DNA of 64,000 nt from Acidimicrobiia bacterium (GTDB lineage Bacteria > Actinomycetota > Acidimicrobiia > Spongiisociales > ZC4RG35): assembly GCA_035292685.1 (NCBI GenBank), contig DATDPP010000079.1, forward strand, positions 21,390-85,389, written 5' to 3'. The notes under the pieces were generated by a model that ran no database searches, had not been told where the DNA came from, and was given only the letters and a program-made list of their open reading frames with translations. How positions within the stretch are numbered: position 1 is the first letter of the stretch; the number at the start of each line of letters is the position of its first letter. The translations under genes were made by a program, and so were the position numbers. Positions 1 through 64,000 of the stretch are shown piece after piece.

Positions 1-452
1 AGGCCATGGAACGTGGGCGCCCATTCTTGGAGCCCTTCTCCAGCTCGATCCAGCATCTTGGGCCAAATGGCGCCGGTCTGGAGATGAAGCTGATTGCCAA
101 CCGTCTCCTCACCGCCCACCTGGTGGCGATCGCCGAGGCAGTCCTCGAGATCGAGGACGCAGGTCTCGACGTGGCCGACTGTCTCGAGGTGCTGCGAGCC
201 GGCGCCGTCCCCAGGCTTCTCGCTTACAAGGCCGACCCCATGTCACAGCGTGATCACAAGCCCCTTTTCACCGTCGACCTCATGAGCAAGGACCTGGGTT
301 TGGCCGAAGCCCGAAGACCCGCCGGACCGGTGACCGCCTCGGCCGTGGAAATCCTCAAAGCAGCACAGAATCAGGGATGGGGGGCGAGTGACATTGGAGC
401 GGTCATCGAAATCCTGGGCCGGCCCCCCAGCTGGGTCTCGCTCACACCCTGA
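1..452 (+). CDS. HIBADH-type (3-hydroxyisobutyrate/6-phosphogluconate dehydrogenase family) NAD(P) oxidoreductase, C-terminal fragment; 5' end lies outside the window
   Basis: ORF 6..452 is open to the window edge. The helical C-terminal domain pattern 'KLIANRLLTAHLVAIAEAV...FTVDLMSKDLGLA' is typical of beta-hydroxyacid dehydrogenases and resembles the C-termini of 5263..6156 and 42441..43316. Confidence 0.7.
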   Translation, partial: AMERGRPFLEPFSSSIQHLGPNGAGLEMKLIANRLLTAHLVAIAEAVLEIEDAGLDVADCLEVLRAGAVPRLLAYKADPMSQRDHKPLFTVDLMSKDLGLAEARRPAGPVTASAVEILKAAQNQGWGASDIGAVIEILGRPPSWVSLTP

Positions 453-1596
453 GCAAACGAGCGGCGTTGCCGCCGACGATCAACCTGTGTTGTTCGGTTG
501 TCAGATCGGCCCCGGCAAGGAAACCCAGCGGATCAGTTGGCCCCATGTCGAAGGGGTAGTCGGTGCCCATCAGAACGTGCTCGGCGCCGAATTCGCCGAC
601 CAGATACTCCACTGCCCCGGCGGAGAACACCGTGGTGTCGAAAAAGAGCTGGTGCAGGTATTCGCTGGGAGGGCGTGGAATGTGACGCCTCGTTTCGGGC
701 CTGACGTTGTAGGCGTGATCGGTCCGCGCGAAGTAGAACGGGAGATAGCCTCCGCCGTGGACCACCAGCATTCGCAGGCCGGGGAATCGCTCCCAGACCC
801 CGCCGAGGATCATCCGGGAGAGGGCCACGGTGGACGCCAGGGGCATGCAGACCACGTTGATGAGGTAGTAATCGTCCATTCTGCGGGGCTCGGTCCAACC
901 GTGCGGGTGGAGGATTACCAGCATCTCCAGGTCCTCGGCTTTGGCCCAAACCGGGTCGAACCGGCGATCGTCTAGATCCTGGCCATTCACGTCGGCGTTG
1001 ATCTCGAACCCGTTGAATCCGAGATCGCGGTTGACCCGGACCATCTCCGCCACCGCCGCCGCAGGATGGTTCATCGGCAGGTTGGCGATCCCGACGAATC
1101 GGCCTGGGCTGGCAGCGACCAACTCTGCGATCCCATCATTCTGCTGGGCCGCCACCTTGGGGCCCATGAGCTCATCGAGCCAGTAGAAGTACTGCGGGGG
1201 CGCTATCGAGAGCGCCTGAATGTCGATCCCTTGGAGGTCCATGTCGGCGACCCGGGCCTCGGGATCGATGAATTGCGCGGCTTGCGTTGCGCGTAACTCC
1301 CGGTTGTAGCGTGTGCTCTCTTCAGGCTGGACCACCATCCGGGGGTCGTACTCCGGTCGGAAATGAGGCGCGGCGACGGCAGCGGCATCCGGGACCTCCA
1401 CATGGCTGTGGATGTCGAAGGTGAGATAAGGCGGTTTGGGGGCGACGCTGGGCGCCCATTTCGGGCCTAGCTCCGGCCACCACTCCCCGCTCACAACGCC
1501 GCACCGGCAGGTTTCGCAGTTGGGGGCCGGTTTCGGATCTGGCTCACGCCCGTCAATATATTGTGCAACATCGCCCGACCACGCCGCATCCTCCAC
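442..1596 (-). CDS. Amidohydrolase_2 family protein (ACMSD/LigW/LigJ-type metal-dependent decarboxylase or hydratase)
   Basis: 'FDIHSHVEVP' HxH metal motif near the N-terminus, 'VVHGGGYLPFY' and 'GTDYPFDMG' near the C-terminus. About two-thirds identical by eye to 6153..7226 over the C-terminal 150 aa. The start is uncertain: GTG at 1596 puts motif-1 site A inside the ORF, and an alternative GTG lies at 1494. Confidence 0.85.
   Translation of the reverse strand: MEDAAWSGDVAQYIDGREPDPKPAPNCETCRCGVVSGEWWPELGPKWAPSVAPKPPYLTFDIHSHVEVPDAAAVAAPHFRPEYDPRMVVQPEESTRYNRELRATQAAQFIDPEARVADMDLQGIDIQALSIAPPQYFYWLDELMGPKVAAQQNDGIAELVAASPGRFVGIANLPMNHPAAAVAEMVRVNRDLGFNGFEINADVNGQDLDDRRFDPVWAKAEDLEMLVILHPHGWTEPRRMDDYYLINVVCMPLASTVALSRMILGGVWERFPGLRMLVVHGGGYLPFYFARTDHAYNVRPETRRHIPRPPSEYLHQLFFDTTVFSAGAVEYLVGEFGAEHVLMGTDYPFDMGPTDPLGFLAGADLTTEQHRLIVGGNAARLLRV
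1553..1571. promoter_or_regulatory. Motif-1 site A: TCAATATATTGTGCAACAT
   Basis: Shares the 12-mer ATATATTGTGCA with site B (14/19 overall). Lies at the divergent amidohydrolase/MFS junction. Confidence 0.5.
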
Positions 1597-1635
1597 CCCT
1601 TCGGCGTTGCCTCCTCCTCGACCGAGCGACTCTTG

Positions 1636-2802
1636 ATGGCGATCGCAGTCGGCGCCCTCGGCACCCTAGGCTTCTCGGTCACCGCGCCTCTCCTGCCCGA
1701 CCTGGCCGACGCGCTTGGTGTGAGCAGAGCGGCAATCGGCCTGGTCCAGGCGGCGATTTCGGTCCCCGGAGTCCTCCTCTCGATCCTGATCGGGTACTTC
1801 GCCGACCGTTTCGGAAGACGCAGAGTGGTATTGACCAGCCTGCTCATATTCGGAACATTCGGGATGGCCGGGTTTTGGGCCCGATCCCTCTGGCCCCTCG
1901 TTGTGACCCGCTTCATTCAGGGGGCCGGGACCTCAGGGATCCTGGGGCTGGGCATCGTTCTCGTCGGTGACATCTTCGAGGGGCGGGCCCGGACCAAGGC
2001 TATGGGATACAACCTGGGCGGAGTGACGGTGGTGAACATGATGGGCCCCATCGTGTCGGGGATGCTGGGGCAAGGCGGGGTGTTCCGACCATTCCTGATC
2101 TTCTCGGTCGGGTACCCATTGGCGTTGTGGGCTACCCGGATGCCGATCGAGCCAAGACGCGAGGTCGACTCCCCCTTGAGTCATGCCAGTGAGGCCTACG
2201 CCTCGCTGCGCATGGGTGGGCATCTTGTCGACTACACCGGGATCCTGATCGCAACCGTCGGAGTCACGGTCCTCATGCATGGACTGGGGTTTACGACGGT
2301 CCCCTTGTATCTCGACGGGGTCTTCGGCATCGCCTCGTTCGGTCGGGGATTCGTGATCGCCTTCTTCCAGGTCGGCGTTGTCATCGCCGCGGTCCAAATC
2401 GGGCGCCTGCAGGCCCGTCACGGAGGTTCACGGCTCGTGGGGACCGCCTTCACCCTCATGGGCCTGGGGATGGTGGTCACAGCTGTGGCCCCGGAATGGT
2501 GGGTGGTGCCTCTCGGGCTGGCCCTATCCGGTATCGGGTTCGGGCTCTTCGTCCCTCAGGCCCAGGAGAAGGCCGCCACCTTGAGTGATCCCTTGTATCG
2601 CGGATTGACCGTCCTCACCTGGGTCACCTTTGTCCGCTTCGCACAGGTCGTCGGTCCGCCGGCCGGGTCGTGGTCAGCCGAGAGTGTCGGCGCGAGGTTG
2701 ACGTTTGCCATCACAGGCGCAGTCATGTTGTTGGCTGCCGCCCTCTGGCAACCGATCCGGAATTACGCTTCGAGGAGGCAGGTCACAATCTCCCCCTCGT
2801 GA
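1636..2802 (+). CDS. MFS transporter
   Basis: Twelve-helix-like hydrophobic pattern with the MFS loop motif 'GYFADRFGRRRVV' between TM2 and TM3. ATG at 1636 precedes TM1; the ORF track start (TTG 1561) adds a non-hydrophobic Arg/Pro-rich extension. Confidence 0.8.
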   Translation: MAIAVGALGTLGFSVTAPLLPDLADALGVSRAAIGLVQAAISVPGVLLSILIGYFADRFGRRRVVLTSLLIFGTFGMAGFWARSLWPLVVTRFIQGAGTSGILGLGIVLVGDIFEGRARTKAMGYNLGGVTVVNMMGPIVSGMLGQGGVFRPFLIFSVGYPLALWATRMPIEPRREVDSPLSHASEAYASLRMGGHLVDYTGILIATVGVTVLMHGLGFTTVPLYLDGVFGIASFGRGFVIAFFQVGVVIAAVQIGRLQARHGGSRLVGTAFTLMGLGMVVTAVAPEWWVVPLGLALSGIGFGLFVPQAQEKAATLSDPLYRGLTVLTWVTFVRFAQVVGPPAGSWSAESVGARLTFAITGAVMLLAAALWQPIRNYASRRQVTISPS

Positions 2803-2805
2803 TAC

Positions 2806-2824
2806 AGGATGAACGATGCACGAT
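2806..2824. promoter_or_regulatory. Motif-1 site (weak): AGGATGAACGATGCACGAT
   Basis: 13/19 match to site C. Lies in the 35-bp gap upstream of the FAH-GntR operon, which fits autoregulation. Confidence 0.4.
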
Positions 2825-2837
2825 GTACCATCGCTTC

Positions 2838-3701
2838 ATGCGTCTGGCCACCTTTGAGTTGGACCAACAACGCCTGGTGGGCGCCATCGACGGGGATCAG
2901 ATGGTGGATTTTTCCGGCTCCGGGCTTCCCAACGAGATGATCGAGTTGATCAGGACCTGGGACCAGGATCGGGCTCGTTCCGCATACGCCACCTCCCCCA
3001 GGATCCCGCTGAGCCGGGTTCGTTTGCTGGCGCCCCTTGCCCCCCGGAAGAACATCATCGCCGTGGGCCGCAACTATCACGACCACGCTGAGGAATTCTC
3101 CGCTTCGGGTTTCGATGCCGCCGAGAAGCAGATGATCCCCGATCATCCGGTCTTCTTCACCAAGGCGCCGACCTCGGTCATCGGCCCCGAACAGGCGATC
3201 GTCCTGGACAACGATCCGACCGGGACTACCGACTACGAGGGGGAGATGGCGGTGGTCATCGGCCGAACCGCCCGCAATGTGACCCTAGGGACCGCTCTGG
3301 ATCATGTTTTCGGATGGACCATCGTGAACGATGTCACCGCACGTGACCTCCAGAAGAGACACGTTCAATGGTTCCTCGGCAAGAGCCCGGACACCTTCTG
3401 CCCGATGGGACCGGCGATCTCGACGATCGACGAGCTACCCGACATCGAATCGTCTTGGTTGAGGACGACGGTGAACAACGAGCTCCGACAGGAGACGCAG
3501 ATCAAGGAGCTCGTGTTCGATGTCCCGACCTTGCTCACCACCTTGAGCCAGGTGATGACACTGGAACCTGGAGATGTCATCGCCACCGGGACCGGAAAGG
3601 GAGTCGGGATCGGCTTCGACCCGCCCGTCTATCTCGTCCCCGGGGACGTCGTCGAGGTTTCCATCGATGGAATAGGCACCTTGCGCAACCCAGTCGTTTG
3701 A
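2838..3701 (+). CDS. Fumarylacetoacetate hydrolase (FAH) family protein
   Basis: 'MRLATF...' N-terminus, 'NIIAVGRNYHDHAEE', 'DYEGEMAVVIGR' and 'GDVIATGTGKGVG' are classic FAH-fold motifs. Start chosen at ATG 2838 because the ORF-track 2670 start overlaps the MFS gene. Confidence 0.85.
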   Translation: MRLATFELDQQRLVGAIDGDQMVDFSGSGLPNEMIELIRTWDQDRARSAYATSPRIPLSRVRLLAPLAPRKNIIAVGRNYHDHAEEFSASGFDAAEKQMIPDHPVFFTKAPTSVIGPEQAIVLDNDPTGTTDYEGEMAVVIGRTARNVTLGTALDHVFGWTIVNDVTARDLQKRHVQWFLGKSPDTFCPMGPAISTIDELPDIESSWLRTTVNNELRQETQIKELVFDVPTLLTTLSQVMTLEPGDVIATGTGKGVGIGFDPPVYLVPGDVVEVSIDGIGTLRNPVV

Positions 3702-3714
3702 CGAGGAAAGAGAC

Positions 3715-4389
3715 ATGACTGACAGCGACCCCATCACCTACGAGCCGGGAGAGCCGGTGCGGTTGGGCCCGATGACCCGACCCCGCACTGCGACCGACTT
3801 CGTGTCCGGTTCGATTCGCCGTTCGATCCTCAACGGGGAATTGGTTGGCGGCACACGGTTGAGTCTCGCCACCCTGGCGTCGGCATTCGACGTCAGCACG
3901 ACGCCGGTCCGTGAGGCGCTCCGAGAGCTGTCGTTCGAAGGGCTGGTGCGCCTCGACAGCTATCGAGGCGGCACGGTGAATGCAGTCACCAGGGCCGATG
4001 TCGAAGAGATCGTCCGGATCCGCCAGGTACTCGAGCCGATCGCAGTGAGGGAAGCGGTGGCGGCGATGACCTCCGGAGCCCTGGAAGCGGCGGAGAAGAT
4101 CCTCGAATACATGGAGCGCGACCCCATATGGGAGAACTGGGTCGAGGGGAACCGCTCTTTTCATCAGAAGCTGTACTCCGTTGCCCCCTCGAAGCGGCTG
4201 ACCGGGATGATCAAAGGTCTTCAGGACACCACCGTGGTGTTCATGAGCGCAACGGTCTCGAAGAGCGCGGCCTTGAGGTCGGAGGCTGCGAAGGACCATC
4301 GCGACATCCTGGAGGCGATGCGGGTCAGGGATGTCGACACCGCAATCGAGGTGACGCTTCGCCATCTGGCCATCCCGATCCGCCAATGA
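3715..4389 (+). CDS. GntR-family transcriptional regulator, FadR/FCD subfamily
   Basis: N-terminal winged HTH 'LATLASAFDVSTTPVREALRELSFEGLV' followed by a helical FCD-like C-terminal domain. Candidate binder of motif 1. Confidence 0.9.
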   Translation: MTDSDPITYEPGEPVRLGPMTRPRTATDFVSGSIRRSILNGELVGGTRLSLATLASAFDVSTTPVREALRELSFEGLVRLDSYRGGTVNAVTRADVEEIVRIRQVLEPIAVREAVAAMTSGALEAAEKILEYMERDPIWENWVEGNRSFHQKLYSVAPSKRLTGMIKGLQDTTVVFMSATVSKSAALRSEAAKDHRDILEAMRVRDVDTAIEVTLRHLAIPIRQ

Positions 4390-4393
4390 GCAG

Positions 4394-5263
4394 ATGACCG
4401 ACATACCCGTATGCCTGCCGCCGGTCCGCGACACCCGCCGGGCGAACCTCAGAGTGCCGGCCGGGGCAGTCGACTGCCACACCCACGTGTTCGCCCCGGG
4501 TTATCCGTTGTCTCCCAACCGGGGCTACACCCCTCCCGATTCGACACTCGACGACATGCTCCAGATGCACTCGATGCTTGGAATAGAGCGAGTGGTCTTC
4601 ACCCAGCCTTCGGTTTACGGCATCGACAATTCGGCCATTCTCGACGCGATGGCCCGGATCGCCCACCGCGCCCGAGCGGTGGTGGCAGTCGCCGCCTCGA
4701 TCAGCGACAGCGAGCTCTCGGATCTGGATGCCCTAGGGGCCCGAGGCATCCGGCTCAATCTCGACAACGTCGGTGGGATGCCGGTCGAACTCCGCGACCT
4801 GCCGGCTCTGGCCTCGCGGGTCGCGCAGTTCGGCTGGCATGTGGAGTTCCTCTTCGCCGGCCACGATCTACCCGAGCTAGCACCAATGCTTCGGGCCCTT
4901 ACCGCTCCGATCACGATCGGGCATTTCGGCTACATGCCGGCGGCGCAGGGAGTGAGCTACCCGCCGTTCCAAACCCTGCTCGCCCTGGTGGCGGAGGGCA
5001 ACACCTGGGTCAAGCTGTCCGGTCCCAATCGCCTCGGTGTCGGCGACCTACCGCCCTGGCCTGAGGTGATCCCATTGGCGAGCGCTTTGATCGAGGCCAA
5101 TCCGGACCGGATGTTGTGGGCCACCGACTGGCCGCATCCCAACAAGTACCGCGACCAGCCGAACGACGCCGATCTTCTCGAGCAGCTCGAGTTGTGGGCC
5201 CCCGATGAAGCGATGCGACATCGGATCCTCGTCGACAACCCGGCAACGCTCTACCGGTTCTGA
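4394..5263 (+). CDS. Amidohydrolase_2 family lactonase-like protein (LigI / 2-pyrone-4,6-dicarboxylate hydrolase-like)
   Basis: 'VDCHTHVF' near the N-terminus and 'LWATDWPHPN' near the C-terminus, in a ~290 aa protein. This pattern fits the lactonase branch of amidohydrolase_2. Confidence 0.75.
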   Translation: MTDIPVCLPPVRDTRRANLRVPAGAVDCHTHVFAPGYPLSPNRGYTPPDSTLDDMLQMHSMLGIERVVFTQPSVYGIDNSAILDAMARIAHRARAVVAVAASISDSELSDLDALGARGIRLNLDNVGGMPVELRDLPALASRVAQFGWHVEFLFAGHDLPELAPMLRALTAPITIGHFGYMPAAQGVSYPPFQTLLALVAEGNTWVKLSGPNRLGVGDLPPWPEVIPLASALIEANPDRMLWATDWPHPNKYRDQPNDADLLEQLELWAPDEAMRHRILVDNPATLYRF

Positions 5264-6156
5264 TGCCATCTCACCCGATTGCGGTGATCGGGCTCGGTCT
5301 CATGGGGTCGCGCATGTCTGCCCGACTGCTCGAAGCCGGCCACCCTCTGCGAGGGTACGACCCGGATCCCGACCGGTCGGCCGAGTTCGCTGGACTGGGC
5401 GGCGTCGCGGCTCGCTCGCCGGCCGAAGCGGTCCAGGGCTGCTGGGCTGCGCTTTTGTCACTCCCCAATTCCGACATCTCCCGCCAGGTCTGCCTTGGCG
5501 TCGATGGGATCCGCGAAAGCGGAACTTCGCTGTGGGTCTATGACGCCACCACGGGATGGCCTGAGGACGCGATCGAGATCGCCGCGGAGCTTTCGGAAGC
5601 CGACATCACCTATTCCGATGCGACGGTGAGTGGCAACGGGGAACTGGCCGAACGCGGTGAGCTCGTGGTCATGATGGGTGGAGCCCACGAGGCCTATGAG
5701 AAAGGGCGTCACATTTTCGAGGCCATCGGGCGCTCACATCATCATGTTGGCCCGGTCGGCTCCGGGTCAAGGATGAAGCTGATCGTGAACCACGTGCTGG
5801 CCATCCATCGCATGGCCCTGGCCGAGTCAATCGTGGTCGCCGAGCTGGCCGGAATGGACCTCGAGACCACATTGACCGTGTTGAAGGATGGGCTCGCCTA
5901 CTCGAGAGCAATGGACGCCTGGGGCGACAGGATGGTGGCTGCCGACCACGAACCGCCCTTTTCCCGGCTACGCCAGAGCCACAAAGACTCCCGGCTCATC
6001 GTCGATCACGGGCTCGGCCTTGGAGCCACCATGGACCTGGCGCTGGTGGTCAAGGCGGCACTATCGGAAGGGGAGGAAGTGGGTCTCGGCGACTTCGACA
6101 ATTCGGCGGTGGTCGAAGTGGTGCGGAGACGAGCCGGCATCGGTCGGCTGCCTTGA
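5263..6156 (+). CDS. HIBADH-type NAD(P)-dependent beta-hydroxyacid dehydrogenase
   Basis: N-terminal Rossmann motif 'IAVIGLGLMGSRM'. The C-terminal helical domain contains 'GSGSRMKLIVNHVLAIH'. Confidence 0.85.
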   Translation: MPSHPIAVIGLGLMGSRMSARLLEAGHPLRGYDPDPDRSAEFAGLGGVAARSPAEAVQGCWAALLSLPNSDISRQVCLGVDGIRESGTSLWVYDATTGWPEDAIEIAAELSEADITYSDATVSGNGELAERGELVVMMGGAHEAYEKGRHIFEAIGRSHHHVGPVGSGSRMKLIVNHVLAIHRMALAESIVVAELAGMDLETTLTVLKDGLAYSRAMDAWGDRMVAADHEPPFSRLRQSHKDSRLIVDHGLGLGATMDLALVVKAALSEGEEVGLGDFDNSAVVEVVRRRAGIGRLP

Positions 6157-7226
6157 CCGGTGACCGCCCTGAGGACTGGGAATCCGCCTGGGGCCCGAGT
6201 TCAGTCGCACGCCCGGTCACCCGAACGGTGGACGTGCACACCCATCTCATGGTGCCGGAGTCCGTCGAGCTCACCCGCGCCCACGCCAGGCCCGAGAACG
6301 ACCCGCGCACCTTGTTCTCCTCATCGCTGACCAACGACCTCAACCAGGAGTTCTATCGGTTGGCTCATGACAAGTATCACGACGCCGAGACCCGCATCAG
6401 GGACATGGATTCCATGGGTATCGACGTCCAACTCGTGGCCCTCACCCCCTTTCAGTACTTTTATTGGGTGGACGCAGACCTGGCGCTCCGGGTGACCTCA
6501 GCCCAGAATCAGCGCATCGCCGAGTTGGTCGATTCCCACCCGACCCGTTTCGTCGGTGTCGGGACCCTGCCGCTCGGTCACCCGGAGCAGGCCGTGGATG
6601 AGGCGGCACGAGTTGTCGACCTTGGGTTCCCCGCGGTTCAGATCGGAGCCGACGTCACGGGGACAGATCTCGACGATCCGCGATTCGACCCGGTTTGGGC
6701 AGCCATCGAGGAATTGGGCCTGGTGGTGATCCTCCACCCCGCTGGCTACACCGAAGCGAGACGCCTCACCGATTACTACCTGGTCAACGTGATCGGTATG
6801 CCCCTGGCAACCACGGTGGCGGTCTCACGAATGATTCTCGGCGGGGTGTTCCAGCGGTTCCCTCTCCTCAAGGTGCTCCTGGTCCACGGTGGCGGCTATC
6901 TGGCTTTCTACACGGCGCGCACCGACCACGCCTTCCGGCACCGGCCCGAGCTCCGGGCCCATATTGACCGTCTTCCATCGGAGTATTTGGCGAATCTCTA
7001 CTTCGACACCACCGTCTTCGATCCGGAGATGGTGCGGCATCTGGTGGCCCGTTACGGCGTCGAGCGGGTGCTTCTGGGAACCGACTACCCCTTTGACATG
7101 GGGCTCACCGACCCCCTCGCCCTGATTGCCGAAACCGGGCTCGACCGCAACGACCAGCAGTTGATCGCCGGGGTCAACGCCTCCCGCCTTTTCGGGATCG
7201 GCCGAAATCGGTTGCATTGGGGGTGA
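6153..7226 (+). CDS. Amidohydrolase_2 family protein (ACMSD/LigW/LigJ-type)
   Basis: 'VDVHTHLMVP', 'LLVHGGGYLAFY' and 'GTDYPFDMG'. The TTG start overlaps the upstream stop (TTGA). Confidence 0.85.
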   Translation: MTGDRPEDWESAWGPSSVARPVTRTVDVHTHLMVPESVELTRAHARPENDPRTLFSSSLTNDLNQEFYRLAHDKYHDAETRIRDMDSMGIDVQLVALTPFQYFYWVDADLALRVTSAQNQRIAELVDSHPTRFVGVGTLPLGHPEQAVDEAARVVDLGFPAVQIGADVTGTDLDDPRFDPVWAAIEELGLVVILHPAGYTEARRLTDYYLVNVIGMPLATTVAVSRMILGGVFQRFPLLKVLLVHGGGYLAFYTARTDHAFRHRPELRAHIDRLPSEYLANLYFDTTVFDPEMVRHLVARYGVERVLLGTDYPFDMGLTDPLALIAETGLDRNDQQLIAGVNASRLFGIGRNRLHWG

Positions 7227-7235
7227 AGTTTCCGG

Positions 7236-7254
7236 ATCATATATTGTGCATGAT
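7236..7254. promoter_or_regulatory. Motif-1 site B: ATCATATATTGTGCATGAT
   Basis: Inverted ends ATCAT/ATGAT around a 9-bp AT-rich core; 15/19 match to site C. Lies in the 57-bp gap before the amidohydrolase at 7284. Confidence 0.6.
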
Positions 7255-7283
7255 GTGAGCCAGCGAATGGGGGCCGATCGAAC

Positions 7284-8282
7284 ATGCGTCGGGTAATCGA
7301 CATCCACTGTCACCGCGAGTGCGGGACCGCCGCCGCAATGGTCAAGCCCGAGGCCGACCGGCTGGGTCGTGCACCCTTTCAGTTCGGTAGCGAGCTCACA
7401 AGGGAAGTCAACCGCCGACAATTGGCCGATCTGCGACCGAAGATGGAGTCACTCGAGGTCCGTCTTGCCGACATGGACGCCATGGGAGTCGACGTGCAGG
7501 CGATCAGCCTGGCCCCCTATCAGCTGTACCACTGGGCCGAGGGAGAACTGGGGGCAAATGCCTTCCGGGCGGTGAACGATGACCTGGCGAAGACGGTTGA
7601 CGCCTATCCCGAGCGCTTCATCGGGCTCGGCGCCGTGCCCCTGCAGGACACCGCCACCGCGGTGCACGAGCTCTGGAGATGTTCGGTGGAGCTGGGATTC
7701 CCCGGGATCGAAGTGCCGACCCACATCGAGGGCGAGGACCTCTCCAGCCCCCGTCTGGAACCCTTCTGGGAAGCAGTCGAGGAGCTCGGCATGGTCGTCT
7801 TCCTCCACCCGACCAACTTCACCCACCCTCAACGCTTCACCGACCATTACTTCCTCAACACCATCGGGCACCCACTGGAGGAGACCATCTGCGCTGGGCG
7901 TCTCATCTTCGACGGGGTAATCGAGCGTCATCCCGGCCTCAGGTTCGTGTTTGCCCACGGAGGCGGCTTCCTGCCTGCATACTCGGGGCGCTTCGACCAC
8001 GCCTACCACGCCCGAGAGGACGTACGAGATGGCCTGCCCCAACCGCCAAGCGAGTACTTGCGCACCTTCTTCTTCGATACGATGGTCTTCGAGCCCGACC
8101 AACTCGGGTACCTGATCTCAAAGTACGGCTCCGATCACATATTGCTGGGAACCGACTACCCCTATGACATGGGCGAGCCTGACCCAATGGGCCTGATCAA
8201 CAGGGTGAGCGGATTGTCGGAGGACGACGTCGAACGCATCGCCGGCGGCAACGCGGCACGCCTCCTGGGCCTCGACCTATGA
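7284..8282 (+). CDS. Amidohydrolase_2 family protein (ACMSD/LigW/LigJ-type)
   Basis: 'IDIHCHRE', 'FAHGGGFLPAY' and 'GTDYPYDMG'. Preceded by motif-1 site B. Confidence 0.85.
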   Translation: MRRVIDIHCHRECGTAAAMVKPEADRLGRAPFQFGSELTREVNRRQLADLRPKMESLEVRLADMDAMGVDVQAISLAPYQLYHWAEGELGANAFRAVNDDLAKTVDAYPERFIGLGAVPLQDTATAVHELWRCSVELGFPGIEVPTHIEGEDLSSPRLEPFWEAVEELGMVVFLHPTNFTHPQRFTDHYFLNTIGHPLEETICAGRLIFDGVIERHPGLRFVFAHGGGFLPAYSGRFDHAYHAREDVRDGLPQPPSEYLRTFFFDTMVFEPDQLGYLISKYGSDHILLGTDYPYDMGEPDPMGLINRVSGLSEDDVERIAGGNAARLLGLDL

Positions 8283-9391
8283 GAACCGAAGGGATCGGAC
8301 TGGCCGTAGTCGGAGCCGGGACCGTTGGGCGCATTCGAGCCACGCTGGCCCGGGAACATCCAGCAGTCGAGTGGCTCGGGCTCTGCGACATCGACGCCAA
8401 CACCGCAAAGCGACTCGGCCATGACACCAACGCCGAGTTTGTGACCACCCAGCTCGAGGAACTGCTCTCCCGACCCGAGGTCACTGCTGTGATCGTCGCC
8501 ACCGATGAAAACGAGCACGTCGACCCGATCATGGCGGCGGTCGGGCTCGGCAAGCCGTTGTTCATCGAGAAACCCCTGGCCACCAACCCGGTCGACTCGG
8601 CCAAAGTGCTGGCGGCGATCGAAGACGCCGGTATCGATGCCGTCATGGGTTACACCCAGCGATTCCGCCGACGTTTTCAGACCGTCAAGCAGCGGCTCCG
8701 TGACGGGCAGATCGGAGAGGTGACCAGTGTTGTCACCAGGGCCTTCATGAACAGAATGGTCCCCGACGCAACACTCCGCAAGACCTCGAATCGCTCGAGC
8801 CTGACCCCGATGGTCGTGTCGGGCACCCACAGCCTCGACATGTGCATGTGGCTCATGGAGCCCAAGAGCCCGGTGGAGGTCTATGCCCGCTCCGTCGATC
8901 ACACCTTGCGAGAGATGGGCACCAAGGACGCCACGTTCGGCCTCTTCACAATGGACGACGGGACAATCTGGAGCATGAATATCAGCTGGGCGTTGCCCAC
9001 CGTATGGCCGGGAGCGGTCTACGGGTTGGAGATCGGGATTGTGGGGACCAAGGGTGTCATCGATATCGAAGACACCCACCGTGACGTGATCATCGCCACC
9101 CAGATCCCCCAGCCGGCCGGGTACACCTCCCAGGGATACCAGCCGGATTCGCAACGTCATGTCGACTTCATCGGCAGCTACCCGCCGGGCGATATCTCCG
9201 ACGGGCTGTTGTGGGGCCCGATGCGTGAGGAGACGATGACCTGGTTTCACCGGCTGACAACCGGGATCGACACCCCGCATGCCACGGCAGCCGACGGGCA
9301 CCGCAACCTCCTCCTGACAATGGCCATGGACCTTTCTGCCAGGACCGGGGGCCCGGTCCAGCTTCCCATCGAGCCCGAAGCGCTCCTCTGA
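8279..9391 (+). CDS. Gfo/Idh/MocA-family NAD(P) oxidoreductase
   Basis: 'GLAVVGAGTVGR' Rossmann motif and 'LFIEKPLA' (EKP motif). ATGA overlap with the upstream gene. Confidence 0.85.
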   Translation: MRTEGIGLAVVGAGTVGRIRATLAREHPAVEWLGLCDIDANTAKRLGHDTNAEFVTTQLEELLSRPEVTAVIVATDENEHVDPIMAAVGLGKPLFIEKPLATNPVDSAKVLAAIEDAGIDAVMGYTQRFRRRFQTVKQRLRDGQIGEVTSVVTRAFMNRMVPDATLRKTSNRSSLTPMVVSGTHSLDMCMWLMEPKSPVEVYARSVDHTLREMGTKDATFGLFTMDDGTIWSMNISWALPTVWPGAVYGLEIGIVGTKGVIDIEDTHRDVIIATQIPQPAGYTSQGYQPDSQRHVDFIGSYPPGDISDGLLWGPMREETMTWFHRLTTGIDTPHATAADGHRNLLLTMAMDLSARTGGPVQLPIEPEALL

Positions 9392-9408
9392 CCTCGAAAG
9401 GACTCAGC

Positions 9409-10479
9409 ATGGAACTTGTGAAAGTCGGTGTGATCGGGACCGGGTGGTGTGGCGGGATCCGCGCCATCGCCGCCGCCAACAGCGCCTTGGTTGGCGAGCT
9501 TCACATCGCCGAGATCAACCCTGATCGGCTGGCGGAAGTTGAGGCCGCCACCGGGGCAATCACCGCCACCGCCGACTGGGAGGCCCTCGTGGCAAACCCT
9601 GACATCCAGGCGCTGATGATCTCGGCTACACCGGAGACCACGCACTACCCGATGGCCAGGGCTGCCCTGGCCGCGGGGAAGCACGTGTTGTTGGAAAAGC
9701 CGATCTCGATCACCCTCGAGGAGGCCGACGACCTCATAGACCTGGCCCAGACGAAAGGGCTCAAGTTCACGATCGGGTACTCCCAGCGTTTCAACCCCCA
9801 GCAGGCCCTGGTCAAGCGCAGCCTCGGTAATGGGACCTTGGGTGATCCGGTCAGCATCCTCATCAGCCGTCACATCACCCGGTCACTTGGAGCTAAGATC
9901 GGGGCCAGGACCAAGCTCTCACCCGCCGCGATGGAGGCCACCCACGACATCGACTTCTCGCTGTGGTGCCTGGAGCCAAGGCGGCCGGTGCGGGTCTACT
10001 CCCAGATCGCCTGGGGGGTTCGCAAGGATCAAGGCGTTCCCGATACCCAGACCATGATCATCACCATGAATGACGGTGTCACCGTCACCATCGGAGCGGG
10101 ATGGTCACTCCCGCCGGGATACCCGAATTTCTCTGCGACGTGGATCGAGTTCATAGGTACCGAAGGAGCACTGCTCATCGATGCCAGTCACAGAGACATC
10201 GTCCTCAACACAATGGAGCACGGGGTTCAATTCCCTCTGTCGACTATGCCGGGGGAGTACGTGGACCACGTCTATGCCGGGCCCATGGAGCGGGAGACCA
10301 CACATTTCCTCGAGGCCGTCTACTACGACCGGCCGGTGATGGTCGAGCCAAGCCTGGCTCGACAGACCATGGAGGTCTATCTTGCAGCCGACCTCTCCGT
10401 CGAGCGGAATCAGGTGGTCGAACTTCCCCTCGACCGCGACGAGACCGGTTTGACCCTGGCGAACGCGGTCACAAGCTGA
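9409..10479 (+). CDS. Gfo/Idh/MocA-family NAD(P) oxidoreductase
   Basis: 'KVGVIGTGWCG' and 'HVLLEKPISITLEEA' (EKP motif). Confidence 0.85.
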   Translation: MELVKVGVIGTGWCGGIRAIAAANSALVGELHIAEINPDRLAEVEAATGAITATADWEALVANPDIQALMISATPETTHYPMARAALAAGKHVLLEKPISITLEEADDLIDLAQTKGLKFTIGYSQRFNPQQALVKRSLGNGTLGDPVSILISRHITRSLGAKIGARTKLSPAAMEATHDIDFSLWCLEPRRPVRVYSQIAWGVRKDQGVPDTQTMIITMNDGVTVTIGAGWSLPPGYPNFSATWIEFIGTEGALLIDASHRDIVLNTMEHGVQFPLSTMPGEYVDHVYAGPMERETTHFLEAVYYDRPVMVEPSLARQTMEVYLAADLSVERNQVVELPLDRDETGLTLANAVTS

Positions 10480-11641
10480 TCGGGGACTTCGTCTTCAGCG
10501 GGCGGCTGGCGAGGAAGGCAACCGTCGAGATCGCGGCCATCACCGTCACAAAGAGCCATGCTGCCGGATAGTTCCCCCGGCCCGCGAGCGACCCGACCAC
10601 GAGCGGCCCGACAACGGTCCCGGTCAAGTTGCCCGACAGGACCAGCCCCGATGCTCTCGCCGGGAAATCCGGATAACTGTGAACCACGGTGAAGAAGAAG
10701 ATCCCGGGCCATCCCCAGGCCCCGAGCACCGCCACCGGCATCGCGACGAGATACGCCGCGGGCGCCGACGACAGCGCCAGCACCAGTGCACCGACCGTGC
10801 CGGCGCCGGCCATCCACGCCATTTCGGAGTATCCGCTGCTCCCTCTCCTGTCGACGACCCACCCGGCCCCGAGCCGCACCCCCACCACCAACAGCGAGCA
10901 CCCCGCCAGCACCGCCCCCGCAGCACCTTCTTCGATACCGATGTCGACGGCGGATGGGACGATGAACAACGAGAGCCCGTTGCCCGCCATCGCCCCACAG
11001 AATCCGGCCAGTGCCAGGTAGAGCAATGATCTGGGTGGTCTGCCGATGCGCCGCTCGTTCCTTTCCGCGGCCCGCGCCATGTCTAGGTGCGGAGCCGAGA
11101 TCGCCAGAGTCACGGCAAGCAACCCGGCCAGGGCGAAGACCCACCGCCATCCGAACACCAGCCCGATGACCGGCAAGGAGATCCCGGCGAGCACACTGGC
11201 CATGGGGACAGACGCCTGTTTGGCCCCGAAAGCGATCCCCTGACGACCCACCACCACCCCATCGAATATGGCGAGGTTCGCCGCGACCTGAATCAACCCG
11301 TTGCTCACACCCCCGACGGCCATGGCGAGTGGCAGTACCCACCACCTCCCGGCAGTACCGGCAATGACACAAGCGGCGAGAGTCAGCAGACCCCCGATGC
11401 GAAGACTCCGACCCGGTCCCACCCTGGCGACGATCCGGCCCGCCGGATTGGCGGCAAGAGCAGCAAAACCGAAGAACATGGCTGTGCCCAGGCCAAGCTG
11501 GCCGACGCTGAACCCGATCCCGCGTTCCAACTGGAGGATCTGAGCGCTCATCAGGAACAGCGGGAGGACACCCATCCCGGTGTAGACGACCGCCGCCAGC
11601 AGCGGCCGTCGGCTCAGTGTCGAGCGCAGGAGATTGGCCAA
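10469..11641 (-). CDS. MFS transporter
   Basis: Uniformly hydrophobic 390 aa protein with about 12 predicted helices. It is the last gene of the minus-strand operon 14968->10469. Confidence 0.8.
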   Translation of the reverse strand: MANLLRSTLSRRPLLAAVVYTGMGVLPLFLMSAQILQLERGIGFSVGQLGLGTAMFFGFAALAANPAGRIVARVGPGRSLRIGGLLTLAACVIAGTAGRWWVLPLAMAVGGVSNGLIQVAANLAIFDGVVVGRQGIAFGAKQASVPMASVLAGISLPVIGLVFGWRWVFALAGLLAVTLAISAPHLDMARAAERNERRIGRPPRSLLYLALAGFCGAMAGNGLSLFIVPSAVDIGIEEGAAGAVLAGCSLLVVGVRLGAGWVVDRRGSSGYSEMAWMAGAGTVGALVLALSSAPAAYLVAMPVAVLGAWGWPGIFFFTVVHSYPDFPARASGLVLSGNLTGTVVGPLVVGSLAGRGNYPAAWLFVTVMAAISTVAFLASRPLKTKSPISL

Positions 11642-11643
11642 TC

Positions 11644-12804
11644 TCAGAACCTTCCCCGGGGAGCCGGAACAGTGACCCGGATCTGGTGTAAGCCTGCGAT
11701 GGTGGAGAAGCTCCGCAGCCGCTCGTCGTCACCTCCGAATTCGAATACACGCGTCGTCGTCTGCTCCGGGGTGGTGACCGTGATCTTGACAGGCCGGGTG
11801 GTGCGACGACCCGACGTCTTGTCTTCCCCGGCGGCGCCAACCCGGAGGACGACATCGGCCACGGGTGCGGTCACCTTCGCGGAAGGGCTGCCGGGGATCA
11901 CGGTGCCGGCGAACACTGTCCGTTCACGGTCGATGGCTGCGATACGAGCCCCTACCTGTCCCAGAGTGGCCTGTTCGATGGTTCCCAGGGTCCAGCCCTG
12001 TGCGGTCAGACTTGCCAGGATCTGGCTCTCCACCGTGTCGTCATCGAGCCCGAACACTGTCTCACCCAATCGACGTTTGACCTCTTCCTCGACCGGCTCG
12101 ATGAGAAGGTCTGCAGTCTCGATGTCAGGCGCCTTGGCGCTGATGCGGACCTGGACCTCCATGTCCTTGATCAGGAACGCCACCGACGGGTTGGCCGCGC
12201 CGAACATGTCATCGAGCCGGTCGGAAACCTCTGACTCCCCCATCCCCCAGATGCGGAGCAGGCGACTTCGAAGCACCCCGCCGCTGCCGAACGCCTGTCG
12301 CAGGCGGGGTAGGACCTCGCCATCCAACATCGCGATCATCTCCACCGGCACGCCGGGGAGCGCGAACAGCCATTTGCCGTGGTGATCGAGCGCAACTCCG
12401 AGGGCGACTCCGTTGGCGTTGGGCAGGCTGAGGGCTCCCTCGGGGAGGTCGGCCATGCGCAGAACGCTCTCCGGCACCGCCCGTCCCTGGGAGCGGAGCC
12501 GATCTTCGATCCAGGCTGCGTGGGCCGCGTCGCGGGTCATGGTCCGCCCGGTCACCTGACAGATCGCCTCTCTGGTGAGGTCGTCCTGGGTTGGGCCGAT
12601 GCCACCGGTGAGGATCACTGAATCGGACCTTCCCAACGCGTTTCGGATGGCGTCGCACAATCGGCCGAGATTGTCACCGACCGTAACCTGGAAATGGGCA
12701 TCGAGACCTTGTTCGGCAAGACGGGTCGCGATGAGCGCAGCATTGCTGTTGACGATCTGCCCTATCAGTAGCTCGGTGCCGACCGCTATGACTTCGACGA
12801 TCAT
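11644..12804 (-). CDS. cinA: CinA-like protein (N-terminal MoCF-biosynthesis/molybdopterin-binding fold; divergent C-terminal PncC-like domain)
   Basis: 'MIVEVIAVGTELLIGQIVNSNAALIA' and 'VILTGGIGPTQDDLTREA' are the CinA N-domain signatures. In the C-domain the usual 'ESCTGG' motif reads 'EQATLGQ'. Start taken at ATG 12804. Confidence 0.75.
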   Translation of the reverse strand: MIVEVIAVGTELLIGQIVNSNAALIATRLAEQGLDAHFQVTVGDNLGRLCDAIRNALGRSDSVILTGGIGPTQDDLTREAICQVTGRTMTRDAAHAAWIEDRLRSQGRAVPESVLRMADLPEGALSLPNANGVALGVALDHHGKWLFALPGVPVEMIAMLDGEVLPRLRQAFGSGGVLRSRLLRIWGMGESEVSDRLDDMFGAANPSVAFLIKDMEVQVRISAKAPDIETADLLIEPVEEEVKRRLGETVFGLDDDTVESQILASLTAQGWTLGTIEQATLGQVGARIAAIDRERTVFAGTVIPGSPSAKVTAPVADVVLRVGAAGEDKTSGRRTTRPVKITVTTPEQTTTRVFEFGGDDERLRSFSTIAGLHQIRVTVPAPRGRF

Positions 12805-12853
12805 GGCCCCACCGCTGTGCCGACCCAAGGAGGCGGCGGCCTGAGTCCCGCCC

Positions 12854-13231
12854 TCAGTCGAGAAGCTCCACGGTCACGAAGCGGAGTGTGGTCACACCGA
12901 CGTTCTCCAGGTCGTGAACGAGGGCGGTGGTAGGAGTGTGCTCGAGATATTTGGTCTCACCCAATGAGTAATGACGGATCACGAAGGTCCCGTCGGCGAA
13001 GCGTTGCAGGCCCCGGCCCGCCTCCACCACGGTCCAGAAATAGTTGCTGGTGTGAGCGTGAAAGGGGCCTCTTTCGCCGGGCTGCAGCCTCACCTCCCAA
13101 ACCCGGATCCGGTCGTTCTCGAACCATATCGCGGTGCCGAGATCGTGGTTGCTCGATGCAGCTACCAACTCGCCCGAGAACTGCTCGCGGTCAAAGACTC
13201 CCTGTTCGACGATGTCCGGGTGACGTTCCAC
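12854..13231 (-). CDS. Small cupin-fold protein
   Basis: 125 aa with 'VWEVRLQPGERGPFHAHTSNYFWTVVEAG', a cupin motif 1-like stretch. Confidence 0.6.
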   Translation of the reverse strand: MERHPDIVEQGVFDREQFSGELVAASSNHDLGTAIWFENDRIRVWEVRLQPGERGPFHAHTSNYFWTVVEAGRGLQRFADGTFVIRHYSLGETKYLEHTPTTALVHDLENVGVTTLRFVTVELLD

Positions 13232-13232
13232 T

Positions 13233-14174
13233 TCAATTCACCTGGTAGTCCGGCTTCTCGCCGGTGAGGACCTTGACCACTTGAGTTGCCGCCTTGAATT
13301 GCGACTCGACCAGGGCCTCCTCGGAGTAATAGGCCATGTGGGGTGTGACCATCAGGTTGGGCACCCCCTCGACCCGGCCCGGGTCGAGGGGCTCTGTGTC
13401 GAAAACGTCCAGCCCGGCGCAGCCGAGTCGTCCCTCACGCAAGGCCTCTGTCACCGCGTCGAGTTGGACCAGAGGGCCACGGGAGGTGTTGATCAGAATC
13501 GCACCCGCCTTCATCTTGCCGATCGCATTGGCGTCGATCAGACCCCTGGTCTCGGGCGTGAGCGGGAGATGGAGAGAGACGACATCGGACGTCGCCAGAA
13601 GCTCATCCAGGCTGAGGAGTGGGGGAAGGTCGTCGCCAGCTGTGAGGTACGGGTCGTAGCAGACGATCCGCGCCCCCAGGGCTTCAAGGGGAGCGGCGAT
13701 CTTTCGCCCGATCCGCCCGAATCCGACGAGGCCGACAGTCAGAGTCGACAGTCTCCGTATTGGCCTGAATCGGTCGATGCTCCAACCACCTTCCCTCACG
13801 GTGGCGTCCGCGAGTGCGAGTTTTCGCACCAAAGCCAGGATGAGGGCGAGGGCGTGTGTAGCGACCTCCTCCACCGAGTAATCCGGGACATTGGTCACCA
13901 CAATCCCTCGGCTCGACGCGGCAGCCAGATCGACATTGTCGATCCCGATTCCGTAGCGGGCAATGATCCGGCATCTCCTCAAGCGAGCCATGGCCGCGGC
14001 ATCCCAGGGCAGATAGGTGTTGAGAATGGCGTCGGCATCCTCCGCCGTGGCGAGCACCTCTTCGATGCCCCCAGTTGCCACACTGAGCTCGGCGTCGATG
14101 GCGGCCAGCAAACCACGCTCGACCTCGACCGAGGGGAACACCTGATCGCTGACCACCACCTTGTACTTGCTCAT
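13233..14174 (-). CDS. D-isomer-specific 2-hydroxyacid dehydrogenase family protein
   Basis: 'TVGLVGFGRIGRKIA' NAD motif, 'ILINTSRGPLV' and 'GAGLDVFDTEPL'. The ATG at 14174 overlaps the upstream stop (ATGA). The ORF-track 14405 start is an antisense-overlap extension. Confidence 0.85.
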   Translation of the reverse strand: MSKYKVVVSDQVFPSVEVERGLLAAIDAELSVATGGIEEVLATAEDADAILNTYLPWDAAAMARLRRCRIIARYGIGIDNVDLAAASSRGIVVTNVPDYSVEEVATHALALILALVRKLALADATVREGGWSIDRFRPIRRLSTLTVGLVGFGRIGRKIAAPLEALGARIVCYDPYLTAGDDLPPLLSLDELLATSDVVSLHLPLTPETRGLIDANAIGKMKAGAILINTSRGPLVQLDAVTEALREGRLGCAGLDVFDTEPLDPGRVEGVPNLMVTPHMAYYSEEALVESQFKAATQVVKVLTGEKPDYQVN

Positions 14175-14968
14175 CTGGTTTCCAAGAACGGCATGATCAC
14201 TTCGAGGAATCGCGGGGGATCCTGGAGCTGTGGGGCGTGGGCGAGCCCGGGGATGATCGCCAGCTTCGAGTCGGGGATGGTGGCGTGCAGCTCCTCGGCC
14301 ATCTGCGGTGGAGTGGCCTGATCCTCTTCGCCAACGACGATCATTGTCGGTGCAACTATGGTCGACGCCCCCGATTCGTAGTCCATCGCCGTCAGAGCCT
14401 GACACGCAGTCACGAAGGCATCGGTATCGGTCTGTCGCAGAACAGCGGCCCGCTCGGCGGCGGCTTCCGGATGATGGGCCAGGTAGGGCTCAGTGAAGAT
14501 CCTGAGTAGAGCGATCGGTATCACTGCTTCCATGCCCCCGAGGCGGACCTTCTCCACCATGCCGGTGAAGGCCCTCTTTGCCTCTTCGGAGAAAGATCTT
14601 CCGCAACCCACGAGAACGAGTCGGCCAATGAGCTCTTGGTGACGGATCGCCACCCCCAATGCAACGAACGCGCCGAGCCCGTTCCCGATGAGGGTCAGCT
14701 CTTCGTGGTCGACGCCAAGGGTCTCGACGAAGTCGGCCACCCGATCTGCATAGCTGTCGATGGAAGGCGGCGCCGGGGTGGTGGCACCGAATCCGGGCAG
14801 GTCCATGGCGATGACCCGACCTCCGAGCCCTTCGACGACCGGGTCGAAGGCCCGCCGATCGGTCAACAGGGAATGGAGGGCCAACCGAGGAGGGCCCACC
14901 CCCGCCTCGGCATAGGAAACAGGTCCGGAGCGAGTTTCGCCGACGCTCTCCAGAAAGGTGACCACCAA
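14171..14968 (-). CDS. Alpha/beta hydrolase (3-oxoadipate enol-lactonase / meta-cleavage-product hydrolase-like)
   Basis: 'DLPGFG' and the nucleophile elbow 'LIGNGLGA'. TTG/GTG start at 14968/14965, directly next to motif-1 site C. Confidence 0.8.
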   Translation of the reverse strand: MVVTFLESVGETRSGPVSYAEAGVGPPRLALHSLLTDRRAFDPVVEGLGGRVIAMDLPGFGATTPAPPSIDSYADRVADFVETLGVDHEELTLIGNGLGAFVALGVAIRHQELIGRLVLVGCGRSFSEEAKRAFTGMVEKVRLGGMEAVIPIALLRIFTEPYLAHHPEAAAERAAVLRQTDTDAFVTACQALTAMDYESGASTIVAPTMIVVGEEDQATPPQMAEELHATIPDSKLAIIPGLAHAPQLQDPPRFLEVIMPFLETR

Positions 14969-14971
14969 CGC

Positions 14972-14990
14972 ATCCTATATGATGCAGGAT
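14972..14990. promoter_or_regulatory. Motif-1 site C (reference): ATCCTATATGATGCAGGAT
   Basis: Inverted ends ATCCT/AGGAT separated by 9 bp. Lies between the divergent alpha/beta hydrolase (start 14968) and CMD gene (start 15015). Confidence 0.65.
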
Positions 14991-15014
14991 CGACCCGTCA
15001 CACTATGGAGGCTC

Positions 15015-15527
15015 ATGCCACGTGTTCAGATGATCGAAGAGCGCGAGGATGCGTCGCCGGACCAACTCGAGACGTTCGACCATATCGCAGCCAGCAGGGG
15101 AACGATGATCCGGCCCTTCGCCGCAATGCTCCATAGGCCCGAGATTGCACGGGCCACCGCCGATCTCGGGGCGGTGATCCGCTACCAGTCGACGCTCACG
15201 GACCACGACCGGGAGTTGGTGATATGCGTCACGGCCATAGAACGCGACTGCGTCTTCGAGTGGCACTCCCACTCACCGATCGCCCGATCGGCGGGAGTCA
15301 GCGACACGACCCTGGAGTCTGTCAGGGACCAGGACGAGATCGACGACGAAGACGACGCGGCATTGGTAGAATTCGTCCGTGAGCTGACCCGATCGGGCGG
15401 GGTGAGCGATTCCATTTTCGAGCAGCTGCGGGCCCGATTGGGCGATGCGGGCGTGGTGGAGCTGGCCGCGATCATCGGGTACTACACGATGATGGCGCTG
15501 TTCATGAACGCCTGCGAAGCCTGCTGA
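15015..15527 (+). CDS. Carboxymuconolactone decarboxylase (CMD/AhpD-like) family protein
   Basis: All-helical ~170 aa protein. 'VTAIERDCVFEWHSH' resembles the CMD core. ATG at 15015 is preceded by a GGAGG ribosome-binding site. Confidence 0.7.
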   Translation: MPRVQMIEEREDASPDQLETFDHIAASRGTMIRPFAAMLHRPEIARATADLGAVIRYQSTLTDHDRELVICVTAIERDCVFEWHSHSPIARSAGVSDTTLESVRDQDEIDDEDDAALVEFVRELTRSGGVSDSIFEQLRARLGDAGVVELAAIIGYYTMMALFMNACEAC

Positions 15528-15547
15528 GATACGGCTCCGGGGGAAAG

Positions 15548-16876
15548 TCAGGGAACAGGTCGAATGAACCGGCCGAGCCGTCTGTCGTCACATTTCCCAT
15601 CAGATGCGATCTTCTCGCCACGCAGATAGGTCGCCATCACCCGACCCCGGAAGGTTCGCCCCGCAAACGGACTCCACGCCGCCTTGGAAATGATGTCCCG
15701 GTCGCTGACAACCCAGTCTGCCTTCGGATCAACGAGGACCACATCGGCATCATCCCCAACCGCGAGGACCCCCTTCTGCAGCCGATACCGGGCCGCGGGT
15801 GCGGTGGCATAGAGCCGAACCACGTCGGAGATCCTCACATGCCCGCTCAGCGCGGCGTCGATCAGGAAGGGAAGGGTCGTGTCCAGACCGGGTAACCCGA
15901 AAGGTGCCGCCCAAAAGTCTGGAATCCTCTTCTGGTCGAGAGTCGATGGAGCGTGATCGGTGGAGAAGTGCGAGAACCGACGCGCCCGGACCGCCTCCCA
16001 CATCGCCGACCTCTCCTCCTGGCTGCGGATGCGCGCCGGTGGGGTGAACTTGCGCAGCGCCCCGGCGACCTCCACCTCGGCTTCGTCCAATGCGAAATAC
16101 TGTGGGCAGGCTTCGGCAGCGAGATCGGCGCCGAGACGGCGAAAGTCGTCGATCACATCGAGAACCTGGGGGGTGGACACGTGGGCGATGGTGGCCATCG
16201 CTCCGGTCTCCAACACGGCCGCTGCCGCCGCCCCTACCGCCACCAGCTCCGCCTCCCTGGTCCGCCATTCGATCAGCAGACCGGGATCTACCCGCCCGAG
16301 AGCACGCAATCTGAGCTCGGCGTCGCGGGTGATGGTCTCGTCTTCGCCGTGTATGAGGCAACGGCTGCCGGTTCGGCTCATCGCCTCCAGCGCCCTGGTC
16401 ATAGCGCTCGAGTCCAAACCGGGCACGCCGTGGGTGGTGCAGGTGAAGATTTTGAAGAAAGCGATTCCTTCTTCCGCCAAAGGCGCAATGTCGTTGATCC
16501 GATCAGGCCAGACATGGGCGGCCAGCCCGAAGTCGACGTTGGCCCGTCCCGCCAGGTGATGGCGCTTCTCGATCAGGTCATCGACCGACCTGATCGGATG
16601 AGCATGGGTGTGCTCGACGATGGTGGTGACCCCTCTCGCCGCCGCAGCGCTGGTGCCGATCGGAAAATCCTCCCGATCGGTGTCGCCGGGGTCCATGAGA
16701 TGGACGTGGGTATCGACCATGCCGGGCAGGACCAACAGCCCCGAGGCGTCGACGACCTCACCTTGCGGGGCGGGTTGGCCAACAGCCCTGATGAGGCCGT
16801 CCATGATGAGCAGGTCACCGCGATGCATTCCGCTGGCCGTGACCAGGGTCCCTCCCCGGATCGTTGTCGTCGACAC
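15548..16876 (-). CDS. Cyclic amidohydrolase (dihydroorotase/allantoinase/hydantoinase family)
   Basis: 'LPGMVDTHVHLMDPG' metal motif and an N-terminal beta-sandwich start 'IRGGTLVTASG...DLLIMDGLI'. GTG at 16876 has a GGAGGAG ribosome-binding site just upstream. Confidence 0.8.
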   Translation of the reverse strand: MSTTTIRGGTLVTASGMHRGDLLIMDGLIRAVGQPAPQGEVVDASGLLVLPGMVDTHVHLMDPGDTDREDFPIGTSAAAARGVTTIVEHTHAHPIRSVDDLIEKRHHLAGRANVDFGLAAHVWPDRINDIAPLAEEGIAFFKIFTCTTHGVPGLDSSAMTRALEAMSRTGSRCLIHGEDETITRDAELRLRALGRVDPGLLIEWRTREAELVAVGAAAAAVLETGAMATIAHVSTPQVLDVIDDFRRLGADLAAEACPQYFALDEAEVEVAGALRKFTPPARIRSQEERSAMWEAVRARRFSHFSTDHAPSTLDQKRIPDFWAAPFGLPGLDTTLPFLIDAALSGHVRISDVVRLYATAPAARYRLQKGVLAVGDDADVVLVDPKADWVVSDRDIISKAAWSPFAGRTFRGRVMATYLRGEKIASDGKCDDRRLGRFIRPVP

Positions 16877-16894
16877 CCTGTCTCCTCCCGGATT

Positions 16895-16913
16895 TCCAAA
16901 CAACATATAGGAT
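16895..16913. promoter_or_regulatory. Motif-1 site D (reverse orientation): rc = ATCCTATATGTTGTTTGGA
   Basis: The first 10 nt are identical to site C (13/19 overall). Lies in the 55-bp divergent gap between the hydantoinase-like gene (16876) and the Gfo gene (16932). Confidence 0.5.
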
Positions 16914-16931
16914 CGCACCCTTCCCGGAGGA

Positions 16932-17927
16932 GTGTCGTTGTCAGACAAGGTGAGGCTGGCCAGCGTTGGCCTTGGTTGGTGGGGGTCGGCATTGGCCGAT
17001 GCGGTGAAGAAGGCTGGCATCGCCGAGATCGTGACTTGCTATGCCCGCAAGGCGGCCGGCCGCGAAGAATTCGCGGCCAAACATCATTGTCGGTCGGCTG
17101 ATTCCCTTGAGGAGTTATTGGCTGATCCCGACGTCGAAGGTGTGATCATCGCCACCTCCCATCAGAGCCACCGGGCTCTGATGGAACAGGCGGCCGCCGC
17201 CGGCAAGCACATCTTCGTCGAGAAGCCATTTACGAACACCGTCGAGGACGGTGTTGCCTCCTTGGCGGCCGCCCGGGAGGCGGGTGTCCTGATTCAGGTC
17301 GGCCATCAAAGACGGCGCACCGCAGCCAAGCGACGAATGAAGGCCATGCTCGACGCCGGGGAGTTGGGTGAGGTGGAAACGGTGGTCGCTCATCAGTCGG
17401 TGCCCAACGGGTACAAGATGCCGGACGAAGCCTGGCGCTGGGACCCTGATCAAAGCCCGCTGGGCTCGATGACTTCTCTGGGGGTGCACAAGATCGACAC
17501 CATGCACTATCTGGTCGGGTCAATCCGCACCGTGTTTGCCCTGACCCGACCCGGACGTTCCCGACCCATCGACGAGGCCACGGTCCTCGCAATGGAGTTC
17601 GACAGCGGGGCGCTGGCCACTCTGACTACCTCGTTCTTCACCCCGGTCATCAACGAGATCGCAGTGTTTGGGACCGATGCCGCGGCTTTCAGCAGTGGCG
17701 GTGGGGAGCGGTTGCGGGTTCAGGGAAGAAACGACCCGACATCCGAAGCGGTTGATCTTGATCCGATCGACCCGGTAGTTGATCAGATGAAGGACTTCGC
17801 CCGCGCCATCCGCGGCGAGATCCCGGTGGAAGTGGACGGAAAGGCCGGTCTCGCGGTGATCGCGGTCCTCGAGGCCGCCGTGCGGTCGGTCGCCGACCGT
17901 GGACCCGTCGAGGTGGCCGGGTTCTAG
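16932..17927 (+). CDS. Gfo/Idh/MocA-family NAD(P) oxidoreductase
   Basis: 'RLASVGLGWWG' and 'HIFVEKPFT' (EKP motif). GTG start with a GGAGGA ribosome-binding site. Confidence 0.85.
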   Translation: MSLSDKVRLASVGLGWWGSALADAVKKAGIAEIVTCYARKAAGREEFAAKHHCRSADSLEELLADPDVEGVIIATSHQSHRALMEQAAAAGKHIFVEKPFTNTVEDGVASLAAAREAGVLIQVGHQRRRTAAKRRMKAMLDAGELGEVETVVAHQSVPNGYKMPDEAWRWDPDQSPLGSMTSLGVHKIDTMHYLVGSIRTVFALTRPGRSRPIDEATVLAMEFDSGALATLTTSFFTPVINEIAVFGTDAAAFSSGGGERLRVQGRNDPTSEAVDLDPIDPVVDQMKDFARAIRGEIPVEVDGKAGLAVIAVLEAAVRSVADRGPVEVAGF

Positions 17928-17944
17928 CAAGACGTCGAAGGGAG

Positions 17945-18817
17945 ATGCCGGTGGAATACAACGAGATCAAATACGAGGTGCGCAATGACGCCGCGTGGAT
18001 CGGGATCAACCGCCCGGAGGTGCGCAACGCGTTTCGCGAGCAGACCCTCGACGAGCTGGCCCATGGCCTGGAATCCACCCGCCACGACCCCACGATCGTG
18101 GCCGCGGTGGTCTATGGGGTGGGGGGCCACTTCTCGGCGGGCGGCGACTTCCACGCCATGATGAAGTTGAACAAGGCCAACTCCTATATGTGGAACGACC
18201 GCATGCTCAAGGTCGCGATGACGTGTCGCAACTTGCCGATCCCGGTGATAGCCATGGTGGAGGGCGCATGCGTGGGAGGCGGGCACGAGTTGATGCTCTG
18301 GTGTGATCTCGTCATTGCCAGCGAGGACTCGGTCTTCGGCCAAACCGGGGCCCGGGTCGGTGCCTGTCCCACGGTCGGGGCCACCCAGTACATCGCCAAG
18401 CTCATCGGTGAGCGACGGGCCAAGGAGATGATCTTTCTCTGCAAGCGCTACAGCGGAAAGGAGGCGGCGGAAATCGGTCTGGCCAACGAGGCCGTCCCAT
18501 CGGAGATGCTCCTGGAACGGGTCGAGGATGCAGTGCAACGAATCAAGGGGTACTCCTCGCAGACAATCAGGGCAACCAAGGTGTCGCTGAATTTCGACTC
18601 CGACTCCCTATACCCGTCGTGGCAGCACGGCATGGAACTGCTCGCCAACATCTGGGGCACCGAGGAATCCCTGGAGGGAATGAACGCTTTCCTCGAGAAC
18701 CGGCCACCCGACTTCCACCAGTTCCGGGTGCGCAACAAGGAAGCACTCGACACCTATCTCGACGACTTCGAGGAGGGGCGCAACCAGGGCGAGACTTCTC
18801 GGACCGCACGGGGATGA
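17945..18817 (+). CDS. Enoyl-CoA hydratase/isomerase (crotonase) family protein
   Basis: 'AAWIGINRPEVRNAF', 'GGHFSAGGDF' and 'PVIAMVEGACVGGGHELMLWCDL'. Confidence 0.85.
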   Translation: MPVEYNEIKYEVRNDAAWIGINRPEVRNAFREQTLDELAHGLESTRHDPTIVAAVVYGVGGHFSAGGDFHAMMKLNKANSYMWNDRMLKVAMTCRNLPIPVIAMVEGACVGGGHELMLWCDLVIASEDSVFGQTGARVGACPTVGATQYIAKLIGERRAKEMIFLCKRYSGKEAAEIGLANEAVPSEMLLERVEDAVQRIKGYSSQTIRATKVSLNFDSDSLYPSWQHGMELLANIWGTEESLEGMNAFLENRPPDFHQFRVRNKEALDTYLDDFEEGRNQGETSRTARG

Positions 18818-20010
18818 CCGCCGAGGGCGCACTCTCCGGAATCCGGGTGATCGATCTCTCTCGGGTCCTCGCCGGCCCCCTATGCACCCAAACTCTGGGA
18901 GACCTCGGCGCCGAGGTGATCAAGGTGGAGCGACCCGGCGAGGGCGATGACACCCGGAACTGGGGCCCGCCCTATGCCGGCCCGTTGTCTGCCTACTTCC
19001 TGGGGGTCAACCGCAACAAACAGAGTGTGACTCTGGATCTGGCCTTGCCCAAAGGGCGCGCAGTGCTGGACAGGATGATCCGGTCCGGAGATGTACTGGT
19101 CGACAATTTCAAACGCGGCACCCTCGATCGTTGGGGCTTCGACGATGCGTGGTTCGAATCGAATGCTCCAGGGGTGGTCCGCTGCTCGATCACCGGATAC
19201 GGGTCAACCGGGCCGAAAGCCGACAATCCCGGATATGACTTCATCCTTCAGGCGGAGAGTGGGCTCATGGCCATCACTGGTGAGGTCGATGGCCCACCGA
19301 TGAAGCTGGGAGTGGCGATAGTGGACATCTGCACCGGGATGCAAGCTGCCATCGCCATCCTGGCCGCACTCGAGGCCCGCCATCGGACCGGCGTGGGACA
19401 GCGTTGCGAGGTGAACCTGCATGACACCGGGTTGCATCTTCTGGCGAACGTTGCGTCCAATCACCTGGTGTCGGGCGATGAGCCCGGTCGGTACGGGAAC
19501 GGCCATCCCAACATCGTCCCATATCGGACCTACCGCGCCTCCGATGGTGATCTGGCGCTGGCGGTCGGCAATGACCGACAGTTCGGCGTCCTCGCACAGG
19601 AGTTGGGTCATCCTGAGTGGGCCCAGGAACCACGTTTTGCCACCAACCCGGAACGGGTCAGGAACCGTGATGCGATCGACCAGATGGTGGCGGAGGTGGT
19701 CGTCACGAGATCGAGGGAGGATTGGGTCGAATTGTTTGATCGGGTGGGAATCCCCTCAGGGCCGATCAACCTCGTCTCGGAGGCCCTGGCCAGCCCACAG
19801 ACGAGAGCTCGGCAGATGGTGACCCAGCGGGATCATCCGATCGCTGGGCAGGTTGCGATCTCAGGTCTGCCTATCACACTCTCCGATACACCAACCTCGA
19901 TCCGCCTCGATGCGCCGGCCCTGGGAGCGAACACCGACGAGGTGCTTTTCGATATCGGCTACTCGGTAGAGGAGATCGCCGGATTGAAAGCTGACGGGAT
20001 CGTGATCTGA
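18814..20010 (+). CDS. Family III CoA-transferase (CaiB/BaiF type)
   Basis: 'LSGIRVIDLSRVLAGPLCTQTLGDLGAEVIKVE' and 'GYDFILQAESGLM'. The ATG at 18814 overlaps the upstream stop (ATGA). Confidence 0.9.
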   Translation: MTAEGALSGIRVIDLSRVLAGPLCTQTLGDLGAEVIKVERPGEGDDTRNWGPPYAGPLSAYFLGVNRNKQSVTLDLALPKGRAVLDRMIRSGDVLVDNFKRGTLDRWGFDDAWFESNAPGVVRCSITGYGSTGPKADNPGYDFILQAESGLMAITGEVDGPPMKLGVAIVDICTGMQAAIAILAALEARHRTGVGQRCEVNLHDTGLHLLANVASNHLVSGDEPGRYGNGHPNIVPYRTYRASDGDLALAVGNDRQFGVLAQELGHPEWAQEPRFATNPERVRNRDAIDQMVAEVVVTRSREDWVELFDRVGIPSGPINLVSEALASPQTRARQMVTQRDHPIAGQVAISGLPITLSDTPTSIRLDAPALGANTDEVLFDIGYSVEEIAGLKADGIVI

Positions 20011-20154
20011 CGCTTGGTGCTGTTCAGCAATCAGCAAGCGAGCGAGTGCCCGGCAGATCTCTTGGTGTGGGTGAGTTAGGGAGCCGATGCGCTCTGTGAG
20101 AAAGGTCTTGAGAATCGGCAAATTCCGGCCAGCCCTACCTGGCAATATCCCCTC

Positions 20155-21648
20155 ATGAGCGAGGGTCTGCCCCTAGTCGATCGGGCCCACGGCTGGTCTG
20201 ACCGGATAGCCATCGGAGACGACGATGGCACCTACACCTACCGTGACCTCCTGTCGGGATCCGAGCGGGGGGCGGCCAGGCTTCTCCGAGGAGAGGTCGA
20301 TCTCCATGACGCCCGCATCGCCTTCATGGTCGAGTCGTCTTATCAGTACGTCCGCATCCAGTGGTCGGTGTGGCGTGCCGGTGGCGTGGCTGTTCCGCTC
20401 TGTCTCACCCATCCTGCCCCCGAGTTGGAGTATGTGCTCGACACCACCACTCCCACCGCGGCGGTGGCTTCCCCCAAATACGCCGACCTGCTTCGCCCGT
20501 TGGCCGAGGCGAGAGGAATCGAGTTCCTCCTGGTGGACGAGATGGACGCGGCGCCCGTGACTCTGCCTCGAGTCGGCCCAGCCCGACGGGCGATGATCCT
20601 TTTCACCAGCGGCACCACCGGGCGCCCCAAAGGGGTGGTCACCACACACCCCAACATCGAGGCCCAGATCAGGTCGCTGGTCGAGGCGTGGGAGTGGACC
20701 AAAGACGATCGCATCCTCCTCACCCTGCCACTCCACCACATCCACGGGATCGTCAACGTGATCGGATGCGCCCTGTGGAGCGGAGCTCGCTGCGACATGC
20801 TCTCCGGGTTCGACGCCGCGCGGGTGATCGACCGCTTGGCAGGTGGGGACCTCTCCCTCTACATGGCGGTGCCAACCATCTATCACCGTCTCATCGCACA
20901 CCTGGACCAGGCATCAGAGGAGGAGAGTGAGCGGCTCAAGCTGGGCTCGCGTCGACTCCGCTTGATGGTGTCGGGCTCAGCCGCTCTCCCCATCCCTGTC
21001 CTCGAGCGGTGGCGCGATCTCTCCGACCACACCTTGCTCGAGCGCTACGGGATGACCGAGATCGGGATGGGCCTGTCCAATCCTTACCGTGGTGAGCGCA
21101 TCCCAGGCTCTGTAGGCACCCCTCTCCCCGGTGTCGCGGTCCGCCTGGTCGACGAGGAAGACAGGGTAGTCCCCGAGGGAGAGCCCGGTGAGATCCAGGT
21201 TCGCGGCCCCACCGTCTTCCTCGAGTATTGGGAACGGCCTGAGGACACCGCAGCCGCGTTCACCAGCGATGGCTGGTTCCGCACCGGCGATACCGCGGTG
21301 ATCGAAGTCGGCCGCTATCGAATCCTGGGGCGGTCCTCGGTAGACATCCTCAAGTCGGGCGGAGAGAAGGTCTCCGCCCTAGAGATCGAGGATGTGCTCC
21401 TCCAACACGAAGCGATCAGCGAAGCCGCTGTGGTCGGGATCGATGATCCCGAGTGGGGCCAGCGGGTGGTGGCGGTCGTGGTGACCAGGCATCCAGTCGA
21501 CGCCCAGGACCTCAAGCAATGGGCTCGCGGAATCCTCGCTCCGCACAAGGTCCCCAAGGATTTCTACTTCACTGACGCCCTTCCTCGCAACCCCCTGGGC
21601 AAGACACTGAAGCCCGAAGTGGTTCGGTTCGTGACCGAACTGGTCTGA
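20155..21648 (+). CDS. AMP-dependent acyl-CoA synthetase/ligase (ANL superfamily)
   Basis: 'FTSGTTGRPKGV' AMP motif, 'GWFRTGD' and 'LPRNPLGKTLK'. No SD is present; a CAATAT -10-like hexamer ends 6 nt upstream of the ATG, so the mRNA may be leaderless. Confidence 0.9.
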   Translation: MSEGLPLVDRAHGWSDRIAIGDDDGTYTYRDLLSGSERGAARLLRGEVDLHDARIAFMVESSYQYVRIQWSVWRAGGVAVPLCLTHPAPELEYVLDTTTPTAAVASPKYADLLRPLAEARGIEFLLVDEMDAAPVTLPRVGPARRAMILFTSGTTGRPKGVVTTHPNIEAQIRSLVEAWEWTKDDRILLTLPLHHIHGIVNVIGCALWSGARCDMLSGFDAARVIDRLAGGDLSLYMAVPTIYHRLIAHLDQASEEESERLKLGSRRLRLMVSGSAALPIPVLERWRDLSDHTLLERYGMTEIGMGLSNPYRGERIPGSVGTPLPGVAVRLVDEEDRVVPEGEPGEIQVRGPTVFLEYWERPEDTAAAFTSDGWFRTGDTAVIEVGRYRILGRSSVDILKSGGEKVSALEIEDVLLQHEAISEAAVVGIDDPEWGQRVVAVVVTRHPVDAQDLKQWARGILAPHKVPKDFYFTDALPRNPLGKTLKPEVVRFVTELV

Positions 21649-21803
21649 GCTGCGGTCAGCGCCTGCTCCTCTCTCCCGACATTCCCATCCTGCGCCGATT
21701 CCCCAGCCAGACCGAGTCGACGATCGGGTTGAGTAATGAGGTTGGCCGGATCCCGGACGTGAACTGGGGCACGGCGAGAGTGATCGCCAGCCACCCAGGG
21801 CCA

Positions 21804-22139
21804 TCAGCAGGGCGAGGGACAGGCGGCGTGTCGCCAGCAGGTCACCATGCGTACTAGGACGACGACCATGAGATAAAGCCACGACAACCCGCAGAACAGT
21901 GCGAGGCGACCGAGGTTGTTGCCGGCCGGCACCGCGGGGCCTATGAGTTCGAGGAATACCCAGTGGACATGTTTGGAGGGATGAGAGAGACGACGACCTC
22001 GCCAACTTTGGGCCACCAGGTGCTGGTCGTTCCGGCTAAGGGTTTGGCAATTCCAACACAGTCGAGAACAGGTCCAAATGCCGCAGGCGATCACCTCGAC
22101 CAGCGTCGAGCCTGGTCCGCGTTTGTAGACTTGGCTCAT
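21804..22139 (-). CDS. Hypothetical small Cys-rich protein with one C-terminal hydrophobic helix (doubtful gene)
   Basis: 111 aa ORF with codon bias similar to its neighbours. Contains 'CGIWTCSRLCWNC' (C-x4-C-x3-C-x2-C) and 'LALFCGLSWLYLMVVVLV'. Its ATG overlaps the divergent LacI ATG by 2 nt, which argues against it being real. Confidence 0.25.
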   Translation of the reverse strand: MSQVYKRGPGSTLVEVIACGIWTCSRLCWNCQTLSRNDQHLVAQSWRGRRLSHPSKHVHWVFLELIGPAVPAGNNLGRLALFCGLSWLYLMVVVLVRMVTCWRHAACPSPC

Positions 22140-23163
22140 GCAGCGGGCTGTCACACTCCGTGAGGTCGCCCATCGGGCCGAGGTGCATCCCTCAACTGCC
22201 TCCCGGGCGCTCAATCCCGCCACCCGGGACCTGGTCAACGAGGACACCGCCGAGCGGGTGATAAGGGCCGCCAAGGATCTCGGCTACCGGCCCAACTCTA
22301 TGGCCCGCGGGCTCAAGACCAACAAGACCTTCTCGATCGGCATGCTTCTCCCCGATCTCACCAACCCCCTCTTCCCCCCCATCGTCCGAGCGATGGAGGA
22401 CACCCTTGGGGCGGCCGACTACACCCTGATCCTCGGGAATACCGACAACGACGCCGAACGCGAGCAGCATCTGCTCGCCTCGATGATCAACCGACGGGTA
22501 GATGGGCTGATCCTTGCTACCGCCCACCGCCACACCCCCGCCATCGCTGAGCTGGTGGCGTCCGGATTGCCGTTGGTCCTTGTCAACCGGACGGTCGATG
22601 ATCAACAGGTGCCATCGGTGACGACCGATGATCATGCCGGTATTGGCCTGGCGGTCCAACACCTGGTGGAGCTGGGTCATACCCGCATAGCCCACGTGGG
22701 TGGTCCCCAGCATCTCTCCACAGGTTTGAGCCGATACCAGGGCTTTCTCGCCTGGATGAAGATCATGGGTCTCGACACCGACCCCCAATTGGTGAGTTTC
22801 GCTGACTGGTATCACGAGGATCCCGGCGCCAAAGCCTTCTGGTCCATTCTCGACCGACGCGCTGACTTCACGGCCGTTGTGGCTGCCAACGACTTGATAG
22901 CCATTGGCTGCTACGACGTCCTCAACGACATCGGCCGCTCGATCGGAGGTGAGGTGTCGGTGGTGGGATACAACGACATGCCTTTCGCCGACAAGCTCTC
23001 CCCACCTCTCACCACCGTCCGGATCCCTCATTATCAGATCGGAGTTAGGGCGGCCGAATTGCTGCTCGATCTCATCAACGACACGAACGGGTCACAGCCA
23101 GTATCGATCAAGCTGACCCCGTCCCTGGTGGTGCGCCGCTCCACGGGGCCGATCGGGGAATGA
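22138..23163 (+). CDS. LacI-family transcriptional regulator
   Basis: 'VTLREVAHRAEVHPSTASRALN' HTH at the N-terminus, followed by a periplasmic-binding-protein-like effector domain. Confidence 0.9.
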   Translation: MQRAVTLREVAHRAEVHPSTASRALNPATRDLVNEDTAERVIRAAKDLGYRPNSMARGLKTNKTFSIGMLLPDLTNPLFPPIVRAMEDTLGAADYTLILGNTDNDAEREQHLLASMINRRVDGLILATAHRHTPAIAELVASGLPLVLVNRTVDDQQVPSVTTDDHAGIGLAVQHLVELGHTRIAHVGGPQHLSTGLSRYQGFLAWMKIMGLDTDPQLVSFADWYHEDPGAKAFWSILDRRADFTAVVAANDLIAIGCYDVLNDIGRSIGGEVSVVGYNDMPFADKLSPPLTTVRIPHYQIGVRAAELLLDLINDTNGSQPVSIKLTPSLVVRRSTGPIGE

Positions 23164-23230
23164 GATTCCCCAAGCTGTGAATCGCAAAGCCCAAATCGCA
23201 GGTTCCGGCCGTCAGCCATTACAAACGATT

Positions 23231-23248
23231 GCTACAGTCGATTGCGGC
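23231..23248. promoter_or_regulatory. Candidate LacI-type operator GCTACAGTCGATTGCGGC (imperfect palindrome centred on TCGA)
   Basis: 12/18 self-complementary. CGATTGC is also repeated 13 bp upstream (23226..23232). Lies between the LacI gene and the Liv-type binding-protein gene. Confidence 0.35.
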
Positions 23249-23308
23249 GCAGCCTATAGCTGGCTATCGCTCTAAAGACTGACCCAAGAACCCTGGGAGG
23301 AGAACGTG

Positions 23309-24691
23309 ATGAGGAGTTCCTCAAGGTGGGTGATCTGGCTGGCCGCCCTATCACTGACGGTTGCCGCCTGTGCAGGCGACACCACCACCACAACTACCGA
23401 AGCCACCAGCGGCACGACCGCGGCGCCCACCGAGACCACGGAGGGGGCGACCGACACCACCGCTGCCGCAGGTGAGCCGATCGTCCTAGCCGCATCGGTT
23501 CCGCTTACCGGTGACTTCCAGAACCCTGGCACCAAACACCGGGACGGCTACCAACTCTGCGTCGACATCATCAACGAGAAGGGCGGACTTCTGGGACGGC
23601 CGGTCGAGTTGATAATCGAGGACAACCGCTCCGACCCAGAAGTTGCCGTGACCCAGTATGAGCGTTTCATCAACGTCGACCAGGTCGACGCCCTTCTGGG
23701 GACATTCTCCAGCCTGATCAGCTTCCCGACTACATCGGTGGCGGAGCAGGCCGGGTATGTCTACCCGGTCGCCTCCGGGGGAGCCTCGCGTATCTGGGAA
23801 CGCGGTTACCAGAACATCTTCTACTTCCAGCAGCAAACTGCGGAGGGCATCGGTCAGAATGTGTTCCAGATGCTCGAGCATTATCGGGACACAGGTGTGA
23901 TCGCTGAGGAGGACTACCCGGAGACGGTGGCGATGGTGTATGCCGATGACTTCTTCGCCGCCGCCATCATCAACGGCTTGGTCGGTGGTGAGATCAGCTT
24001 CCCCGATAGCGAGGACACCATCAGCCTGGCGCCGGGCTATCTGGCCGACTACGGGTTCGAGAGTGTCTTCGAAGAGCAGTGGCCGGTCGACTTCACTGAC
24101 TGGGTGACATTGGCCAACTCGATCAAGGGGGCCGACGCCGACATGCTGGTGGTTACCACCGCCTCTCCCGATGAGGCGATTTCCTTGGTGAAGGCGTTGC
24201 AGACCGTCGACTATCAGCCCGAGTTCGCCTACTTCTCCCAGGGAACCCAGATCGAGTTCTACGACAACCTCCAGGAGGCATCCAACGGAACGGTGATCCA
24301 CAGCGCCTATCACCTGGCGGCGAACTGGGAAGGCACCCTGCTGGGTGAGCCCTACACCAATGCCGACTTCATCGCGGCCTGGAATGCGGAGTACGGCCGG
24401 GACCCCGACGAAGACGAGGCAATCCCGTTTGCCGTCTGCCAGGGGATGACCCAGGCCATAGAGGCCACCGGTGGCACCGACCAGGCTGCGATGCGGGACT
24501 GGCTGGCGAGCCGCACCGCCGACGACCCGGTGAAGACCATCCTCGGTGACTTCTACTGGGACGAGCGTGGAGTGCCGATCGACCGTTCGGTCATCATGAC
24601 TCAATGGGACAACGGGACCCTGGACTTCGCCTACCCGGTCGGGGAATTCGAGGGCACCACCGATCTGGTCTACCCCAAGCCCGAGTGGTAG
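23309..24691 (+). CDS. ABC transporter substrate-binding lipoprotein, Liv/branched-chain-amino-acid type (Peripla_BP_6-like)
   Basis: Signal peptide plus lipobox 'LTVAAC', then a Thr-rich linker and 'GTFSS' Liv-type core motifs. The ribosome-binding site GGGAGGAG ends 6 nt before the ATG at 23309. Confidence 0.85.
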   Translation: MRSSSRWVIWLAALSLTVAACAGDTTTTTTEATSGTTAAPTETTEGATDTTAAAGEPIVLAASVPLTGDFQNPGTKHRDGYQLCVDIINEKGGLLGRPVELIIEDNRSDPEVAVTQYERFINVDQVDALLGTFSSLISFPTTSVAEQAGYVYPVASGGASRIWERGYQNIFYFQQQTAEGIGQNVFQMLEHYRDTGVIAEEDYPETVAMVYADDFFAAAIINGLVGGEISFPDSEDTISLAPGYLADYGFESVFEEQWPVDFTDWVTLANSIKGADADMLVVTTASPDEAISLVKALQTVDYQPEFAYFSQGTQIEFYDNLQEASNGTVIHSAYHLAANWEGTLLGEPYTNADFIAAWNAEYGRDPDEDEAIPFAVCQGMTQAIEATGGTDQAAMRDWLASRTADDPVKTILGDFYWDERGVPIDRSVIMTQWDNGTLDFAYPVGEFEGTTDLVYPKPEW

Positions 24692-24714
24692 AAGAAACAC
24701 GTGGTAATTGGCGC

Positions 24715-24765
24715 GCGGCACGCGAGTGGTGAGTGATCGCCAACTCCGGGCCGCGTGCCGCTTTT
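24715..24765 (+). terminator. Stem-loop GCGGCACGCG...CGCGTGCCGC followed by TTTT; candidate attenuator/partial terminator after the binding-protein gene
   Basis: 10-bp perfect inverted repeat with a 27-nt loop, 24 nt after the stop at 24691 and just before the ATPase gene. Confidence 0.4.
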
Positions 24766-24791
24766 GACGGACGAACGCAGCGTGCCACTTG

Positions 24792-25526
24792 ATGCCTTTA
24801 CTTGACGTCGCCGGCATGACCAAGGTGTTCGGCGGTTTGCAGGCGGTCAACAACTGCTCCTTCACAGTCGAGCCCGGAGTCATCACCGGGCTGATCGGAC
24901 CGAACGGAGCCGGCAAGACCACAGCCTTCAACATGATCTCCGGAGTCCTCCGACCCGACGCGGGGATCGTTCGCTTCGAGGGCACAGACATCACCGGTCT
25001 CATGCCACACAAGGTCGCGAGACACGGTGTGGGCCGGACCTTCCAGATCACGCGTGAGCTCGGTGAGATGTCCGTCCTGGAGAACATGGTGGTGCCCACG
25101 GCACGCGGGAGCCTCAGCCAATTGTTGGGGCCCCGGGTGTTTCGCCATGAGCAAGAACGGGCGATGGAACTGCTCCACTTCGTCGGGATCGCCCAACTAG
25201 CCGAAGAGAAGGCCAAGACCCTCTCCTTCGGTCAGCGAAAGCTGCTCGAGTTCGCCTCGGTTCTGATGGCCGATCCCAAGCTGGTCATGCTCGACGAGCC
25301 GGCCGGCGGGATCAACCCCGCTCTTCTCGAGCGGATGATGGAACGGATCCGGACTCTCAACGGCCAGGGGCTGACCTTTCTAATCGTCGAGCACAACATG
25401 GACCTGGTGATGAGTCTGTGCCGGTCCATCGTGGTGATGGCGCACGGAGAAGTGCTGCTCACCGGCCCGCCCGACGTCATCCAGAAGGATCATCGGGTGC
25501 TCGACGCTTACCTGGGTAAAGCCTGA
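24792..25526 (+). CDS. ABC transporter ATP-binding protein (LivG-like)
   Basis: Walker A 'GPNGAGKTT', signature 'LSFGQRKLLE', Walker B 'VMLDEP'. Confidence 0.9.
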   Translation: MPLLDVAGMTKVFGGLQAVNNCSFTVEPGVITGLIGPNGAGKTTAFNMISGVLRPDAGIVRFEGTDITGLMPHKVARHGVGRTFQITRELGEMSVLENMVVPTARGSLSQLLGPRVFRHEQERAMELLHFVGIAQLAEEKAKTLSFGQRKLLEFASVLMADPKLVMLDEPAGGINPALLERMMERIRTLNGQGLTFLIVEHNMDLVMSLCRSIVVMAHGEVLLTGPPDVIQKDHRVLDAYLGKA

Positions 25527-26284
25527 TGGCATTGCTCGAAGTCAAAGATGTGAGCAGTGGGTATGGCTACGGGCCCGACATCCTCAACAGGGTGTCGTTG
25601 TCGGTGGAATCGGGCACCGCTTACTGCATCATCGGCCCCAACGGCGCCGGCAAGTCGACGTTGCTCAAGACCGTGGCCGGCTTGCTCCAACCGCGTCGGG
25701 GCGAGATCCTGTTCGACGGCCAACCGATCGGCGGGATGAGGCCCGACCTGGTCCTGGCCACCGGGATCTGTTACGTCCCCCAGGACCGGAGTCTGTTCCC
25801 TGAGATGACAGTGCGCGAGAACCTGATCATGGGTGGGTTTCTCGAACGCGACCGCGCCGTTCTGTCCGACCGAATGGAACAGGTGTTCGAGATGTTCCCG
25901 GTGCTCGCGGACCGGGCCAGCCAACACGCAGTGACGATGTCGGGTGGAGAGCAGCAGATGCTGGCGCTGGGCAGGGCACTCATGATCCAGCCTCGAGTGA
26001 TGATGATCGATGAGCCCAGCCTGGGTCTGGCCCCACAGGTGGCAGATCAGATATTCGACATCATCCGCAGGCTCGGCGAACTCCAAATCACCCTGCTGCT
26101 GGTGGAACAGAATGTGGTCAGGGGCCTGGCGGCCACCGATTGGTCTTTTCTCCTCGATCTCGGGGTGTTGCGACTGGAGGCGCCTTCTGATGAGATACTG
26201 GACGACCCCCGGATCCGTGAGCTGTACCTGGGGCGTCAGCTGGCCGGAAGCCACCCCCCCACCGACCAGGGGGAGGAGTCGTGA
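25526..26284 (+). CDS. ABC transporter ATP-binding protein (LivF-like)
   Basis: Walker A 'GPNGAGKST', signature 'MSGGEQQMLA', Walker B 'MMIDEPS'. Confidence 0.9.
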   Translation: MALLEVKDVSSGYGYGPDILNRVSLSVESGTAYCIIGPNGAGKSTLLKTVAGLLQPRRGEILFDGQPIGGMRPDLVLATGICYVPQDRSLFPEMTVRENLIMGGFLERDRAVLSDRMEQVFEMFPVLADRASQHAVTMSGGEQQMLALGRALMIQPRVMMIDEPSLGLAPQVADQIFDIIRRLGELQITLLLVEQNVVRGLAATDWSFLLDLGVLRLEAPSDEILDDPRIRELYLGRQLAGSHPPTDQGEES

Positions 26285-27156
26285 CCCACACCATCCAGGT
26301 CGTCATCCTCGGACTGTTGCTGGGCGGCGTCTATGCCCTGATGGCGTCCGGTCTCACCCTGATGTTTGGTGTCATGCGGATCGTCAACCTGGCCCACGGT
26401 GCGTTCATCGTCGTCGCCGCCTACATGGCCTACCTGTTGTTTCAGGGGCCCGGCTGGGACCCGTTTCTATCACTCGTGGTGATCATGCCCGCCATGTTTC
26501 TGCTGGGTGTCCTGATCTATCGCTTCCTTTTCCCCCCTATCGAATCGAGCCCGCGCTTCGGTGAGATGACGGTCCTCCTAACCTTCGCCGTCGCCCTCAT
26601 CGTCGAAGGCTTGCTCGGCTTCTTCTTCACCGGGACGTTTCGAACCACGGATCCTCCCTACAGCACGGAGGCCATCCTGATCGGGGACCTGTTCATACCC
26701 AAGGCCCAGCTGTATGCCTCGATCACCAGCCTGGTGCTGCTCGCCGGTCTTGGTGCCTTCCTCAGGCTCACGCGCACCGGTTACGCGGTAAGGGCCACCA
26801 TGCAGAACCGCACCGCCGCCCAGATCGTCGGGGTCAATGTCCGGGGTGTGTCCACCCTCTCCTTTGGGATTGGCATGGCATTGGCCGGCGCTTCAGGCTC
26901 GTTGATCAGCTTCCTCTTCCCCTTCTTCCCGAATAGCCATTGGCGATGGATCGCCATCCTGCTTTCGCTGATCGTCCTTGGCGGTCTGGGCAGTATCAAG
27001 GGCGCAGTGATCGGGGCGTTGCTTCTGGCCGTGACGGCGGCACTGATCAGCGATCAATTCGGGCCGACCTGGTCGCCGATGACCTTCTTTGGGGCCCTGT
27101 TCCTGATACTCCTGATCCGGCCCAGGGGTCTGTTCGGCCAGGAAACGAGGGTTTGA
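26281..27156 (+). CDS. Branched-chain-type ABC permease (LivH-like)
   Basis: Polytopic hydrophobic protein; 'NLAHGAF' is typical of the LivH family. Confidence 0.85.
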   Translation: MTHTIQVVILGLLLGGVYALMASGLTLMFGVMRIVNLAHGAFIVVAAYMAYLLFQGPGWDPFLSLVVIMPAMFLLGVLIYRFLFPPIESSPRFGEMTVLLTFAVALIVEGLLGFFFTGTFRTTDPPYSTEAILIGDLFIPKAQLYASITSLVLLAGLGAFLRLTRTGYAVRATMQNRTAAQIVGVNVRGVSTLSFGIGMALAGASGSLISFLFPFFPNSHWRWIAILLSLIVLGGLGSIKGAVIGALLLAVTAALISDQFGPTWSPMTFFGALFLILLIRPRGLFGQETRV

Positions 27157-28184
27157 TGACCAAGCTCGAGAAGGTGGATCCCGCCGGCACTCCGACCCGG
27201 CCGACGAAAGAGGCCGCCTCTTCCCGCGGTGGCTACCTCGTTGTGATCATCGTCACCCTGTTTCTCGTCCTACTGCCCCTGGCCCGGCCCCTGATCGGCC
27301 AGCCTTACAACTATGTGCTCCAGATCGGAATGGTCGGGCTGATGTGGGTGGCCCTGGCCTCCTCGTGGAACCTGATCGGTGGGTTCACCGGGTACATATC
27401 GCTCGGTCACAACGTCTTCTATGGCATCGGTGGCTATGCCTCGGGACTGATCCTCCTCTATTTTGGTCTCTCACCGTTGTTGACATTCCCGATCGCCGGT
27501 CTCATCGCGGTCGTTTTCGGTTTCGTCGTCGGGTTGGTCACCCTCCGCACCCGGGGGCCGGCTTTCATCATCTCCACGATCGCCCTGCTGCTGATGGTGG
27601 GGCTGCTGTTCGACAACTGGGAGTTCGCAGGCGGCTCCAACGGGCTGAGCCTCCCGCTACCCCCCTTCCCACTGGAGACGGTGAAGGTCCCCTTCTATTA
27701 CGCGATGCTGGTGATTGCCATCGGCTCGGTGTACCTCGGCTATCGGGTGGCCCACTCCAAGTTCGGTCTGGCGCTGCGGGCCATCGCCCAGGACGAGACC
27801 AAGGCCGAGGTAGCCGGCATCGACACCCGCCGGATGAAGATCGCTGCCTTCTCCATCAGTGCCTTCTTCATAGCGGCGGCGGGGGCGGTTTGGGGTTACT
27901 CCCTCACCTACCTCCGACCCACCATCTTTTTCACAATCGCAATTGCTGCTGAGATGGTGCTCATGGCGATCATCGGCGGTCGGGGCACTGTCTCCGGGCC
28001 GGTCGTAGGAGCCATTCTGCTGGTCGCCCTGAACGAGATCTCCGTTTCTCAGTTCGGTTCGAACGAGCTGAACATCGTGGTGACCGGGGTAATGCTGCTC
28101 GTCGTGTTGATGTTCTTCCCCTTGGGGGTGGTTGGGACGTTGCGCGAACGTGGGCATCTGCCAAGCTTTCTCGATTGGGATTGA
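27156..28184 (+). CDS. Branched-chain-type ABC permease (LivM-like)
   Basis: Polytopic protein with 'GYISLGHNVFYGIGGY'. The ATG at 27156 overlaps the upstream TGA (TGATG). Confidence 0.85.
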   Translation: MTKLEKVDPAGTPTRPTKEAASSRGGYLVVIIVTLFLVLLPLARPLIGQPYNYVLQIGMVGLMWVALASSWNLIGGFTGYISLGHNVFYGIGGYASGLILLYFGLSPLLTFPIAGLIAVVFGFVVGLVTLRTRGPAFIISTIALLLMVGLLFDNWEFAGGSNGLSLPLPPFPLETVKVPFYYAMLVIAIGSVYLGYRVAHSKFGLALRAIAQDETKAEVAGIDTRRMKIAAFSISAFFIAAAGAVWGYSLTYLRPTIFFTIAIAAEMVLMAIIGGRGTVSGPVVGAILLVALNEISVSQFGSNELNIVVTGVMLLVVLMFFPLGVVGTLRERGHLPSFLDWD

Positions 28185-28287
28185 GTGACATGGCGCCCGA
28201 TTTCGACATTGTCGTGGCCGGGGTCACAACGGCCTGCTGGCCAGCGACTTGACTATTGGCTGAAGACCTGAATAGAGGAGGCCATTG

Positions 28288-28860
28288 ATGCCAAGAATCA
28301 GTTATCGCCCATACGAACAGCTCGACGAGAGATCGCAGGCTTACCTGGATTACGCCCGCGATCACGGTACCCCGCGTCCCGAGAGCCAGGCGGTCAGAGC
28401 CCATGTCCCCGAGGTGCTGCGGGTGTTCACCGAGGCCTGGCGGGCGGCTTTCGAGAACGGGGTGCTGGACAACGCCACCAAGGAGCTGTGCCGGCTGTAC
28501 GTCTCCAAGACAGTTGATTGCGAGTATTGCGGGACCCAGCGATCGGAGCTGGCCCGGGCAGTGGTGGATGAGCCGAAGATCGACGAAATTGTCGACTTCG
28601 AGCGATCCGATCGGTACAGCGAACGGGAGCGAAGTGCGTTGCGTTATGCGCAAGCAATTGCCTGGGATGCCGGCCTTGCCGACGACCGGCTTTGGAAGGA
28701 TCTCCACGAGTATTTCACCGAACCGGAGCTGGTCGAGCTGGGATTTTTCATCGGTCTGACCCTTGGCCAACAACGTTGGATCAAGACCATGGGTCTGGGT
28801 CACCGGGAATATCTGGCTGAAACCGAGGCCGGTCTGGCCCTACCAACTGCGCGAAGCTAG
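28288..28860 (+). CDS. CMD/AhpD-like family protein with a CxxC motif
   Basis: Helical ~190 aa protein; 'VDCEYCGTQR' matches the AhpD-core CxxC pattern. The ribosome-binding site GAGGAGG ends 6 nt before the ATG at 28288. Confidence 0.7.
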   Translation: MPRISYRPYEQLDERSQAYLDYARDHGTPRPESQAVRAHVPEVLRVFTEAWRAAFENGVLDNATKELCRLYVSKTVDCEYCGTQRSELARAVVDEPKIDEIVDFERSDRYSERERSALRYAQAIAWDAGLADDRLWKDLHEYFTEPELVELGFFIGLTLGQQRWIKTMGLGHREYLAETEAGLALPTARS

Positions 28861-28944
28861 CTTGGCCGGCTTTCCACCAATTCCAATCTCGACTGTGATG
28901 GGCCAGACTTGTCACAATCGTTTGCAAGGAAGGCAGGACCGAGA

Positions 28945-29868
28945 ATGTCGGGTATGACGCTTGGCTGGATCGGGGCCGGTCGCATGGGCGCGGCCATGTG
29001 CCTCAGGTTGCTGGATGCAGGCGTCGACCTGAGCGTGTACAACCGAACGCGGGAGAAGGTGGCTCATCTCGGCGCCCTCGGTGCCACCGTGGTGGACACC
29101 CCTGCCAAATTGGCCGATCGCGAGTTGGTCTTCACTATGGTGTCCGATCCGACTGCGTTTCTCGAGGTGACCACGGGACCGGAGGGTCTGTTCTCGGTTC
29201 CGGGCCTCGCCCCCCAGATTCTGATCGATGCCTCGACCGTCTCGGCCGATGCCTCGAAAGAGGTGCGTATGGCTGCCGCTGAACGGGGGTGCCAGTTGCT
29301 GGCCGCTCCGGTGAGTGGTAACCCGAAAGTGGTGAAGTCGGGACGTCTGACTGTGGTCGCCTCCGGCCCCATCCAAGCCTTCGAGAAGGCCCGGCCCTAT
29401 CTCGAGATGTTCGGAGGGGGCGTGTCGTACGTCGGCGAAGGCGATGCGGCGCGTCTGGTCAAGATCTGTCACAACCTGCTGCTAGGGATCGTAAGCCAGA
29501 CCCTGGCGGAGACGGCGACCCTGGCAGAACGGGCGGGAGTCTCCCGGGCCGACTACATGGAGTTCATCAACATGAGCGTCATGGGCTCCACCTTCACTCA
29601 CTACAAGACGCCGGCGATCGTCAAACTCGACTTCACCCCGAGCTTCACTGGGCACCTGCTCCGCAAGGACTTCGAGCTCGGGCTTGAAGCCGGCCGACAG
29701 CACGGAGTACCCCTTCCCACCGCGGCCCTGGTTCACCAGATGATCGTGGCCATGATCGGCCGGGGTTACGGCGACGAGGACTTCATGCGGCTGCTCACGA
29801 TGGAGGCCGAGTCGGCCGGATTGGAGTTGAGGCCCGAAGACGCCGAGGTGAGCGACGGTTTGAGCTAG
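28945..29868 (+). CDS. HIBADH-type NAD(P)-dependent beta-hydroxyacid dehydrogenase
   Basis: 'LGWIGAGRMGAAM' Rossmann motif, 'LLAAPVSGNP' and 'GDAARLVKICHNLL'. Confidence 0.85.
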   Translation: MSGMTLGWIGAGRMGAAMCLRLLDAGVDLSVYNRTREKVAHLGALGATVVDTPAKLADRELVFTMVSDPTAFLEVTTGPEGLFSVPGLAPQILIDASTVSADASKEVRMAAAERGCQLLAAPVSGNPKVVKSGRLTVVASGPIQAFEKARPYLEMFGGGVSYVGEGDAARLVKICHNLLLGIVSQTLAETATLAERAGVSRADYMEFINMSVMGSTFTHYKTPAIVKLDFTPSFTGHLLRKDFELGLEAGRQHGVPLPTAALVHQMIVAMIGRGYGDEDFMRLLTMEAESAGLELRPEDAEVSDGLS

Positions 29869-29916
29869 CCGTGAGCGAGGCATCGACCCTGCCTGCTGCA
29901 AGCTCGCGGCTGTACA

Positions 29917-30825
29917 ATGTCGCGAATCGTAAGGAGGGTGGCTGCGGAAATCGGTTTCATCGGGCTCGGTGACATGGGCCAGGGGGTTGTCCGCAGACTG
30001 CTGGACGCCGGTCATCAGGTAACCGGGTGGAACAGGACGGCAGCCAAGGGCGCCGATCTGATGACGCATGGGATGGCCTGGGCTGACACACCGCGCGGGG
30101 CAGCCGCCGTATCGGAGATCGTGTTCTCAATCGTGACAGACGCCGCGGCCGTACGAGCCGTGGCCCTGGGCGACGATGGTGTGATCGCCGGCCTCTCTTC
30201 CGATTCCGTCTACCTCGACATGAGCACCATCGATCCGGAGGTCAGCCGGGGGATTGCTTCGGAATTCGCGGCGGCCGGGCTCATCATGCTCGACGCGCCG
30301 ATGTCTGGCAGCCCCATCACCTTGGCCCAGGGGACTGCATCGACCATGGTGGGCGGCGATCGCGCCGCCTTCGAACGGGTCGAGTCGGTGCTGTACGACA
30401 TAGGCTCGAAGGTGAGCTACATCGGCGACAGTGGCCAGGCCGTCATGATGAAGATCGCCGTCAACCTGACGCTGATCGTCGAGATGGTTGCTTTCTGCGA
30501 GTCCGTTGCTCTGGCCGAGAAGGCAGGGGTGGCGCGCTCGGTGGCGGTCGATGCGATGCTAAAGAGCGTTGTCGCCTCCCCTGTCATGGGATACAGAGGC
30601 CCCTTTATCCTCGAGGGGAACATGCCAGACAAGCCGCTCGCGGATGTCACTCTTCAGCAGAAGGACATCCTGCTCGCCTTGGAAGTAGCCCGACGTCAGG
30701 GCACACCTGCGCCGCTCGCCGCTGTGTCCAACGAGCTGCTCAATGCTTGCCGCGGTCGCGGGATCGACCACCGGGACTTTGTGACGGTGTTCGACGTTTA
30801 CCACATGCTCAGCGGGATGTCTTGA
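29917..30825 (+). CDS. HIBADH-type NAD(P)-dependent beta-hydroxyacid dehydrogenase
   Basis: 'IGFIGLGDMGQG', 'MLDAPMSGSP' and 'GSGQAVMMKIAVNL'. The start is ambiguous: ATG 29917, or GTG 29938 directly after an AAGGAGG. Confidence 0.85.
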   Translation: MSRIVRRVAAEIGFIGLGDMGQGVVRRLLDAGHQVTGWNRTAAKGADLMTHGMAWADTPRGAAAVSEIVFSIVTDAAAVRAVALGDDGVIAGLSSDSVYLDMSTIDPEVSRGIASEFAAAGLIMLDAPMSGSPITLAQGTASTMVGGDRAAFERVESVLYDIGSKVSYIGDSGQAVMMKIAVNLTLIVEMVAFCESVALAEKAGVARSVAVDAMLKSVVASPVMGYRGPFILEGNMPDKPLADVTLQQKDILLALEVARRQGTPAPLAAVSNELLNACRGRGIDHRDFVTVFDVYHMLSGMS

Positions 30826-31233
30826 TTGGAGCCCTTTCGCACCAACGTCAGCGCCGTGCCTCGGGTACCCGGTCTGCGGTCGGAGGACGGCTGGGTCGAC
30901 ATGCAGGTCCAGTTCCTCATCGACAATGCGACAGCCGGTTCCGCCGATTTCCTGCTCGGTTGGACGGTCCTCCCTCCTGGGGCGCGCCACGACCGCCACC
31001 GACATGGCAACGCCGATGAGTTCTTTCTTGTTCTTGCCGGTGAGGGCATGATCTACACGGACCACGGCACTGAGCCGTCGGGGAGGGGCGACGTGATATT
31101 CACCCCGCGGGGCCACTGGCACGGGTTCGACAACACGAGCGACGCCGATGTGGTGCTGGTGTGGGGTTGGACCGGTGCAGGGTCCCTGGAGGCGGCGGGT
31201 TACGAAACCGAGGCCACCGCGAACCCGTCGTGA
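30826..31233 (+). CDS. Small cupin-fold protein (HxH...E metal motif)
   Basis: 'GARHDRHRHGNADEFFLVLAGEG' and 'GHWHGF', matching cupin motifs 1 and 2. Confidence 0.65.
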   Translation: MEPFRTNVSAVPRVPGLRSEDGWVDMQVQFLIDNATAGSADFLLGWTVLPPGARHDRHRHGNADEFFLVLAGEGMIYTDHGTEPSGRGDVIFTPRGHWHGFDNTSDADVVLVWGWTGAGSLEAAGYETEATANPS

Positions 31234-31925
31234 CGCTGCCCGACTGGAACAACGTTCAGGTGAGGCAGGGCATTCAGCGGATGCTGGCGCTGCGATCCGT
31301 GCGCCTCGCCGGCGGTGAACGGGCGATCGGATGGAAGCTCGCGTTCGGCGCACCGTCATCGCTCGCTCGCTTCGGGCTTTCCGGGCCTTTGCTCGGGTTT
31401 CTCGCCGAAGCCACGACGTTCCCCCCCGGCAGCACGGTGTCATGTGTGGGATGGAGACGTCCGGTGGCAGAGCCTGAGATCGCGGTCCACATCGGCCGCG
31501 ATGTCGAGCCTGGCTCCACCCGCGTGGCCGAGGCCATCGCCGGAGTCGGCGCCGCCATCGAGCTGGCCGATATCCACCCTCCTTCGGAAGACATCGAGGA
31601 GATCCTCGCCGGCAACATCTTTCATCGCGCCGTAATCCTTGGAGCTTCACACCCGGCGCGTGGCGGCGGGACCCGAGACGGCATGCTGGCCCGCGTCACC
31701 CAAGATGGGATCGAAGTGGCCAATACCAGCGACCTCGAGAGGCTCACCGGCGACCTCATCGAGGTGGTTGGTCATGCGGGTTTGTTGCTCGCCGCTGCGG
31801 GTGAGCGGCTCCGGGCCGGGGAGGTGGTGATCACCGGCTCCATCGTCCCGCCGCTGGCCATCGAGCCGGGTCAGGAGGTCGTCTTCGAGTTGACACCGCT
31901 CCCGGCGATTTCGGTGCGGGTGTGA
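31230..31925 (+). CDS. 2-oxopent-4-enoate hydratase / 4-oxalocrotonate decarboxylase-like protein (MhpD/HpcG branch of the FAH fold)
   Basis: 'IGWKLAFG', 'EPEIAV' and 'VITGSIVPPL'. The in-frame GTG at 31230 overlaps the cupin stop (GTGA). Confidence 0.7.
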   Translation: MTLPDWNNVQVRQGIQRMLALRSVRLAGGERAIGWKLAFGAPSSLARFGLSGPLLGFLAEATTFPPGSTVSCVGWRRPVAEPEIAVHIGRDVEPGSTRVAEAIAGVGAAIELADIHPPSEDIEEILAGNIFHRAVILGASHPARGGGTRDGMLARVTQDGIEVANTSDLERLTGDLIEVVGHAGLLLAAAGERLRAGEVVITGSIVPPLAIEPGQEVVFELTPLPAISVRV

Positions 31926-33073
31926 ACGGGGGAATGGTCGAACTCGGCTTTGCACCGTCGGAGGATCCCTTCGTCGTCCAACACGGAGGCTTCTACCGGC
32001 GCTGGTTCTCCATGATCGAGGACATCGAGGAGCTACAGGCAGTCGTGGCCAGTCTGGAGGGGACCACCCAGGACCTTTGGGTGCCTGCCTGGCGGGAGGT
32101 CGGAGAACGACACGAGGCCGAGGGTGACCGCCTCGAAGCCCTGGGCGACGACAGCGGGGGGCGCCACAGCTATCTCCAGGCAAAGACCTATTACTCGATC
32201 GGGCGTTTCCCCGGTGAGATCACCCCCCTCAAACGGGAAGTGAGCGATGACTGTGCCCGCGCTTACCGCAAGGCCTGTCTCCACCTGGACCCCCCGCTAA
32301 AGGTCGTGGAGGTCCCCCATCAGGGAATGGTGGTCAGATCCCACTTCCGTGCCCCTCCGCAAGCGTCGCCAAGCAACCCGGTCCCTGCGGTGTTGATCAT
32401 GTGTGGGGCGGATGTCTTCAAGGAGGACCGGGGGTGGGCCGGGGAGATGGCCTTGGACGACGGGATGGCCTCCTTGGTGATGGACGGCCCGGGTACCGGA
32501 GAGAATCCGTTTCCTTGGGCACCGGAGTCGGTGTCGGCTTGGGAAGCCGCCCTCGACTGGATTGCGCAACAACCAGAGGTCGACGCGGAACGGGTCGGTG
32601 CCTTCGGCATATCGCGGGGCGGTTACTCGGTCATGCAACTCGCCGGAGTTGCCCCAGAGAAAGTGAAGGCGGTGGTGGCCAACGCCGGGCACCCCTTCGG
32701 CTATCGAATGACCGATTCCGAGCTCGAAGAATTCATCGAACACGCCAACCGCCGGGCCGCTTGGGCCTTCGGTGAACCGGGTGGGCCGCCGGCCTTCGCT
32801 CCGACCTCTAGAGAGAAGGAGGACGAGAACTTCGCTCGATGGGCGCTTTCAGAGCTGGGCATCCTGGACAACATCACGATGCCGGTGCTGATGATCAATG
32901 GGAAGCTCGATCACCTGGCTCCGATCGGGAACATCTACTTCATGCTCGAGCATGGGCCACCCACCGGCAAGGAGGCCCGGGTCTATGCCGATGCCGGCCA
33001 TTGCGCCTTCGAGTACTTCGACGACTGGGCACCTGCCACCTTCCGCTGGCTGGCCGAGAAGCTCACCCGCTGA
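31922..33073 (+). CDS. Alpha/beta hydrolase with an N-terminal helical extension (FrsA/DUF1100-like; the group includes C-C bond hydrolases)
   Basis: Nucleophile elbow 'GAFGISRGGY' and 'GKLDHLAP' in a ~380 aa architecture. Confidence 0.65.
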   Translation: MNGGMVELGFAPSEDPFVVQHGGFYRRWFSMIEDIEELQAVVASLEGTTQDLWVPAWREVGERHEAEGDRLEALGDDSGGRHSYLQAKTYYSIGRFPGEITPLKREVSDDCARAYRKACLHLDPPLKVVEVPHQGMVVRSHFRAPPQASPSNPVPAVLIMCGADVFKEDRGWAGEMALDDGMASLVMDGPGTGENPFPWAPESVSAWEAALDWIAQQPEVDAERVGAFGISRGGYSVMQLAGVAPEKVKAVVANAGHPFGYRMTDSELEEFIEHANRRAAWAFGEPGGPPAFAPTSREKEDENFARWALSELGILDNITMPVLMINGKLDHLAPIGNIYFMLEHGPPTGKEARVYADAGHCAFEYFDDWAPATFRWLAEKLTR

Positions 33074-33090
33074 CCCCACGTCAGGGGTCA
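33071..33090 (+). terminator. Short hairpin TGACCCC-acgtca-GGGGTCA overlapping the stop codon of 31922..33073
   Basis: 7-bp stem with no T-tract. Lies in a convergent intergenic region. Confidence 0.25.
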
Positions 33091-33255
33091 GGCATCGAGT
33101 GGGCGGCGACGGCCGCGGGAAGCTCTCGGTCCGTAGGCGGCGAGAAGCTGACCAAGGCGTGGTCGGCTCCTGCGTCGCGATAGGCGCCGACCCTGTCCAC
33201 CGTCTCCGACAGCCGTTCTCCGGGTCAAAGTGCCCTTGATCCTCGTCCCAGGCCC

Positions 33256-34842
33256 TCATAACGAGCCCATGAGGTCGGCCGGATCGCGCCCCAGGTCCTG
33301 GAGGAGGACAATCGCCGCGTTGCGGCCAGGGGCACCGGTGATCGATCCGCCAGGATGAGTCGTCCCTCCGGTTTGGTAAAGGCCCGGGATTGGCATCCGG
33401 TGCTGTGCCCAACCGGGAGCCGGGCGCTGGGCGCCAACGAAGGCTATTCGACGATCCCCCCCGTGGGGCGCACCGTTGACCATGTGCCGGTTTCCTCTCT
33501 CGATGTCGAGGGGAGACTTGACCAGACGGCCCTCGATGACCTCATCTGAGAAGTTGGGGGCGAATCTCTGGACCTGGGCCAATAACCGGTCGGCGTGTGC
33601 CTCCTTGATCTCGTCCCAATGGGCCGGTCCACCGTCAGGGTGGTCGTAACAGTTGAAAGTCACGATCTTCACGGTGTGCCTGCCCTCCGGTGTGCGGCCG
33701 GCGTCGGCCAAGGTGGGCGTTGCCACCAGGACGAATCCCGGGTCCTCGACGAATCTGCCGTCCGAGACCTCGCGCCCAGCGCGTACCTGGTCATCCAGCC
33801 ATCCGGCGAGACCGGCGGATACCGCGGAACGGCCGCCGTCCGACGTGGTGAAGATCGGTGGGGCGGTAGCCGCGAAGTAGCAGGCGAAGAAAGGGACGCC
33901 GGGGTCATATGTCTCGACCCCGTATACGAAGTCCTCGCCCCAGGCATCGGACGGGGCCATGTCGACGAGATGCTTGACGTGAATCGTGGACACGACGGCG
34001 TGCCGTGCCCGATATTCCTCGCCGGCCTCGGTGCGAACCCCGACGCACCGACCATTCTCAAGTACCAGATCCTTCACCGGCTCGTCGCAGCGGATGGTGG
34101 CGCCGTGGTCGTCGAGGAACCCCACGAGAGCATCGATGAGACGGCCAGAGCCGCCCACCGGCAGCGACCAACTTCGCGCCTGCCGGCCACTCACGATCTG
34201 GTAGGCGAGCAGACCGGTTCCTGCCCCGTCGATGGGGACCGCGGTCTGTGACGCCATCCATCCCATGAAGGCGCGGACATGGGCATCGTCGAACTCCTTA
34301 CGGATCACGTCGGTTGCGCTCAGGACCATTCGCCGCATCCATACCCCGCGGCGGGGATGACCTGCCAGCGCTTCCTCGGCGCTCGGCCCATGGCCGACAG
34401 GGCGAAAGCGCGTCGCCCCCACAATCGATTTGACCTCGTCGTACTCGGAAAGAAGCTGCCTGTAGGAGACGGCGTCTTTATCCGAAAACCGGGCGATCTC
34501 CTCGCAGGTACGGTCTAGGTCAAGCCACATCGTGAGAGACTCCCCATCGGGAAAGGCCACATGAGCGACCGGATCGGGATCGACATACGAAAGCCCATAC
34601 TGCGACACGAGGCCTAACTCGTCGTCGCGGATCAGTGGGTTGGCTTGGAGAAGCGTGTGACCGGTGGAGCAAGTGTCGAATCTATACCCGGGGAGCAACA
34701 GCTCCTCGGTGATCGCTCCTCCACCGGGAACCGACCTGGCTTCAAGGATGATGCATTCGTACCCGGCCTTGGCGAGATACGCCGCCGTGACAAGGCTGTT
34801 ATGTCCTCCTCCGGCAACAACAACGTCGGTTGTCGTCGTCAT
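33256..34842 (-). CDS. FAD/NAD(P)-dependent oxidoreductase, phytoene-desaturase (CrtI)-like family
   Basis: 'DVVVAGGGHNSLVTAAYLAKAGYECIILEARSVPGGG' dinucleotide motif in a 528 aa protein. Confidence 0.85.
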   Translation of the reverse strand: MTTTTDVVVAGGGHNSLVTAAYLAKAGYECIILEARSVPGGGAITEELLLPGYRFDTCSTGHTLLQANPLIRDDELGLVSQYGLSYVDPDPVAHVAFPDGESLTMWLDLDRTCEEIARFSDKDAVSYRQLLSEYDEVKSIVGATRFRPVGHGPSAEEALAGHPRRGVWMRRMVLSATDVIRKEFDDAHVRAFMGWMASQTAVPIDGAGTGLLAYQIVSGRQARSWSLPVGGSGRLIDALVGFLDDHGATIRCDEPVKDLVLENGRCVGVRTEAGEEYRARHAVVSTIHVKHLVDMAPSDAWGEDFVYGVETYDPGVPFFACYFAATAPPIFTTSDGGRSAVSAGLAGWLDDQVRAGREVSDGRFVEDPGFVLVATPTLADAGRTPEGRHTVKIVTFNCYDHPDGGPAHWDEIKEAHADRLLAQVQRFAPNFSDEVIEGRLVKSPLDIERGNRHMVNGAPHGGDRRIAFVGAQRPAPGWAQHRMPIPGLYQTGGTTHPGGSITGAPGRNAAIVLLQDLGRDPADLMGSL

Positions 34843-34846
34843 CCCT

Positions 34847-35848
34847 TTACGCCACCCTCATCAGGACCTTCATGGAAGCCGGGTCGTGGACCAACTCGAA
34901 GGCCTTTGCCGCCTCCTCCAACTCGAGCACATGGGTCACGATCGGTTCCAGGCTGAGTGCTCCCCGGGCGGCGAGGGCAACACCGTCTGCATAGTCGCCA
35001 ACCACCGCGGCGCGAGGGTTGTAAAGAGTGAGCTCCTTGTGATAGAGGTGGTAGTAGGGAAGACCCCGATTCCCGGAGGTGAGGGTGCCATAGACCAGGA
35101 CTTCGCCACCAATCGCAGCCAACTCGATCGACTCGGCGAGGGTGGCCTCGGTGCCTACCGCCTCGACGACCAGGTCGGGCCCGCGCCCCTCGGTCAGGTC
35201 GTCCAACACCTGTCTGACTTCGGCAGGAGCCACCGCGGACACTGCGCCACACTCCAGGGCAAGCCGGCGTTTCCACTCGGAGCGGGTGGTGCCGATGACC
35301 GTCACGCCCTCGAGCGTGAGTAACTGGGTGATCAATTGGCCGGCGACCCCGAGACCGATCACGATGGCCACCTGACCCGGAAACGAGTGAACGGTTTTCA
35401 CTGCGTGGATGCAGGTGCCCAGGACTTGGAGCACCCCTGACGCCCGGTCCGACACGATGTCCGGCACCGCGACCACGCGGTTGACGGGAACGGTCGCATA
35501 CTCGGTGAACACCCCGTCGACATCCCGGCCCATGAGACCACCGTTGCGACAAATGTTGAATCTCCCCGCTCGACACAGGTCACACCAACCACAGGCCACT
35601 CCGGGATCAACCAACACCCGGGTGCCGATCGCGTAGGGCGAGCCCGACGGCGCCGAGACGATCTCGCCCACCATCTCATGACCCATGATCCGCGGGTAGT
35701 CGACCGGGATCTTCCCGGCCAGGATCTTGACGTCGGTGCCACAGATCCCAACCTGGTGCGCACGGACCAGTAATCCCGGGTCGTCGTTGGGCTCGGGGAC
35801 GTCCGTCACCTCGATGCCGCCCGGCCCGACGACTCTCACAGCTCTCAC
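34847..35848 (-). CDS. Zinc-dependent medium-chain alcohol/polyol dehydrogenase (MDR family)
   Basis: 'VGICGTDVKILAGK', 'GHEMVGEIV' and 'VIGLGVAGQL'. GTG at 35848 is preceded by AGGAGAG. The ORF-track extension to 36214 overlaps the divergent GntR gene. Confidence 0.85.
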   Translation of the reverse strand: MRAVRVVGPGGIEVTDVPEPNDDPGLLVRAHQVGICGTDVKILAGKIPVDYPRIMGHEMVGEIVSAPSGSPYAIGTRVLVDPGVACGWCDLCRAGRFNICRNGGLMGRDVDGVFTEYATVPVNRVVAVPDIVSDRASGVLQVLGTCIHAVKTVHSFPGQVAIVIGLGVAGQLITQLLTLEGVTVIGTTRSEWKRRLALECGAVSAVAPAEVRQVLDDLTEGRGPDLVVEAVGTEATLAESIELAAIGGEVLVYGTLTSGNRGLPYYHLYHKELTLYNPRAAVVGDYADGVALAARGALSLEPIVTHVLELEEAAKAFELVHDPASMKVLMRVA

Positions 35849-35923
35849 GTCTCTCCTGGGTAGGGAAAGCGGATGGTAAATCACCCGAAGGGGGTAGAAA
35901 CGAGCAGCCTTCGTCGACCTAAG

Positions 35924-36613
35924 ATGCGACGGATGGAGCAGACCCCAGAGCTGAAGATCTCCCCTCCCGAAGGCGGCTTTGCGGCCACCCGTCAGACGAC
36001 ACACGAATACGTGCGCGGGGTGCTTCGTCGGGCGATCCTGAACGGTGAGCTGGCGAGTGGCAGTCGTTTGGTCCAGGCGGAGTTGGCGGCAATGTTGGAG
36101 GTCAGCACCACACCGGTACGCGAGGCTCTCCGCGACCTCGCCACAGAAGGACTGGTCCAGTTCGACCCCCATCGGGGTGCGATCGTGTCCGAGCTCAGCT
36201 CCGAGGATGTACACGACATTTACGCGATCCGGACCGTGCTCGAGCCGTTGGCGATGCGTCAGGCAGTTTCCAAGGTGAGTGACACCTTGTTGGAGCGATT
36301 GCGCCGGCTACATCAGCGGATGCTCGACGAGCCTTATTCCGTAGAGTGGGTGGACCGCAATCGGGTGTTCCACATGGCGATCTACGAAACAGCTGCCTCG
36401 CCGCGGCTGGCCGGCATCATCCGAAACCTCCAGGACGCGTCGGTGATGTACATCGGGGCATCCCTCACGAGCAACCCAGAACTGCGGGCGGAGGCGAACC
36501 ACGGCCATGCCGAGATACTCGATGCCTTGGAGCATCGCGATGCCGAAGCCGCGGTAAAGGCGTTGACGGAGCACCTCAAGACCTCGATCACGGCCTACGA
36601 CAACTCTCACTGA
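35924..36613 (+). CDS. GntR-family transcriptional regulator, FadR/FCD subfamily
   Basis: 'LVQAELAAMLEVSTTPVREALRDLATEGLV' followed by an FCD-like helical domain. The start could be 35873, 35924 or 35933. Confidence 0.85.
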   Translation: MRRMEQTPELKISPPEGGFAATRQTTHEYVRGVLRRAILNGELASGSRLVQAELAAMLEVSTTPVREALRDLATEGLVQFDPHRGAIVSELSSEDVHDIYAIRTVLEPLAMRQAVSKVSDTLLERLRRLHQRMLDEPYSVEWVDRNRVFHMAIYETAASPRLAGIIRNLQDASVMYIGASLTSNPELRAEANHGHAEILDALEHRDAEAAVKALTEHLKTSITAYDNSH

Positions 36614-36622
36614 GCAAGTCCG

Positions 36623-37603
36623 TCAGCCAACGCCGCTCTCGACAACCGGAGGCCCGAATCCCTCCTTGCCCTTCTCGGCGAGGAGGTTGATGGCTACGCC
36701 GATCACCACCAGCACCAAGCCGATGGCGAGGGACACCGTTATCTGCTCACCGAGCAGGATCGCAGAGGAGACCACCCCGACCACCGGAACCGCCATGAGG
36801 GTCAGATTCGTCGAGACTGCCGACAGATTCCGCAGAATCACGATCTGGGCCCAGAATGCGATCCCCGTGGCAAGGACCCCCTGGTAGAGGACGACCAATA
36901 TCAGTTGCGGCGTCCAATGGATCGCCGGGACACCCTCAACGGCCAAGCCCAGGACGACGAGGAGGGCGGTGGCTCCGATCAACTGCCACGGGATGGCTTC
37001 GAGGGGGGTGATAGCCCAGCGATGACGCCTGATGTGCACCGAAGTCGCGGCGTTGGTGATCGCGGCGAGTATCAGGAGCCCGTGGCCGAGAGCCACCCCC
37101 CGGTTGTCCCAGTCGAAACTCCACGGCTCGAAAACCACGATGACCCCGGCGATGCCGAGAAGGAGGCCAACCCATCTCCGCCCGCTCATCCGCTCGCCGA
37201 GGAAGATGGCAGCTATCGGAACCGTCCACAAACTCGTGGTCCACACCACTACCGACGACCTGCCGGGTGGCACCAGTTGGAGCGCGGTGAAGACGAGGAC
37301 GAAAACAGCGGCAAGGCGAAATACCGCCAGGGAAATCAATATCGGGAGGTCGGCGCGCAGCGGCAAGGCAAGCTTGCCTCTCACCACACCGATGGTGATC
37401 ACCACGATCGCCGCGCCAGCCACTCTGAAGGCCCCCATCCAAAGAGGTGTGATCGCCTGGATGCCAGTGGCCATCACGGGCCAGTTGAGACCAAGCACGA
37501 GAACGACTGTCACCAGGAGGGTGTAGATGCCCAGCCGGGTCGGCCGGCCTTCTCCGTGTGCTCGACCACGGGACCAAAAGAGATCCTTGACCGGGCGGCT
37601 CAT
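36623..37603 (-). CDS. DMT-superfamily (EamA-like) transporter
   Basis: About ten hydrophobic helices arranged as two EamA-like halves. Confidence 0.8.
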   Translation of the reverse strand: MSRPVKDLFWSRGRAHGEGRPTRLGIYTLLVTVVLVLGLNWPVMATGIQAITPLWMGAFRVAGAAIVVITIGVVRGKLALPLRADLPILISLAVFRLAAVFVLVFTALQLVPPGRSSVVVWTTSLWTVPIAAIFLGERMSGRRWVGLLLGIAGVIVVFEPWSFDWDNRGVALGHGLLILAAITNAATSVHIRRHRWAITPLEAIPWQLIGATALLVVLGLAVEGVPAIHWTPQLILVVLYQGVLATGIAFWAQIVILRNLSAVSTNLTLMAVPVVGVVSSAILLGEQITVSLAIGLVLVVIGVAINLLAEKGKEGFGPPVVESGVG

Positions 37604-37622
37604 GTCAGATATCCCGCAGGAC
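37604..37622. promoter_or_regulatory. Motif-1 site (weak): GTCAGATATCCCGCAGGAC
   Basis: 12/19 match to site C, including GCAGGA. Lies in the divergent gap between the DMT gene (37603) and the amidohydrolase (37672). Confidence 0.35.
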
Positions 37623-37671
37623 GCGGTCCGGTTAGGGTGCCCGCAGCCAACCGACGGAGGCGACCGTCACG

Positions 37672-38670
37672 ATGAAGACGATCGATATCCATTGCCATAT
37701 GTCGACACCGGCGAGCCGCGTCCCGGTCGCGATGCACAGACGGCCCCGAGACGAGCCGTACGACTACTTCATGGGCGAGGATTCCAGGGCCCACAACGCG
37801 GTGATGTACCCCGCCATTGCGGAGTCCCTGACCAACCCGGCCGCCCGTATTGAGCACATGGACAGGATGGGAATCGACCTCCAGGGCCTGGCAACCTTCG
37901 TTTCGGAGTACTCCTACTGGGCCCCCGCACGAGCCGGGGCGGAGTCGTCGCGGATCCAGAACGACAACCTGGCGGCGACGGTGGCCGCCAACTCCGATCG
38001 GTTCGTAGGGATGGGGGCCACGGTTCCCATGCAGGACATCGACCTCGCCATAGCCGAGATGGATCGCGCCATCGACGACCTGGGGTTCAAGGGTCTCCAG
38101 ATTGGAGGGACCATCAACGGGCGCAACCTCGACGAGCCGCGATTCCGACCATTCTGGGCAGCGGTGGAGGCCAAAGGCATACCTGTGATCCTCCACCCCA
38201 GCGGCTATACGGAAGGCCACAGATTCGGTGACTACTTCCTCACCAACTGCATCGGGAACCCCCTGGAGACGATGGTGGCTGCGACCCGCATGATCTTCAG
38301 CGGCCTGTTCGAGGAGCACCCGGGCATCAAGTTGGTCTTGCTCCATGGAGGGGGATACCTGCCCTTCTACAGCGCCCGCGCCGATCACACATGGGAGGTC
38401 AGGCCCGAGACCCGGATTCATATCCCCGACCACAACCCCAGCCATTACATGCGAGGCCTGTTCTACGACACGATGGTGTTCCAACCTCTCTATCTGAGGC
38501 ATTTGATCGAAGTGGTCGGAGTGGATCGGGTGATGCTGGGAACCGATTTTCCCTTCGATATGAGCGAAGTAGATCCTCGTGGCCTGATCGCCGCTACCGA
38601 CGGGATCACCGACGAGGACCGAGCCGAGATATCCGGGGGGAACGCGGCTCGCCTGTTCGGGATCTCTTGA
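37672..38670 (+). CDS. Amidohydrolase_2 family protein (ACMSD/LigW/LigJ-type)
   Basis: 'IDIHCHMS', 'LLHGGGYLPFY' and 'GTDFPFDM'. Confidence 0.85.
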   Translation: MKTIDIHCHMSTPASRVPVAMHRRPRDEPYDYFMGEDSRAHNAVMYPAIAESLTNPAARIEHMDRMGIDLQGLATFVSEYSYWAPARAGAESSRIQNDNLAATVAANSDRFVGMGATVPMQDIDLAIAEMDRAIDDLGFKGLQIGGTINGRNLDEPRFRPFWAAVEAKGIPVILHPSGYTEGHRFGDYFLTNCIGNPLETMVAATRMIFSGLFEEHPGIKLVLLHGGGYLPFYSARADHTWEVRPETRIHIPDHNPSHYMRGLFYDTMVFQPLYLRHLIEVVGVDRVMLGTDFPFDMSEVDPRGLIAATDGITDEDRAEISGGNAARLFGIS

Positions 38671-38727
38671 GCTAAACAGTCTCATCGGCACCGCCTCGCC
38701 GACCAGGCCCGAGCACATCGCCGAGAT

Positions 38728-40071
38728 TCATGCCTCCTCCGGGGGAACCCAGTCGGGAGTGGGCGTGTCATACGAGTGGGGCTCGTAGCGGTAGCCGACG
38801 AATTGGGGCGCCCATCGCCCCAGAAGCAGGGCGCCACCAATGCAGGCGAGACCACCCGACACCACGGAGAACCGAATCGAAGTCAACGCCGCCACGACGC
38901 CCGCCTCCAGATCTCCCAGCCGGGGGCCACCCGCTACCACCGCCATGTGGATCGAGGAGAGACGCCCCCGAAGCTCGTCAGGCGCGGCCAGTTGGACGAT
39001 TGTCCCCCGGAAGATCGCCGACACCACATCGGCCGCCCCGGCAATCGCCAGCAGCGCCAGGGCCAGTCCGAGAAACTCGGTCAGCCCGAAGATCGCGATT
39101 GCGATTCCCCATATGATCACGGCGACCATGACGGCATAGCCCTGCCGCCGCACCACCGACACCCACCCGGAGGTAAGGGCCGCGAGCAGGGCACCGGCGC
39201 CTGGGGCGGCGAAGAGGAGACCAACGGTGAAGGCGTCGCCGCCGAACACCGTGGTTCCCATCGCCGGGAAGAGGGCAGTGGGCATGCCGAAGACCATGGC
39301 ATTGAGGTCGATGAGGAATGTGGCCTGGAGCAGCCGGCGCCCCTTGAGATAGCGAAGACCCTCGGTGATCGACGAAAGCTCGAATTTGCGGCCGCCACCC
39401 ACGGGAGGTTGATCGGGGATGCGCCGGATCACCAGCGCCGCGGCGATGAAGGCGACGACCTCGATCCCATAGCTGAACGCCAGACCCACGGTCGCAATGA
39501 GGAGCCCTCCGAGTGCGGGGAACACCGCCCTGGCAACGTTGACCAGCGTTTGGTTGAGAGCCATGGCCGATGGAAGCAAACTCCTGCCCACCAAACCGGG
39601 GACAATCGAAGCGCGGGTCGGAGAGTCGATGGCAGACACCCCGGCGTTGACAGCACTGAGGACGAACAGAGGCCAGATGAGGGGTTGATCGGCGATCGAG
39701 TTCCACAAGAGCCCAGCGGCGGTGCCAGCGAGCACCAGTTGGGTGAGGATCAGCAGCCGGCGCCGGTTCACCGCGTCGGCGAGCGCCCCTCCCACGAGGG
39801 CAACCGCCAACAATGGGACGAGTTGCGCCAGCCCGAGAAGACCGACAGCCAGCGTGGAGCCTGTGAGCTGGTAGACCTGGAATGGAACAGCCACCACCGT
39901 GAGCTGTCGCCCGGCCTGGGCCAGGAACATCCCGAGGAACAACCACCTATAGCCGGGCACCTGTCGCAGTGGCGTGGTATCCACCACCGCCAGACGGCCA
40001 AACCGCCGTAGACGATCCTTCAATTGATCACCCTTCCCTGGCCTCGCCCGCGTGACCTTCCGGGGAATCAC
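38728..40071 (-). CDS. MFS transporter (EntS/MFS_3-like)
   Basis: 'YRWLFLGMFLAQAGRQLTVVA' N-terminal pattern and about 12 helices. Last gene of the operon 47451->38728. Confidence 0.8.
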   Translation of the reverse strand: MIPRKVTRARPGKGDQLKDRLRRFGRLAVVDTTPLRQVPGYRWLFLGMFLAQAGRQLTVVAVPFQVYQLTGSTLAVGLLGLAQLVPLLAVALVGGALADAVNRRRLLILTQLVLAGTAAGLLWNSIADQPLIWPLFVLSAVNAGVSAIDSPTRASIVPGLVGRSLLPSAMALNQTLVNVARAVFPALGGLLIATVGLAFSYGIEVVAFIAAALVIRRIPDQPPVGGGRKFELSSITEGLRYLKGRRLLQATFLIDLNAMVFGMPTALFPAMGTTVFGGDAFTVGLLFAAPGAGALLAALTSGWVSVVRRQGYAVMVAVIIWGIAIAIFGLTEFLGLALALLAIAGAADVVSAIFRGTIVQLAAPDELRGRLSSIHMAVVAGGPRLGDLEAGVVAALTSIRFSVVSGGLACIGGALLLGRWAPQFVGYRYEPHSYDTPTPDWVPPEEA

Positions 40072-40122
40072 TCGATCAAGTGATCCCCCACGGCGGGAAG
40101 CTGACCCTCTTGGCCGTCCATT

Positions 40123-42480
40123 CTATGTGGGGATCCTGGCACCCCGACCACTGATCGCGTTGAACACCCATTCGCTGCTGACCGGATGGTGATTGACCAC
40201 GATCCCGTACTGGCTCAAGGCGTGCTCGATGGCGGAGATGACGGCCGCGGCGGCGGGAAGGGTTCCCCCCTCCCCCGCCCCCTTGGCTCCGAGTGGATTG
40301 AACGGGGACGGGGTCTCCGTGTGGAGTTTGGTCAGGGGAGGCATATCAACTGCTGTCATCAACCGATAGTCCATGAATGAGGTGGTGAGCGGCTGACCGG
40401 ATTCGGTGAATACCACTTGCTCCAAAAGCGCATTGCCCAGACCGTGGGCCACTCCCCCATCGATCTGGCCGTCCACGATCATCGGGTTGAGGACCGTGCC
40501 ACAGTCATGGACCACGACATAATTGACGACCGTCACCTGACCGGTCTCCGGGTCCACCTCCACTTCGGCAATATGGGTGCCGTAGGCGTAGGCGGCCCCT
40601 TGGAATGGGAGCACTCGCTCGACCGACAGTCCGGGGCGCTCCTGATGGAGCAGCACAGTGGATCCGAGCTTCGGTTGAACACCGGATGCCAGATCACCGA
40701 GTGAGATCTCGGTTCCCGGCTGGCCAACCACCATCGCAGCACCACCGACCAGAACGATGTCCTCCGGTGACGCCTCCAGCTTCTGCGCCGCCAACTCCTT
40801 GATCAGGCCCGCGAGTTCAATCGCTGTGGTGTGGATTGCCGACGCCGCGGTCACCCCGGTGCGGCTGGCCACCGTCGCCATGCCGTGGGCGTAGCGCCCG
40901 GTGTCCCCACCCCGCACCCGGACCTTTCCGGGGTCGACCCCAAGGTGTTCGGCGCAGATCTGGGCAAAAACCGTGGCGTGGCCCTGGCCCTGGGAGCCCG
41001 CCCCGGTTTCGACCAGCACATCACCGTTGGTCAGAACCTCGATACGGGCCCCCTCGTATGGGCCCAGACCGGTGTCCTCGACATAGGAGGCGATTCCATA
41101 TCCCCGAAGTTTTCCCTGCTGTGCCGACCAGGCACGTCGCTCTTCGAACTCATCGACAGTGGCCGCCTCCAGCGCCATCTCCATAGCAGCGGGGTAGTCG
41201 CCCCCGTCATAAGTGGTAGGGCTCCCATCGGTGGCCGGGATATCTATCCGGTAGGGAAAGGCATCCGGTGGGATGAAGTTTCGCCGTCTCACCTCTGCCC
41301 GGTTCAGATCGAGCTCTCGGGCAATGGCGTCTATGAGTCGCTCGACCGCGAAAACCGCGTTAGGTCGCCCTGCGCCACGAATGGCGCCGGTTGGGGACGC
41401 ATTGGTGAATACCACATCGATCGATACCTCGAGTGCCGGGACCACGTAGGGCCCTGACATCAATCGGAGTGTGGTGAAAGGAACTGGGAGCCCATAGGCC
41501 ACAAAAGCACCGATGTCGTGGACTAGTCGGCCCCGGATCCCGAGGATCCTCCCCTCGGAATCCACCGCAGCCTCCACCCGACCACTCTGCCCCCGTTGCT
41601 GGTTGGTGGCCACGAAATGCTCGCGTCGGCGCTCAGTCCATTTCACGGGGCGGCGCAGCCGCGAGGCCAACGCCGCCACCACGTACTCCTCGGCGTAAAC
41701 CGTCGCTTTGGGCCCAAAACCACCACCGACGTCGGGGGCGATCACCCGCAACTCGTCCGGAGAGAGGCCGAGATACGAGGACACGAGAGTCCGCACGGCG
41801 TGTGGGGCCTGGCTGGACGACCACAGTGTCAGCCGACCCTCCACATCGTCCCAGCGACCGACAACGGCCCGACATTCCATCGAGGCCAGGGCCCCCCGAT
41901 GCTGGTCCACATCGATTGAGATCTGATGGTCAGCCTCTTGGAACGCCGCATCGAGATCCCCGTATCTGGCCGCGATGGTCGCCACCAGATTCGATTCGGA
42001 GCCGACATGAGCCGGAGGCGCGTCGTCGTCAAGCGCTCGTCGGTGGTCGATGACAACAGGGAGCACCTCGTAGTCGACCTCGACCTGACCGGCGGCGTCG
42101 ACGGCCTCGGCCTGGCTCTCGGCAACCACGACTGCGACGGGTTGGCCCACGAAACAGACCTCTCCCACGGCCAGCGGAGAGGCGCGGATCGGCTGGCGGA
42201 TGAGTGGAGACTGATTCTGCGCCGGCATCGGTGATTCGACCCCCAGGTCCGCGGCCGTGAAGAAGCCGATCAGCCCGGTGGTCCCCGCGGGGTCAAACGA
42301 AATGGAATCGATCAAGGCATGGGCTTCTGCGCTTCGGATGAACACCGCGTGGGCCATTCCCTCGAACTGGATGTCGTCGACGTAGCGCCCCTCCCCCCTC
42401 ACCAGACGAGGATCTTCGAGACGACGGAGCGGGCGGCCGATCAACGAACCAGCCCGCCCAACTCCTCGAGATACCGGCAC
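40123..42480 (-). CDS. Molybdopterin-binding large subunit of a xanthine-dehydrogenase/aldehyde-oxidase/CoxL-family hydroxylase
   Basis: 'RLEDPRLVRGEGRYVDD' N-terminus, 'GAIRGAGRP' active-site-loop type, 'GGGFG' and C-terminal 'AKGAGEGG'. The alternative TTG start at 42444 would give a TTGA overlap with the upstream stop. Confidence 0.9.
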   Translation of the reverse strand: MPVSRGVGRAGSLIGRPLRRLEDPRLVRGEGRYVDDIQFEGMAHAVFIRSAEAHALIDSISFDPAGTTGLIGFFTAADLGVESPMPAQNQSPLIRQPIRASPLAVGEVCFVGQPVAVVVAESQAEAVDAAGQVEVDYEVLPVVIDHRRALDDDAPPAHVGSESNLVATIAARYGDLDAAFQEADHQISIDVDQHRGALASMECRAVVGRWDDVEGRLTLWSSSQAPHAVRTLVSSYLGLSPDELRVIAPDVGGGFGPKATVYAEEYVVAALASRLRRPVKWTERRREHFVATNQQRGQSGRVEAAVDSEGRILGIRGRLVHDIGAFVAYGLPVPFTTLRLMSGPYVVPALEVSIDVVFTNASPTGAIRGAGRPNAVFAVERLIDAIARELDLNRAEVRRRNFIPPDAFPYRIDIPATDGSPTTYDGGDYPAAMEMALEAATVDEFEERRAWSAQQGKLRGYGIASYVEDTGLGPYEGARIEVLTNGDVLVETGAGSQGQGHATVFAQICAEHLGVDPGKVRVRGGDTGRYAHGMATVASRTGVTAASAIHTTAIELAGLIKELAAQKLEASPEDIVLVGGAAMVVGQPGTEISLGDLASGVQPKLGSTVLLHQERPGLSVERVLPFQGAAYAYGTHIAEVEVDPETGQVTVVNYVVVHDCGTVLNPMIVDGQIDGGVAHGLGNALLEQVVFTESGQPLTTSFMDYRLMTAVDMPPLTKLHTETPSPFNPLGAKGAGEGGTLPAAAAVISAIEHALSQYGIVVNHHPVSSEWVFNAISGRGARIPT

Positions 42481-43316
42481 AGGGCAGCGGCATCGAGGTC
42501 TCCCAGCCCGGCGTTACTCGACTCCATGTAGACGGGGATGGCCGCGTCGAGAAGTGGTGTTGGCGCACCGACCGACTCTGCGAAGTCCTTGATGATCCGT
42601 GCGTCTTTGAGGATGATGTCGAGGCGGGCCGCCGTTGGGTAATCGTCGTTCACCATCATTGGGCCTCGTATCTCGAAGATCTTCGAGGACCCGACCCCAT
42701 CGGTCATGACCTCCTGGACCAGGGCCGGGTCGAGCCCGGCAGCGATCCCGAGCGCATGAGCCTCGGCGGTCGCCAGGTTATGCACCGCCACCAGCAGGTT
42801 GGCAACGTACTTCATCCTCGACCCGTTGCCGAAGTCACCCAGGTAATGGGTCGATCGCCCGATGGCGTCCAACACGGGCCGCGCCCGCTCGAATCCCTCC
42901 GGACTGCCAGAGGCAAATACCACCAGAGTGGCGTCCGCCGCCTGAAGACCCGTCCCTGAGAGAGGCGTGTCCATCAACTCCACGCCCTTCGCCGCCAACG
43001 ACGACCTTGCGGCCGTCTTGGCGTCGAGGGGGAAGGTCCCCGTTTCCAGACAGAGCAGGCCGCTGTGGGCGTTGGCTGCCACTTCTGTGACCACAGCTGA
43101 AAGGGACGACGTAGTGGGCAGCGAGAAAACCACCACATCGGAGTCGGCCGCAACCTCACCCGCCGACGCCGACTCGACCCCACCTTTCGCAACCATTGCC
43201 GCGATCTTCTCAGGCGCGATGTCGAAGCCCTTCACCCGGTGACCCGCCCTCAGGAGGTTTCCGGCCATCGCCGAGCCCATCACCCCGAGACCGATCACAC
43301 CGACCCGATCACTCAT
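42441..43316 (-). CDS. HIBADH-type NAD(P)-dependent beta-hydroxyacid dehydrogenase
   Basis: 'VGVIGLGVMGSAM', 'LMDTPLSGTG' and 'GNGSRMKYVANLL'. Start taken at ATG 43316. Confidence 0.85.
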   Translation of the reverse strand: MSDRVGVIGLGVMGSAMAGNLLRAGHRVKGFDIAPEKIAAMVAKGGVESASAGEVAADSDVVVFSLPTTSSLSAVVTEVAANAHSGLLCLETGTFPLDAKTAARSSLAAKGVELMDTPLSGTGLQAADATLVVFASGSPEGFERARPVLDAIGRSTHYLGDFGNGSRMKYVANLLVAVHNLATAEAHALGIAAGLDPALVQEVMTDGVGSSKIFEIRGPMMVNDDYPTAARLDIILKDARIIKDFAESVGAPTPLLDAAIPVYMESSNAGLGDLDAAALCRYLEELGGLVR

Positions 43317-44949
43317 CGTCGCCTCCTCGGAGCGGCAGCGACGAAACCACCCCGGCATAGCCGTCGACAGCCACGATCTCGAGCCTATCCCCGGGAAGAT
43401 CGACGCCGCACACAGCCGGGACGCCGAGCGCCCTGGCCGAATCGAATAGATGCGCTGCTGGGCTCCCTGACGCAGTCACCAGCCCGGCAGCGTCCCAGAG
43501 CAGCGGCGCCAGGCCAGGCACTGGCTGTACCGCGGACGCCACCTGTCGGACGCGGAAGGACTCTGTCAAGCTTGAGTCGTCGATCGGACACCGTAGTCCG
43601 GCACCGACACCGGATGAGGCCGGGGTGCCACGATGATGACGCCCGTTCACCAGGACAACAGCAGCAACGAATGGCTCCCATTGGCCGATCCCGACCCTCG
43701 CTGCCATGACGCGGGTGGACCCGCCGAGCACCGAGTCCACGTCGCCTTTCGCCAGATACCAGGCTGATTCTGCGTCCGCCGCAGCGCCAAGTTCGACCAT
43801 CGTCGTTCGAACCATGCTCACCAAGGAAAGCAGACGCCCGCCAGCCATGGCATCCGGTGGGCGGAGGCGGCGAACCTGCGCGATCGCGCTCGCCGGATCT
43901 GGCCCCCGCAAAGCCCGGATGCATTTCCTGGCGGCCTCGATGGCCGATTCCGGAGGAAGCCCCCAGACCTCCCCTGCAAGTTGGGCGCAGAGCTCTGTCG
44001 CCTCACGCGAAGCCTCGGTCGGCGATCCGAAGTCCGTCGGCACCGGGTCGGGCAAGCCACCCAGGCCCCAGGGGAGGATCCAGGCCTCTCCCAACTGGCC
44101 GGGAGCCTGGACGACAGTCCGTGCCAGCCGAATCAGATGAGGGTCGTCGAGCTCACCCTCCATGACCCCCGCAAATGCGGGTTCGCCAGGTGGCGGAGCA
44201 CCCAGCTGTAGCAACCAGACCTCACCATCGACTGCCGCCCATTCGCTCTGAGTGACCCCCAAAAGCTCGCCGGCCGATCGCATGCTCCTCGCGATCGCGG
44301 TTAGCGTCTCGGCCCCCAACAGCTCTATAAGCTCATCCTCAACCCAGCCATCCTTCCAACGAGCCTGATGACCGGTCACCCAGCCCTGCAACAGTGGGGC
44401 CGGCGAGCCCTTGGTACCGATGATCGAGATGGCCCCATCCGCCTCAATCCGGGCGGTTCCCCCTGCCGAGGGTTGCAATGCAGGTTGGACGATCACAGAC
44501 ATCGCGACCGACCCCGGTTCAATGGATGCTCGCTCCAACCGCTCCAGCGTGGCCACCGCGAAGACCGAGGCCCAGCACCCGACCACGCCTCTGGTCAGAT
44601 CGTCAAGCCCGAGATCGAGATAGGAGGTGAAGGCCCCGGACCACTCGCCAGACGCCTCCAGGCTCGTAGACGATCGCGCCACCAGCATCGGTCCCAACGG
44701 AGACGCCCGAGTTTTCAACTCGGCGCCAAAGGACAAGGGCTCACCGGTGATCGCCAGACGAGCCCCACCCGAACCCCGTTGGGCGAGATTCTCTGCCCCC
44801 AACCTCATGTGCTCGCGCGACGCCCTGCCTTCGACCACGATCCCGGGGAGAATCGGGAGGCCCACCCTCCGGCCACGCGCCAGCCAGGCTGCCTTGGCAC
44901 CGACCCTTCCCGGGTCGAGGCTTCGATCCTCGTCGAGGTCGATGATCAC
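43309..44949 (-). CDS. PEP-synthase/PPDK-like phosphotransferase: ATP-grasp nucleotide-binding domain plus C-terminal phosphohistidine swivel domain, with no PEP/pyruvate TIM-barrel domain
   Basis: N-terminus 'GRVGAKAAWLARGRRVGLPILPGIVV' (PPDK_N-like) and 'MLVARSSTSLE'. C-terminus 'GLVTASGSPAAHLFDSARALGVPAVCGV' (mobile His domain). The protein ends about 30 aa later. Confidence 0.7.
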   Translation of the reverse strand: MIIDLDEDRSLDPGRVGAKAAWLARGRRVGLPILPGIVVEGRASREHMRLGAENLAQRGSGGARLAITGEPLSFGAELKTRASPLGPMLVARSSTSLEASGEWSGAFTSYLDLGLDDLTRGVVGCWASVFAVATLERLERASIEPGSVAMSVIVQPALQPSAGGTARIEADGAISIIGTKGSPAPLLQGWVTGHQARWKDGWVEDELIELLGAETLTAIARSMRSAGELLGVTQSEWAAVDGEVWLLQLGAPPPGEPAFAGVMEGELDDPHLIRLARTVVQAPGQLGEAWILPWGLGGLPDPVPTDFGSPTEASREATELCAQLAGEVWGLPPESAIEAARKCIRALRGPDPASAIAQVRRLRPPDAMAGGRLLSLVSMVRTTMVELGAAADAESAWYLAKGDVDSVLGGSTRVMAARVGIGQWEPFVAAVVLVNGRHHRGTPASSGVGAGLRCPIDDSSLTESFRVRQVASAVQPVPGLAPLLWDAAGLVTASGSPAAHLFDSARALGVPAVCGVDLPGDRLEIVAVDGYAGVVSSLPLRGGDDE

Positions 44950-44954
44950 CCCGG

Positions 44955-46193
44955 TCAGGTGGTCGAGATGATCTCGTGGGAGGCGTAGCTCGATACCAGC
45001 TCGATGCCGGTATCGGTCACGTAGAGCATCTCCTCCAGGCGAACACCGTGATCGTGGAGCTTGCCGTGTTGCGTCTCGAGAGCGAACGTCATCCCCGGCT
45101 GGATCTCGACCGGATGGTCCAAAGACCAGATCCGGGAAATGACCGGAGGATCGTATTGGGCGAGACCGAGACCGTGTCCCCAGAAGTTGGCTGCGGCCTG
45201 GTCCTCCTCCTCATATCCCCAGACCTCCTTGGCCGAAGGCCACTGCGAGGCAACATCTGCGGTGGTAACCCCGGGTTTGGTGGCCTCGATCGAATCCCAC
45301 AGCCATTTGTGGGCCAGGTCATAGGTCTGCTGATGTTCGTCGGTGGGTGTGCCACCCACGCAATAGGTGCGATAGACACACGACTTGAAGCCATTCCAGG
45401 TCAACGCAGCCAGGTCGACGATCACCAATTCGCCAGGCCTGATCATGCGATCGGAGAAGTTGCGCCAATTTGGCCAGGCGTTGGGGCCGGAGGAGACGAT
45501 GACGTCCTCGACGTCTTCCATGCCAGGGAGCGAATAGAGCTTCTCGAACCCAAAGGCAGCGACCTCGTTCTCGGTCAACCCGGGCTTTATGAAGTTGGTG
45601 ATCTCGTAATGGACGTAGTCGCAAATCGCCCCCACGATCGAGAACGCCTTGATCTCGTCTGGGCTCTTGATCGCCCGGGCCTCCATCATCGGGGTCATTC
45701 CATCGGTCCAGTTGATCCCGCGTGCCTCGAATTGGCGCACCAGGTTGATGTCGATGAAGTCGACGCCAAGCGGCTGGTCTTTGACTCCTGCCTCCTCCAG
45801 GTCGTTCATCAGGGCGTCGAGGAACTTGTTGACCTGCTGCTCGGCTGCGGGGCCGACCGCTCCCTTGATCCAGGAGTAGGAGTAGCGGATGTTCTCCTCG
45901 GGAATCCAAGGATTGTGGACTTTGAGATGAAAACCGATATCGCCCTGTTCGTACACGATGGGTGGCTTACCGGCGGTCAGCACCACGTAGCGAAGGCCCG
46001 GCTTCAACCGGTTCCAACCGGGCGTGAGGGTCGAGGACACGTAACGCATGTTCTCGTCGTAGAACAGGAGCAGCGCACCCAGACCGTGGCGCTCCATTGC
46101 CGCGTGAGCGCGTTTGAGCCTCCAATCCCGCACATTGGCCCAGTTGATGCCTTCCTTCCAGTCGGTGCTCAGACCGAAAAACGCTTCTCTCAT
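44955..46193 (-). CDS. M24-family (creatinase/prolidase pita-bread fold) protein with a variant metal site
   Basis: Creatinase_N-like N-domain; C-domain motifs 'VIVDLAALTWNGFKSCVYRT', 'WGHGLGL', 'FALETQ' and 'VRLEEML'. Confidence 0.8.
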   Translation of the reverse strand: MREAFFGLSTDWKEGINWANVRDWRLKRAHAAMERHGLGALLLFYDENMRYVSSTLTPGWNRLKPGLRYVVLTAGKPPIVYEQGDIGFHLKVHNPWIPEENIRYSYSWIKGAVGPAAEQQVNKFLDALMNDLEEAGVKDQPLGVDFIDINLVRQFEARGINWTDGMTPMMEARAIKSPDEIKAFSIVGAICDYVHYEITNFIKPGLTENEVAAFGFEKLYSLPGMEDVEDVIVSSGPNAWPNWRNFSDRMIRPGELVIVDLAALTWNGFKSCVYRTYCVGGTPTDEHQQTYDLAHKWLWDSIEATKPGVTTADVASQWPSAKEVWGYEEEDQAAANFWGHGLGLAQYDPPVISRIWSLDHPVEIQPGMTFALETQHGKLHDHGVRLEEMLYVTDTGIELVSSYASHEIISTT

Positions 46194-46218
46194 GGTGGTG
46201 CCGTCTCCCTCTTCTTCC

Positions 46219-47451
46219 TCAACCGACCCTATCCGGGATCACCTCGCGCACAATGTCGAGAAACTCGTCATCGTCGAGAAGGCCTTTCTTGGCGAGCGAC
46301 CGACCTTTGACCTCGGCGAGGATCGCCTCGATCTGCTTCGTCTCGGCGTCGAAGATGTCGTGTCTTCCAAGCCAGATCGCCACTGAGTCGAGACCGGATC
46401 CCTTTCCCAGGACGATCTTTGGCATGCTCTGGCCGACCAGCTCGGGACGATAGGGGAAGGGCTCGAGCAGGTCGTCGCCCACGTTCTTCACCCACGTGGC
46501 GATGATCCCCGACTCGACATTGAACAGCATGTCGCCGGTCACCGGTCGATTCGACGGCTGGGCTACGCCTGACAACTCCGCCACCAAACGAGCGATTTCG
46601 GTGAATTTCTCGGTCTTGACCCCCATGTCGATCCCGTACATCGTGAGCAAAGCGAGCACGGTCTCCTCGGTCGGTGCGTTCCCGGCGCGCTCCCCGATGC
46701 CACTGACCGTGGTGTGAATGACCGAAGCGCCTTCGGCCACGGCCAAGGCCGTGTTGGCCACGCCCATCCCGAAATCCATGTGGAAATGAGTCTCGAGCGG
46801 GACGTCGAGACGTTCCCGAACCCGCCGGGTGTAATAGCGGATCGCATGTGGAGAGGTGACCCCGAAGGTGTCGACGAGGGCGATGTTGTCGACATGACCG
46901 TTGGTGGCCACCGTCTCCAGGTCGTCGAGCAGCTCGGTCATCGTCGCCCGGGTGGCGTCGATGGGGAAGAATGTGACCTTGAGACCGTTCTCGTGGGCGT
47001 ACTTGGTGGCTTCGACGGATGCCTCGATCGCCCTCTCCACCGGCCACCGGTAGGCCTTCTCGATGAGATGATGGCTGGCAGGGACCTCCATGACCACACC
47101 TGTCACCCCACAGTCGAGTGCCAGCTCCACGTCGGGGACCATGCATCGACTGAAGGCATAGATCTCGGTCGGGAGCTCCGCGGCGACCATGCGCTCGATG
47201 GCCTGTTTGTCCGACGGTGAGACTGCGGGGAGCCCGGCCTCGATCCGGTGGATCCCGGCCTCAGCCAGGGCCTCGGCAAGCCTGACTTTCTCGTCGGCGG
47301 TGAACTCGACCCCTGCCTGCTGCTCACCGTCACGCAGGGTCACGTCATGGACCTTCACCTCGGACGGTATCTGGAATTCCCCGGTCACCTCAGGCAGATA
47401 GTTCCAAGGGCTCGAAAACCATTGGTCCGTCTTCCATGGCTCCTGACCCAT
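46219..47451 (-). CDS. HMGL-like / pyruvate carboxyltransferase-domain protein (homocitrate/isopropylmalate/citramalate synthase-type aldolase family)
   Basis: 'VHDVTLRDGEQQAGVEF', 'HFHMDFGMGVANTLAAV'-type HxH metal motif (here 'THFHMDFGMGVANTALAV') and 'GIGERAGNAPTEE'. Confidence 0.85.
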   Translation of the reverse strand: MGQEPWKTDQWFSSPWNYLPEVTGEFQIPSEVKVHDVTLRDGEQQAGVEFTADEKVRLAEALAEAGIHRIEAGLPAVSPSDKQAIERMVAAELPTEIYAFSRCMVPDVELALDCGVTGVVMEVPASHHLIEKAYRWPVERAIEASVEATKYAHENGLKVTFFPIDATRATMTELLDDLETVATNGHVDNIALVDTFGVTSPHAIRYYTRRVRERLDVPLETHFHMDFGMGVANTALAVAEGASVIHTTVSGIGERAGNAPTEETVLALLTMYGIDMGVKTEKFTEIARLVAELSGVAQPSNRPVTGDMLFNVESGIIATWVKNVGDDLLEPFPYRPELVGQSMPKIVLGKGSGLDSVAIWLGRHDIFDAETKQIEAILAEVKGRSLAKKGLLDDDEFLDIVREVIPDRVG

Positions 47452-47475
47452 CTACGCTCCTTTACCATCGTCCGA

Positions 47476-47501
47476 CAGGATGATCCTGCATCATATACGA
47501 T
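47476..47501. promoter_or_regulatory. Motif-1 site E (reverse orientation; rc of 47483..47501 = ATCGTATATGATGCAGGAT) plus an overlapping perfect palindrome CAGGATGATCCTG (47476..47488)
   Basis: 18/19 identical to site C. Lies in the 90-bp divergent gap between the HMGL-like operon (start 47451) and the DctP-like operon (start 47542). Confidence 0.65.
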
Positions 47502-47541
47502 CGATTGTGGACGGCCCCGACCGCCGGCCGGAGACCCCCAA

Positions 47542-48462
47542 ATGAAGGCCCAACGCCTGCTCATAGGTGGTTATGGACCGAAAGAGAGCGCCCATGGCGA
47601 GGGCCTGGCGACTTTCCGACAGGTCATCGAGCGAGAGACCGATGGTCAGGTCCTGGTAGACGTCATCTGGAACATCATGGAACAGGGGCGTCCCAACACC
47701 GACCTCTTCGACATGGTCGAGTCCGGTGAGATGTTCTTGTGCTACTTCTCGAGCAGTTATCTGGGGGATCGGGTGCCCCATCTCAATATCCTGGAGACCC
47801 CCTATCTGTTCCACGACCTCGACTCGGCCCACCGTGCTCTCGACGGTTCCTTGGGCCGCGCCCTGGCCGAAGCGGTGCGGGTCGGCGCCGGGTTCGAGTT
47901 GCTCGGGCTCTGGGACAACGGATTTCGGCATTTCACCAATCGGCACCACCCGGTGCGGTCTCCCACGGATTGTGCAGGAATGACGGTTCGCCTCCAGCCC
48001 AACGCCGTCCATGAGGAGTTGATCAGGTCATGGGGGGCAATCCCGGTCCCCGTCGACCTCAAGGCGGGCATCGAGATGATCGGTCGTCTCGAGGTCGATG
48101 CCCAGGAGAACCCATTGGCCAACACCGTGGCCTACGGAGTCGACAAGCTCCATCGCTTCGTGACCATGACCGGCCATCTCTACGGCGCTCGCGGGCTGTT
48201 TGCCCACGCTCCCACCTGGGATTCGTTCCCACCCGACCTCCGAGCCACCGTGAGCAGGGCTGCGCAAGAAGCTGTCAGCCATCAGCGAGAGGCGGCGGAA
48301 GCGCTGGAGGCCAAACTGCGCACCCGGCTCGAGGAATCCGGGACCGAGTTCGTGGATCTGACACCGGAGGAGCACGCGGCATTCATCGAGGCGTCGGCTC
48401 CTGCGATTGTCCTTGCCCATTCCGGTGTGCCGGTGGAGCTGTTCGAGTTGGCCGCACCATGA
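47542..48462 (+). CDS. DctP-like (TRAP-type) solute-binding protein homologue without a signal peptide
   Basis: DctP-family pattern 'GLWDNGFRHFTN', 'VDAQENPL' and 'HLYG'. The N-terminus 'MKAQRLLIGGYGPKE' has no hydrophobic h-region, lipobox or twin-Arg motif. Confidence 0.7.
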   Translation: MKAQRLLIGGYGPKESAHGEGLATFRQVIERETDGQVLVDVIWNIMEQGRPNTDLFDMVESGEMFLCYFSSSYLGDRVPHLNILETPYLFHDLDSAHRALDGSLGRALAEAVRVGAGFELLGLWDNGFRHFTNRHHPVRSPTDCAGMTVRLQPNAVHEELIRSWGAIPVPVDLKAGIEMIGRLEVDAQENPLANTVAYGVDKLHRFVTMTGHLYGARGLFAHAPTWDSFPPDLRATVSRAAQEAVSHQREAAEALEAKLRTRLEESGTEFVDLTPEEHAAFIEASAPAIVLAHSGVPVELFELAAP

Positions 48463-49211
48463 GTGTGGTCTTCCGATTCGAAGGCCGGGTAGTGGTGGTC
48501 ACCGGGGCCGCCACCGGCATCGGCAAGGCAACCGCGGAGGCGTTCGGCGCAGCGGGATCGAAGGTCTATCTCATCGACATCGACGGCGAGCGCGGGCGCG
48601 AGGCCGCCGCCGGAGTCGAGGGCGCGACATTCATCGCGTGTGATCTCACCTCCGAGGAGCAAGTGAACTCTGCGATTGGGAGGATCAGGGAGGACACCGA
48701 TCGGATAGACGTGCTGGTCAACAACGCCGGAGGCTTCGGGACGGCGAGAAGCATCGAGGACACCACGCTCGAGGAGTGGCACCAAGTCCTGGACGTCAAC
48801 CTCACCTCGGTCTTCGTCATGACCCGGGCGGCACTCCCCCTGCTCCGCCATTCAGAGGCTGGTCGTATCGTCAACCTCGGGTCCCTTGCCGGTCAGACTG
48901 CGGGATGGCGCACCGCGCCATCGTATGTTGCCTCCAAAGCGGGGGTCCACGCCCTGACCCGGGTGATGGCCACTGAACTCGCCGCGCAGGGCATCACGGT
49001 CAACGCTCTGGCCCCCTCCGCGGTTCTCACCGAGCGCATCGGGCAGCTGCGTGACGAGGCCGAGTTGAAAGCCACCGCGGCGGCGATTCCCCTCGGTCGC
49101 TACCAACGCCCGGACGAACTGGCCCACTGGGTCCTGTTCCTGGCATCTCCCGAAGCCGGGTTCATGACCGGTCAGACGGTATCGGTCAACGGCGGTAGGT
49201 TCATGGCGTGA
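48459..49211 (+). CDS. Short-chain dehydrogenase/reductase (SDR)
   Basis: 'VVVVTGAATGIGKA', 'NNAG' and 'YVASKAGV'. ATGA overlap with the upstream gene. Confidence 0.9.
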   Translation: MSVVFRFEGRVVVVTGAATGIGKATAEAFGAAGSKVYLIDIDGERGREAAAGVEGATFIACDLTSEEQVNSAIGRIREDTDRIDVLVNNAGGFGTARSIEDTTLEEWHQVLDVNLTSVFVMTRAALPLLRHSEAGRIVNLGSLAGQTAGWRTAPSYVASKAGVHALTRVMATELAAQGITVNALAPSAVLTERIGQLRDEAELKATAAAIPLGRYQRPDELAHWVLFLASPEAGFMTGQTVSVNGGRFMA

Positions 49212-49229
49212 GGACGAGGAGCGGCTGAG

Positions 49230-49613
49230 TTGGCGGAGCTGATCAAGTTCGACGAAGCGGAGCCTGTGGCCCGGGGTCACGGGATCGAGAGCATCCGGTT
49301 GACGCCGACCCCTCTCGCAGCCCAGGGTTTCGTCATGGGCATCACCAGCTTTCCGCCAGGGACGAGCATTGGTCTCCACAGCCACAACACCATCGAACAG
49401 GTGACGGTCGTCGAGGGCGAAGGGATCGCCGAGTTGAACGGCGAGCAGGTGCTGGCTCACCCCTATGACACCACCCAAATCGCACCGGGTGAGTGGCATC
49501 GGTTCATCAACACCGGATCGACGACGATGAGAATCCTCTGGGTGTACGGCAGCACCGAGGTCACCCGTACGTTTGCCGACACCGGGGAGACGGTCGAGCA
49601 GTTCTCGCAGTGA
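49230..49613 (+). CDS. Small cupin-fold protein
   Basis: 'FPPGTSIGLHSHNTIEQVTVVEGEG' and 'GEWHRFINTG'. TTG start with a GAGGAG ribosome-binding site. Confidence 0.65.
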   Translation: MAELIKFDEAEPVARGHGIESIRLTPTPLAAQGFVMGITSFPPGTSIGLHSHNTIEQVTVVEGEGIAELNGEQVLAHPYDTTQIAPGEWHRFINTGSTTMRILWVYGSTEVTRTFADTGETVEQFSQ

Positions 49614-50650
49614 GATTCGCGTTCGACCGACTGCAGCGGTTTGTTGCCGACGTCCTGATCGCGATCGACGTCCTCCCGGACCATGCAGAGACCACAGCCC
49701 AGCGACTCCTCGAAGCCGACATGAGGGGCCGGAACGGGCACGGTCTGATCCGGGTTCCCCAATACGTCACCCGGATCGAAGCCGGCGGCATCAACCTCCG
49801 GCCCAAGATCACCCGCCGTCGGGAGTCTGCGGTGAGTGCGTTGATCGACGGGGACAATGGCTTGGGCCAGGTGGTGATGACCGAGGCCACGGAGACCGCC
49901 ATCTCCAAGGCCGAGGCTTCCGGGATGGCCTGGGTGGGAACCGTCAACTCCAATCACGCCGGAGCCGCTGGGGTCTACACCTCGATGGCCCTCGAGCACG
50001 ACCTGATTGCTGTCTATTTCGCGGTGGCGAGTGCCAACGTCATGCCCCCCTGGGGCGGCCGGGACCGCTTGCTCGGGACCAATCCGATCTCCATTGCGAT
50101 CCCGGCCGGGAATGAAACGGCGTTTCTACTCGACATCGCCACCACGGTCACCTCACACGGGACGATCGCGGTCTTGGCCCAGGCCGGGGAACATATGCCA
50201 GAAGGCTGGGTTGCCGACCTCGAGGGAAATCCGATCCTCGACCCCAATCTGGCAAAAGAGGGCTTTTTGATGCCGATCGGCGGGTACAAGGGGTCGGGTC
50301 TGAATATCGCGATCGGTCTGCTCGCCGGGGTGCTCAACGGCGCCGCCTTCGGAGCCGAGGTGTTTGACCATCGCGAAGTGCCCGGACAGGCAGCGAACAC
50401 GGGTCAGTCGATCCTGGCGCTTCGACCTGACCTGTTTCGAGACCTCGATGAGTTCAAGGTCTCGATGGATGACCATCTGGAGGCTTTGCGCGCATCGGGC
50501 CCAGCGGGCAGCGTTCACCTCCCTGGAGAAGCCGCCGCCAGACTTCAAGAAGAGCAGCGGATCGAGGGGCTCCCGGTGCCGGACGTGCTGCTCGCCCAAC
50601 TGAGAGAACTGGCGCTGCGCCTCAACCTGCATGACCGACTCGACTCCTGA
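49610..50650 (+). CDS. Ldh_2-family (malate/L-lactate/ureidoglycolate/sulfolactate-type) NAD(P) dehydrogenase
   Basis: 'EADMRGRNGHGLIRVPQY', 'SNHAGAAG' and 'GGYKGSGLN'. GTGA overlap with the cupin stop. Confidence 0.8.
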   Translation: MRFAFDRLQRFVADVLIAIDVLPDHAETTAQRLLEADMRGRNGHGLIRVPQYVTRIEAGGINLRPKITRRRESAVSALIDGDNGLGQVVMTEATETAISKAEASGMAWVGTVNSNHAGAAGVYTSMALEHDLIAVYFAVASANVMPPWGGRDRLLGTNPISIAIPAGNETAFLLDIATTVTSHGTIAVLAQAGEHMPEGWVADLEGNPILDPNLAKEGFLMPIGGYKGSGLNIAIGLLAGVLNGAAFGAEVFDHREVPGQAANTGQSILALRPDLFRDLDEFKVSMDDHLEALRASGPAGSVHLPGEAAARLQEEQRIEGLPVPDVLLAQLRELALRLNLHDRLDS

Positions 50651-50654
50651 GCAA

Positions 50655-51725
50655 TCAGTGTGGAGGGGCGGGAATCGACCAGCGAACATGATCGGTTGTG
50701 ATCTCACCCACAGTCGCACAACCGATGTTTGCCATGGTGTTGCTGATCTCCTCCTCGAGAATCTCGAGGACACGGGTCAATCCTGAGGCGCCGCCAACGG
50801 CAAGGCCCCAGCATTGGAGCCGGCCAATCCCGACTGCCCGAGCCCCCAGGGCCAGCGCCTTGCAAACCTCTACCCCCCGGGTGAATCCGCTGTCCACAGC
50901 AACCTCGGCGTCTCCGGCCACTGCTTCGACGATCTCCCCCAACACCTCGATGGTGCTCAGACTGTGATCGACAACCCTCCCGCCATGGTTGGAAACGTAG
51001 ATGCCGGCCACGCCGCAGGCGATGGCTTGGAGGGCGTCTGCCGGGGTCATCACACCTTTGACAATGACAGGGAGGGCCGTCTGTCCACAGAGCCACTGGA
51101 GGTCCGGCCAGCTGAATCTGGCTCGATAGGCATAGTCGAAACCGTGTCCTCTCAGGTTGGGTGGGCCCTCCGGGGGCAGGCTCCAGGTGAAGCCATCCTC
51201 GAGGCTCCGATCCCGGCGCCCGATCACCGGGGTGTCCACGGTGACGCACACTCCGGCGAACCCGGCCTCTTCTGCGCGACCGAGAATCTCGATGATCCAG
51301 GACCGATCACCGAGCACGTAGAGTTGGAAGAAATGACGTCCGGGCGCGGTGGCTGCCACCTCCTCCCACGAAGAAGTGGAGAGGATGCCGCAAAAGGCGG
51401 ACGTGGACATCTGAGTCGCGGCCCGGGCGGAGGCCAAAGCATCGTCCGAGTCGAACAGGGCGAGTGCTCCGACTGGGGCCAAGACGACCGGCAGCGCCAG
51501 CGGCACACCGACAAATGAAGATGAGGTGTCGACGTCCCCGACGTCCCGCATCACCCGGGGGACCAACGCAAGCCGGTTCAGGGCCAAGGTGTTGCGGATC
51601 CGGGTGACCTCCTGGCCTGCGGCGGCAGCCGCCCATAGGTGCACTCCCGGCTCCACCACTTCGAGGGCGCGTGAGATCACCTGATCGATTGTCTTGAGGT
51701 CGGTGGGGTCGGTGCCTCCGGTCAC
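50655..51725 (-). CDS. FMN-dependent alpha-hydroxy-acid dehydrogenase/oxidase family protein
   Basis: 'FFQLYV', 'VIVKGV', 'VSNHGGR' and 'VDSGFTRGVEV'. Confidence 0.85.
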   Translation of the reverse strand: MTGGTDPTDLKTIDQVISRALEVVEPGVHLWAAAAAGQEVTRIRNTLALNRLALVPRVMRDVGDVDTSSSFVGVPLALPVVLAPVGALALFDSDDALASARAATQMSTSAFCGILSTSSWEEVAATAPGRHFFQLYVLGDRSWIIEILGRAEEAGFAGVCVTVDTPVIGRRDRSLEDGFTWSLPPEGPPNLRGHGFDYAYRARFSWPDLQWLCGQTALPVIVKGVMTPADALQAIACGVAGIYVSNHGGRVVDHSLSTIEVLGEIVEAVAGDAEVAVDSGFTRGVEVCKALALGARAVGIGRLQCWGLAVGGASGLTRVLEILEEEISNTMANIGCATVGEITTDHVRWSIPAPPH

Positions 51726-51732
51726 AGCGGAT

Positions 51733-52731
51733 TCAATAGTCGACTTCCACCAGACGCCGCTCCTGCACCGACCGGATTATCGCCTCGCATATCTGAGCGC
51801 TTCGCAGCCCGTCCAACCCCGAGGCGTTTGGCTGCTCACCCGTCAAGACGGCATGGGTGAATGCGGCCAGCGAAAGTCGGTGCGCCTCCGGGGCCTGATA
51901 TCGGGTGATGGTTTCTCCTTCGTCGGTCAGCACCGCCAACTCACCGTCACTCCTCGAGCGAGTGAACGAAGTTCCGACGATACGCCCCGCCGATCCATAG
52001 ATAACGATGTCGTTCAAAGGGTCACGGATGCTCTCATTGGCGTTGTAATGGACCAGGGCCCCATTGCCGAACCGCATCGTGATCAGGGCGAGCATTTCCA
52101 CCCCACCAGATTTCGGGTCCTTGTCGAACATGGCCATGACTTCGACCGGATCCGAATGGAGGATGACCCGCAGGAAATCGAGACCGTGGACCCCGACGTT
52201 GTGCACCGAGCCGAGCCCGGCGATCTCGGGGTCGGCGCGCCAATTGTCGTAATGACGTGGGCCCGAGCTCACCTGAACCTCGACCACCTTGACATCTCCG
52301 ACGACCCCTTCTGCGATCAGACGGCTCGCGTCTTGCACCCAGGGCAGGTGACGGTTGTGGAAGTTGATCCCGAGCTTGACGCCGGCTGCCGAGCAGGCGT
52401 CGACCGCCCGTCTCGCATCGGGGACGTTGTTCGCCAACGGCTTGTCACACAAGACATGCTTGCCGCCCCGGGCGGCGGCGATCACTTGTTCGGCATGAAA
52501 GGCATTCGGAGTGGCGATGAACACCGCCTCCACCTCGGGATTGGCCAGCATCTGGCCGTAGTCGGTGTAGGCGAATCGCGTACCGAACTGTCGGCCGAAT
52601 TCGTCGGCCCGACCCTGGTCCCGACTGACCCCGGCCACCAGCTCACATTCCGGCTCTTCGACCATGGCGGGGGCCATCGTTGTCTGGACGATGTTTCCGA
52701 TCCCGATGACTCCCCACCCGAGCTTTGCCAT
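51733..52731 (-). CDS. Gfo/Idh/MocA-family NAD(P) oxidoreductase
   Basis: 'LGWGVIGIGNIV' and 'HVLCDKPLA'. ATG at 52731 with a GGAGGG ribosome-binding site. Confidence 0.85.
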   Translation of the reverse strand: MAKLGWGVIGIGNIVQTTMAPAMVEEPECELVAGVSRDQGRADEFGRQFGTRFAYTDYGQMLANPEVEAVFIATPNAFHAEQVIAAARGGKHVLCDKPLANNVPDARRAVDACSAAGVKLGINFHNRHLPWVQDASRLIAEGVVGDVKVVEVQVSSGPRHYDNWRADPEIAGLGSVHNVGVHGLDFLRVILHSDPVEVMAMFDKDPKSGGVEMLALITMRFGNGALVHYNANESIRDPLNDIVIYGSAGRIVGTSFTRSRSDGELAVLTDEGETITRYQAPEAHRLSLAAFTHAVLTGEQPNASGLDGLRSAQICEAIIRSVQERRLVEVDY

Positions 52732-52742
52732 ACGCCCTCCGT

Positions 52743-53771
52743 TCAGAGCCCCAGAACTGAAGTCGGATTCGTAGAGAGGATGGCCTCCTTCTCCGAGTCC
52801 GTCAGCTGAGGCAGGCCGTTGACCCAATTCACGGCGTCGTGAAGCAACATCGGTGCCGGGTAGTCGGTGCCGAGTAGCACTCTGTCGATCCCCACCGCGT
52901 CAATGAGGAATCTGAGAGCCGGTCCGCTGTAGGTGCAGCAGTCGTAATAGAACCGGTCGAGGTAGGCACTCGGTGGGAGCGCCTGGGAGAAGCTGTCGCC
53001 TTCTCCGAACGGTGGGATGAAGCCACTGCCGGCGTCCTCCTCCAGCGCCCCGGCCACTTTGTCCATTCGAGCCACCCCGAAGGTGGTGTAGCCCCCACCA
53101 TGGGCGAGATACGGCTTGAGGTTGGGATAGCGGTCGATCACCCCGCCGAACACCAGGGCGGCGTATACAAGAGCCCGTTCGGTGAGATTGCCCACGGCGT
53201 TGCCCAGCTTGTAGCGACGGATCCGATAGTTGACACAGGTGTCACCACCCTGATGAAAAAAGAGAATCGCCCCCAGTTCCTCGGTGGCTGCGAAGAATGG
53301 GGTGAACTCGGGCTCGTCGTAGGTTTTGCCGGCCACATGATCGCTGACGATGACACCCTTCAGACCCAGATCGAGCATCGCCCGCTCCATCTCATCGATA
53401 GCACTGCGAACGTCTTGCATCGGGAGGGTTGCCAGACCGGCGAATCGAGACGGATGGCCCTGAACCATCTCAGCGATCTCGTCGTTGCACTCGCGGGCGA
53501 TGGCCGTCGTCACGTCGAGGTCGTTGTCGTACTGGTAGAAGCCGACCGTGGGCGTCACCAATTGCATGTCGACTCCGAGCGAGTCCATGTCGGACAGACG
53601 CTCGATCACCGACTTGTCGAAACCACCGAAACCGAGCTCTCCCGGTGTCCCGTCCAGGCCATGCCACTCGCCCCGCTCCCTGACCGCCTTCTTGTAGCGC
53701 TCGGGCGTCACGTGAGCGTGCATGTCGATCACCGGCATCGGGGTCGACATCTCCTCAACTATCGGCCTCAC
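52743..53771 (-). CDS. Amidohydrolase_2 family protein (ACMSD/LigW/LigJ-type, most divergent copy)
   Basis: 'VIDMHAHVTPE', 'LAHGGGYTTF' and 'GTDYPAPM'. The start could be 53771, 53750 or 53738. Confidence 0.85.
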   Translation of the reverse strand: MRPIVEEMSTPMPVIDMHAHVTPERYKKAVRERGEWHGLDGTPGELGFGGFDKSVIERLSDMDSLGVDMQLVTPTVGFYQYDNDLDVTTAIARECNDEIAEMVQGHPSRFAGLATLPMQDVRSAIDEMERAMLDLGLKGVIVSDHVAGKTYDEPEFTPFFAATEELGAILFFHQGGDTCVNYRIRRYKLGNAVGNLTERALVYAALVFGGVIDRYPNLKPYLAHGGGYTTFGVARMDKVAGALEEDAGSGFIPPFGEGDSFSQALPPSAYLDRFYYDCCTYSGPALRFLIDAVGIDRVLLGTDYPAPMLLHDAVNWVNGLPQLTDSEKEAILSTNPTSVLGL

Positions 53772-53800
53772 GCCCGTCTCCTGCGCCTACCTGGCAGGCC

Positions 53801-53818
53801 GATTGGCCTACTACATAA
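53801..53818. promoter_or_regulatory. Motif-2 site F1 (reverse orientation): rc = TTATGTAGTAGGCCAATC
   Basis: TTATGTA..TA..CC matches sites G and H. Lies in the divergent gap between 53771 (amidohydrolase operon) and 53873 (aldolase). Confidence 0.4.
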
Positions 53819-53825
53819 GTTGACA

Positions 53826-53846
53826 TTATACATTCTACCGGAAAGA
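53826..53846. promoter_or_regulatory. Motif-2 site F2: TTATACATTCTACCGGAAAGA
   Basis: 14/21 match to site G, including TTAT and TACCG. Same divergent gap as F1, in the opposite orientation. Confidence 0.4.
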
Positions 53847-53872
53847 CCCCATCGGACCGGAAGAGGGAAGCC

Positions 53873-54646
53873 ATGACCGAGTTGATGAAGGATCGTCTCC
53901 AGCGTGGTGAGCGATTGATGGTCTTCGCGGTGGGGAGGATGTTCAACCCCAACATCATCCGCTACCTCGGAATGCGGGGCGGTTTTGATGGGTTCTGGAT
54001 CGATGTCGAGCATGCCGGGTTGACGACGCGCGACATCGAGATCGCGGCAACCGCCGGCATGGCACACGACCTCGACTGCTTTGTACGGGTCCCACCAACG
54101 GACTACGCCACCGTGACCCGCTGCTTCGAGAGTGGAGCCACGGGGGTGATGGCCGCTCAGATCACATCCGCCGATCACGCCGAAGAATTCGTGCGCTGGG
54201 CGAAGTTCGCACCCCGGGGTCGCCGTGGGCTGAATCCTCTCGGCTTTGACGGCGGTTACGGCTCTGTCCCGTTGGCCGAGTTCGCCGAACGGGCCAATCG
54301 CGAGACGTTCGTGGCGATACAGATCGAAACCGCACAAGCAGTCGAGGAGGTCGACGCAATCGCCGCCATTGACGGTGTTGACCTTCTTTTTGTCGGACCG
54401 TCCGATTTGAGTCAGGCCATGGGGGCGATCGGTGACTTCATGGGCGAGCGGTCGATGGAGGCGATGGATCGGGTAGCCGCCGCCTGTCTGTCTCATGGCA
54501 AGCAATGGGGCGCGGTGACACCCTCACCGGCTTACGCCGCGATTCTCGTTGAGAAGGGCTGTGCGATGATCTCCGCGACCAACGACGTCAAGTTGGTGTC
54601 CGCCGGCCTCGAAGCGTTCCAGGAGGCCTACGCCTCCCTTTGGTGA
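53873..54646 (+). CDS. HpcH/HpaI-family 2-keto-3-deoxy/4-hydroxy-2-oxo-acid aldolase
   Basis: 'GFDGFWIDVEHAG', 'VRVP', 'IQIETAQAVEEVDAIAAIDGVDLLFVGPSDLS'. Confidence 0.85.
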   Translation: MTELMKDRLQRGERLMVFAVGRMFNPNIIRYLGMRGGFDGFWIDVEHAGLTTRDIEIAATAGMAHDLDCFVRVPPTDYATVTRCFESGATGVMAAQITSADHAEEFVRWAKFAPRGRRGLNPLGFDGGYGSVPLAEFAERANRETFVAIQIETAQAVEEVDAIAAIDGVDLLFVGPSDLSQAMGAIGDFMGERSMEAMDRVAAACLSHGKQWGAVTPSPAYAAILVEKGCAMISATNDVKLVSAGLEAFQEAYASLW

Positions 54647-54656
54647 GGGCTGCGCC

Positions 54657-55331
54657 TCATCGGCCCGGATTCACATCCATTGCGTGAGTCTCCAGCGGCA
54701 AATTGATGTGACCGTGCTGAACTTCTAAGGCGCGAGCCGCGTCCCCTGTCTCATAACACTCGATCAATGCGTAGTGGTCGACCACGGCGCGACGCCGGAC
54801 TTCTGGATGTAGACGTTGAGCCTGCGCCACATACACCCCACCCGCTTCTTCCAAGGCAAGAAGCATGCCGGTGAGGCGTTTCGTCCTGGTGGCGCGGTGG
54901 AAAACGGAATGGAAGTGGCTGTTCTTCTGAACCCACGATCCGAGGTCTTCCTCATCCGCCAAATCGTCGGCAAGGGCCCGAGCCTCTTCGATCTCCTCAG
55001 GTGTGATGTTGGCCATTGCCCGTTCGATGGCGACGGGTTCCAGCGCTCGGCGAACCTCCACGATCTCCACCATTTCGTCCCAATCGGGCATACGCACCGT
55101 TCCGATTCGGTGGCTATCGAGTGTGATCAGGCCTTCACTGGCCAGATCTCGCATTGCCTCCCGGACCGGCGTGGTGCTGACGTCAAGTTGATTGGCGATT
55201 TCGGTCTGAACCAGCCGTGAGCCTCCAGGGAGATCTCCCCGGAGAATGGCGGCGCGGAGGACATCCCGCACCAGGTCGACGGCGGTCACCCGGCGCGAGG
55301 TGGCCGCATCAAGACGAAGACTCGCTGTCAT
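54657..55331 (-). CDS. GntR-family transcriptional regulator, FadR/FCD subfamily
   Basis: 'LVQTEIANQLDVSTTPVREAMRDLASEGLI' followed by an FCD-like domain. Divergent from motif-2 site G. Confidence 0.9.
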   Translation of the reverse strand: MTASLRLDAATSRRVTAVDLVRDVLRAAILRGDLPGGSRLVQTEIANQLDVSTTPVREAMRDLASEGLITLDSHRIGTVRMPDWDEMVEIVEVRRALEPVAIERAMANITPEEIEEARALADDLADEEDLGSWVQKNSHFHSVFHRATRTKRLTGMLLALEEAGGVYVAQAQRLHPEVRRRAVVDHYALIECYETGDAARALEVQHGHINLPLETHAMDVNPGR

Positions 55332-55412
55332 CGGTGCAGCCTTCCCCCGATCACGGGGCTGATTCCTCCCGACCTCGACAGCCGGCGTCGCCAGTTGGTG
55401 ATGACCTTCACG

Positions 55413-55433
55413 TTATGTACTATACCGAATATA
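55413..55433. promoter_or_regulatory. Motif-2 site G: TTATGTACTATACCGAATATA
   Basis: 17/21 identical to site H. Contains GTA-N3-TAC, the generic GntR GT-Nx-AC signature. Lies between the divergent GntR gene (55331) and the M24 gene. Confidence 0.6.
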
Positions 55434-55571
55434 GAGAGCCGCCAGACCGGTTTGACCAAGGTCTCGGCCGGTCGGGGACCGAGGGAGTGAGCGATAAGCC
55501 GCTACGCAAAGGGGCCTTTCGGGGTCGATTGGGAGGACCGGTACGATTTCACCGAGCTGCGCCGGCAACGG

Positions 55572-56714
55572 GTGGCCAAGGCGCAGACGGCGTTGGTCGC
55601 ATCCGAGGCCGATGGGGTGTTGGTTTGGAAGGACGAGAACGTCCGATATCTCACCTCGCTGCGGGCACAGCTCATCGCAGGCAAGACGACTTCCCTCAAC
55701 GGCGCCCTGCTGACCGCGACGGAGGATCCGATCCTGCTCGGCTCCGGCGGGGAGATCGACAAGGCACGGTTTGGGATGAGCTGGATCGGTGAGGCTCACG
55801 CGGTGCCGATCATGGAGCAACGAGAGCTGGTTGACGGGTTCGTCAAGAACATTCTGACCCCTCTCCTCGCTTCGAGGGGGCTCACCTCGGGGAGACTGGC
55901 CGTCGACCAGGCCAACATCTCGTTCATCCAGTCGATGCGGGCCCATTTCCCCGACCTCGAACTGGTCGACGGTGACACCGTGATGCAACAGGCCCGTTGG
56001 ATCAAAACCGATCTCGAAGTGGCAGTAATCGAAGAGGCGTGTGCCATAGGCGACTCGGTGACACAACGTGCCCTCGATGAGACCCGCGCCGGCCGTCGTG
56101 AGCTCGATGTCGCCGCCGACGCCATGCAGACCCTATTCCAACTCGGTGGTGAGATGGCCCATGTCATCACCCCGTTCGTTGCGTCGGGTGAACACATGTC
56201 ACCCCCTCACCGTCTCGCCACCGACAAGATCATCCGCAACCAGGACCTGGTTTTCATCGACATAGGCGCCATGTGGAACGGCTACTTCGCCGACATCGGG
56301 CGGACCACCATCGTGGGCAGACCATCCAAACAACAACAAGAGATCTACACCGCGGTCTACAAGGGGCTTATGGCCGGGTTGGACAAGATGCGCCCCGGGT
56401 TCACCAACCAGGATTGCGCCGACGCCATCATCGCCAAAATCGCCGAACACGGGCTCGAGGATCACCTGTTCAATCTCTTCATCGGTCACGGGATCGGAAT
56501 GGGCGCCAACGAGCCCCCATACATAGGAGAAACGCTGCCCGGCGCCACCACCTACCAATTCCAACCAAACATGGTGTTCGCAGTGGAACCGCTGGTGTGG
56601 GTGCCCAACGTACGTGGCGGCGGCGGCGTGCGTCTCGAGGACATGGTGCTCATCACCGACAACGACCCACACCTCCTCTCCCGGGTCGAATACGAAGAAC
56701 GACTCCTGCTCTGA
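55572..56714 (+). CDS. M24-family (creatinase/Xaa-Pro peptidase fold) metallohydrolase; the true start is probably upstream (see finding)
   Basis: Full metal-ligand set: 'VFIDIGAMWNGYFADIGRT', 'IGHGIGMG', 'FAVEP' and 'VRLEDMV'. The coordinates use the first canonical start (GTG). Confidence 0.8.
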   Translation: MAKAQTALVASEADGVLVWKDENVRYLTSLRAQLIAGKTTSLNGALLTATEDPILLGSGGEIDKARFGMSWIGEAHAVPIMEQRELVDGFVKNILTPLLASRGLTSGRLAVDQANISFIQSMRAHFPDLELVDGDTVMQQARWIKTDLEVAVIEEACAIGDSVTQRALDETRAGRRELDVAADAMQTLFQLGGEMAHVITPFVASGEHMSPPHRLATDKIIRNQDLVFIDIGAMWNGYFADIGRTTIVGRPSKQQQEIYTAVYKGLMAGLDKMRPGFTNQDCADAIIAKIAEHGLEDHLFNLFIGHGIGMGANEPPYIGETLPGATTYQFQPNMVFAVEPLVWVPNVRGGGGVRLEDMVLITDNDPHLLSRVEYEERLLL

Positions 56715-56726
56715 CCGGGGCTGCCG

Positions 56727-57656
56727 TCAATCCCCCAGGGCCTCGATCACCGCGTTCACGATCATCCTTGCCACCCGGTCGACCGACTCGATGGTGTTGC
56801 CGGCGACGTGAGGGGTGAGCAGGAGGTTCGAGACACCGGCGAACCTGGAGGCCGGGCCAGGGCCCAGCGGCTCCGAGGCGAAGACGTCGAGAGCGGCCCC
56901 TCCGATTCCCCCGGTTCGCAAGGCATGGGCCAGTGCCACCTCGTCGACGGTTCCCCCGCGCGAAGTGTTGATGAGAATCGCGGTCGGCTTCATGAGAGCC
57001 AGACCGGCGCCGTCGATCAGATTCCTGGTCTCCTCGTTGAGTGGGGTATGGATGCTGATGACGTCGGCGCATCCCAGAAGCTCCTCGAGGTCCATCTGCT
57101 CCGCGGTTAGCCACGCCGGGTCGCCCACCGTCAGGTAAGGGTCATGGGCGACAATCCGCATCTCGAACCCTCTGGCGCGGGCCGCCACATGGCGTGCGAT
57201 CGAGCCGAACCCAACCAGGCCAAGGGTCTTGCCCATCGCCTCCCGACCGAAAGCATGGCCCTGACGCGGCCATTCCCCGGCGACCATGGACCCGGTCATG
57301 GCGTACACCCCGCGCAAGAGGACGAGCATCGCTCCCATCACGTATTCGGCCACCGCTACTGCGTTGGCGCCCACCGCCGGTATCACCTCGAGACCCGCCG
57401 CGGCACACGCAACCATGTCGATGTTGTCGAGCCCAACTCCAAGACGCCCCACCACCTTCATCCTGTTCGCGGCGGCGACGAATTCCGCGTCGACGTAGGT
57501 TCGATTGCGGACGAAGATCGCCTCCGCACCGGCCACCTCCTCGAGCAACCTCTGGCGATCGGCGTACAGGTCCGGGTCGTAGACGACTTCGTGCCCTCCG
57601 CGGAGCACTCCGAGGAACTCCTCCTGTAGAAACTCGGAGACGACCAGTTTCCTCAT
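56727..57656 (-). CDS. D-isomer-specific 2-hydroxyacid dehydrogenase family protein
   Basis: 'LGLVGFGSIARHVA', 'ILINTSRGGTVD' and 'GAALDVFASEPL'. Confidence 0.85.
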   Translation of the reverse strand: MRKLVVSEFLQEEFLGVLRGGHEVVYDPDLYADRQRLLEEVAGAEAIFVRNRTYVDAEFVAAANRMKVVGRLGVGLDNIDMVACAAAGLEVIPAVGANAVAVAEYVMGAMLVLLRGVYAMTGSMVAGEWPRQGHAFGREAMGKTLGLVGFGSIARHVAARARGFEMRIVAHDPYLTVGDPAWLTAEQMDLEELLGCADVISIHTPLNEETRNLIDGAGLALMKPTAILINTSRGGTVDEVALAHALRTGGIGGAALDVFASEPLGPGPASRFAGVSNLLLTPHVAGNTIESVDRVARMIVNAVIEALGD

Positions 57657-58540
57657 TATCTCGGTTTTAGACCGATGATCTCCCGCGCCTCGGAGGGCGT
57701 CGCTATCTCCCTCCCATGCTCGGCCGCGATGCGGACGATCTTCTCGACCAGCCGGGCGTTGGAATCAGCCAGCTCCCCCGGAGAAAGGTATGGGTTGTCC
57801 TCGGCACCAACCCGGACATGGCCGCCCATGCCGATGACCATGGACAGAAGCCTCCATTGGGTGGTTGGGCTCATGACACTCACGTTGTAGTTGACGAATT
57901 CGGGCAAGAGGTCGGTCATGTACAGAATCGCGGCCTCGGTCGGAGGAGTCCACGAACCACCCTCCCAGTCGATGAACAGTGTCGTCCACAAGGGCTCGGC
58001 GAGGAGGCCCTCGGAGTGGAGCTTGTTCAGGTTCCACACTGCCCCCGAGTGGAACACCTCGATCTCCGGCTTGACGTCGTGCTTGGGCAGCTCGACTGCG
58101 TAGCCCCGGAGCTCCTCGAGGGTATGCAATGAGTAGATGCAGTTGGGTGGGTACGCAGGGTCCGGCTGAAAATGCTCGTCGTGAGCGTTGAACGCGACCG
58201 ACATCATCTCCGGGCCGAGGTCGAGCAAGGGCACACGATCCTCGAAGCGGGCGCCGGCGATGCCGAATTGGATGATCGTGTCTCCCTCGGAGCGGATTCT
58301 GTCGGTGATCTCCGCCCACCCCTCGACATCGATCCTGCTCACCTTGCGCCCATCGGCCTGCAGCGTCGATTCCAACGTGCGAACCCCGTGAAGATGGGAG
58401 ACAGCGGCCCCAGCGTTGGCGCACCTGATGTACTCATGGGCAATCAACTCGGTGTTCTCACGAGTTGGAGCCGGACTGTGCGGGTTTGACGGGTAGGAAA
58501 CGGACGAGTCGCAGCCGGCGGTGATGATCAGCTTGTCCAT
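57656..58540 (-). CDS. BKACE-family (3-keto-5-aminohexanoate cleavage enzyme-like, DUF849) beta-keto-acid cleavage enzyme
   Basis: 'KLIITAGCD...' N-terminus and 'CANAGAAVSHLHGVR' in a ~290 aa TIM-barrel-sized protein. Confidence 0.75.
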   Translation of the reverse strand: MDKLIITAGCDSSVSYPSNPHSPAPTRENTELIAHEYIRCANAGAAVSHLHGVRTLESTLQADGRKVSRIDVEGWAEITDRIRSEGDTIIQFGIAGARFEDRVPLLDLGPEMMSVAFNAHDEHFQPDPAYPPNCIYSLHTLEELRGYAVELPKHDVKPEIEVFHSGAVWNLNKLHSEGLLAEPLWTTLFIDWEGGSWTPPTEAAILYMTDLLPEFVNYNVSVMSPTTQWRLLSMVIGMGGHVRVGAEDNPYLSPGELADSNARLVEKIVRIAAEHGREIATPSEAREIIGLKPR

Positions 58541-58559
58541 CGGTCCCCCAATCCGTGCC

Positions 58560-59495
58560 TTACTTTCCTGAGCCCGAGATCAAGCCGGCAACGACGTATT
58601 TCTCGATGCGGGTGTACACAAGGATGAAAGGGAGGACGGTGAGAATCGTGAAGGCAGCTTCTCCCGGGAAGTTGGCGATGCCTTCGATACCCTGCATCAG
58701 ATAGAGCTCGAACGGGAGGGTCCGTTTTCCTGGAGTGTTGGTCAGCACCAGGACCAAGGTGAACTCGTTCCAGGCTTCCCTGAACGCCAGGACACCGATA
58801 GTGATCATTGCGGGCGCCGCCAGTGGCGCCACTATGTATCTGAGACGGCCCCAGAGACTGGCCCCGTCGACGTTGGCTGCTTCCTCGATTTCGCGTGGTA
58901 TCTGCTGGAAGAAGCCAACCATCAGCCATACGGCCAAAGGTAAGAGCATCGCCGTGTAGACGATGATCAGAGTTATGCGCTTGTCAAGCAACCCGGCAAC
59001 AACGGCGAGGCGGTAGATCGGAACCATCAAGCCGATGCTCGGCACCAGGCGAGGGAGCAGGGTGAACAGGAGAAGCAGGTGTCGACCCCGGAATCTGAAT
59101 CTCGCAAACGCGTAGGCGGCAGGCACTCCAATCAAGATGGTCAGCACTGTGGTACCGATCCCGACGATGAGGCTGTTCAGGAACGATGTTGTGAAACTCT
59201 CGCTGGCCAGAACCTCGCGATAGGCATCGAGGGTCGGGCTCGATGGGATCAGCGAGGGATCCGCAAACACCTCCGCCCGCTCTTTGAAGGAAACCGACAG
59301 AGTCACCAGGAACGGTGCCACCGTCCAGGCGACGAGGGCGATCAAGGGAATCGCAATCAGGATCCTCCTGAATAACAGGCGCGCTCTGGTCCCCGCGGGC
59401 TGCTTGGTCTCCATTTCGCCACCGACAACCGCCCGGGCCGCCTTGGCAGTTGCCGCGGCAAGGGCGGGCTCGTCGGAATGTTGTGTCTCTGTCAT
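58560..59495 (-). CDS. Carbohydrate-type ABC transporter permease (MalG/BPD_transp_1)
   Basis: EAA loop 'EEAANVDGASLWGRLRYIVAPL'. The ATG at 59495 overlaps the upstream stop (ATGA). The ORF-track extension to 60407 is an out-of-frame shadow of the next gene. Confidence 0.85.
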   Translation of the reverse strand: MTETQHSDEPALAAATAKAARAVVGGEMETKQPAGTRARLLFRRILIAIPLIALVAWTVAPFLVTLSVSFKERAEVFADPSLIPSSPTLDAYREVLASESFTTSFLNSLIVGIGTTVLTILIGVPAAYAFARFRFRGRHLLLLFTLLPRLVPSIGLMVPIYRLAVVAGLLDKRITLIIVYTAMLLPLAVWLMVGFFQQIPREIEEAANVDGASLWGRLRYIVAPLAAPAMITIGVLAFREAWNEFTLVLVLTNTPGKRTLPFELYLMQGIEGIANFPGEAAFTILTVLPFILVYTRIEKYVVAGLISGSGK

Positions 59496-60451
59496 TGGTC
59501 GTACTCGTATCGGCGGCCGATGCCTACATAGCCCAACGTGATCAGGGCGTTGAGGATCAAGATGAACGTTGCGATTGCGAGCGCCTGGTTGAACTCGAGA
59601 TTGCGGAAAGCCACGGTGTACATCTCCATGGCCATGGTCTGGGTGGCTTTGAGTGGTCCGCCGCCGGTAAGTGCCAGCACGACTCCCAGCCCGGTGAGTG
59701 TCGAATAGCTCAGCCAGATCGTGCTTATCAACAGTTGCGGGGCGAGTAGCGGAATGGTGATGTGGCGGGCCCGGGACCACCCGGTGGCTCCATCCACAAG
59801 GGCTGCGTCGAGATACGACCTGTCGATGGTCATCAGCCCGCCGAGGAGAAGGAGGATCGTGAGGGGAAGGTCGGTCCAAACCTGGGTGAGGATCACAGTG
59901 ACCATCGCCAGAGCGGGCTTCGCAAGCCACGACGGGCCGTCGATCCCGAAGAACTCGATAACCTGGTTCACCGTTCCGAACTGGCCGTTGAGGAGAATCT
60001 TGAACATCACGGCCGCGGCGACGTTCGAGACGATGTAGGGAGCGACGGTCACGGCGCGGAGGAATCGGAGCTTCCCCACGATCCGAAACAGCGCGAAGGC
60101 AAAGAAGAGGCCCAGCGCCGTTCCGAGGATCAGGGACCCAAAGACGAAGATCGTGGTCCGGTTCAACGAGTGCCAGAAGTCGGCTGACGAGAACATGTCC
60201 GCGTAGTTCTCGAAACCGACCCACTCCGCCGGAAGTCCCAACGATGGGCGGCGATACAAGCTCTGCCACACGCCGTACAGGACTGGGAACCCGAGTATCG
60301 CCGCCACGAGAAGAATTGCCGGGAGGCTGAAGAGATAGGGCGTGGACTTGCGCTGGCCGATGATGGCGTTGTTGTCCCGACCCGGCGGCTCGCTTCGTCG
60401 CCACCACTTGCCGCCGCCGCCTCTCGTCTTCGAAACTGTCGTCGCCGTCAT
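59492..60451 (-). CDS. Carbohydrate-type ABC transporter permease (MalF/BPD_transp_1)
   Basis: EAA loop 'LDAALVDGATGWSRARHITIPLL' and six hydrophobic helices. Confidence 0.85.
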   Translation of the reverse strand: MTATTVSKTRGGGGKWWRRSEPPGRDNNAIIGQRKSTPYLFSLPAILLVAAILGFPVLYGVWQSLYRRPSLGLPAEWVGFENYADMFSSADFWHSLNRTTIFVFGSLILGTALGLFFAFALFRIVGKLRFLRAVTVAPYIVSNVAAAVMFKILLNGQFGTVNQVIEFFGIDGPSWLAKPALAMVTVILTQVWTDLPLTILLLLGGLMTIDRSYLDAALVDGATGWSRARHITIPLLAPQLLISTIWLSYSTLTGLGVVLALTGGGPLKATQTMAMEMYTVAFRNLEFNQALAIATFILILNALITLGYVGIGRRYEYDQ

Positions 60452-60481
60452 CAGCAGAACGCAGTCAAGTCACAAGAAACA

Positions 60482-60519
60482 AGAGTGCTCCCTTGCCCGA
60501 GAAGGCAAGGGAGCACTCT
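60482..60519 (-). terminator. Perfect 16-bp stem (AGAGTGCTCCCTTGCC / GGCAAGGGAGCACTCT) with a 6-nt loop, between the binding-protein and permease genes
   Basis: Read directly from the sequence. On the transcribed (minus) strand it is followed by the U-rich TGTTTCTTGT. This is the typical position for an mRNA-stabilising or attenuating hairpin after an SBP gene. Confidence 0.5.
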
Positions 60520-60561
60520 GCGTTCCGTTGGTGCTCGTCGTGACGGGGCACCGTGTTGATA

Positions 60562-61962
60562 TCAGGCGCTGTCGAGCTGCGGCTGATACTCGGCCGCAAG
60601 GTCGTCACATGTCTTGTCTGTGCCTACGACGATCTCACCGAACATCTGCTCGAGGATCCCTTCGACTTCGCCGGCGTTCGGTCCCGCCGGTGTTGGGGAG
60701 CTGCCCAAGTAGGCATTCTTCAAGTCCTCGTTGAAGAAAGGCCAGATGTCCACGAGCTCCGGGGAGTTGAGGGCTTCGGTCTGCCGCATCGGCACACCAC
60801 CGTTTCCGGCCTGACCCAGCAAGTTGGCCGTCTCAGCGATGTACCTCAGCACGAGCGCCGCTTCAGCCGGATGCTCGGAGCCTTCAATTACCGCCCAGGT
60901 CCGGGCCGCCGAGAGGGCGACACCGTCGGCGCCGCCACCAGACTGGGACAGCGGGACCGGGGTGAGATTCCACTGGTCCGGGTAAGCGAAGCCTTCTGCC
61001 TCGCTGAAGTCGCCGGCAGTGGTGAAGCCGTCCAGGATCAGCCCGGCGTCACCGGACACGAAGGCGCCCCGAGACTCGTCCTCGCCCCAGGCGATGGCGT
61101 CCGGTGGGAGGAGCCCTTCGTTTGCAGCCTGAAGGAACCAGTTGCAGGCGTAGAGCCCACCAGCGGAGGTGAGGTCGGGAACGGCGCCTTCGAAGGGAGT
61201 CCCGGCTGCTGCGAGCACAGTCTTCATCGTCGTGACCCCGTCGCCGGCCTTGGCTTGAACTGTGAACGGGATTGAATCCGGTCGGGTTGCCTTCATCGCC
61301 CGCATCGCATCCAGCACGTCGTCCAGAGACTCGAACGGCACTGAGACACCGGCCTCGTCGAACCATTCCTGGTTGTAGTAGAGGACATCGAAGTTGGCAG
61401 TGATGGACGCCCCGTATTTGGTGCCATCGAGTGCGGTCTCGTCCCAGACGAGGGGCAAGAGCAGCCCGTATTGATCAGGATCCTCCGCTTCCCACGTGGC
61501 AGCGATGTCGTCGTGGGATCCGACCAACCCGGCCTCCACGAACGCCTCGATGAGGAACGCGTCCTCGGCTCCGAGCACGTCGGGCAGGGGCTGACCCGCA
61601 TCAACCCTTGTCAACAACTGCTGCAGGATGTCGTCGTTGGACTGGACGTCCCAGGTCACATTGATGTTGGGATACTCCGCCATGAAGCTCTCGAACTCGT
61701 CCGGCGGGATGTAGTAATCCCTGGTGACGATGATGGAGAGGTCGATTTGCTCGTCACCCCCGCTTGTGGTGTCGGGGGCGTCGGTTCCGGCAGGAGCGTC
61801 GGTCCCAGATGGAGCGTCTGTCGTATCGGTCGTCTCAGAGGTACATGCGGCGGCGACCAAGGCAAGTATCGCCAATATCGCCAGCAGCTTCGTCCGTCCG
61901 CGACGCGCTGGCACGGTCGCTCTTTCGTTGGGCTTCTTTTTCGACCTGGATCTCGAGTTCAC
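60562..61962 (-). CDS. ABC transporter substrate-binding lipoprotein (family 1, sugar/polyol type)
   Basis: Signal peptide plus lipobox 'LVAAAC' and a Thr/Asp/Pro-rich linker. GTG start with an AGGAGGA ribosome-binding site 7 nt upstream. Confidence 0.85.
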   Translation of the reverse strand: MNSRSRSKKKPNERATVPARRGRTKLLAILAILALVAAACTSETTDTTDAPSGTDAPAGTDAPDTTSGGDEQIDLSIIVTRDYYIPPDEFESFMAEYPNINVTWDVQSNDDILQQLLTRVDAGQPLPDVLGAEDAFLIEAFVEAGLVGSHDDIAATWEAEDPDQYGLLLPLVWDETALDGTKYGASITANFDVLYYNQEWFDEAGVSVPFESLDDVLDAMRAMKATRPDSIPFTVQAKAGDGVTTMKTVLAAAGTPFEGAVPDLTSAGGLYACNWFLQAANEGLLPPDAIAWGEDESRGAFVSGDAGLILDGFTTAGDFSEAEGFAYPDQWNLTPVPLSQSGGGADGVALSAARTWAVIEGSEHPAEAALVLRYIAETANLLGQAGNGGVPMRQTEALNSPELVDIWPFFNEDLKNAYLGSSPTPAGPNAGEVEGILEQMFGEIVVGTDKTCDDLAAEYQPQLDSA

Positions 61963-62042
61963 CTTGGTTTCCTCCTAGTTTCCCTGTCTCTGGCCTCGTC
62001 CGGGCGACCGCTCGCAGGGACAAAGACCCCGCTTGTCGTACA

Positions 62043-62063
62043 ATATGTAGAATACCGAATAGA
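62043..62063. promoter_or_regulatory. Motif-2 site H: ATATGTAGAATACCGAATAGA
   Basis: 17/21 identical to site G. Lies between the divergent ABC/BKACE operon (start 61962) and the beta-eliminating lyase. A TACAAT -10-like hexamer is immediately upstream. Confidence 0.6.
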
Positions 62064-62185
62064 CGGACCCGGTCAAATGGCCTGCGATGCCCGGTGCGCC
62101 ATCCACCGCCTCTCCCCTGCCCACCGGATGGCGTTGGGACCAAAGCCCCTGTTCCGGCCGGTCTCAGCCCATCAAACATGAACCG

Positions 62186-63571
62186 ATGACCGAGCCTCAT
62201 CAGTTCAAAACCATAATCGAGCCGTTCCGGATCCACTCCGTGGAGGAGATCGCCGTCACCGATCAGGGTCAGAGACAGACGGCCCTGGAGCGAGTCCATT
62301 ACAACCTGTTCGGTCTCCACGCCGACGAAGTCACCATCGACCTGCTCACCGACTCCGGCACCGGCGCCATGTCGTCAAGACAGTGGGCGGGGATGATGTT
62401 GGGTGACGAGTCCTACGCCGGGAGTCGCTCCTTCTACAAGTTCAGGGATGCAGTCACCGAGCTGACGGGGATGCCCGAGGTCATCCCCACCCATCAGGGC
62501 AGAGCTGCGGAGCGGATCCTGTTCACAGAGACGCTGGCCGCGGGCGACGTGGTGCCCAACAACACCCACTTCGACACCACCCGGGCCAACGTGGAGTATC
62601 AGGGGGCCCAGGCCCTCGACATCGTGATCGAGGAGGGCCATGACCCCGCTTCGCGACACCCGTTCAAGGGCGACATGGACCTGGCCCAACTCGAGCACAT
62701 CCTTACCGCGGAGTCGAGCCGTGTCCCCCTGGTCATGGTGACCGTCACCAACAACTCAGGGGGTGGACAGCCGGTTTCGATGGCCAATCTCCGGGCCGTG
62801 AGCGAGATGTGCCACCAGCACGCAGTTCCCTTCTTTCTCGATGCCTGCCGGTTCGCCGAGAACGCCTGGTTCATCAAGATGCGGGAGTCGGGATACGCCG
62901 ACCGGACCCCACTCGAAATCTCCCAGGAGATGTTCTCCCTGGCCGACGGGTGCACCTTCTCGGCAAAGAAGGACGGTCTGGCCAACATCGGCGGCTTCCT
63001 AGCGATGCGCGACGCATCGGTGGCCGACCGCTGCCGGAACCTGCTGATACTGACCGAGGGCTTCCCGACCTATGGCGGCCTGGCCGGGTACGACCTCGAA
63101 GCGATCGCCCAGGGCCTGCACGAGGTAGTGGACGAGCACTACCTCCGCTACAGGATCCGATCCACGGCCTATCTCGCGGAGAAGATCAACGGGGCAGGCA
63201 TCCCCACGGTTCAACCGACGGGCGGGCATGCGGTCTACATCGATGCCAAACAGCTGCTCCCCCACATTCCTCCCGCCCGGTTTCCGGCTCAGGCGCTTGC
63301 TGTCGAGATCTATCGGACGGGTGGCGTTCGCGGAGTGGAGATCGGGTCGGTGATGTTCGGCAAGGTGGGCGGTGACGGCGACGAGATCCCGGCGCTGATG
63401 GAGCTCGTGCGCCTCGCCATACCGCGTCGAACCTACACCCAGAGCCACATCGACTACGTGGCTGAAGTGCTCATCGAGGTCGCAAGCCGGGCCGACGAGA
63501 TACCTGGCTATCGCATCGTTCGACAGGCGCCATGGCTGCGGCATTTCACCGCTGCGTTCGAGCCGATCTGA
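62186..63571 (+). CDS. PLP-dependent beta-eliminating lyase (tryptophanase / tyrosine phenol-lyase family)
   Basis: Collinear with remembered TPL/TnaA sequences: 'EPFRIHSVEE', 'IDLLTDSGTGAMS..QWAGMM.GDE.YAGS', 'GGQPVSMANLRAV', 'SAKKDGLANIGGF' (PLP Lys) and 'PRRTYTQSH'. An in-frame ATG at 62087 would add 33 non-homologous aa. Confidence 0.9.
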   Translation: MTEPHQFKTIIEPFRIHSVEEIAVTDQGQRQTALERVHYNLFGLHADEVTIDLLTDSGTGAMSSRQWAGMMLGDESYAGSRSFYKFRDAVTELTGMPEVIPTHQGRAAERILFTETLAAGDVVPNNTHFDTTRANVEYQGAQALDIVIEEGHDPASRHPFKGDMDLAQLEHILTAESSRVPLVMVTVTNNSGGGQPVSMANLRAVSEMCHQHAVPFFLDACRFAENAWFIKMRESGYADRTPLEISQEMFSLADGCTFSAKKDGLANIGGFLAMRDASVADRCRNLLILTEGFPTYGGLAGYDLEAIAQGLHEVVDEHYLRYRIRSTAYLAEKINGAGIPTVQPTGGHAVYIDAKQLLPHIPPARFPAQALAVEIYRTGGVRGVEIGSVMFGKVGGDGDEIPALMELVRLAIPRRTYTQSHIDYVAEVLIEVASRADEIPGYRIVRQAPWLRHFTAAFEPI

Positions 63572-63581
63572 AAGGTTCGAG

Positions 63582-64000
63582 CTAGTAGTCGATACCGCGT
63601 CGCGCCATCACCCCGCGGTCAAAGGCATGCTTCACGTTGACCATCTCCGTCACCGTGTCCGCCACGTCGATCAACTCGATCGGGGCGCCGCGACCGGTGA
63701 GGATCAGATTGACATTGCTGGGCCGCTCTGACAGGGCAGTCAACACGTCATCGAGGGCGATCCAACCCCAGTTGATCGGATAGGTGATCTCGTCGAGCAC
63801 CACCAGGTCGTATTCGCCCGACCGGATCTTCTGCTTCGCCACTGCCCACGCCTCGCGGGCAATGGCCTCGGACTCCTCCATGTCCTCGGAGTCCCAGGTG
63901 AAGCCGTCACCGAGTACCCACCAGTCGATCCCGAGTTGCTTCCCCACCGTTTCCTCCCCCACCTGCCAATCACCCGATTTGATGAACTGGACAACGCCGA
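63582..64000 (-). CDS. cobO: Cob(I)yrinic acid a,c-diamide / cob(I)alamin adenosyltransferase (CobO/BtuR type); N-terminus lies outside the window
   Basis: 'VVQFIKSGDW', 'YDLVVLDEITY', 'LILTGRGAP' and 'DTVTEMVNVKHAF'. The reading frame stays open to the window edge upstream of the ORF-track GTG. Confidence 0.8.
   Translation of the reverse strand, partial: GVVQFIKSGDWQVGEETVGKQLGIDWWVLGDGFTWDSEDMEESEAIAREAWAVAKQKIRSGEYDLVVLDEITYPINWGWIALDDVLTALSERPSNVNLILTGRGAPIELIDVADTVTEMVNVKHAFDRGVMARRGIDY

Follow-up and report, generated by a model that had tools for sequence, protein, structure and literature searches.

A recurrent AT-rich motif in a catabolic gene island of an uncultured Acidimicrobiia: a putative operator and its candidate GntR-type regulators

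The window analysed here, a stretch of 64,000 nucleotides from an uncultured Acidimicrobiia, carries a catabolic gene island in which a 19–20 bp AT-rich motif recurs ahead of several genes, raising the question of whether this recurrence is genuine and which factor would read it. The motif is real and, judging from its distribution, almost certainly serves to bind a repressor over the promoters' –10 boxes. The co-localization of sites and regulator genes suggests that the island's own GntR-type regulators are probably the binders.

Sites and genes of the island

The seven strings quoted as motif copies in the initial annotation were all present in the window at the positions given. The consensus (G)ATCcTATATnaTGCAnGAT(C) is followed by four of them (14972, 47483, 7236 and 16895), weaker conserved variants are those at 1553 and at about 2813–2831, and the one at 37604 was unsupported (Table 1). 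The consensus is a pseudo-palindrome of 19–20 bp, (G)ATCnTATATnnTGCAnGAT(C), formed by the half-sites (G)ATCnTATAT and (G)ATCnTGCAT with the dyad symmetry (G)ATCnT / AnGAT(C). Its information content is roughly 27 bits over twenty conserved positions, and conservation stops outside motif positions 0–20. The pattern ATCNTATATNNTGCANGAT presented three exact matches in the window (7236+, 14972+ and 47483–), and TATATNNTGCA, with at most one mismatch, presented seven versus 1.4 expected. No Rfam family was matched.

Table 1. Sites, genes and regulators in the window; bit scores were obtained with a matrix made from other-species sites, for which the maximum in shuffled windows is typically about 8 bits
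Feature	Position	Strand	Sequence	Context	Bits
Site	14972..14990	+	ATCCTATATGATGCAGGAT	Divergent gap abhydrolase(–)/CMD(+)	33.1
Operon abhydrolase-2-hydroxyacid DH-cupin-CinA-MFS	10469..14965	–		Putatively regulated; site 14972; start apparently leaderless	
CMD-family gene	15030..15527	+		Right of site 14972	
Site	47483..47501	–	ATCGTATATGATGCAGGAT	Divergent gap HMGL-like(–)/DctP(+)	31.9
Operon HMGL-like-M24-PEP-utiliser-3HIBDH-Mo-hydroxylase	40123..47451	–		Putatively regulated; site 47483	
Operon DctP-SDR-cupin-Ldh_2	47542..50650	+		Putatively regulated; site 47483	
Site	7236..7254	+	ATCATATATTGTGCATGAT	29 nt upstream of Amidohydro_2 gene 7284	31.8
Operon Amidohydro_2-Gfo-Gfo	7284..10479	+		Putatively regulated; site 7236 immediately upstream	
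Site, variant	16895..16913	–	ATCCTATATGTTGTTTGGA	Divergent gap Amidohydro_1(–)/Gfo(+)	20.9
Amidohydro_1 (allantoinase/hydantoinase-like) gene	15548..16876	–		Right of minus-strand site 16895; start confirmed by P0001, 442 aa	
Operon Gfo-enoyl-CoA hydratase-CoA transferase	16932..20010	+		Putatively regulated; site 16895	
Site, weak variant	1553..1571	+	TCAATATATTGTGCAACAT	Gap Amidohydro_2(–)/MFS(+)	11.1
Composite variant	2809..2831	–	ATGGTACATCGTGCATCGT (best 19-mer, 2813–2831)	Ahead of leaderless FAH-GntR operon	11.9
Operon FAH-GntR_a-Amidohydro_2-3HIBDH-Amidohydro_2	2838..7226	+		Behind variant site 2813	
GntR/FCD regulator 'a'	3715..4389	+		Pfam; helix alignment; same recognition helix as 'b'	
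GntR/FCD regulator 'b'	35924..36613	+	VSTTPVREALRDLA (helix)	Pfam GntR+FCD	
GntR/FCD regulator 'c'	54657..55331	–	VSTTPVREAMRDLA (helix)	Pfam; helix alignment; same helix	

Five sites had been assigned to divergent gaps. Four of the six retained sites are so placed (1553, 14972, 16895 and 47483), and 7236, without a divergent gene, and 2813 lie between same-strand genes. The extra palindrome CAGGATGATCCTG noted as overlapping site 47483 does exist at 47476–47488 but is unconserved in other species. All NCBIfam matches of the Amidohydro_1 product were under the cut-offs.

Regarding the weak variants, site 1553 lies between the true Amidohydro_2 start (GTG 1494) and the MFS start (ATG 1636), with the core kept and the arms degenerate, and this box recurs in variant form in the orthologous gaps of loci L091, L092 and L093 and is missing from L094. 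The copy placed at 2806..2824 proved to be a conserved element ahead of the FAH-GntR operon, scoring 12.4–18.7 bits in four orthologous gaps, but its register was off by 7 nt. Read on the plus strand, the composite variant consists of three heptads, GATGAAC GATGCAC GATGTAC, then a –10 box, TACCAT (2826–2831), 6 nt ahead of ATG 2838. The succession of TACCAT, 6–9 nt and ATG is conserved in four species at FAH, a leaderless geometry. The suggested autoregulation of this operon fits the conserved variant site, which overlaps the predicted leaderless promoter.

The plus-strand string GTCAGATATCCCGCAGGAC at 37604..37622 was rejected, scoring less than 7 bits with the other-species matrix. Its membership in the regulon fell, the string being unconserved in 8/8 orthologous EamA/Amidohydro_2 gaps, which keep a –10-like box, GTTATGGTGC, instead; none of the EamA and Amidohydro_2_e orthologues (10–13 each) had a site.

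Conservation of the motif in other species

The comparison set comprised 80 other species (1.2 Mb), mostly Acidimicrobiia. A matrix built from the window's five sites only gave 60 matches of at least 20 bits in this 1.2 Mb, when about 0.1 were expected by chance; first-order shuffles gave 0.15 and 100 column-permuted matrices 0.06. Nearly all of these matches sit 0–60 nt ahead of the same orthologous genes, within diverged flanking DNA, in species with protein identities of 55–85%. Orthologous promoters retain the motif: the site was kept in 8/8 gaps of CMD orthologues, in 7/7 of Amidohydro_2_d in L011-L090 plus 4/4 in L091-L094 (the orthologues of site 7236, each 25–31 bits), in 5/5 of HMGL, with an identical 19-mer in L021, and in 15/17 of Gfo_c. 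The DctP arm of site 47483 is less conserved, since only 1/6 DctP orthologues bear a site. In the Amidohydro_1/Gfo gap, the variant ATCCTATATGTTGTCTGAT is retained in about 15 species, some 8 nt upstream of the RBS.

A gene start was found within 200 nt for 89/92 sites, typically 17–31 nt away rightward and 6–34 nt leftward. The 46 loci with cluster synteny held 87 sites, and none was found in the 34 loci without it (470 kb, ~426 ORFs), in the 16 kb that flank the window (including SufB, HtrA and a two-component system) or, in the orthologue survey, ahead of operon-internal genes. Hence, the motif follows the gene cluster, not promoters in general. Since dozens of related species keep it at equivalent promoters, it almost certainly binds a repressor.

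The putative operator and its candidate binders

It had also been suggested that the TATAT core could be a –10 box, and –10-like hexamers are indeed present at the right distance from the start codons. The rightward hexamer occupies motif positions 7–12, T7A8T9nnT12 (TATnnT), and the leftward one positions 6–1 on the opposite strand (TAnGAT), placing the two –10s back to back; these sequences fit the actinobacterial TANNNT/TAGGAT –10. No conserved –35 element was seen at the sites, and several leftward genes appear leaderless. For example, at site 14972 the minus-strand TAGGAT is 6 nt ahead of the abhydrolase GTG at 14965, a spacing of 6–9 nt between motif and start being found in six species, and TATGAT points rightward to CMD. 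The half-sites differ strictly, one having TATA and the other TGCA, which is uncommon for sites of a symmetric dimer and counts against an operator of this type; the embedded –10 is the only explanation we offer.

In the proposed mechanism, one transcription factor would control, through this operator, about nine or ten transcription units (~30 genes) of the catabolic island. The operator would lie directly on the core promoters, the leftward –10 being present only where a leftward promoter exists, and we infer that transcription starts near the motif. Because the operator covers the core promoters, a bound dimer would block RNA polymerase in both directions and so repress transcription until released by a pathway metabolite. 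The best candidate for the binder is an FCD-type (FadR-subfamily) GntR with the recognition helix VSTTPVREALR, common to the three window paralogues; 'b' is the most widely conserved candidate, and 'a' and 'c' may share or partition sites with it. We regard this reading, a repressor operator over –10 boxes bound by an FCD-GntR of the VSTTPVREALR clade, as reasonably probable.

The link with the local GntR/FCD regulators put forward in the initial annotation gained support from their co-occurrence with the motif. Sites were found in 19/22 loci with a VSTTPVREALR GntR gene (one of these genes being an orthologue of 'a') versus 27/58 loci without one (p=0.002, Fisher test), a co-occurrence confounded by the conservation of the entire cluster. 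The GntR gene lies in the operon behind the site in L019, L084, L088, L083 (Nocardioides), L090 (Micromonospora), L028, L053 and L036, and directly behind the variant site in L051/58/65. Orthologues of 'b' occur in about 21/80 loci, Nocardioides and Micromonospora among them, often in site-headed operons. The gene for 'a', part of the FAH operon, has variant site 2813 on one side and consensus site 7236 on the other, its synteny being kept in L091-L094. Among NCBIfam models, phnR_burk came closest to these regulators, with a score far under its cut-off; among solved structures it was the uncharacterised 3c7j.

A less probable account keeps the operator over promoters and assigns it to a regulator encoded outside the cluster, such as a global catabolic regulator of another family, the FCD-GntR genes being merely co-inherited and owning different operators. 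It would suit the divergence of the motif from the canonical FadR-subfamily consensus and the many site-bearing loci without a GntR gene within the sequence covered. Moreover, and against the preferred reading, the promoter of 'b' in the window holds no more than a half-site, all 15 of its orthologues with 50% identity or more lack a site of at least 16 bits within 250 nt upstream, its immediate neighbours (EamA, Amidohydro_2_e and MFS_c) have no site, and other conserved boxes occur in the gaps adjoining 'b' and 'c', those flanking 'c' belonging to a different box family. However, no regulator family other than the VSTTPVREALR FCD-GntR recurs in these loci, the remaining site-flanking genes being enzymes and transporters, and in several operons headed by a site the GntR gene stands at the distal end. 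In addition, the motif and the 'b'-type GntR are still linked in Nocardioides and Micromonospora despite the changed gene context, and 'a' is placed between variant and consensus sites in five species. In BLASTP against E. coli FadR, Arg35 and Arg45, which contact the GT/AC core, align with Ala and Thr, making a non-canonical GntR site plausible.

That the motif is instead a bidirectional core-promoter cassette, two back-to-back –10s with an initiation region read by RNA polymerase with a housekeeping or alternative sigma factor, no dedicated regulator being involved, seems improbable. The exactly –10-like profile T7 A8 T9 n n T12, the match of both hexamers to actinobacterial –10s, the fixed start-codon distance, the apparent leaderless starts and the unseen –35 would all suit it, but twenty conserved positions (roughly 27 bits) extend far beyond a –10, the dyad symmetry is unaccounted for, and no promoter function falls to the TGCAnGAT half. 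When the core TATATnnTG[CT]A was the sole basis for picking sites (52 matches), leaving the arms unselected, the ATC arm was kept in 22/24 sites without a leftward gene and in 18–19/20 with one, and the GAT arm in 16–18 of 20–24. Other island promoters lack the motif, such as EamA/Amidohydro_2_e with its own TATGGT box. The arms kept without a leftward gene, together with the absence of the motif from cluster-less loci and housekeeping genes, argue for an operator over core promoters and against a promoter element of a generic kind. An origin by chance, as an AT-rich intergenic by-product or as a remnant of paralogous promoter duplication is very improbable, being refuted by the matrix controls, the orthologue survey and the core-only arm test: although a single 18/19 match in 64 kb is borderline (~0.9 such pairs estimated for uniform composition), the amidohydrolase genes are paralogous and the leaders of CMD and HMGL are 81% similar over 37 nt, column-permuted matrices of the same composition gave 0.06 matches versus 60, the site flanks are dissimilar, the 37-nt likeness was not found in other species, and the sites hold orthologous positions across species.

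Comparison with known systems

The putative operator resembles those of FadR-subfamily (FCD) GntR repressors such as E. coli FadR, DgoR, LldR and PdhR: it is a dimer-sized A/T-rich dyad of 17–20 bp that overlies the –10/start region of catabolic operons and frequently stands in divergent gaps and ahead of the operon encoding the regulator. Like these proteins, the window regulators have a winged helix at the N terminus and an FCD ligand domain at the C terminus (Pfam), and FadR's own site, ATCTGGTACGACCAGAT, has ATC...GAT ends as in the island motif. Otherwise, Ala and Thr stand at the FadR Arg35 and Arg45 positions, the island half-sites are strictly asymmetric (TATA versus TGCA), and the motif lacks the TKGT-N2-3-ACMA core reported for most FadR-subfamily regulators in a comparative study (PMC4494728). 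Precedents for FCD-type GntR regulators reading A/T-rich off-consensus sites are BioR (TTATMKATAA) and NanR, with direct repeats of TGGTATAW (PMC4494728); the sequences differ and there are no signs of orthology, and the three heptad repeats ahead of FAH are reminiscent of repeat-type sites.

The embedded TATnnT and TAnGAT also recall actinobacterial –10-only or leaderless promoters (TANNNT; Streptomyces-type TAGGAT), as do the start codons 6–9 nt past the hexamer in several genes and the unconserved –35. Unlike a generic –10, with about three conserved positions and found at all promoters, the island motif has about 16 conserved positions and dyad arms and is confined to one gene island.

Motif sites in the catabolic island

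The source organism, an uncultured Acidimicrobiia bacterium of the Actinomycetota, recurs in many aquifer and soil metagenome assemblies. The window has a G+C content of 63% and contains about 3.5 kb of intergenic DNA in total, and Pfam annotation of its approximately 60 genes revealed a catabolic island. This comprises six Amidohydro_2 paralogues, several Gfo/Idh/MocA and 3-hydroxyisobutyrate-dehydrogenase-like enzymes, two FAH-family hydrolases, one allantoinase/hydantoinase-like Amidohydro_1, an HMGL-like enzyme, M24 peptidases, a Mo-hydroxylase, a CoA transferase and a hydratase, together with MFS, TRAP and ABC transporters, one LacI regulator and three GntR/FCD regulators (a, b and c). 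A plasmid origin was dismissed, as PLSDB gave no match to the window, and Rfam covariance models at gathering score gave none over its whole length.

The initial annotation had proposed seven sites for an AT-rich 19-mer, and all seven quoted strings were found in the window, three sites being exact matches to ATCNTATATNNTGCANGAT. By our own estimate, 64 kb of sequence is too much for a lone 18/19 match to reach significance by itself, and the case therefore rests on comparative data. The window was scored with a matrix built solely from the sites of other species (see the table below) and, on the basis of these scores and of conservation in orthologous gaps, four of the seven sites are well established, a further two qualify as conserved variants (one register-shifted) and the remaining one is rejected. 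At site 1553, the box CAATATATTGTGYAMCATCGCC was kept in three species, whose loci were reached via GntR_a homologues. The element before FAH was kept in four species in a register different from the proposed one, with ATGGTACATCGTGCATSAT on the minus strand. The string at 37604 was not kept in the eight orthologous gaps, which have the box GTTATGGTGC in common instead. Similarly, a palindrome described in the initial annotation (CAGGATGATCCTG) is present and overlaps site 47483; it was not kept in other species. The leaderless FAH-GntR_a operon is preceded by the tandem heptads GATGAAC GATGCAC GATGTAC, which read GATGCAT GATGCAC GATGTAC in L091, a locus with a GntR_a homologue, and are similar in another such locus, L093; these are direct repeats, in contrast to the inverted half-sites of the other main-motif sites.

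Coordinates of the features in the window, with scores from the matrix of other species' sites
Feature	Position	Strand	Score (bits)	Remark
Main motif	14972 (start)		33.1	
Main motif	47483 (start)		31.9	
Main motif	7236 (start)		31.8	
Main motif	16895 (start)		20.9	
Main motif	62035-62053		16.7	absent from the initial annotation
Main motif, variant	2813-2831	-	11.9	before FAH
Main motif, variant	1553 (start)		11.1	
Rejected string	37604 (start)		<7	
Palindrome CAGGATGATCCTG	47476-47488			
Tandem heptads	2809-2831			before FAH-GntR_a operon
CMD leader	14972-15008			
HMGL leader	47465-47501			
GntR/FCD regulator a	3715-4389			Pfam
GntR/FCD regulator b	35924-36613			Pfam
GntR/FCD regulator c	54657-55331			Pfam
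Zn-dependent alcohol dehydrogenase-like gene	34847-35848	-		
Box ACAAACGATTGCTACAGTCGATTGCGG	23220-23246			CGATTGC repeated
Second-family box TATACATTCTACCGGAAAGAC	53827-53847	+		
Second-family box TATGTACTATACCGAATATAG	55414-55434	+		
Second-family box TATGTAGAATACCGAATAGAC	62044-62064	+		
M24_b conserved N-terminus	55488-55572			

Conservation across species

For comparison, one locus encoding an Amidohydro_1 orthologue (55-77% identity) was taken from each of 80 other species, all GTDB representatives and most of them Acidimicrobiia MAGs; with no more than 10 kb included to either side of that gene, the set amounts to 1.2 Mb. Same-species contigs (L001-L010) gave no diversity. In about 20 of the 80 loci, the same 19-mer occupied the same position, some 8 nt ahead of the ribosome-binding site, with the remaining gap diverged. 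The exact window 19-mers ATCCTATATGATGCAGGAT and ATCGTATATGATGCAGGAT were also found elsewhere, before orthologous CMD and HMGL genes. A matrix made from the five better sites of the window produced, over the 1.2 Mb, 60 matches at a threshold of 20 bits and 35 at a threshold of 24 bits, against 0.15 and 0, respectively, in first-order shuffles, and 100 column-permuted matrices of identical composition gave 0.06 matches versus 60. The alignment of 81 sites with 40-nt flanks revealed information at positions 0-20 only, with the consensus G-ATCcTATATnaTGCAnGAT-c.

Positional orthology was assessed in the 250 nt upstream of each gene. Sites were present in all orthologues of CMD (8/8), Amidohydro_2_d (7/7, plus 4/4 in a second locus set) and HMGL (5/5), and in most of those of Gfo_c (15/17), M24_b (4/5) and abhydrolase (5/7). 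In this same interval, no site was observed for the orthologues of internal operon genes, nor for those of EamA, Amidohydro_2_e, MFS_c and GntR_b (5-15 each). Moreover, promoter-specific variants stay constant across species, such as ...GTTGTCTGAT before Amidohydro_1. The loci bearing synteny with the cluster carried 87 sites in 46 loci, and the 34 loci without it (470 kb, about 426 ORFs) carried none. Likewise, no site was found in 16 kb of source-contig sequence adjoining the window, a stretch with cobalamin genes and the genes for HtrA, a two-component system and SufB. The latter gene, located in the DNA right of the window (L096, 18796-21363, about 7-9.5 kb beyond the window end), has an intein containing a LAGLIDADG homing-endonuclease domain, as assigned by Pfam.

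Promoter-like elements within the motif

A gene start was placed within 200 nt of 89 of the 92 sites, and the rightward gene (after ...GAT) mostly begins after a spacer of 17-31 nt that contains a Shine-Dalgarno sequence. The actinobacterial –10 element has the form TANNNT, and the conservation profile at positions 7-12 (T7 A8 T9 n n T12) equals this form, while the complement of positions 6-1 reads TAnGAT, often TAGGAT, constituting a second, left-facing –10-like hexamer. In six species, the abhydrolase start codon (GTG 14965 in the window) is placed 6-9 nt past motif position 1, and that of FAH lies 6-9 nt after TACCAT in four (ATG 2838 in the window), geometries that are apparently leaderless. 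In one of the compared loci (L028), the Amidohydro_1 ATG immediately follows the motif with no evident Shine-Dalgarno sequence, in agreement with a rightward start near position 20. Considering this –10-type profile and the distances to the start codons, the alternative raised in the initial annotation, that the TATAT core is a –10 element, is therefore probably right as well.

A generic σA –10 element would be a TANNNT hexamer 6-9 nt ahead of the transcription start, conserved by itself and present at promoters of every kind of gene; such an element alone is rejected by the conservation of about 16 positions, by the retention of the arms where there is no leftward gene and by the lack of sites outside cluster loci, that is, in the 470 kb of cluster-free loci and around the flanking housekeeping genes. 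When sites were selected solely by their core (TATATnnTG[CT]A), 52 matches were obtained, compared with about 3 expected from composition by our estimate. The ATC arm, which was not selected, was present in 22 of 24 of these sites without a leftward gene and in 18-19 of 20 with one, and the GAT arm, also unselected, in 16-18 of 20-24. The motif is very probably a real regulon operator that overlaps core promoters. Since this operator spans both –10 boxes, repression by occlusion would be implied. Both arms read GATC in consensus, with G at position 0 in 57 of 81 sites and C at position 20 in 40 of 81 (e.g., window 47482-47502); a more remote possibility is that binding would be sensitive to methylation via these arms.

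An interspersed repeat or duplicated promoter was also considered. The CMD and HMGL leaders are in fact 81% alike over 37 nt; this likeness is species-specific and was not kept in other species, so it was discarded as a wider conserved feature, and it stands against a repeat together with the flanks devoid of information and the adjacency of sites to gene starts. An E. coli-type σ70 promoter (–35 TTGACA and –10 TATAAT, 16-18 nt apart) was found at none of the sites in a scan, and no conservation was observed in the –35 region across the 81 aligned sites.

Candidate regulators, neighboring boxes and known systems

The genes flanking the sites code for enzymes and transporters, and the sole regulator family recurring in the loci is the FCD-type GntR. 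Alignment revealed that the window paralogues a, b and c have in common the recognition helix VSTTPVREA(L/M)R(D/E)L, and roughly 21 of the 80 loci contained orthologues of b with the same helix, those of Nocardioides caldifontis and a Micromonospora MAG among them; in these two, an asparaginase-GntR operon that diverges from Amidohydro_1 is headed by the variant site ATCCTATAAAATGCACGAT. Site-headed operons with regulator b as their distal gene recur (L019, L084, L088, L028, L053 and L036), and b is placed directly behind the variant GGTTATAGGATGCACGAA in L051, L058 and L065. In the window, only a half-site precedes its gene, and close b orthologues had no full site within 250 nt upstream, two observations that speak against these regulators as binders of the motif. 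Regulator a lies inside a conserved operon with a variant site on one side and a consensus site on the other in five species, the variant site preceding the FAH-GntR_a operon in these 5 species. Sites were present in 19 of 22 loci with a VSTTP-helix GntR and in 27 of 58 without it (p=0.002), a comparison confounded by synteny. The VSTTPVREALR-helix GntR clade is the predicted binder of the motif, an assignment that we consider reasonably likely from these sequence associations. Positions 10-11 vary without pattern, and site sub-types do not separate the paralogues a, b and c. Searches of NCBIfam and PDB with the regulator returned sub-threshold or uncharacterized matches only, with no characterized close homologue. 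ARG box, LysR T-N11-A, NrdR, NsrR, CRP and LacI-type sites were set aside, since they appear not to fit in half-site spacing or sequence and regulators of these types do not recur in the loci.

Regulator b has a divergent neighbor, a Zn-dependent alcohol dehydrogenase-like gene (…GICGTDVKILAGKIPVDYPRIMGHEMVGEIV…), and this pairing is also kept in L051, L058 and L065. Around regulator c, a second box family (TATRYAnnnTACCGRAWA) occurs in three plus-strand copies, located 22-60 nt ahead of HpcH, M24_b and a beta-eliminating lyase, all of them plus-strand genes. It may represent an operator or promoter class of its own; the promoters of M24_b and HpcH in other species have the main motif in place of this box. 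The conserved N-terminus of M24_b (RYAKGPFGVDWEDRYDF) is in frame upstream of the called ATG 55572, and the ATG of its orthologues aligns with ATA 55494-55496, just after TGA 55488 and 6 nt after GAGGGAG, which suggests a non-canonical start codon or a damaged start. The box ACAAACGATTGCTACAGTCGATTGCGG, between the LacI gene and a Liv-type ABC binding-protein gene, is likely a LacI operator unrelated to the main motif. In the DNA left of the window (L095), the 35-nt box GATCATATATCAGACAATCCATAsTTTGCACTGT occurs twice before ABC-transporter genes (~1175-1210 and ~5035-5070, at distances of about 5.1 and 1.2 kb from the window start); it begins with a left half-site of the main motif and differs in the right half. 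In six loci from more distant genomes (L066, L072, L078, L082, L086 and L089), the Amidohydro_1 promoter presents a different conserved box, CGTACATAAAATACAAC, resembling the left half-site variant ATCGTACAT of L039 and L055.

It is conceivable, if rather unlikely, that this 20-bp cassette would play three roles, those of a bidirectional core promoter devoid of –35 elements, with back-to-back –10 boxes and several leaderless mRNAs, and of an operator shared by three paralogous FCD-GntR sensors with an identical helix. In such an arrangement, various metabolites would be integrated on one operator family over an island of about 30 genes, conserved from Acidimicrobiia to Nocardioides and Micromonospora, and the DNA would be recognized in a manner that departs from the canonical GT/AC rule of the GntR family.

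Soils, aquifers and oceans harbor abundant Acidimicrobiia, which are almost entirely uncultured and whose gene regulation is, to our knowledge, essentially undescribed; a literature search by motif strings and for Acidimicrobiia GntR regulons retrieved no account of the motif and none of an Acidimicrobiia regulon. A well-supported operator with about 90 instances provides a handle for delimiting a conserved catabolic regulon, whose members include amidohydrolase_2, Gfo-type dehydrogenases, allantoinase-like, HMGL-like and Mo-hydroxylase enzymes and transporters. It also offers a testable candidate regulator-operator pair that deviates from the GntR family rule, and sequence-level evidence for a –10-only, leaderless promoter architecture in Acidimicrobiia, with experimental access via culturable carriers (Nocardioides caldifontis, Micromonospora). 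The inference of the regulon is solid and useful, and the bidirectional –10/operator design is neat but unsurprising to the specialist.

As regards known systems, BLASTP against a provisional E. coli FadR sequence placed Ala and Thr at FadR Arg35 and Arg45, residues that contact the GT/AC core, and a divergent site is therefore plausible. The operators of the FadR subfamily (FCD) of GntR regulators are A/T-rich dyads of dimer size (about 15-20 bp), and so is the main motif, within 20 bp, its arms (G)ATCnT / AnGAT(C) being arranged about a center at position 10 and 14 of 19 positions of site 14972 being self-complementary. Such operators typically read TKGT ... ACMA, with GT and AC 2-3 nt apart, BioR and NanR being exceptions to this rule (PMC4494728); in contrast, the main motif, ATCcTATATnaTGCAnGAT, is devoid of the GT-N2-3-AC core typical of the subfamily (PMC4494728), which likewise speaks against the GntR clade as its binder. 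FadR-subfamily operators are bound specifically by their GntR protein until a small-molecule ligand relieves the binding. They are also placed at the promoters of operons that adjoin or contain the regulator gene and are conserved across genomes, as is the main motif. Relative to the classic FadR-subfamily repressor systems, one defining feature of operator sequence appears to be missing, and the main motif would nevertheless work alike in functional terms.

Follow-up and report, generated by a model that had tools for sequence, protein, structure and literature searches.

A 64-kb stretch of acidimicrobial DNA (the window) carries six minus-strand genes between 38728 and 47451, and the question it raises is which of them form a functional unit and what that unit does. 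The first-pass annotation had treated all six as one undescribed pathway. The ORF limits given there were confirmed exactly, in the order HMGL-like protein, M24 protein, PEP-synthase-like dikinase, HIBADH-family dehydrogenase, Mo-hydroxylase large subunit and MFS transporter, and Pfam agreed with every one of the six family assignments, while none of the six proteins reached an NCBIfam equivalog cut-off. GC3 lies at 0.73-0.81 in all six ORFs (window GC 63%), as expected for real genes.

The genes are separated by gaps of 25 nt (HMGL-like/M24), 5 nt (M24/dikinase) and 51 nt (Mo subunit/MFS). The dikinase and HIBADH genes overlap by 8 nt (ATGAGTGA) when the homologue-supported ATG at 43316, preceded by GGAGG, is taken as the HIBADH start, and the HIBADH and Mo subunit genes overlap by 4-40 nt, depending on the choice of start codon. 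The motif ATCGTATATGATGCAGGATC occurs as an exact match (chance expectation 0.00) at 47482-47501 on the minus strand, about 49 nt upstream of the HMGL-like ATG; a similar placement, 38-57 nt 5' of the first gene, was found in some 56-60 related loci. The motif includes a TATGAT hexamer resembling a -10 element, many copies have the outer palindromic arms GATCGT..ACGATC, and a second copy in the window is located at 14972-14991. Judged by its sequence and placement, it is a conserved promoter/operator, and the unit behind it is compact and transcription-unit-like. The earlier view of a single transcription unit starting at this motif (its "motif-1 site E") is thus borne out by the short gaps and overlaps, by a gene order kept in many genomes and by the upstream motif, all of them sequence features. 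The unit ends at 38728. Beyond it, an Amidohydro_2 gene on the plus strand (37672-38670) is the next real one and runs convergently; a 372-aa minus-strand ORF opposite the latter was rejected as a shadow ORF.

Gene neighbourhoods were counted in 80 Acidimicrobiia species genomes, with denominators that differ by gene. The M24 gene adjoins the dikinase gene in 68/72 species loci, the HMGL-like gene is present in 58/66, and HIBADH follows the dikinase in 40/70. The Mo subunit (24/61) and the MFS transporter (24/59) are accessory genes, each missing from over half of the core-bearing species genomes. The complete set in order was found in 15 of 53 species loci, so the gene combination noticed earlier does recur in other genomes. 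Close homologues of its genes lead to no characterised pathway. The conserved unit is nevertheless the M24-dikinase pair and not the six genes. The operon anatomy and its conservation can be stated with high confidence.

The M24 protein (412 aa; 44955-46193, minus strand) has the Pfam Peptidase_M24 and Creatinase_N domains of the pita-bread fold. Its metal-ligand set is D260, C272, H340, E373 and E387, with the second Asp replaced by a Cys that is invariant across the subfamily; the description of this protein as a variant was therefore correct. Further invariant residues, specific to the clade and clustered near the ligand motifs in sequence, are R244, N245, H195, H376, Q346, D348, K64 and K110. 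An AF2 model (pLDDT 90.7) matched the dimethylsulfoniopropionate lyase DddP best in Foldseek (TM 0.85, rmsd 2.6 A) over its whole length, N-terminal domain included, followed by prolidases and creatinase (0.70-0.76). Among solved structures DddP (4s00), an M24-family non-peptidase with a small carboxylate as its substrate, likewise gave the best sequence match over the full length. This makes DddP a nearer relative than creatinase and the amidinohydrolases, contrary to the suggestion that the M24 protein cleaves amidino or amide C-N bonds. Identity to DddP is however just 23-24%, the NCBIfam DddP model gives a score of 107 where 600 is required, Asp297 and Asp307 of DddP are replaced by Ala and Cys, and DddP has no dikinase partner.

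The dikinase (546 aa; 43309-44949, minus strand) was rightly called truncated, since Pfam detected PPDK_N and the PEP-utilizers mobile domain but not PEP-utilizers_C, the PEP/pyruvate-binding domain. It consists of an ATP-grasp domain (residues ~1-250), a lineage-specific helical insert of 165 aa (~270-435), confidently folded in the model, and a phosphohistidine swivel domain (~437-546) with His500. ATP-grasp and swivel are both intact, and the residues H500, K19, R92, Q155, E236 and Q248 are invariant. Its profile matched PEP synthase in the PDB (E 8e-22), whereas NCBIfam PEP synthase (PEPS) scores were far below the cut-off. With PEP synthase (PpsA) and PPDK it shares the N-terminal ATP-grasp and the swivel with its conserved His, and presumably, by homology, the conversion of ATP to AMP and Pi through a phosphohistidine. 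The C-terminal PEP/pyruvate-binding TIM barrel of PpsA (~330 aa) is missing, and a separate M24 protein is encoded just upstream. Orthologous partners in other phyla are still shorter (418-430 aa), with ATP-grasp and swivel only and no insert; one short partner matches the N-terminal ~458 of the 794 residues in an annotated PpsA across 97% of its own length, and the short partners are 32% identical to PpsA residues ~3-460.

In Foldseek the dikinase model ranked rifampin phosphotransferase (RPH, 5hv1) and HpeI (9goj) first, with PEPS also among the matches, all of them in the ATP-grasp domain. RPH is a single chain in which the acceptor is bound by a central domain. In the two-protein phenolic dikinases HpeHI, CreHI and PpsAB (PMC12167813), the swivel shares a chain with a large RIF-binding-type acceptor domain, and ATP-grasp is a protein of its own. 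Here, in contrast, ATP-grasp and swivel make up one chain, and the sole candidate acceptor protein has a pita-bread fold.

The pair is not confined to Acidimicrobiia: an actinomycete isolate, Gammaproteobacteria and soil metagenomes have it too. In Phytohabitans suffuscus the M24 protein is 79% identical to that of the window and the dikinase (418 aa) 38% identical; across species the median M24 identity is ~90% (90.5%) versus 48% for the dikinase. Further loci were found in one gammaproteobacterial MAG and in soil and other contigs. Among metagenome loci, a dikinase gene lies downstream of M24 in 39/40, compared with 0/14 where M24 identity falls below 50% (Fisher p = 5e-12). The two ORFs often overlap, by 4 nt in locus L092 and by 23 nt in L085, which together with the 5-nt gap in the window gives signs of translational coupling. 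A few loci have another gene, such as a Zn-dependent alcohol dehydrogenase, between the two, and no M24-dikinase fusion was found among the 150 nearest M24 representatives. In the other phyla the pair occurs without the HMGL-like protein and without the orphan Mo subunit. Its commonest neighbours are 2-Hacid_dh (20/34 loci) and HIBADH (15/34), whose best models are glyoxylate/hydroxypyruvate reductase, PGDH, tartronate-semialdehyde reductase and L-threonate dehydrogenase. Neighbourhoods are otherwise heterogeneous, with an ACMSD-like decarboxylase, CocE/NonD hydrolase, PF04199 cyclase, UbiD or a complete CoxLSM set, the last joined with the pair in one soil locus, and uptake systems of the TctABC, TRAP, ABC and SSF types accompany the pair.

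Sister M24 genes belong to the same subfamily (33-42% identity, Cys, His, Glu and Glu all shared). Behind them, in at least 10 loci and on a Phaeobacter plasmid, lie genes for 2-oxo-acid dehydrogenase E1alpha/E1beta/E2, in some cases also E3. Here too M24 leads a tight operon, but its partner is a TPP/lipoyl enzyme complex and a dikinase was found in none of the 14 loci. Because these proteins have the Cys as well, the Cys variant is no signature of dikinase coupling. This sister module appears to be likewise undescribed. One archaeal sister gene, a single case, lies near hydantoinase A/B genes on the opposite strand.

The HMGL-like protein (410 aa; 46219-47451, minus strand; Pfam HMGL-like, 211 bits) shares the TIM barrel and C-terminal subdomain of the homocitrate, 2-isopropylmalate and citramalate synthases. 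Its closest solved structure is the homocitrate synthase 6ktq (E 3e-53), with 2ztj also among the best, and like the DRE-TIM Claisen condensing enzymes it has the metal/2-oxo-acid motifs, LRDGEQ and HFHMDFG (HxH) being invariant in its homologues. In SpHCS and MtIPMS acetyl-CoA is deprotonated by a Glu-His dyad whose His comes from the HxSGIH motif. In all 69 homologues this motif reads [YF]xVESGII, with both His gone, and the residue equivalent to His72 of TtHCS, which recognises 2-oxoglutarate, is Phe. The LeuA regulatory domain is absent and all NCBIfam scores fall below cut-off. The 2-oxo-acid/metal site is retained and the HxSGIH histidines are lost.

The HIBADH-family beta-hydroxyacid dehydrogenase (NAD_binding_2/11; 42441-43316, minus strand; 291 aa from ATG 43316, longest ORF 42441-43358) scored best with the NCBIfam models for L-threonate dehydrogenase (202 bits) and tartronate-semialdehyde reductase (175 bits), without reaching either cut-off. 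The xanthine-oxidase-family Mo-cofactor large subunit (40123-42480, minus strand; 773-785 aa; Ald_Xan_dh_C, MoCoBD_1/2) is form-II-CoxL-like. It has all three large-subunit domains of form-II CoxL and glyceraldehyde oxidoreductase, the catalytic Glu in GAGEGG and an AIRGAGR loop similar to the form-II AYRGAGR signature. Yet it scored below the cut-off of every named family, including CODH group 5 (689 bits, cut-off 950) and glyceraldehyde dehydrogenase alpha (571 bits, cut-off 790). Its designation as an orphan is justified: neither operon nor window holds a gene for the small (2Fe-2S) or medium (FAD) subunit, and no CoxS-type 2Fe-2S motif was found in any frame of the 64 kb. The last gene (38728-40071, minus strand) encodes an MFS_3/MFS_1 transporter (MFS_3 138 bits; NCBIfam EntS 230 bits, cut-off 324), and with a transporter of EntS type the import of a substrate, as assumed earlier, is not established.

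Downstream, the Amidohydro_2 protein belongs to the non-oxidative decarboxylase branch. Human ACMSD (4ign, E 5e-58) is its best match of known structure, with LigW and gamma-resorcylate decarboxylase next. A gene of this kind lies no more than 9 kb away in 32/54 species loci, and 11/34 diverse pair loci have one as well. Beyond it, Pfam identified genes for an EamA transporter (36623-37603, minus), a GntR/FCD regulator (35873-36613, plus) and a Zn-dependent alcohol dehydrogenase (34847 to ~35848, minus), an order kept in loci L001, L003 and L004 and in many species loci. The regulator and operator also occur with other Amidohydro_2/GFO catabolic-type operons. On the other side, a divergent plus-strand operon (47542-50650), assigned by Pfam and NCBIfam, encodes a DctP-like protein (47542-48462; no signal peptide on inspection of its N-terminus), an SDR (48471-49211), a cupin (49230-49613) and Ldh_2 (~49613-50650), and adjoins the HMGL-like gene in L004 and ~33 species loci.

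We tentatively suggest that the locus is a regulated catabolic operon of Acidimicrobiia with a two-protein M24-dikinase enzyme as its functional core, and, with equal caution, that the pair acts as one enzyme in which M24 is the acceptor subunit. In such a split dikinase, M24 would provide the acceptor site missing from the dikinase: a small carboxylic acid would dock at the Cys/His/Glu/Glu metal centre and be phosphorylated by the phosphohistidine, with ATP converted to AMP and Pi as in PEP synthase, and a DddP-type beta-elimination may follow in the same site. The adjacent dehydrogenase, HIBADH here and a glyoxylate/hydroxypyruvate-reductase-like 2-Hacid_dh elsewhere, would make or remove the hydroxy or oxo acid. 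The acidimicrobial module would have gained a homocitrate-synthase-like protein that binds a 2-oxo acid and metal without the canonical acetyl-CoA-activating His, and a subset of species would have added the aldehyde-oxidoreductase-like Mo subunit and the MFS transporter. The sister E1/E2 genes, the 2-Hacid_dh/HIBADH neighbours and the retained HMGL-like site point to a 2-oxo/hydroxy-acid theme, rather than to the guanidino or N-heterocyclic substrates proposed before, and the best guess would be a C3-C4 acid such as pyruvate, hydroxypyruvate, glycerate or tetronate. Ring-cleavage-type enzymes are hinted at more loosely by other neighbours, and with such heterogeneous neighbourhoods an aromatic or heterocyclic substrate remains compatible; any single compound would be an improbable choice.

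Several points tell against the split dikinase. The helical insert of the window dikinase could itself bind the acceptor, as the RPH central domain does; M24, with four of five hydrolase ligands, could be a plain hydrolase or lyase for a neighbouring step; and no fusion protein turned up among the 150 nearest M24 representatives, with an intervening gene in a few loci. Alternatively, two ordinary consecutive enzymes would be encoded, namely a self-contained kinase of the RPH/HpeHI/phenylphosphate-synthase type, acting on a phenolic or enolic hydroxyl of an imported substrate, and an M24 hydrolase or lyase for an earlier or later intermediate (phosphate removal, ester or amide cleavage). This is the strongest alternative, although we consider it unlikely. 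The Foldseek ranking, the additional helical domain and neighbours such as the ACMSD-like decarboxylase, UbiD, glyoxalase, FAD_binding_3 hydroxylase and IclR/LysR regulators agree with it, and small-molecule dikinases are known to open aromatic catabolic pathways (PMC12167813). The same-clade partners of 418-430 aa nevertheless have no visible acceptor-binding domain, and the near-obligate adjacency (39/40), the translational coupling and the extreme M24 conservation would be left unexplained. To our knowledge, an acceptor domain is kept in all characterised dikinases, being part of the same chain in RPH and PEPS and of the swivel subunit in HpeH and PpsA.

An ATP-driven hydrolase or ring-opener for a stable amide, lactam or amidine, comparable to 5-oxoprolinase, N-methylhydantoinase and caprolactamase, has a low probability. 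The dikinase would phosphorylate the carbonyl oxygen and M24 would hydrolyse the activated bond, in line with the amidine- and amide-hydrolysing structural neighbours creatinase and the ectoine hydrolase DoeA, with the recurrent amidase-like PF04199 cyclase and CocE/NonD hydrolase, and with the archaeal hydantoinase genes. However, creatinase and DoeA are more distant from M24 than the lyase DddP, the pair has no conserved company of genes for nitrogen handling (deaminases, aminotransferases, urease), the hydantoinase genes lie on the opposite strand in one case only, and we know of no precedent for dikinase-type activation of amides. Slightly less probable still is the linear pathway of the first-pass annotation, in which an imported N-containing or aromatic acid is activated with ATP and hydroxylated in a Mo-dependent step, with M24 breaking a C-N bond and the HMGL-like protein a C-C bond. 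The compactness of the genes, their shared order in 15/53 species genomes and the soil locus with pair and CoxLSM hydroxylase are in its favour, but most genomes with HMGL-M24-dikinase have neither Mo subunit nor MFS, the FeS/FAD subunits are missing from the window, the best models of the Mo subunit are aldehyde-type or form-II CoxL, M24 is DddP-like, the HMGL-like protein has lost its catalytic His, and other phyla have the pair without HMGL-like protein and Mo subunit. EamA proteins are often exporters, and this, the EntS-type MFS and the likeness to homocitrate synthase would fit the biosynthesis and export of a homocitrate-like or phosphorylated acid, for example a metallophore. This is very improbable given the regulator and operator common to catabolic-type operons, the uptake systems found with the pair elsewhere, the accessory nature of the transporters and the lost synthase-type His.

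The split M24-dikinase enzyme is therefore the reading we prefer. A literature search returned no paper linking these families, and the pair, which is undescribed, is accounted for neither by a family cut-off nor by a solved structure or a publication. The claim of an undescribed system thus holds for this core, though as a unit spread across phyla and not as a six-gene pathway. The pair is probably a new way of ATP activation of a small organic acid.

Six minus-strand open reading frames spanning 38728-47451 were recovered by an ORF scan with the same coordinates as in the first-pass annotation, and all of them have the high third-position GC typical of real genes in a window of 63% GC. According to Pfam they encode an HMGL-like protein (46219-47451), a Peptidase_M24 protein with a trace of Creatinase_N (44955-46193), a dikinase composed of PPDK_N and the PEP-utilizers mobile domain and no other domain (43309-44949), a HIBADH-type protein with NAD_binding_2/11 (open reading frame 42441-43358, ATG at 43316), a xanthine-oxidase-family Mo large subunit with three domains (40123-42480), and an MFS_3/MFS_1 transporter (38728-40071). 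The HMGL and M24 genes are separated by 25 nt, the M24 and dikinase genes by 5 nt, and the Mo subunit and MFS genes by 51 nt; the dikinase and HIBADH genes overlap by 8 nt, ATGAGTGA, taking the ATG at 43316, which is backed by homologues and preceded by GGAGG, and the HIBADH and Mo subunit genes overlap by 4-40 nt. Location on one strand with very short gaps or overlaps, no internal terminator signal above background (three terminator-like matches, against 5.5 expected from shuffles), and a gene order that other genomes keep, again with a conserved element upstream, suggest that the six genes form a single transcription unit. Consensus scans for promoters and terminators were uninformative for such GC-rich actinobacterial DNA. 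The operon ends at the MFS gene; the next real gene is a convergent Amidohydro_2 gene at 37672-38670 (+), of which a 372-aa open reading frame at 37600-38718 (-), with low GC3 and without family match, is the shadow. At the other border, 91 bp separate the start of the HMGL gene from a divergent DctP-like gene. Curated NCBIfam cut-offs were reached by none of the operon proteins.

The proposal that transcription begins at "motif-1 site E" gained support from an exact match to the motif ATCGTATATGATGCAGGATC at 47482-47501 (-), not expected by chance, which lies about 49 nt ahead of the HMGL ATG and upstream of an AAGGAG ribosome-binding site. The motif occurs at the same distance in about 56-60 related loci, where the flanking intergenic DNA is not conserved, and in L069, a locus missing the HMGL gene, it stands 49 nt ahead of the M24 gene instead. 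In many copies the outer arms are palindromic (GATCGT...ACGATC), and a TATGAT hexamer lies inside the motif; we infer a promoter with an overlapping operator. A riboswitch or other RNA element in the leader was rejected, there being no Rfam match anywhere in the window; this reading is also weakened by the apparent hairpin after the motif, which is not kept in variants. A second near-perfect copy, ATCCTATATGATGCAGGATC, is located at 14972-14991 (+), with an alpha/beta-hydrolase gene on one side and a CMD-family gene on the other, weaker copies at 7234-7257 (+) and 1551-1574 (+) stand ahead of other genes, and a further operator-like copy is found at 16892-16915 (-); weaker TATATTGTGCA variants precede an Amidohydro_2 gene and an MFS gene of the window. 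These extra copies ahead of other genes suggest a small regulon of several operons, with the conserved GntR/FCD protein possibly as its regulator. In related loci the motif is also present ahead of other Amidohydro_2, GFO and MFS genes.

Homologues of the dikinase number in the hundreds, and the named ones all come from Acidimicrobiia MAGs. The full order HMGL, M24, dikinase, HIBADH, Mo subunit, MFS was found in three contexts whose dikinases are 85%, 59%, and 51% identical to that of the window; these also hold the convergent Amidohydro_2 gene and EamA, GntR, and Zn-ADH genes, and one of them keeps the whole divergent side (DctP-like, SDR, cupin, Ldh_2, FMN_dh, GFO, Amidohydro_2, HpcH). Scanning a single genome for each species gave 80 loci, almost all of them labelled Acidimicrobiia and derived from soil, sediment, sea, and sponges. 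When the window proteins were mapped only onto loci with enough flanking DNA, M24 was directly upstream of the dikinase in 68 of 72 loci and HMGL preceded M24 in 58 of 66, with HIBADH directly after the dikinase in 40/70, the Mo subunit after HIBADH in 24/61, MFS_3 downstream of the dikinase in 24/59, and all six genes in order in 15/53. The six-gene combination that had been put forward as a pathway is thus conserved in other genomes, but only its core is constant and the rest is optional. Several of the locus maps were made by crude in-house ORF calling and tblastn. Across species the median identity is 90.5% for M24, 87% for HMGL, 64-79% for the other neighbours, and 48% for the dikinase; judged by these values, constraint is unusually strong on the M24 and HMGL variant enzymes, and the dikinase is fast-evolving. 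Organism labels are those of the depositors and some bins are evidently mislabelled: several of the loci L013-L084 with the Acidimicrobiia-type cluster were deposited as "Acidobacteriota" or "Boseongicola" MAGs, labels that probably reflect binning or labelling errors and not true occurrence.

Three modules are recognised in dikinases of the PEP-synthase, PPDK, RPH, and phenylphosphate-synthase types: a nucleotide domain, a swivelling His domain, and an acceptor domain. To our knowledge, every characterised enzyme of this kind has retained its acceptor domain, for which two folds are known. In the window dikinase the ATP-grasp residues K19, R92-S93-S94, Q155, E236, and Q248 are invariant in a 15-sequence alignment, in agreement with the PPDK_N match, and the swivel-domain His500, within G-S-P-A-A-H-L-F, is kept in 84 of 85 sequences, in agreement with the PEP-utilizers match. 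PEP-utilizers_C, the PEP/pyruvate TIM barrel, gave no Pfam match, and nothing follows the swivel domain; in its ATP-grasp and swivel His the protein resembles PEP synthase, from which it differs in missing the C-terminal barrel. A profile search of solved structures returned PEP synthase as best hit (E 8e-22), followed by rifampin phosphotransferase. The AlphaFold model (pLDDT 74) has the ATP-grasp at residues 1 to ~250, a confident all-helical region at ~270-435, and a swivel domain of lower confidence, and its Foldseek matches were RPH, HpeI of the hydroxyphenylethanone dikinase, and PEP synthase, all via the ATP-grasp. The helical region is an insert of ~165 aa in Acidimicrobiia dikinases (residues ~270-435), well folded in the model, and might serve in docking to the HMGL-like protein or in acceptor binding. 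RPH has a large central acceptor-binding domain of the RIF-binding type, ~430 aa long, between ATP-grasp and swivel domain, where the window dikinase has only this insert; its NCBIfam RPH score is 27 vs a cut-off of 999. In HpeHI, CreHI, and PpsAB the ATP-grasp is a subunit of its own, and acceptor and swivel domains are together on the other subunit (PMC12167813); the window arrangement does not match this split, since ATP-grasp and swivel domain share one chain and the partner is the M24 protein.

The M24-dikinase pair is not confined to Acidimicrobiia. Contexts in other phyla were chosen by M24 proteins 60-79% identical to that of the window. The isolate Phytohabitans suffuscus (AP022871.1, around 368-390 kb; M24 79% identical) has an M24 gene with a 23-nt overlap with a gene for a 418-aa dikinase, which is 38% identical in the ATP-grasp and without the helical insert, and its neighbours encode an ABC transporter, Amidohydro_2, 2-Hacid_dh, two GFO proteins, and FAA_hydrolase. 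A Gammaproteobacteria MAG has M24, a 423-aa dikinase, and 2-Hacid_dh, with HIBADH and TctABC nearby. On a soil contig, LysR is followed by M24, a 430-aa dikinase, and two 2-Hacid_dh genes, with a cyclase, complete CoxLSM, two HIBADH, a CocE/NonD hydrolase, and Amidohydro_2 nearby, and a closed 2.95-Mb contig has M24 and a 428-aa dikinase overlapping by 4 nt, with UbiD, glyoxalase, and IclR nearby. The pair is present in the closed genomes OZ253564.1, OY760694.1, and AP022871.1. A metagenome scan added 80 M24 loci. Where the M24 protein was at least 60% identical, a dikinase gene lay at most 2.6 kb downstream in 39 of the 40 loci with enough DNA, vs none of 14 where it was 33-48% identical (Fisher p = 5e-12). 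Set against an annotated PpsA of 794 residues, the short dikinase matches the first ~458 of them at 32% identity, with 97% of its own length covered, and the minimal partner is therefore a PEP synthase without acceptor domain. The helical insert is absent from these 418-430-aa partners in other phyla (for example at 11217-12473 of L085, the P. suffuscus locus) and, by this comparison, is dispensable for pairing. A plasmid collection yielded only M24 genes of the sister clade (related genes without a dikinase partner), at 37% identity or less.

The M24 protein can be aligned from end to end with DddP, with which it has the two-domain architecture in common. A pita-bread fold is indicated by the Pfam score (118 bits) and by Foldseek TM values of 0.70-0.85: the AlphaFold model (pLDDT 90.7) is closest to DddP lyases (TM 0.85, rmsd 2.6 Å, 401 columns), with prolidases, PepE, DoeA, and creatinase further off (TM 0.70-0.76). 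The DddP metal ligands, in the Ruegeria lacuscaerulensis structure Asp295, Asp297, Asp307, His371, Glu406, and Glu421, are partly replaced. Asp297 corresponds to Ala, the canonical second Asp ligand is Cys272 (GFKSCVYRTY), and His340, Glu373, and Glu387 are retained, so that the classical D, D, H, E, E metallopeptidase set is departed from by Cys272 throughout the subfamily. Among 1.8 billion cluster representatives searched, one in-family sequence at 73% identity was followed by full-length relatives at 41% or less; all of these full-length relatives have the Cys, which places the protein in what, by this search, is a large Cys-type M24 subfamily. One 90%-identity cluster alone comprises 2552 metagenomic sequences, and cluster names are only generic "Xaa-Pro peptidase" annotations. 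A role in DMSP/acrylate metabolism was rejected: the NCBIfam NF043017 score is 107, far below the cut-off of 600, two ligands are changed (the second and third Asp ligands of DddP being Ala and Cys), and the loci are mostly from soil. Cys272 as a phospho-acceptor was likewise discarded as a signature of coupling because the dikinase-less sister clade carries the same Cys. Fusion proteins of M24 and dikinase, which would be Rosetta-stone evidence, were not found among the 150 nearest M24 representatives. The window has also a canonical M24 gene (55572-56714, 380 aa), 29% identical, with the Asp ligand retained and unrelated to the dikinase-paired clade; next to it, within 55572-58540, are genes for a 2-Hacid_dh resembling PGDH and for a beta-keto acid cleavage enzyme (BKACE).

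For the HMGL-like protein the best structures are homocitrate synthases. The DRE-TIM metal/2-oxo-acid motifs are present, as LRDGEQ in 64/64 and HFHMDFG in 67/68 homologues, and the HxSGIH of homocitrate and isopropylmalate synthases is replaced by VESGII in all 69 homologues. The first His of HxSGIH is the base partner in acetyl-CoA enolisation in S. pombe HCS and M. tuberculosis IPMS. With the former motifs kept and this His lost, the protein very probably retains 2-oxo acid and metal binding and is not a canonical acetyl-CoA-dependent synthase; its best family score is 308 vs a cut-off of 517, and NifV gives 284 vs 463. Among the pair loci surveyed, the gene occurs only in those of the Acidimicrobiia type. 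Phosphonate biosynthesis, in which FrbC/Pms-type homologues of homocitrate synthase take part, was rejected for want of a PEP mutase and for the lost synthase His. The Mo large subunit comprises a hammerhead domain and two domains for MoCo binding; its catalytic Glu lies in GAGEGG. Form I CO dehydrogenase has the active-site loop VAYRCSFR; the window protein differs in having AIRGAGR and in a TIGR02416 score of 460 vs a cut-off of 991, and its best NCBIfam matches, "CODH group 5" and glyceraldehyde dehydrogenase alpha, are both below cut-off. The first-pass annotation had considered it an orphan whose FeS/FAD subunits might be encoded elsewhere; 2Fe-2S/FAD partners were found neither in the operon or related loci nor by a six-frame motif search of the 64-kb window, the stretch covered for such partners.

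The genes around the pair, clustered in 34 diverse loci, encode 2-Hacid_dh (20 loci), HIBADH (15), GFO_IDH_MocA (12), ACMSD-like Amidohydro_2 (11), CocE/NonD-type S15 hydrolases (9), PF04199 cyclases (7), and Zn-ADH (7). The top-scoring families are glyoxylate reductase, GhrB, and phosphoglycerate dehydrogenase for the 2-Hacid_dh neighbours, and L-threonate dehydrogenase and tartronate-semialdehyde reductase for the HIBADH neighbours, with all scores below cut-off. The HIBADH protein of the operon itself scores 202 vs 350 for L-threonate dehydrogenase, 175 vs 341 for tartronate-semialdehyde reductase, and 159 vs 292 for HIBADH, and it has the domain architecture of the family. The enzymes most similar to the convergent Amidohydro_2 protein (37672-38670) are ACMSD, LigW, and gamma-resorcylate decarboxylase. 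Six Amidohydro_2 genes occur in the window (442-1596, 4394-5263, 6153-7226, 7284-8282, 37672-38670, 52743-53771), with four HIBADH-family genes (5263-6156, 28909-29868, 29917-30825, 42441-43316), at least four GFO_IDH_MocA genes, two FAA_hydrolase genes, two small cupins, an HpcH aldolase, FMN_dh, and Ldh_2. By its predicted content, the window forms an island in which paralogous catabolic genes of the small-acid or ring-cleavage type are unusually dense. The DctP-family (TRAP solute-binding) gene at 47542-48462 (+) heads a conserved operon of DctP-like, SDR, cupin, and Ldh_2 genes divergent from HMGL. Its product starts MKAQRLLIGGYGP, has 306 aa in homologues too, and lacks a signal peptide; DctQ/DctM genes are missing from the vicinity, and the protein appears to be a cytoplasmic homologue of solute-binding proteins.

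In the sister clade, where M24 proteins are 33-42% identical, genes for E1alpha, E1beta, and usually E2 of a 2-oxo-acid dehydrogenase follow M24 directly in at least 10 loci, with GC from 34% to 72% and sometimes with E3 and SSADH genes too (L159, L161, L162, L165, L166, L168, L170-L173, L062 at 620-4114, and L174). The second M24 genes of L062 and L074 are also followed by 2-oxo-acid dehydrogenase genes. L174, from the roseobacter Phaeobacter gallaeciensis plasmid pGal_E78 (record 34045-42428), encodes SDR, M24, E1alpha, E1beta, a lipoyl protein, SSADH, E2, and LpdA. As far as gene context indicates, this arrangement ties the M24 subfamily to 2-oxo acids or alpha-hydroxyketones, and the M24-E1/E2 module seems to be uncharacterised too. 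On Paenarthrobacter sp. R1 plasmid NZ_CP127116.1 (L175, record 106401-113669), RidA, a sister-clade M24, an oxidoreductase, SDR, and LpdA are encoded in one block; sulR, a flavin reductase gene for sulfonamide resistance, is a few kb away.

Translational coupling and near-obligate adjacency link the dikinase with one M24 clade. These, together with a dikinase that is intact and yet acceptor-less, the extreme conservation and DddP-like fold of the M24 clade, and the 2-oxo/hydroxy-acid theme of relatives and neighbours, are the grounds for reading the pair, most simply, as a split dikinase, a proposal that we rate somewhat short of an even chance. The M24 metal centre would hold a small acid as the acceptor site, the swivelling His~P would pass its phosphoryl group to the acid bound there, a DddP-type elimination would possibly come next, and the flanking dehydrogenases would interconvert hydroxy and oxo forms. 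The main competing explanation, two consecutive separate enzymes with a dikinase that binds its own acceptor, is less likely; the helical insert makes it harder to dismiss for the window dikinase than for the short forms. An oxidative sugar-acid pathway was also considered, with a GFO dehydrogenase, an Amidohydro_2 lactonase, an aldolase/FAH hydrolase, and the pair as the missing dehydratase. It is weakened because the conserved Amidohydro_2 belongs to the ACMSD/LigW-like decarboxylase branch and is not lactonase-like, and it survives only as a phosphorylation-elimination sub-variant.

As judged from sequence and modelled structure, the pair is a PEP-synthase-type dikinase with an unprecedented partner fold. 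That a DddP-like pita-bread metalloprotein has taken the place of its acceptor domain in trans, for an undescribed ATP-driven reaction, is a step beyond this and is possible, though less likely than not. The reaction could be the phosphorylation of a 2-oxo-acid enolate, which would make the pair an alternative PEP- or PEP-analogue-forming enzyme, or the phosphorylation of a hydroxy acid followed by beta-elimination, as in an ATP-dependent dehydratase or lyase. A literature search on M24/creatinase with dikinase/PEP-utilizing enzymes, and on DddP in Acidimicrobiia, found nothing relevant. The initial impression that the gene set is not a described system has held, no curated family, solved structure, or paper found accounting for the pair or the operon, and all members of the pair are annotated generically, as "Xaa-Pro aminopeptidase" and "PEP-utilizing enzyme".

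The pair occurs widely among Actinomycetota and Proteobacteria of soil, and its presence in a cultured isolate, Phytohabitans suffuscus, makes the idea directly testable. If true, the M24 protein would represent a third acceptor fold among dikinases, a first function would be provided for many genes annotated with those generic names, and the sister module of M24 and 2-oxo-acid dehydrogenase would be a second uncharacterised route making 2-oxo acids. It might also uncover a new step in the breakdown of small hydroxy/oxo acids or ring-cleavage products in Acidimicrobiia, which are abundant and mostly uncultured bacteria of soil and marine environments.

Follow-up and report, generated by a model that had tools for sequence, protein, structure and literature searches.

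What acceptor serves a PEP synthase-like protein whose reading frame stops directly after the phosphohistidine domain? The question is raised by a gene in the window, that is, the whole stretch of 64,000 nucleotides analysed here. Dikinases of the PpsA, PPDK and rifampicin phosphotransferase (RPH) type are modular, the ATP-grasp and the swivelling His domain serving an exchangeable third acceptor domain. To our knowledge, all characterised dikinases hold this acceptor domain either in cis, where it is a barrel or a RIF-binding domain, or, with HpeH, on the polypeptide that bears the swivel. The gene considered here and its neighbours are arranged as follows.

43309..44949, minus strand: truncated dikinase (PPDKl), 546 aa; from the ORF and its translation, Pfam, an AF2 model and fold matches
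44179..44949, minus strand: ATP-grasp nucleotide-binding domain of the dikinase, residues 1-257; from fold and residue alignment
43636..44178, minus strand: all-helical, family-specific middle domain, residues 258-438; from a model folded alone and a PDB fold search
43309..43635, minus strand: C-terminal phosphohistidine swivel domain, residues 439-546; from PF00391, fold and alignment of the His
42441..43316, minus strand: HIBADH-family dehydrogenase (Pfam NAD_binding_2 and NAD_binding_11), overlapping the dikinase gene by 8 nt
44955..46193, minus strand: Cys-variant M24 (creatinase/prolidase/DddP-like) protein, 412 aa (Pfam Peptidase_M24; distant DddP match)
46219..47451, minus strand: HMGL-like (homocitrate/isopropylmalate-synthase-like) DRE-TIM barrel protein, first gene of the operon (Pfam HMGL-like, E 1.9e-62)

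Reading frame and domains of the dikinase

The dikinase gene begins with GTG. Its 546-residue translation contains the three motifs quoted in the initial annotation (residues 14-39, 89-98 and 489-516) and ends 30 residues after the last of them, as described there. The annotation had also envisaged that a TIM barrel might prove to be fused to the protein once a sequencing frameshift near the 3′ end was corrected. This was looked for, and the stop codon is genuine: the end of the gene, whose TGA occupies 43309-43311, overlaps with the dehydrogenase gene, which has its ATG at 43314-43316 and a GGAGG (43322-43326) 5 nt upstream of that ATG. The C-terminus is moreover conserved among homologues of the same length. 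No fused longer relatives, of 957-2730 aa, were found at E≤1e-10, which counts as weak evidence given the search tool. A frameshifted or fused barrel was rejected, since no PF02896 match lies beside the dikinase and the downstream gene encodes a dehydrogenase with its own ribosome binding site. This dehydrogenase is predicted to be translationally coupled to the dikinase.

As the annotation had anticipated, PPDK_N (PF01326; 28.5 bits, cut-off 27) and PEP-utilizers (PF00391; 29.3 bits, cut-off 23.1; residues 478-533) match the protein above their gathering cut-offs, and PEP-utilizers_C (PF02896) gives no Pfam match at E≤0.1. Using the AF2 model (pLDDT 84.6), the fold search suggested there returned RPH first, the best matches being RPH, PpsA and PPDK. 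The ATP-grasp domain superimposes on the ATP-binding domain of RPH (5hv6; VIA-align Z 23.6, rmsd 2.8 Å, 247 residues) and on HpeI (9goj; Z 19.2). K19, R92 and S109 align with RPH K22, R117 and T136, which are needed for function according to mutagenesis, and E236 aligns with E297, an Mg ligand that RPH can do without (PMC4844700). In a MAFFT alignment of 116 full-length family members, from which all conservation counts for the dikinase are derived, K19, R92 and Q155 are 100% invariant and Ser or Thr at position 109 is 100% conserved. The C-terminal domain matches swivel-type domains (Z 13.6, rmsd 2.1 Å). The catalytic His candidate singled out in the annotation is H500 (codon 43450-43452), which aligns with the catalytic His of the solved PEP synthases 8a8e and 9dae and is invariant, as is G495; R506 is 98% conserved. 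The Arg of the Q-x-R motif of PpsA and PPDK (R337 in PPDK) is not conserved in the family, the present sequence reading Q248-L-G, so that the ATP chemistry of the dikinase may differ. The Pfam models, the two folds and the invariant K19, R92 and H500 place the protein in the PEP synthase/PPDK/RPH superfamily, with its ATP and His catalytic residues intact and the barrel absent.

The 181-residue middle domain folds with confidence when modelled alone (pLDDT 91.1, pTM 0.86), and none of 48,161 PDB representatives matches it with Z≥5 (best Z 3.5). CheA P1/Hpt-like bundles, at Z about 3, were discarded as not meaningful. It is the least conserved part of the protein, with a median identity of 35% (minimum 12%) vs 49% and 51% in the flanking domains, and many members lack about 30 of its residues. 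W294, W329, R418 and W424 are conserved positions; in about 20% of members, the Trp have been lost or cannot be aligned. Thus the reading given in the annotation stands in part. An ATP-grasp and His-swivel protein without a TIM barrel is what is found, and the absence of the barrel means that another phosphoryl acceptor must be used. The proposal that the middle segment is the substrate-binding insert did not survive, in view of its low conservation, its optional stretch and its lack of likeness to the RIF-binding domain or to any PDB fold.

Judged by sequence, the dikinase belongs to a distinct family. The latter amounts, at E<1e-30, to about 250 clusters formed at 50% identity, and hundreds of homologues share length and architecture; in the ESM Atlas, only clusters of the same architecture were found, all from Actinomycetota. 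Since the same genome also encodes a canonical PpsA (832 aa) and a canonical PPDK (907 aa), each with PF02896, the dikinase is an extra paralogue and not the PEP synthase of the cell.

The M24 protein and the operon

The stop codon of the M24 gene lies 5 nt before the dikinase start. An M24 gene is found directly upstream in 72 of 80 dikinase-seeded loci, with a median identity of 91%. In seven of the eight other loci, the contig extends less than 600 nt beyond the dikinase on its upstream side. Of the 73 loci that reach far enough upstream, 72 therefore show the pairing, the exception being L064. Conversely, in an independent, M24-seeded metagenome scan, the dikinase directly follows M24 in 57 of the 62 loci with room for it. 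HMM searches revealed a family match in a rearranged locus (L182, E 2e-65), another directly downstream (L203, E 4e-26) and a marginal one at a contig end (L194, E 7e-5); with these considered, 57-60 of the 62 loci carry the dikinase. Among 401 Actinomycetota genomes, the same six hold the M24 subfamily and the dikinase family (at least 306 bits), and the best other paralogue in this sample of the phylum reaches at most 93 bits. The pairing and co-occurrence of the two genes are near-obligate. Literature searches returned no description of this pairing. As the two genes are almost always adjacent, the dikinase and the M24 protein probably form one, so far undescribed, enzyme. The pair is widespread among Acidimicrobiia that live in soil, in the sea or with sponges. 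Homologues of the M24 protein, about 79% identical, occur in the cultured Actinomycetes Phytohabitans suffuscus and Salinactinospora qingdaonensis, for which the M24 gene only was compared.

The M24 fold is recognised by Pfam (PF00557, E 5.8e-34). All of the 151 sequences compared have D260, C272, H340, E373 and E387; the set of metal ligands is therefore D-C-H-E-E instead of the five ligands D, D, H, E, E of the M24 clan, a Cys (Cys272, codon 45378-45380) standing where the second Asp would be. A canonical M24 paralogue at 55572..56714 has Asp at this position. The M24 protein is among the slowest-evolving proteins in the dikinase loci: its identity across loci stays at 64-96%, whereas that of the dikinase drops to 25-75%. 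The helical domain of the dikinase being the least conserved and partly deletable while the M24 protein is highly conserved, an acceptor site within the dikinase is unlikely; it is more likely located in the Cys-variant M24 protein than in the middle segment.

The rest of the neighbourhood is less constant. The HMGL-like protein, whose best solved relative is homocitrate synthase 6ktq, is encoded in 65 of 80 dikinase-seeded loci. Its gene is directly upstream of M24 in only 19 of 66 M24-seeded loci, an S15-family hydrolase occupying this position in 17, and two loci (L007 and L071) show a minimal module of M24 and dikinase without HMGL. The HMGL-like gene was added to the pair in a clade-specific manner. 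These same distributions led us to reject its TIM barrel as a PEP/pyruvate barrel provided in trans. The HIBADH-family dehydrogenase, present in 52 of 80 dikinase-seeded loci and mostly directly downstream, scores below every NCBIfam equivalog cut-off (best L-threonate dehydrogenase, 202 vs 350 bits). The recurrent neighbours, namely HIBADH, Zn-ADH, GFO/IDH/MocA and Amidohydro_2 proteins, together with the HMGL-like protein or the S15 hydrolase, suggest that the substrate may be a small organic acid of the hydroxy or amido type.

A proposed divided dikinase and other possible readings

In the model that we favour, and to which we give an even chance, the dikinase would be an ATP-dependent module and the obligate partner of the M24 protein, the latter supplying the acceptor site. 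ATP would be bound by the ATP-grasp domain. His500 on the swivel would be pyrophosphorylated, then phosphorylated, AMP and Pi being released, in the manner of PEP synthase and RPH; we infer in particular that the dikinase autophosphorylates at His500 and that it interacts physically with the M24 protein. Phosphoryl transfer by the swivel domain would follow, either to a small molecule bound at the active site of the M24 protein or, transiently, to one of the residues of that protein, and the phosphorylated substrate would thereby be activated for hydrolysis or elimination. The acceptor site would thus lie within the M24 protein, whose "pita-bread" domain would replace in trans the TIM barrel of PpsA and PPDK or the RIF-binding domain of RPH. 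A bolder version, which we advance only tentatively, is that of a new two-protein enzyme in which the phosphohistidine swivel docks on the M24 site and phosphorylates either the bound substrate or M24 Cys272/His340, making a hydrolase or lyase reaction of the M24 type ATP-dependent and AMP-forming. If so, this would be a third way, besides the hydantoinase/oxoprolinase and acetone-carboxylase types, to activate a small molecule that is inert, for instance a lactam, an amide or a hydroxy acid bound for phosphate elimination. Dikinase and M24 enzymology would be extended to a new reaction type if the two proteins act together, and a function would be assigned to a module widespread in Acidimicrobiia. 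Several observations count against a divided dikinase. The much higher rate of evolution of the dikinase, compared with the M24 protein, would be compatible with an accessory or regulatory role as well; tight operon linkage would equally fit two consecutive steps of a pathway without any complex; and the Arg of Q-x-R is absent.

One may also imagine a self-contained phosphotransferase, a kind of reduced RPH, with the substrate held in the helical domain and phosphorylated by His500, the M24 protein catalysing the next or the previous step, for instance by eliminating or hydrolysing the phospho-product. The fold search ranks RPH first, with the same domain order and the swivel at the C-terminus, W294, W329, R418 and W424 could line a pocket, and operon linkage is typical of consecutive steps. 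We nevertheless find this account rather unlikely: the supposed substrate domain is the very part that is least conserved and partly optional, its Trp residues are dispensed with or unalignable in a fifth or so of the members, and it does not resemble the RIF-binding domain. Besides, the near one-to-one association with a single M24 subfamily, while the remaining neighbourhood varies, exceeds what is usual for neighbours in a pathway.

A regulatory role has a precedent in VadK (Rv1127c) of M. tuberculosis, a two-domain protein derived from PPDK that autophosphorylates on His and has enzymes from the methylcitrate cycle as interaction partners (PMC13400623). By analogy, flux would be tuned through binding or phosphorylation of the M24 (or HMGL-like) enzyme by the phosphorylated dikinase, with no metabolite being phosphorylated, and a dikinase that evolves fast in comparison with M24 would suit such an accessory role. 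Mycobacteria such as M. smegmatis have no VadK (PMC13400623), which is thus dispensable in some lineages, whereas the M24 subfamily almost never occurs without the dikinase. As the dikinase shares only the swivel motif with a putative VadK-type protein and the genome has no PrpD homologue, this role appears improbable. More speculative still is a reaction run in the energy-conserving direction, where a phospho-intermediate produced by the M24 and HMGL-like enzymes would serve to make ATP from AMP and Pi or PPi. Dikinase reactions are reversible, PPDK makes ATP in some microbes, and the neighbourhood, with its transporters and dehydrogenases, looks catabolic. This idea is purely inferential, shows no sign of a phospho-donor and has to contend with the absence of an equivalent of PPDK Arg337 at the phosphate site; its probability is very low. 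Finally, Pfam scores barely above threshold might evoke a functionless PEP synthase remnant that has lost its barrel. Hundreds of homologues with the same length and architecture, catalytic residues invariant down to about 25% identity, and a conserved start and stop with translational coupling to both neighbours effectively refute such decay, to which almost no weight can be given.

Comparison with known systems

The M24 partner shares the pita-bread domain and four of the five metal ligands with the M24 enzymes acting on small molecules (DddP, creatinase, the ectoine hydrolase DoeA, prolidases). With the DMSP lyase DddP, the alignment is full-length but distant (residues 17-404 to 51-438 of 4s00), and the NCBIfam model of DddP gives 106.9 bits for a cut-off of 600. 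Known M24 enzymes have a second, bridging Asp where the partner has its invariant Cys. We know of no M24 enzyme coupled to a kinase, nor of any that uses a phosphorylated substrate or partner.

On the dikinase side, it is RPH (PDB 5hv1/5fbs; PMC4844700) that matches the structure best (Foldseek E 9e-19, VIA-align Z 25.9). Both proteins have the ATP-grasp domain first, the His-swivel at the extreme C-terminus and no TIM barrel. However, RPH has about 865 residues, including a RIF-binding domain of about 430 residues that carries the acceptor site, where the dikinase has its unrelated helical domain; and RPH works without an obligate partner protein, unlike the dikinase. An assignment as RPH was rejected (NF041857, 26.6 bits vs a cut-off of 999; no Rph_4th Pfam match; no RIF-binding domain). 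The ATP-grasp and swivel folds and the region of the catalytic His motif are shared with PpsA and PPDK (Z 24.4 with 2ols, 22.8 with 1dik). PpsA and PPDK read T-S-H at the motif, the dikinase A-A-H. A PEP synthase was set aside on TIGR01418 (29.9 vs 739.75 bits) and NF005057 (31.7 vs 598 bits), the lack of PF02896 and the genuine stop, as was a prodigiosin ligase of the PigC/RedH type (about 880 aa; 26.1 vs 1300 and 29.5 vs 1350 bits).

HpeHI offers a precedent for a small-molecule dikinase divided over separate polypeptides and acting on catabolic substrates (PMC12167813). In HpeHI and phenylphosphate synthase, the division falls between the ATP-grasp protein HpeI and HpeH, which joins the swivel to a RIF-BD-like domain, whereas in the present dikinase ATP-grasp and swivel are fused. 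An HpeHI-type two-component enzyme was therefore discarded, both catalytic domains lying in one ORF that has no RIF-BD-like domain. Two-component loci do occur elsewhere in Actinomycetota (L122-L124; scores ≤1e-7 against the dikinase family profile) and stand apart from the dikinase family, and short PF01326 matches of about 490-526 aa in other members of the phylum were dismissed as the first genes of HpeHI-like pairs.

VadK and the dikinase, both from Actinomycetota, are similar in size and have two catalytic domains, ATP-grasp and His, without the PEP/pyruvate barrel. The comparison was made with a putative VadK-type protein, not with Rv1127c itself: it was located from PF01326 matches across five genomes belonging to one family, together with closeness to prpD, and this protein, L212, has two domains and lies 5.6 kb from a prpD homologue. 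On the two Pfam models, L212 reaches 124 and 76 bits and the dikinase 28 and 29, and BLASTP aligns the two over the swivel motif only (25 bits, E 0.007); for L213, the hhalign probability is 42%. MmgE_PrpD has no match in the source genome, which is 97% complete. With this putative VadK-type comparator, neither orthology to VadK nor linkage to prpDC and the methylcitrate cycle was found, and from these sequence comparisons the dikinase appears to be a lineage independent of VadK. In conclusion, the dikinase is distinct from RPH, PpsA, PPDK and HpeHI, and also from VadK, as set apart through the putative VadK-type protein.

The dikinase gene and its domains

The gene under study reads as follows:
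43309..44949, minus strand: dikinase ORF, GTG start, 546 residues in translation

The three motifs quoted in the initial annotation, which described a PEP-synthase/PPDK-like protein ending after the phosphohistidine swivel domain, are all present in the translation (residues 14-39, 89-98 and 489-516). As that annotation had expected, Pfam searches found PPDK_N (28.5 bits for a cut-off of 27, residues 88-166) and PEP-utilizers (29.3 bits for a cut-off of 23.1, residues 478-533), with no match to PEP-utilizers_C. The sole NCBIfam matches, to the PEP synthase, rifampin phosphotransferase (RPH), PigC and RedH models, are all far sub-threshold. The catalytic histidines of the archaeal PEP synthases 8a8e and 9dae align with His500, the residue already put forward as the candidate catalytic His; its motif is G-S-P-A-A-H-L-F, as opposed to G-G-x-T-S-H-A-A in canonical enzymes.

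The limits of the gene are clear at both ends. Five nucleotides separate the stop codon (TGA) of the upstream M24 gene from the GTG, and the M-I-x-D-L-D opening also starts the homologues. The stop codon (43309-43311) is overlapped by the start of the HIBADH-type dehydrogenase gene (ATG at 43314-43316, with GGAGG 5 nt upstream); the overlap amounts to 8 nt (ATGAGTGA, window 43309-43326). This arrangement leaves no room for a barrel and gives no hint of the frameshift that had been considered as possibly hiding a fused one. The search found no longer relatives, which is weak evidence. A longer HIBADH ORF in the ORF-finder list begins with an ATG at 43358, probably not the real start.

An AF2 model, computed with 34 homologues as input, has a mean pLDDT of 84.6. 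The best Foldseek match is rifampin phosphotransferase (E 9e-19), with PPDK, HpeI and PpsA next in rank; the two relatives proposed initially for structural comparison, RPH and PpsA, were both matched. Using VIA-align, residues 1-257 correspond to the ATP-grasp domain (Z 23.6, rmsd 2.8 Å with 5hv6; Z 19.2 with HpeI 9goj) and residues ~435-539 to the swivel domain (Z 13.6, rmsd 2.1 Å). Between them, residues 258-438 form an all-helical segment, modelled in isolation with a pLDDT of 91 and a pTM of 0.86. None of 48,161 PDB representatives matched this helical domain at Z>=5 (best Z 3.5); such an absence does not prove a new fold. The same search ruled out a RIF-binding domain, a PPDK linker or a barrel.

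Mutagenesis has shown that RPH function needs the ATP-site residues K22, R117 and T136 (PMC4844700), which align with K19, R92 and S109 of the dikinase. The Mg ligand E297, dispensable in RPH, corresponds to E236. K19, R92, Q155, G495 and H500 show 100% conservation among 116 full-length family members, pooled from two independent samplings; only S or T occurs at position 109, and conservation of R506 reaches 98%. In contrast to PpsA and PPDK (Q-x-R; R337 in PPDK), the Arg two residues past the conserved Gln is not conserved (Q248-L-G). We infer an ATP-dependent enzyme that would autophosphorylate on His500.

Of the three domains, the helical one is the least conserved (median identity 35%, compared with 49% for ATP-grasp and 51% for swivel) and is partly deletable, which speaks against the earlier view of the middle segment as a substrate-binding insert. 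About a third of the members lack a segment of ~30 residues (query ~383-412; alignment A1, columns ~430-460; loci L008, L009, L012-L016 and others), and this length polymorphism defines sub-clades.

The dikinase is not the housekeeping enzyme. The host genome (97% complete) also encodes an 832-aa PpsA and a 907-aa PPDK, each with a barrel, as well as two more proteins of ~870 aa carrying both PPDK_N and PEP-utilizers without a barrel. Full-database HMMER searches gave 248 clusters (50% identity) at E<1e-30; complete ones are mostly 500-600 aa, and the named members, all 'PEP-utilizing enzyme', come from Acidimicrobiia MAGs. In 401 evenly drawn Actinomycetota genomes, the profile scored at least 306 bits in six and at most 93 bits elsewhere, the family being therefore cleanly separated. 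A few of the genomes sampled are unpublished (G226, G001, G336, G391, G268 and others), and these enter the 6/401 count as non-members only.

Pairing with a Cys-variant M24 protein

The relevant neighbours are:
44955-46193, minus strand: M24 protein, metal-ligand positions D260, C272, H340, E373 and E387
46219-47451, minus strand: HMGL-like protein, 410 aa, homocitrate/isopropylmalate-synthase-like, without LeuA regulatory domain
40123-42480, minus strand: Mo-hydroxylase large subunit (Aerobic-CODH/xanthine-dehydrogenase type)
47248-48462, plus strand: DctP-type TRAP solute-binding homologue, divergent from the operon

The five M24 ligand positions are invariant in 151 sequences, Cys272 replacing the second Asp; a canonical M24 paralogue (55572..56714) has Asp there. 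Checks bore out this Asp-to-Cys variant and a six-gene operon, both pointed out earlier for the window. The M24 protein aligns full-length, distantly, with the DMSP lyase DddP (107 bits with the NCBIfam model, cut-off 600). Named proteins of Phytohabitans and Salinactinospora match it at ~79% identity.

The pairing of the dikinase with this protein is near-obligate and near one-to-one. The M24 gene lies upstream in 72 of 80 dikinase-seeded genome loci (median identity 91% for M24, 47% for the dikinase), and in seven of the other eight the contig ends <600 nt before the dikinase, which leaves L064 as the one clear exception. Both families occur in exactly the same six of the 401 genomes; the M24-then-dikinase order is kept in all five besides the window's own, and HMGL precedes in four of these. 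An independent M24-seeded metagenome scan found the dikinase immediately 3' of M24 in 57 of the 62 loci having >=500 nt of downstream sequence. HMM searches gave a directly downstream dikinase in L203 (E 4e-26), a rearranged one in L182 (E 2e-65), a marginal match at the contig end in L194 (E 7e-5), a weak match on the opposite strand only in L192, and none in L148. The L182 contig (1-3294) begins its module with M24, continues with an HMGL-like gene in inverted orientation and a second, short fragment of M24, and closes it with the dikinase. Across M24-seeded loci, identity is 64-96% for M24 (Acidimicrobiia and soil metagenomes) and goes down to 25-75% for the dikinase.

The HMGL-like gene is accessory, confined to a subset of these modules. 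It occurs in 65 of the 80 dikinase-seeded loci (Acidimicrobiia, median identity 87%) and directly upstream of M24 in just 19 of 66 M24-seeded loci; 17 M24-seeded loci have an S15/CocE-NonD-type hydrolase instead. This hydrolase (Peptidase_S15 + PepX_C) adjoins the pair in many soil-metagenome loci (L176:1748-3598, L058:11678-13417), and L007 and L071 contain the pair without further module genes. The HMGL-like protein has the L-R-D-G-E-Q and H-x-H motifs, falls below every NCBIfam cut-off, and has 6ktq as its best solved relative.

Looser recurrent neighbours are HIBADH, Zn-ADH, GFO/IDH/MocA, Amidohydro_2 and GntR- or XRE-cupin regulators. Also nearby are the Mo-hydroxylase large subunit, an orphan, transporters of the MFS and EamA types and the DctP homologue. 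Such a gene content suggests that a small polar organic compound is catabolised, whose identity it does not give. The Mo-hydroxylase gene has neither a small (FeS) nor a medium (FAD) subunit gene beside it, and in some related loci a gap of 1-2 kb separates it from the MFS gene. Since the listed start of the DctP homologue overlaps the HMGL gene, the real one must be further downstream; its annotated neighbours included no DctQM genes.

Possible mechanisms

It may be proposed that the pair forms a split dikinase, with the M24 protein supplying the acceptor site, a statement to which, as a whole, we give roughly an even chance. The substrate would be activated by phosphorylation, and the M24 site would then carry out a hydrolysis or an elimination. 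This reading is favored because the helical domain is variable and partly dispensable, whereas M24 is nearly frozen and almost never found without the dikinase. Alternatively, with perhaps half that credence, the dikinase would be a self-contained mini-RPH and the M24 protein the next pathway step.

A regulatory autokinase resembling VadK appears rather unlikely: VadK is missing from M. smegmatis, by its authors' account (PMC13400623), but the near one-to-one co-occurrence of M24 and dikinase counts against a dispensable regulator. A reverse, ATP-forming role is improbable, and a dead remnant can hardly be entertained.

Comparison with known dikinases

RPH is nearest to the dikinase in fold and domain order, VadK (PMC13400623) in architecture and size, and HpeHI (PMC12167813) in split-enzyme logic. 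Membership is excluded in each case by a defining feature that was tested. The dikinase has no RIF-binding domain and is therefore not an RPH; its ATP-grasp domain is not on a separate polypeptide and it is therefore not an HpeHI. For VadK, there is no detectable orthology with the putative VadK-type protein L212 (BLASTP 25 bits, swivel motif only). L212 (G243:C1:738357-740015), likely a VadK-type locus, encodes a PPDK-like protein with two domains (PPDK_N at 124 bits, PEP-utilizers at 76 bits) and no barrel; a prpD homologue lies 5.6 kb away, and the genome measures 5.1 Mb. The window's own genome (97% complete) has no PrpD homologue. Two-gene dikinases of other Actinomycetota (L122, L123, L124), with an ATP-grasp ORF of 360-490 aa beside a ~600-aa ORF, resemble the HpeHI/phenylphosphate-synthase arrangement.

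Literature searches found no paper describing the M24-dikinase pair. The dikinase is a real feature, a variant within a known enzyme class, and provides a case in which a new acceptor module for swivelling-His dikinases could be tested directly.
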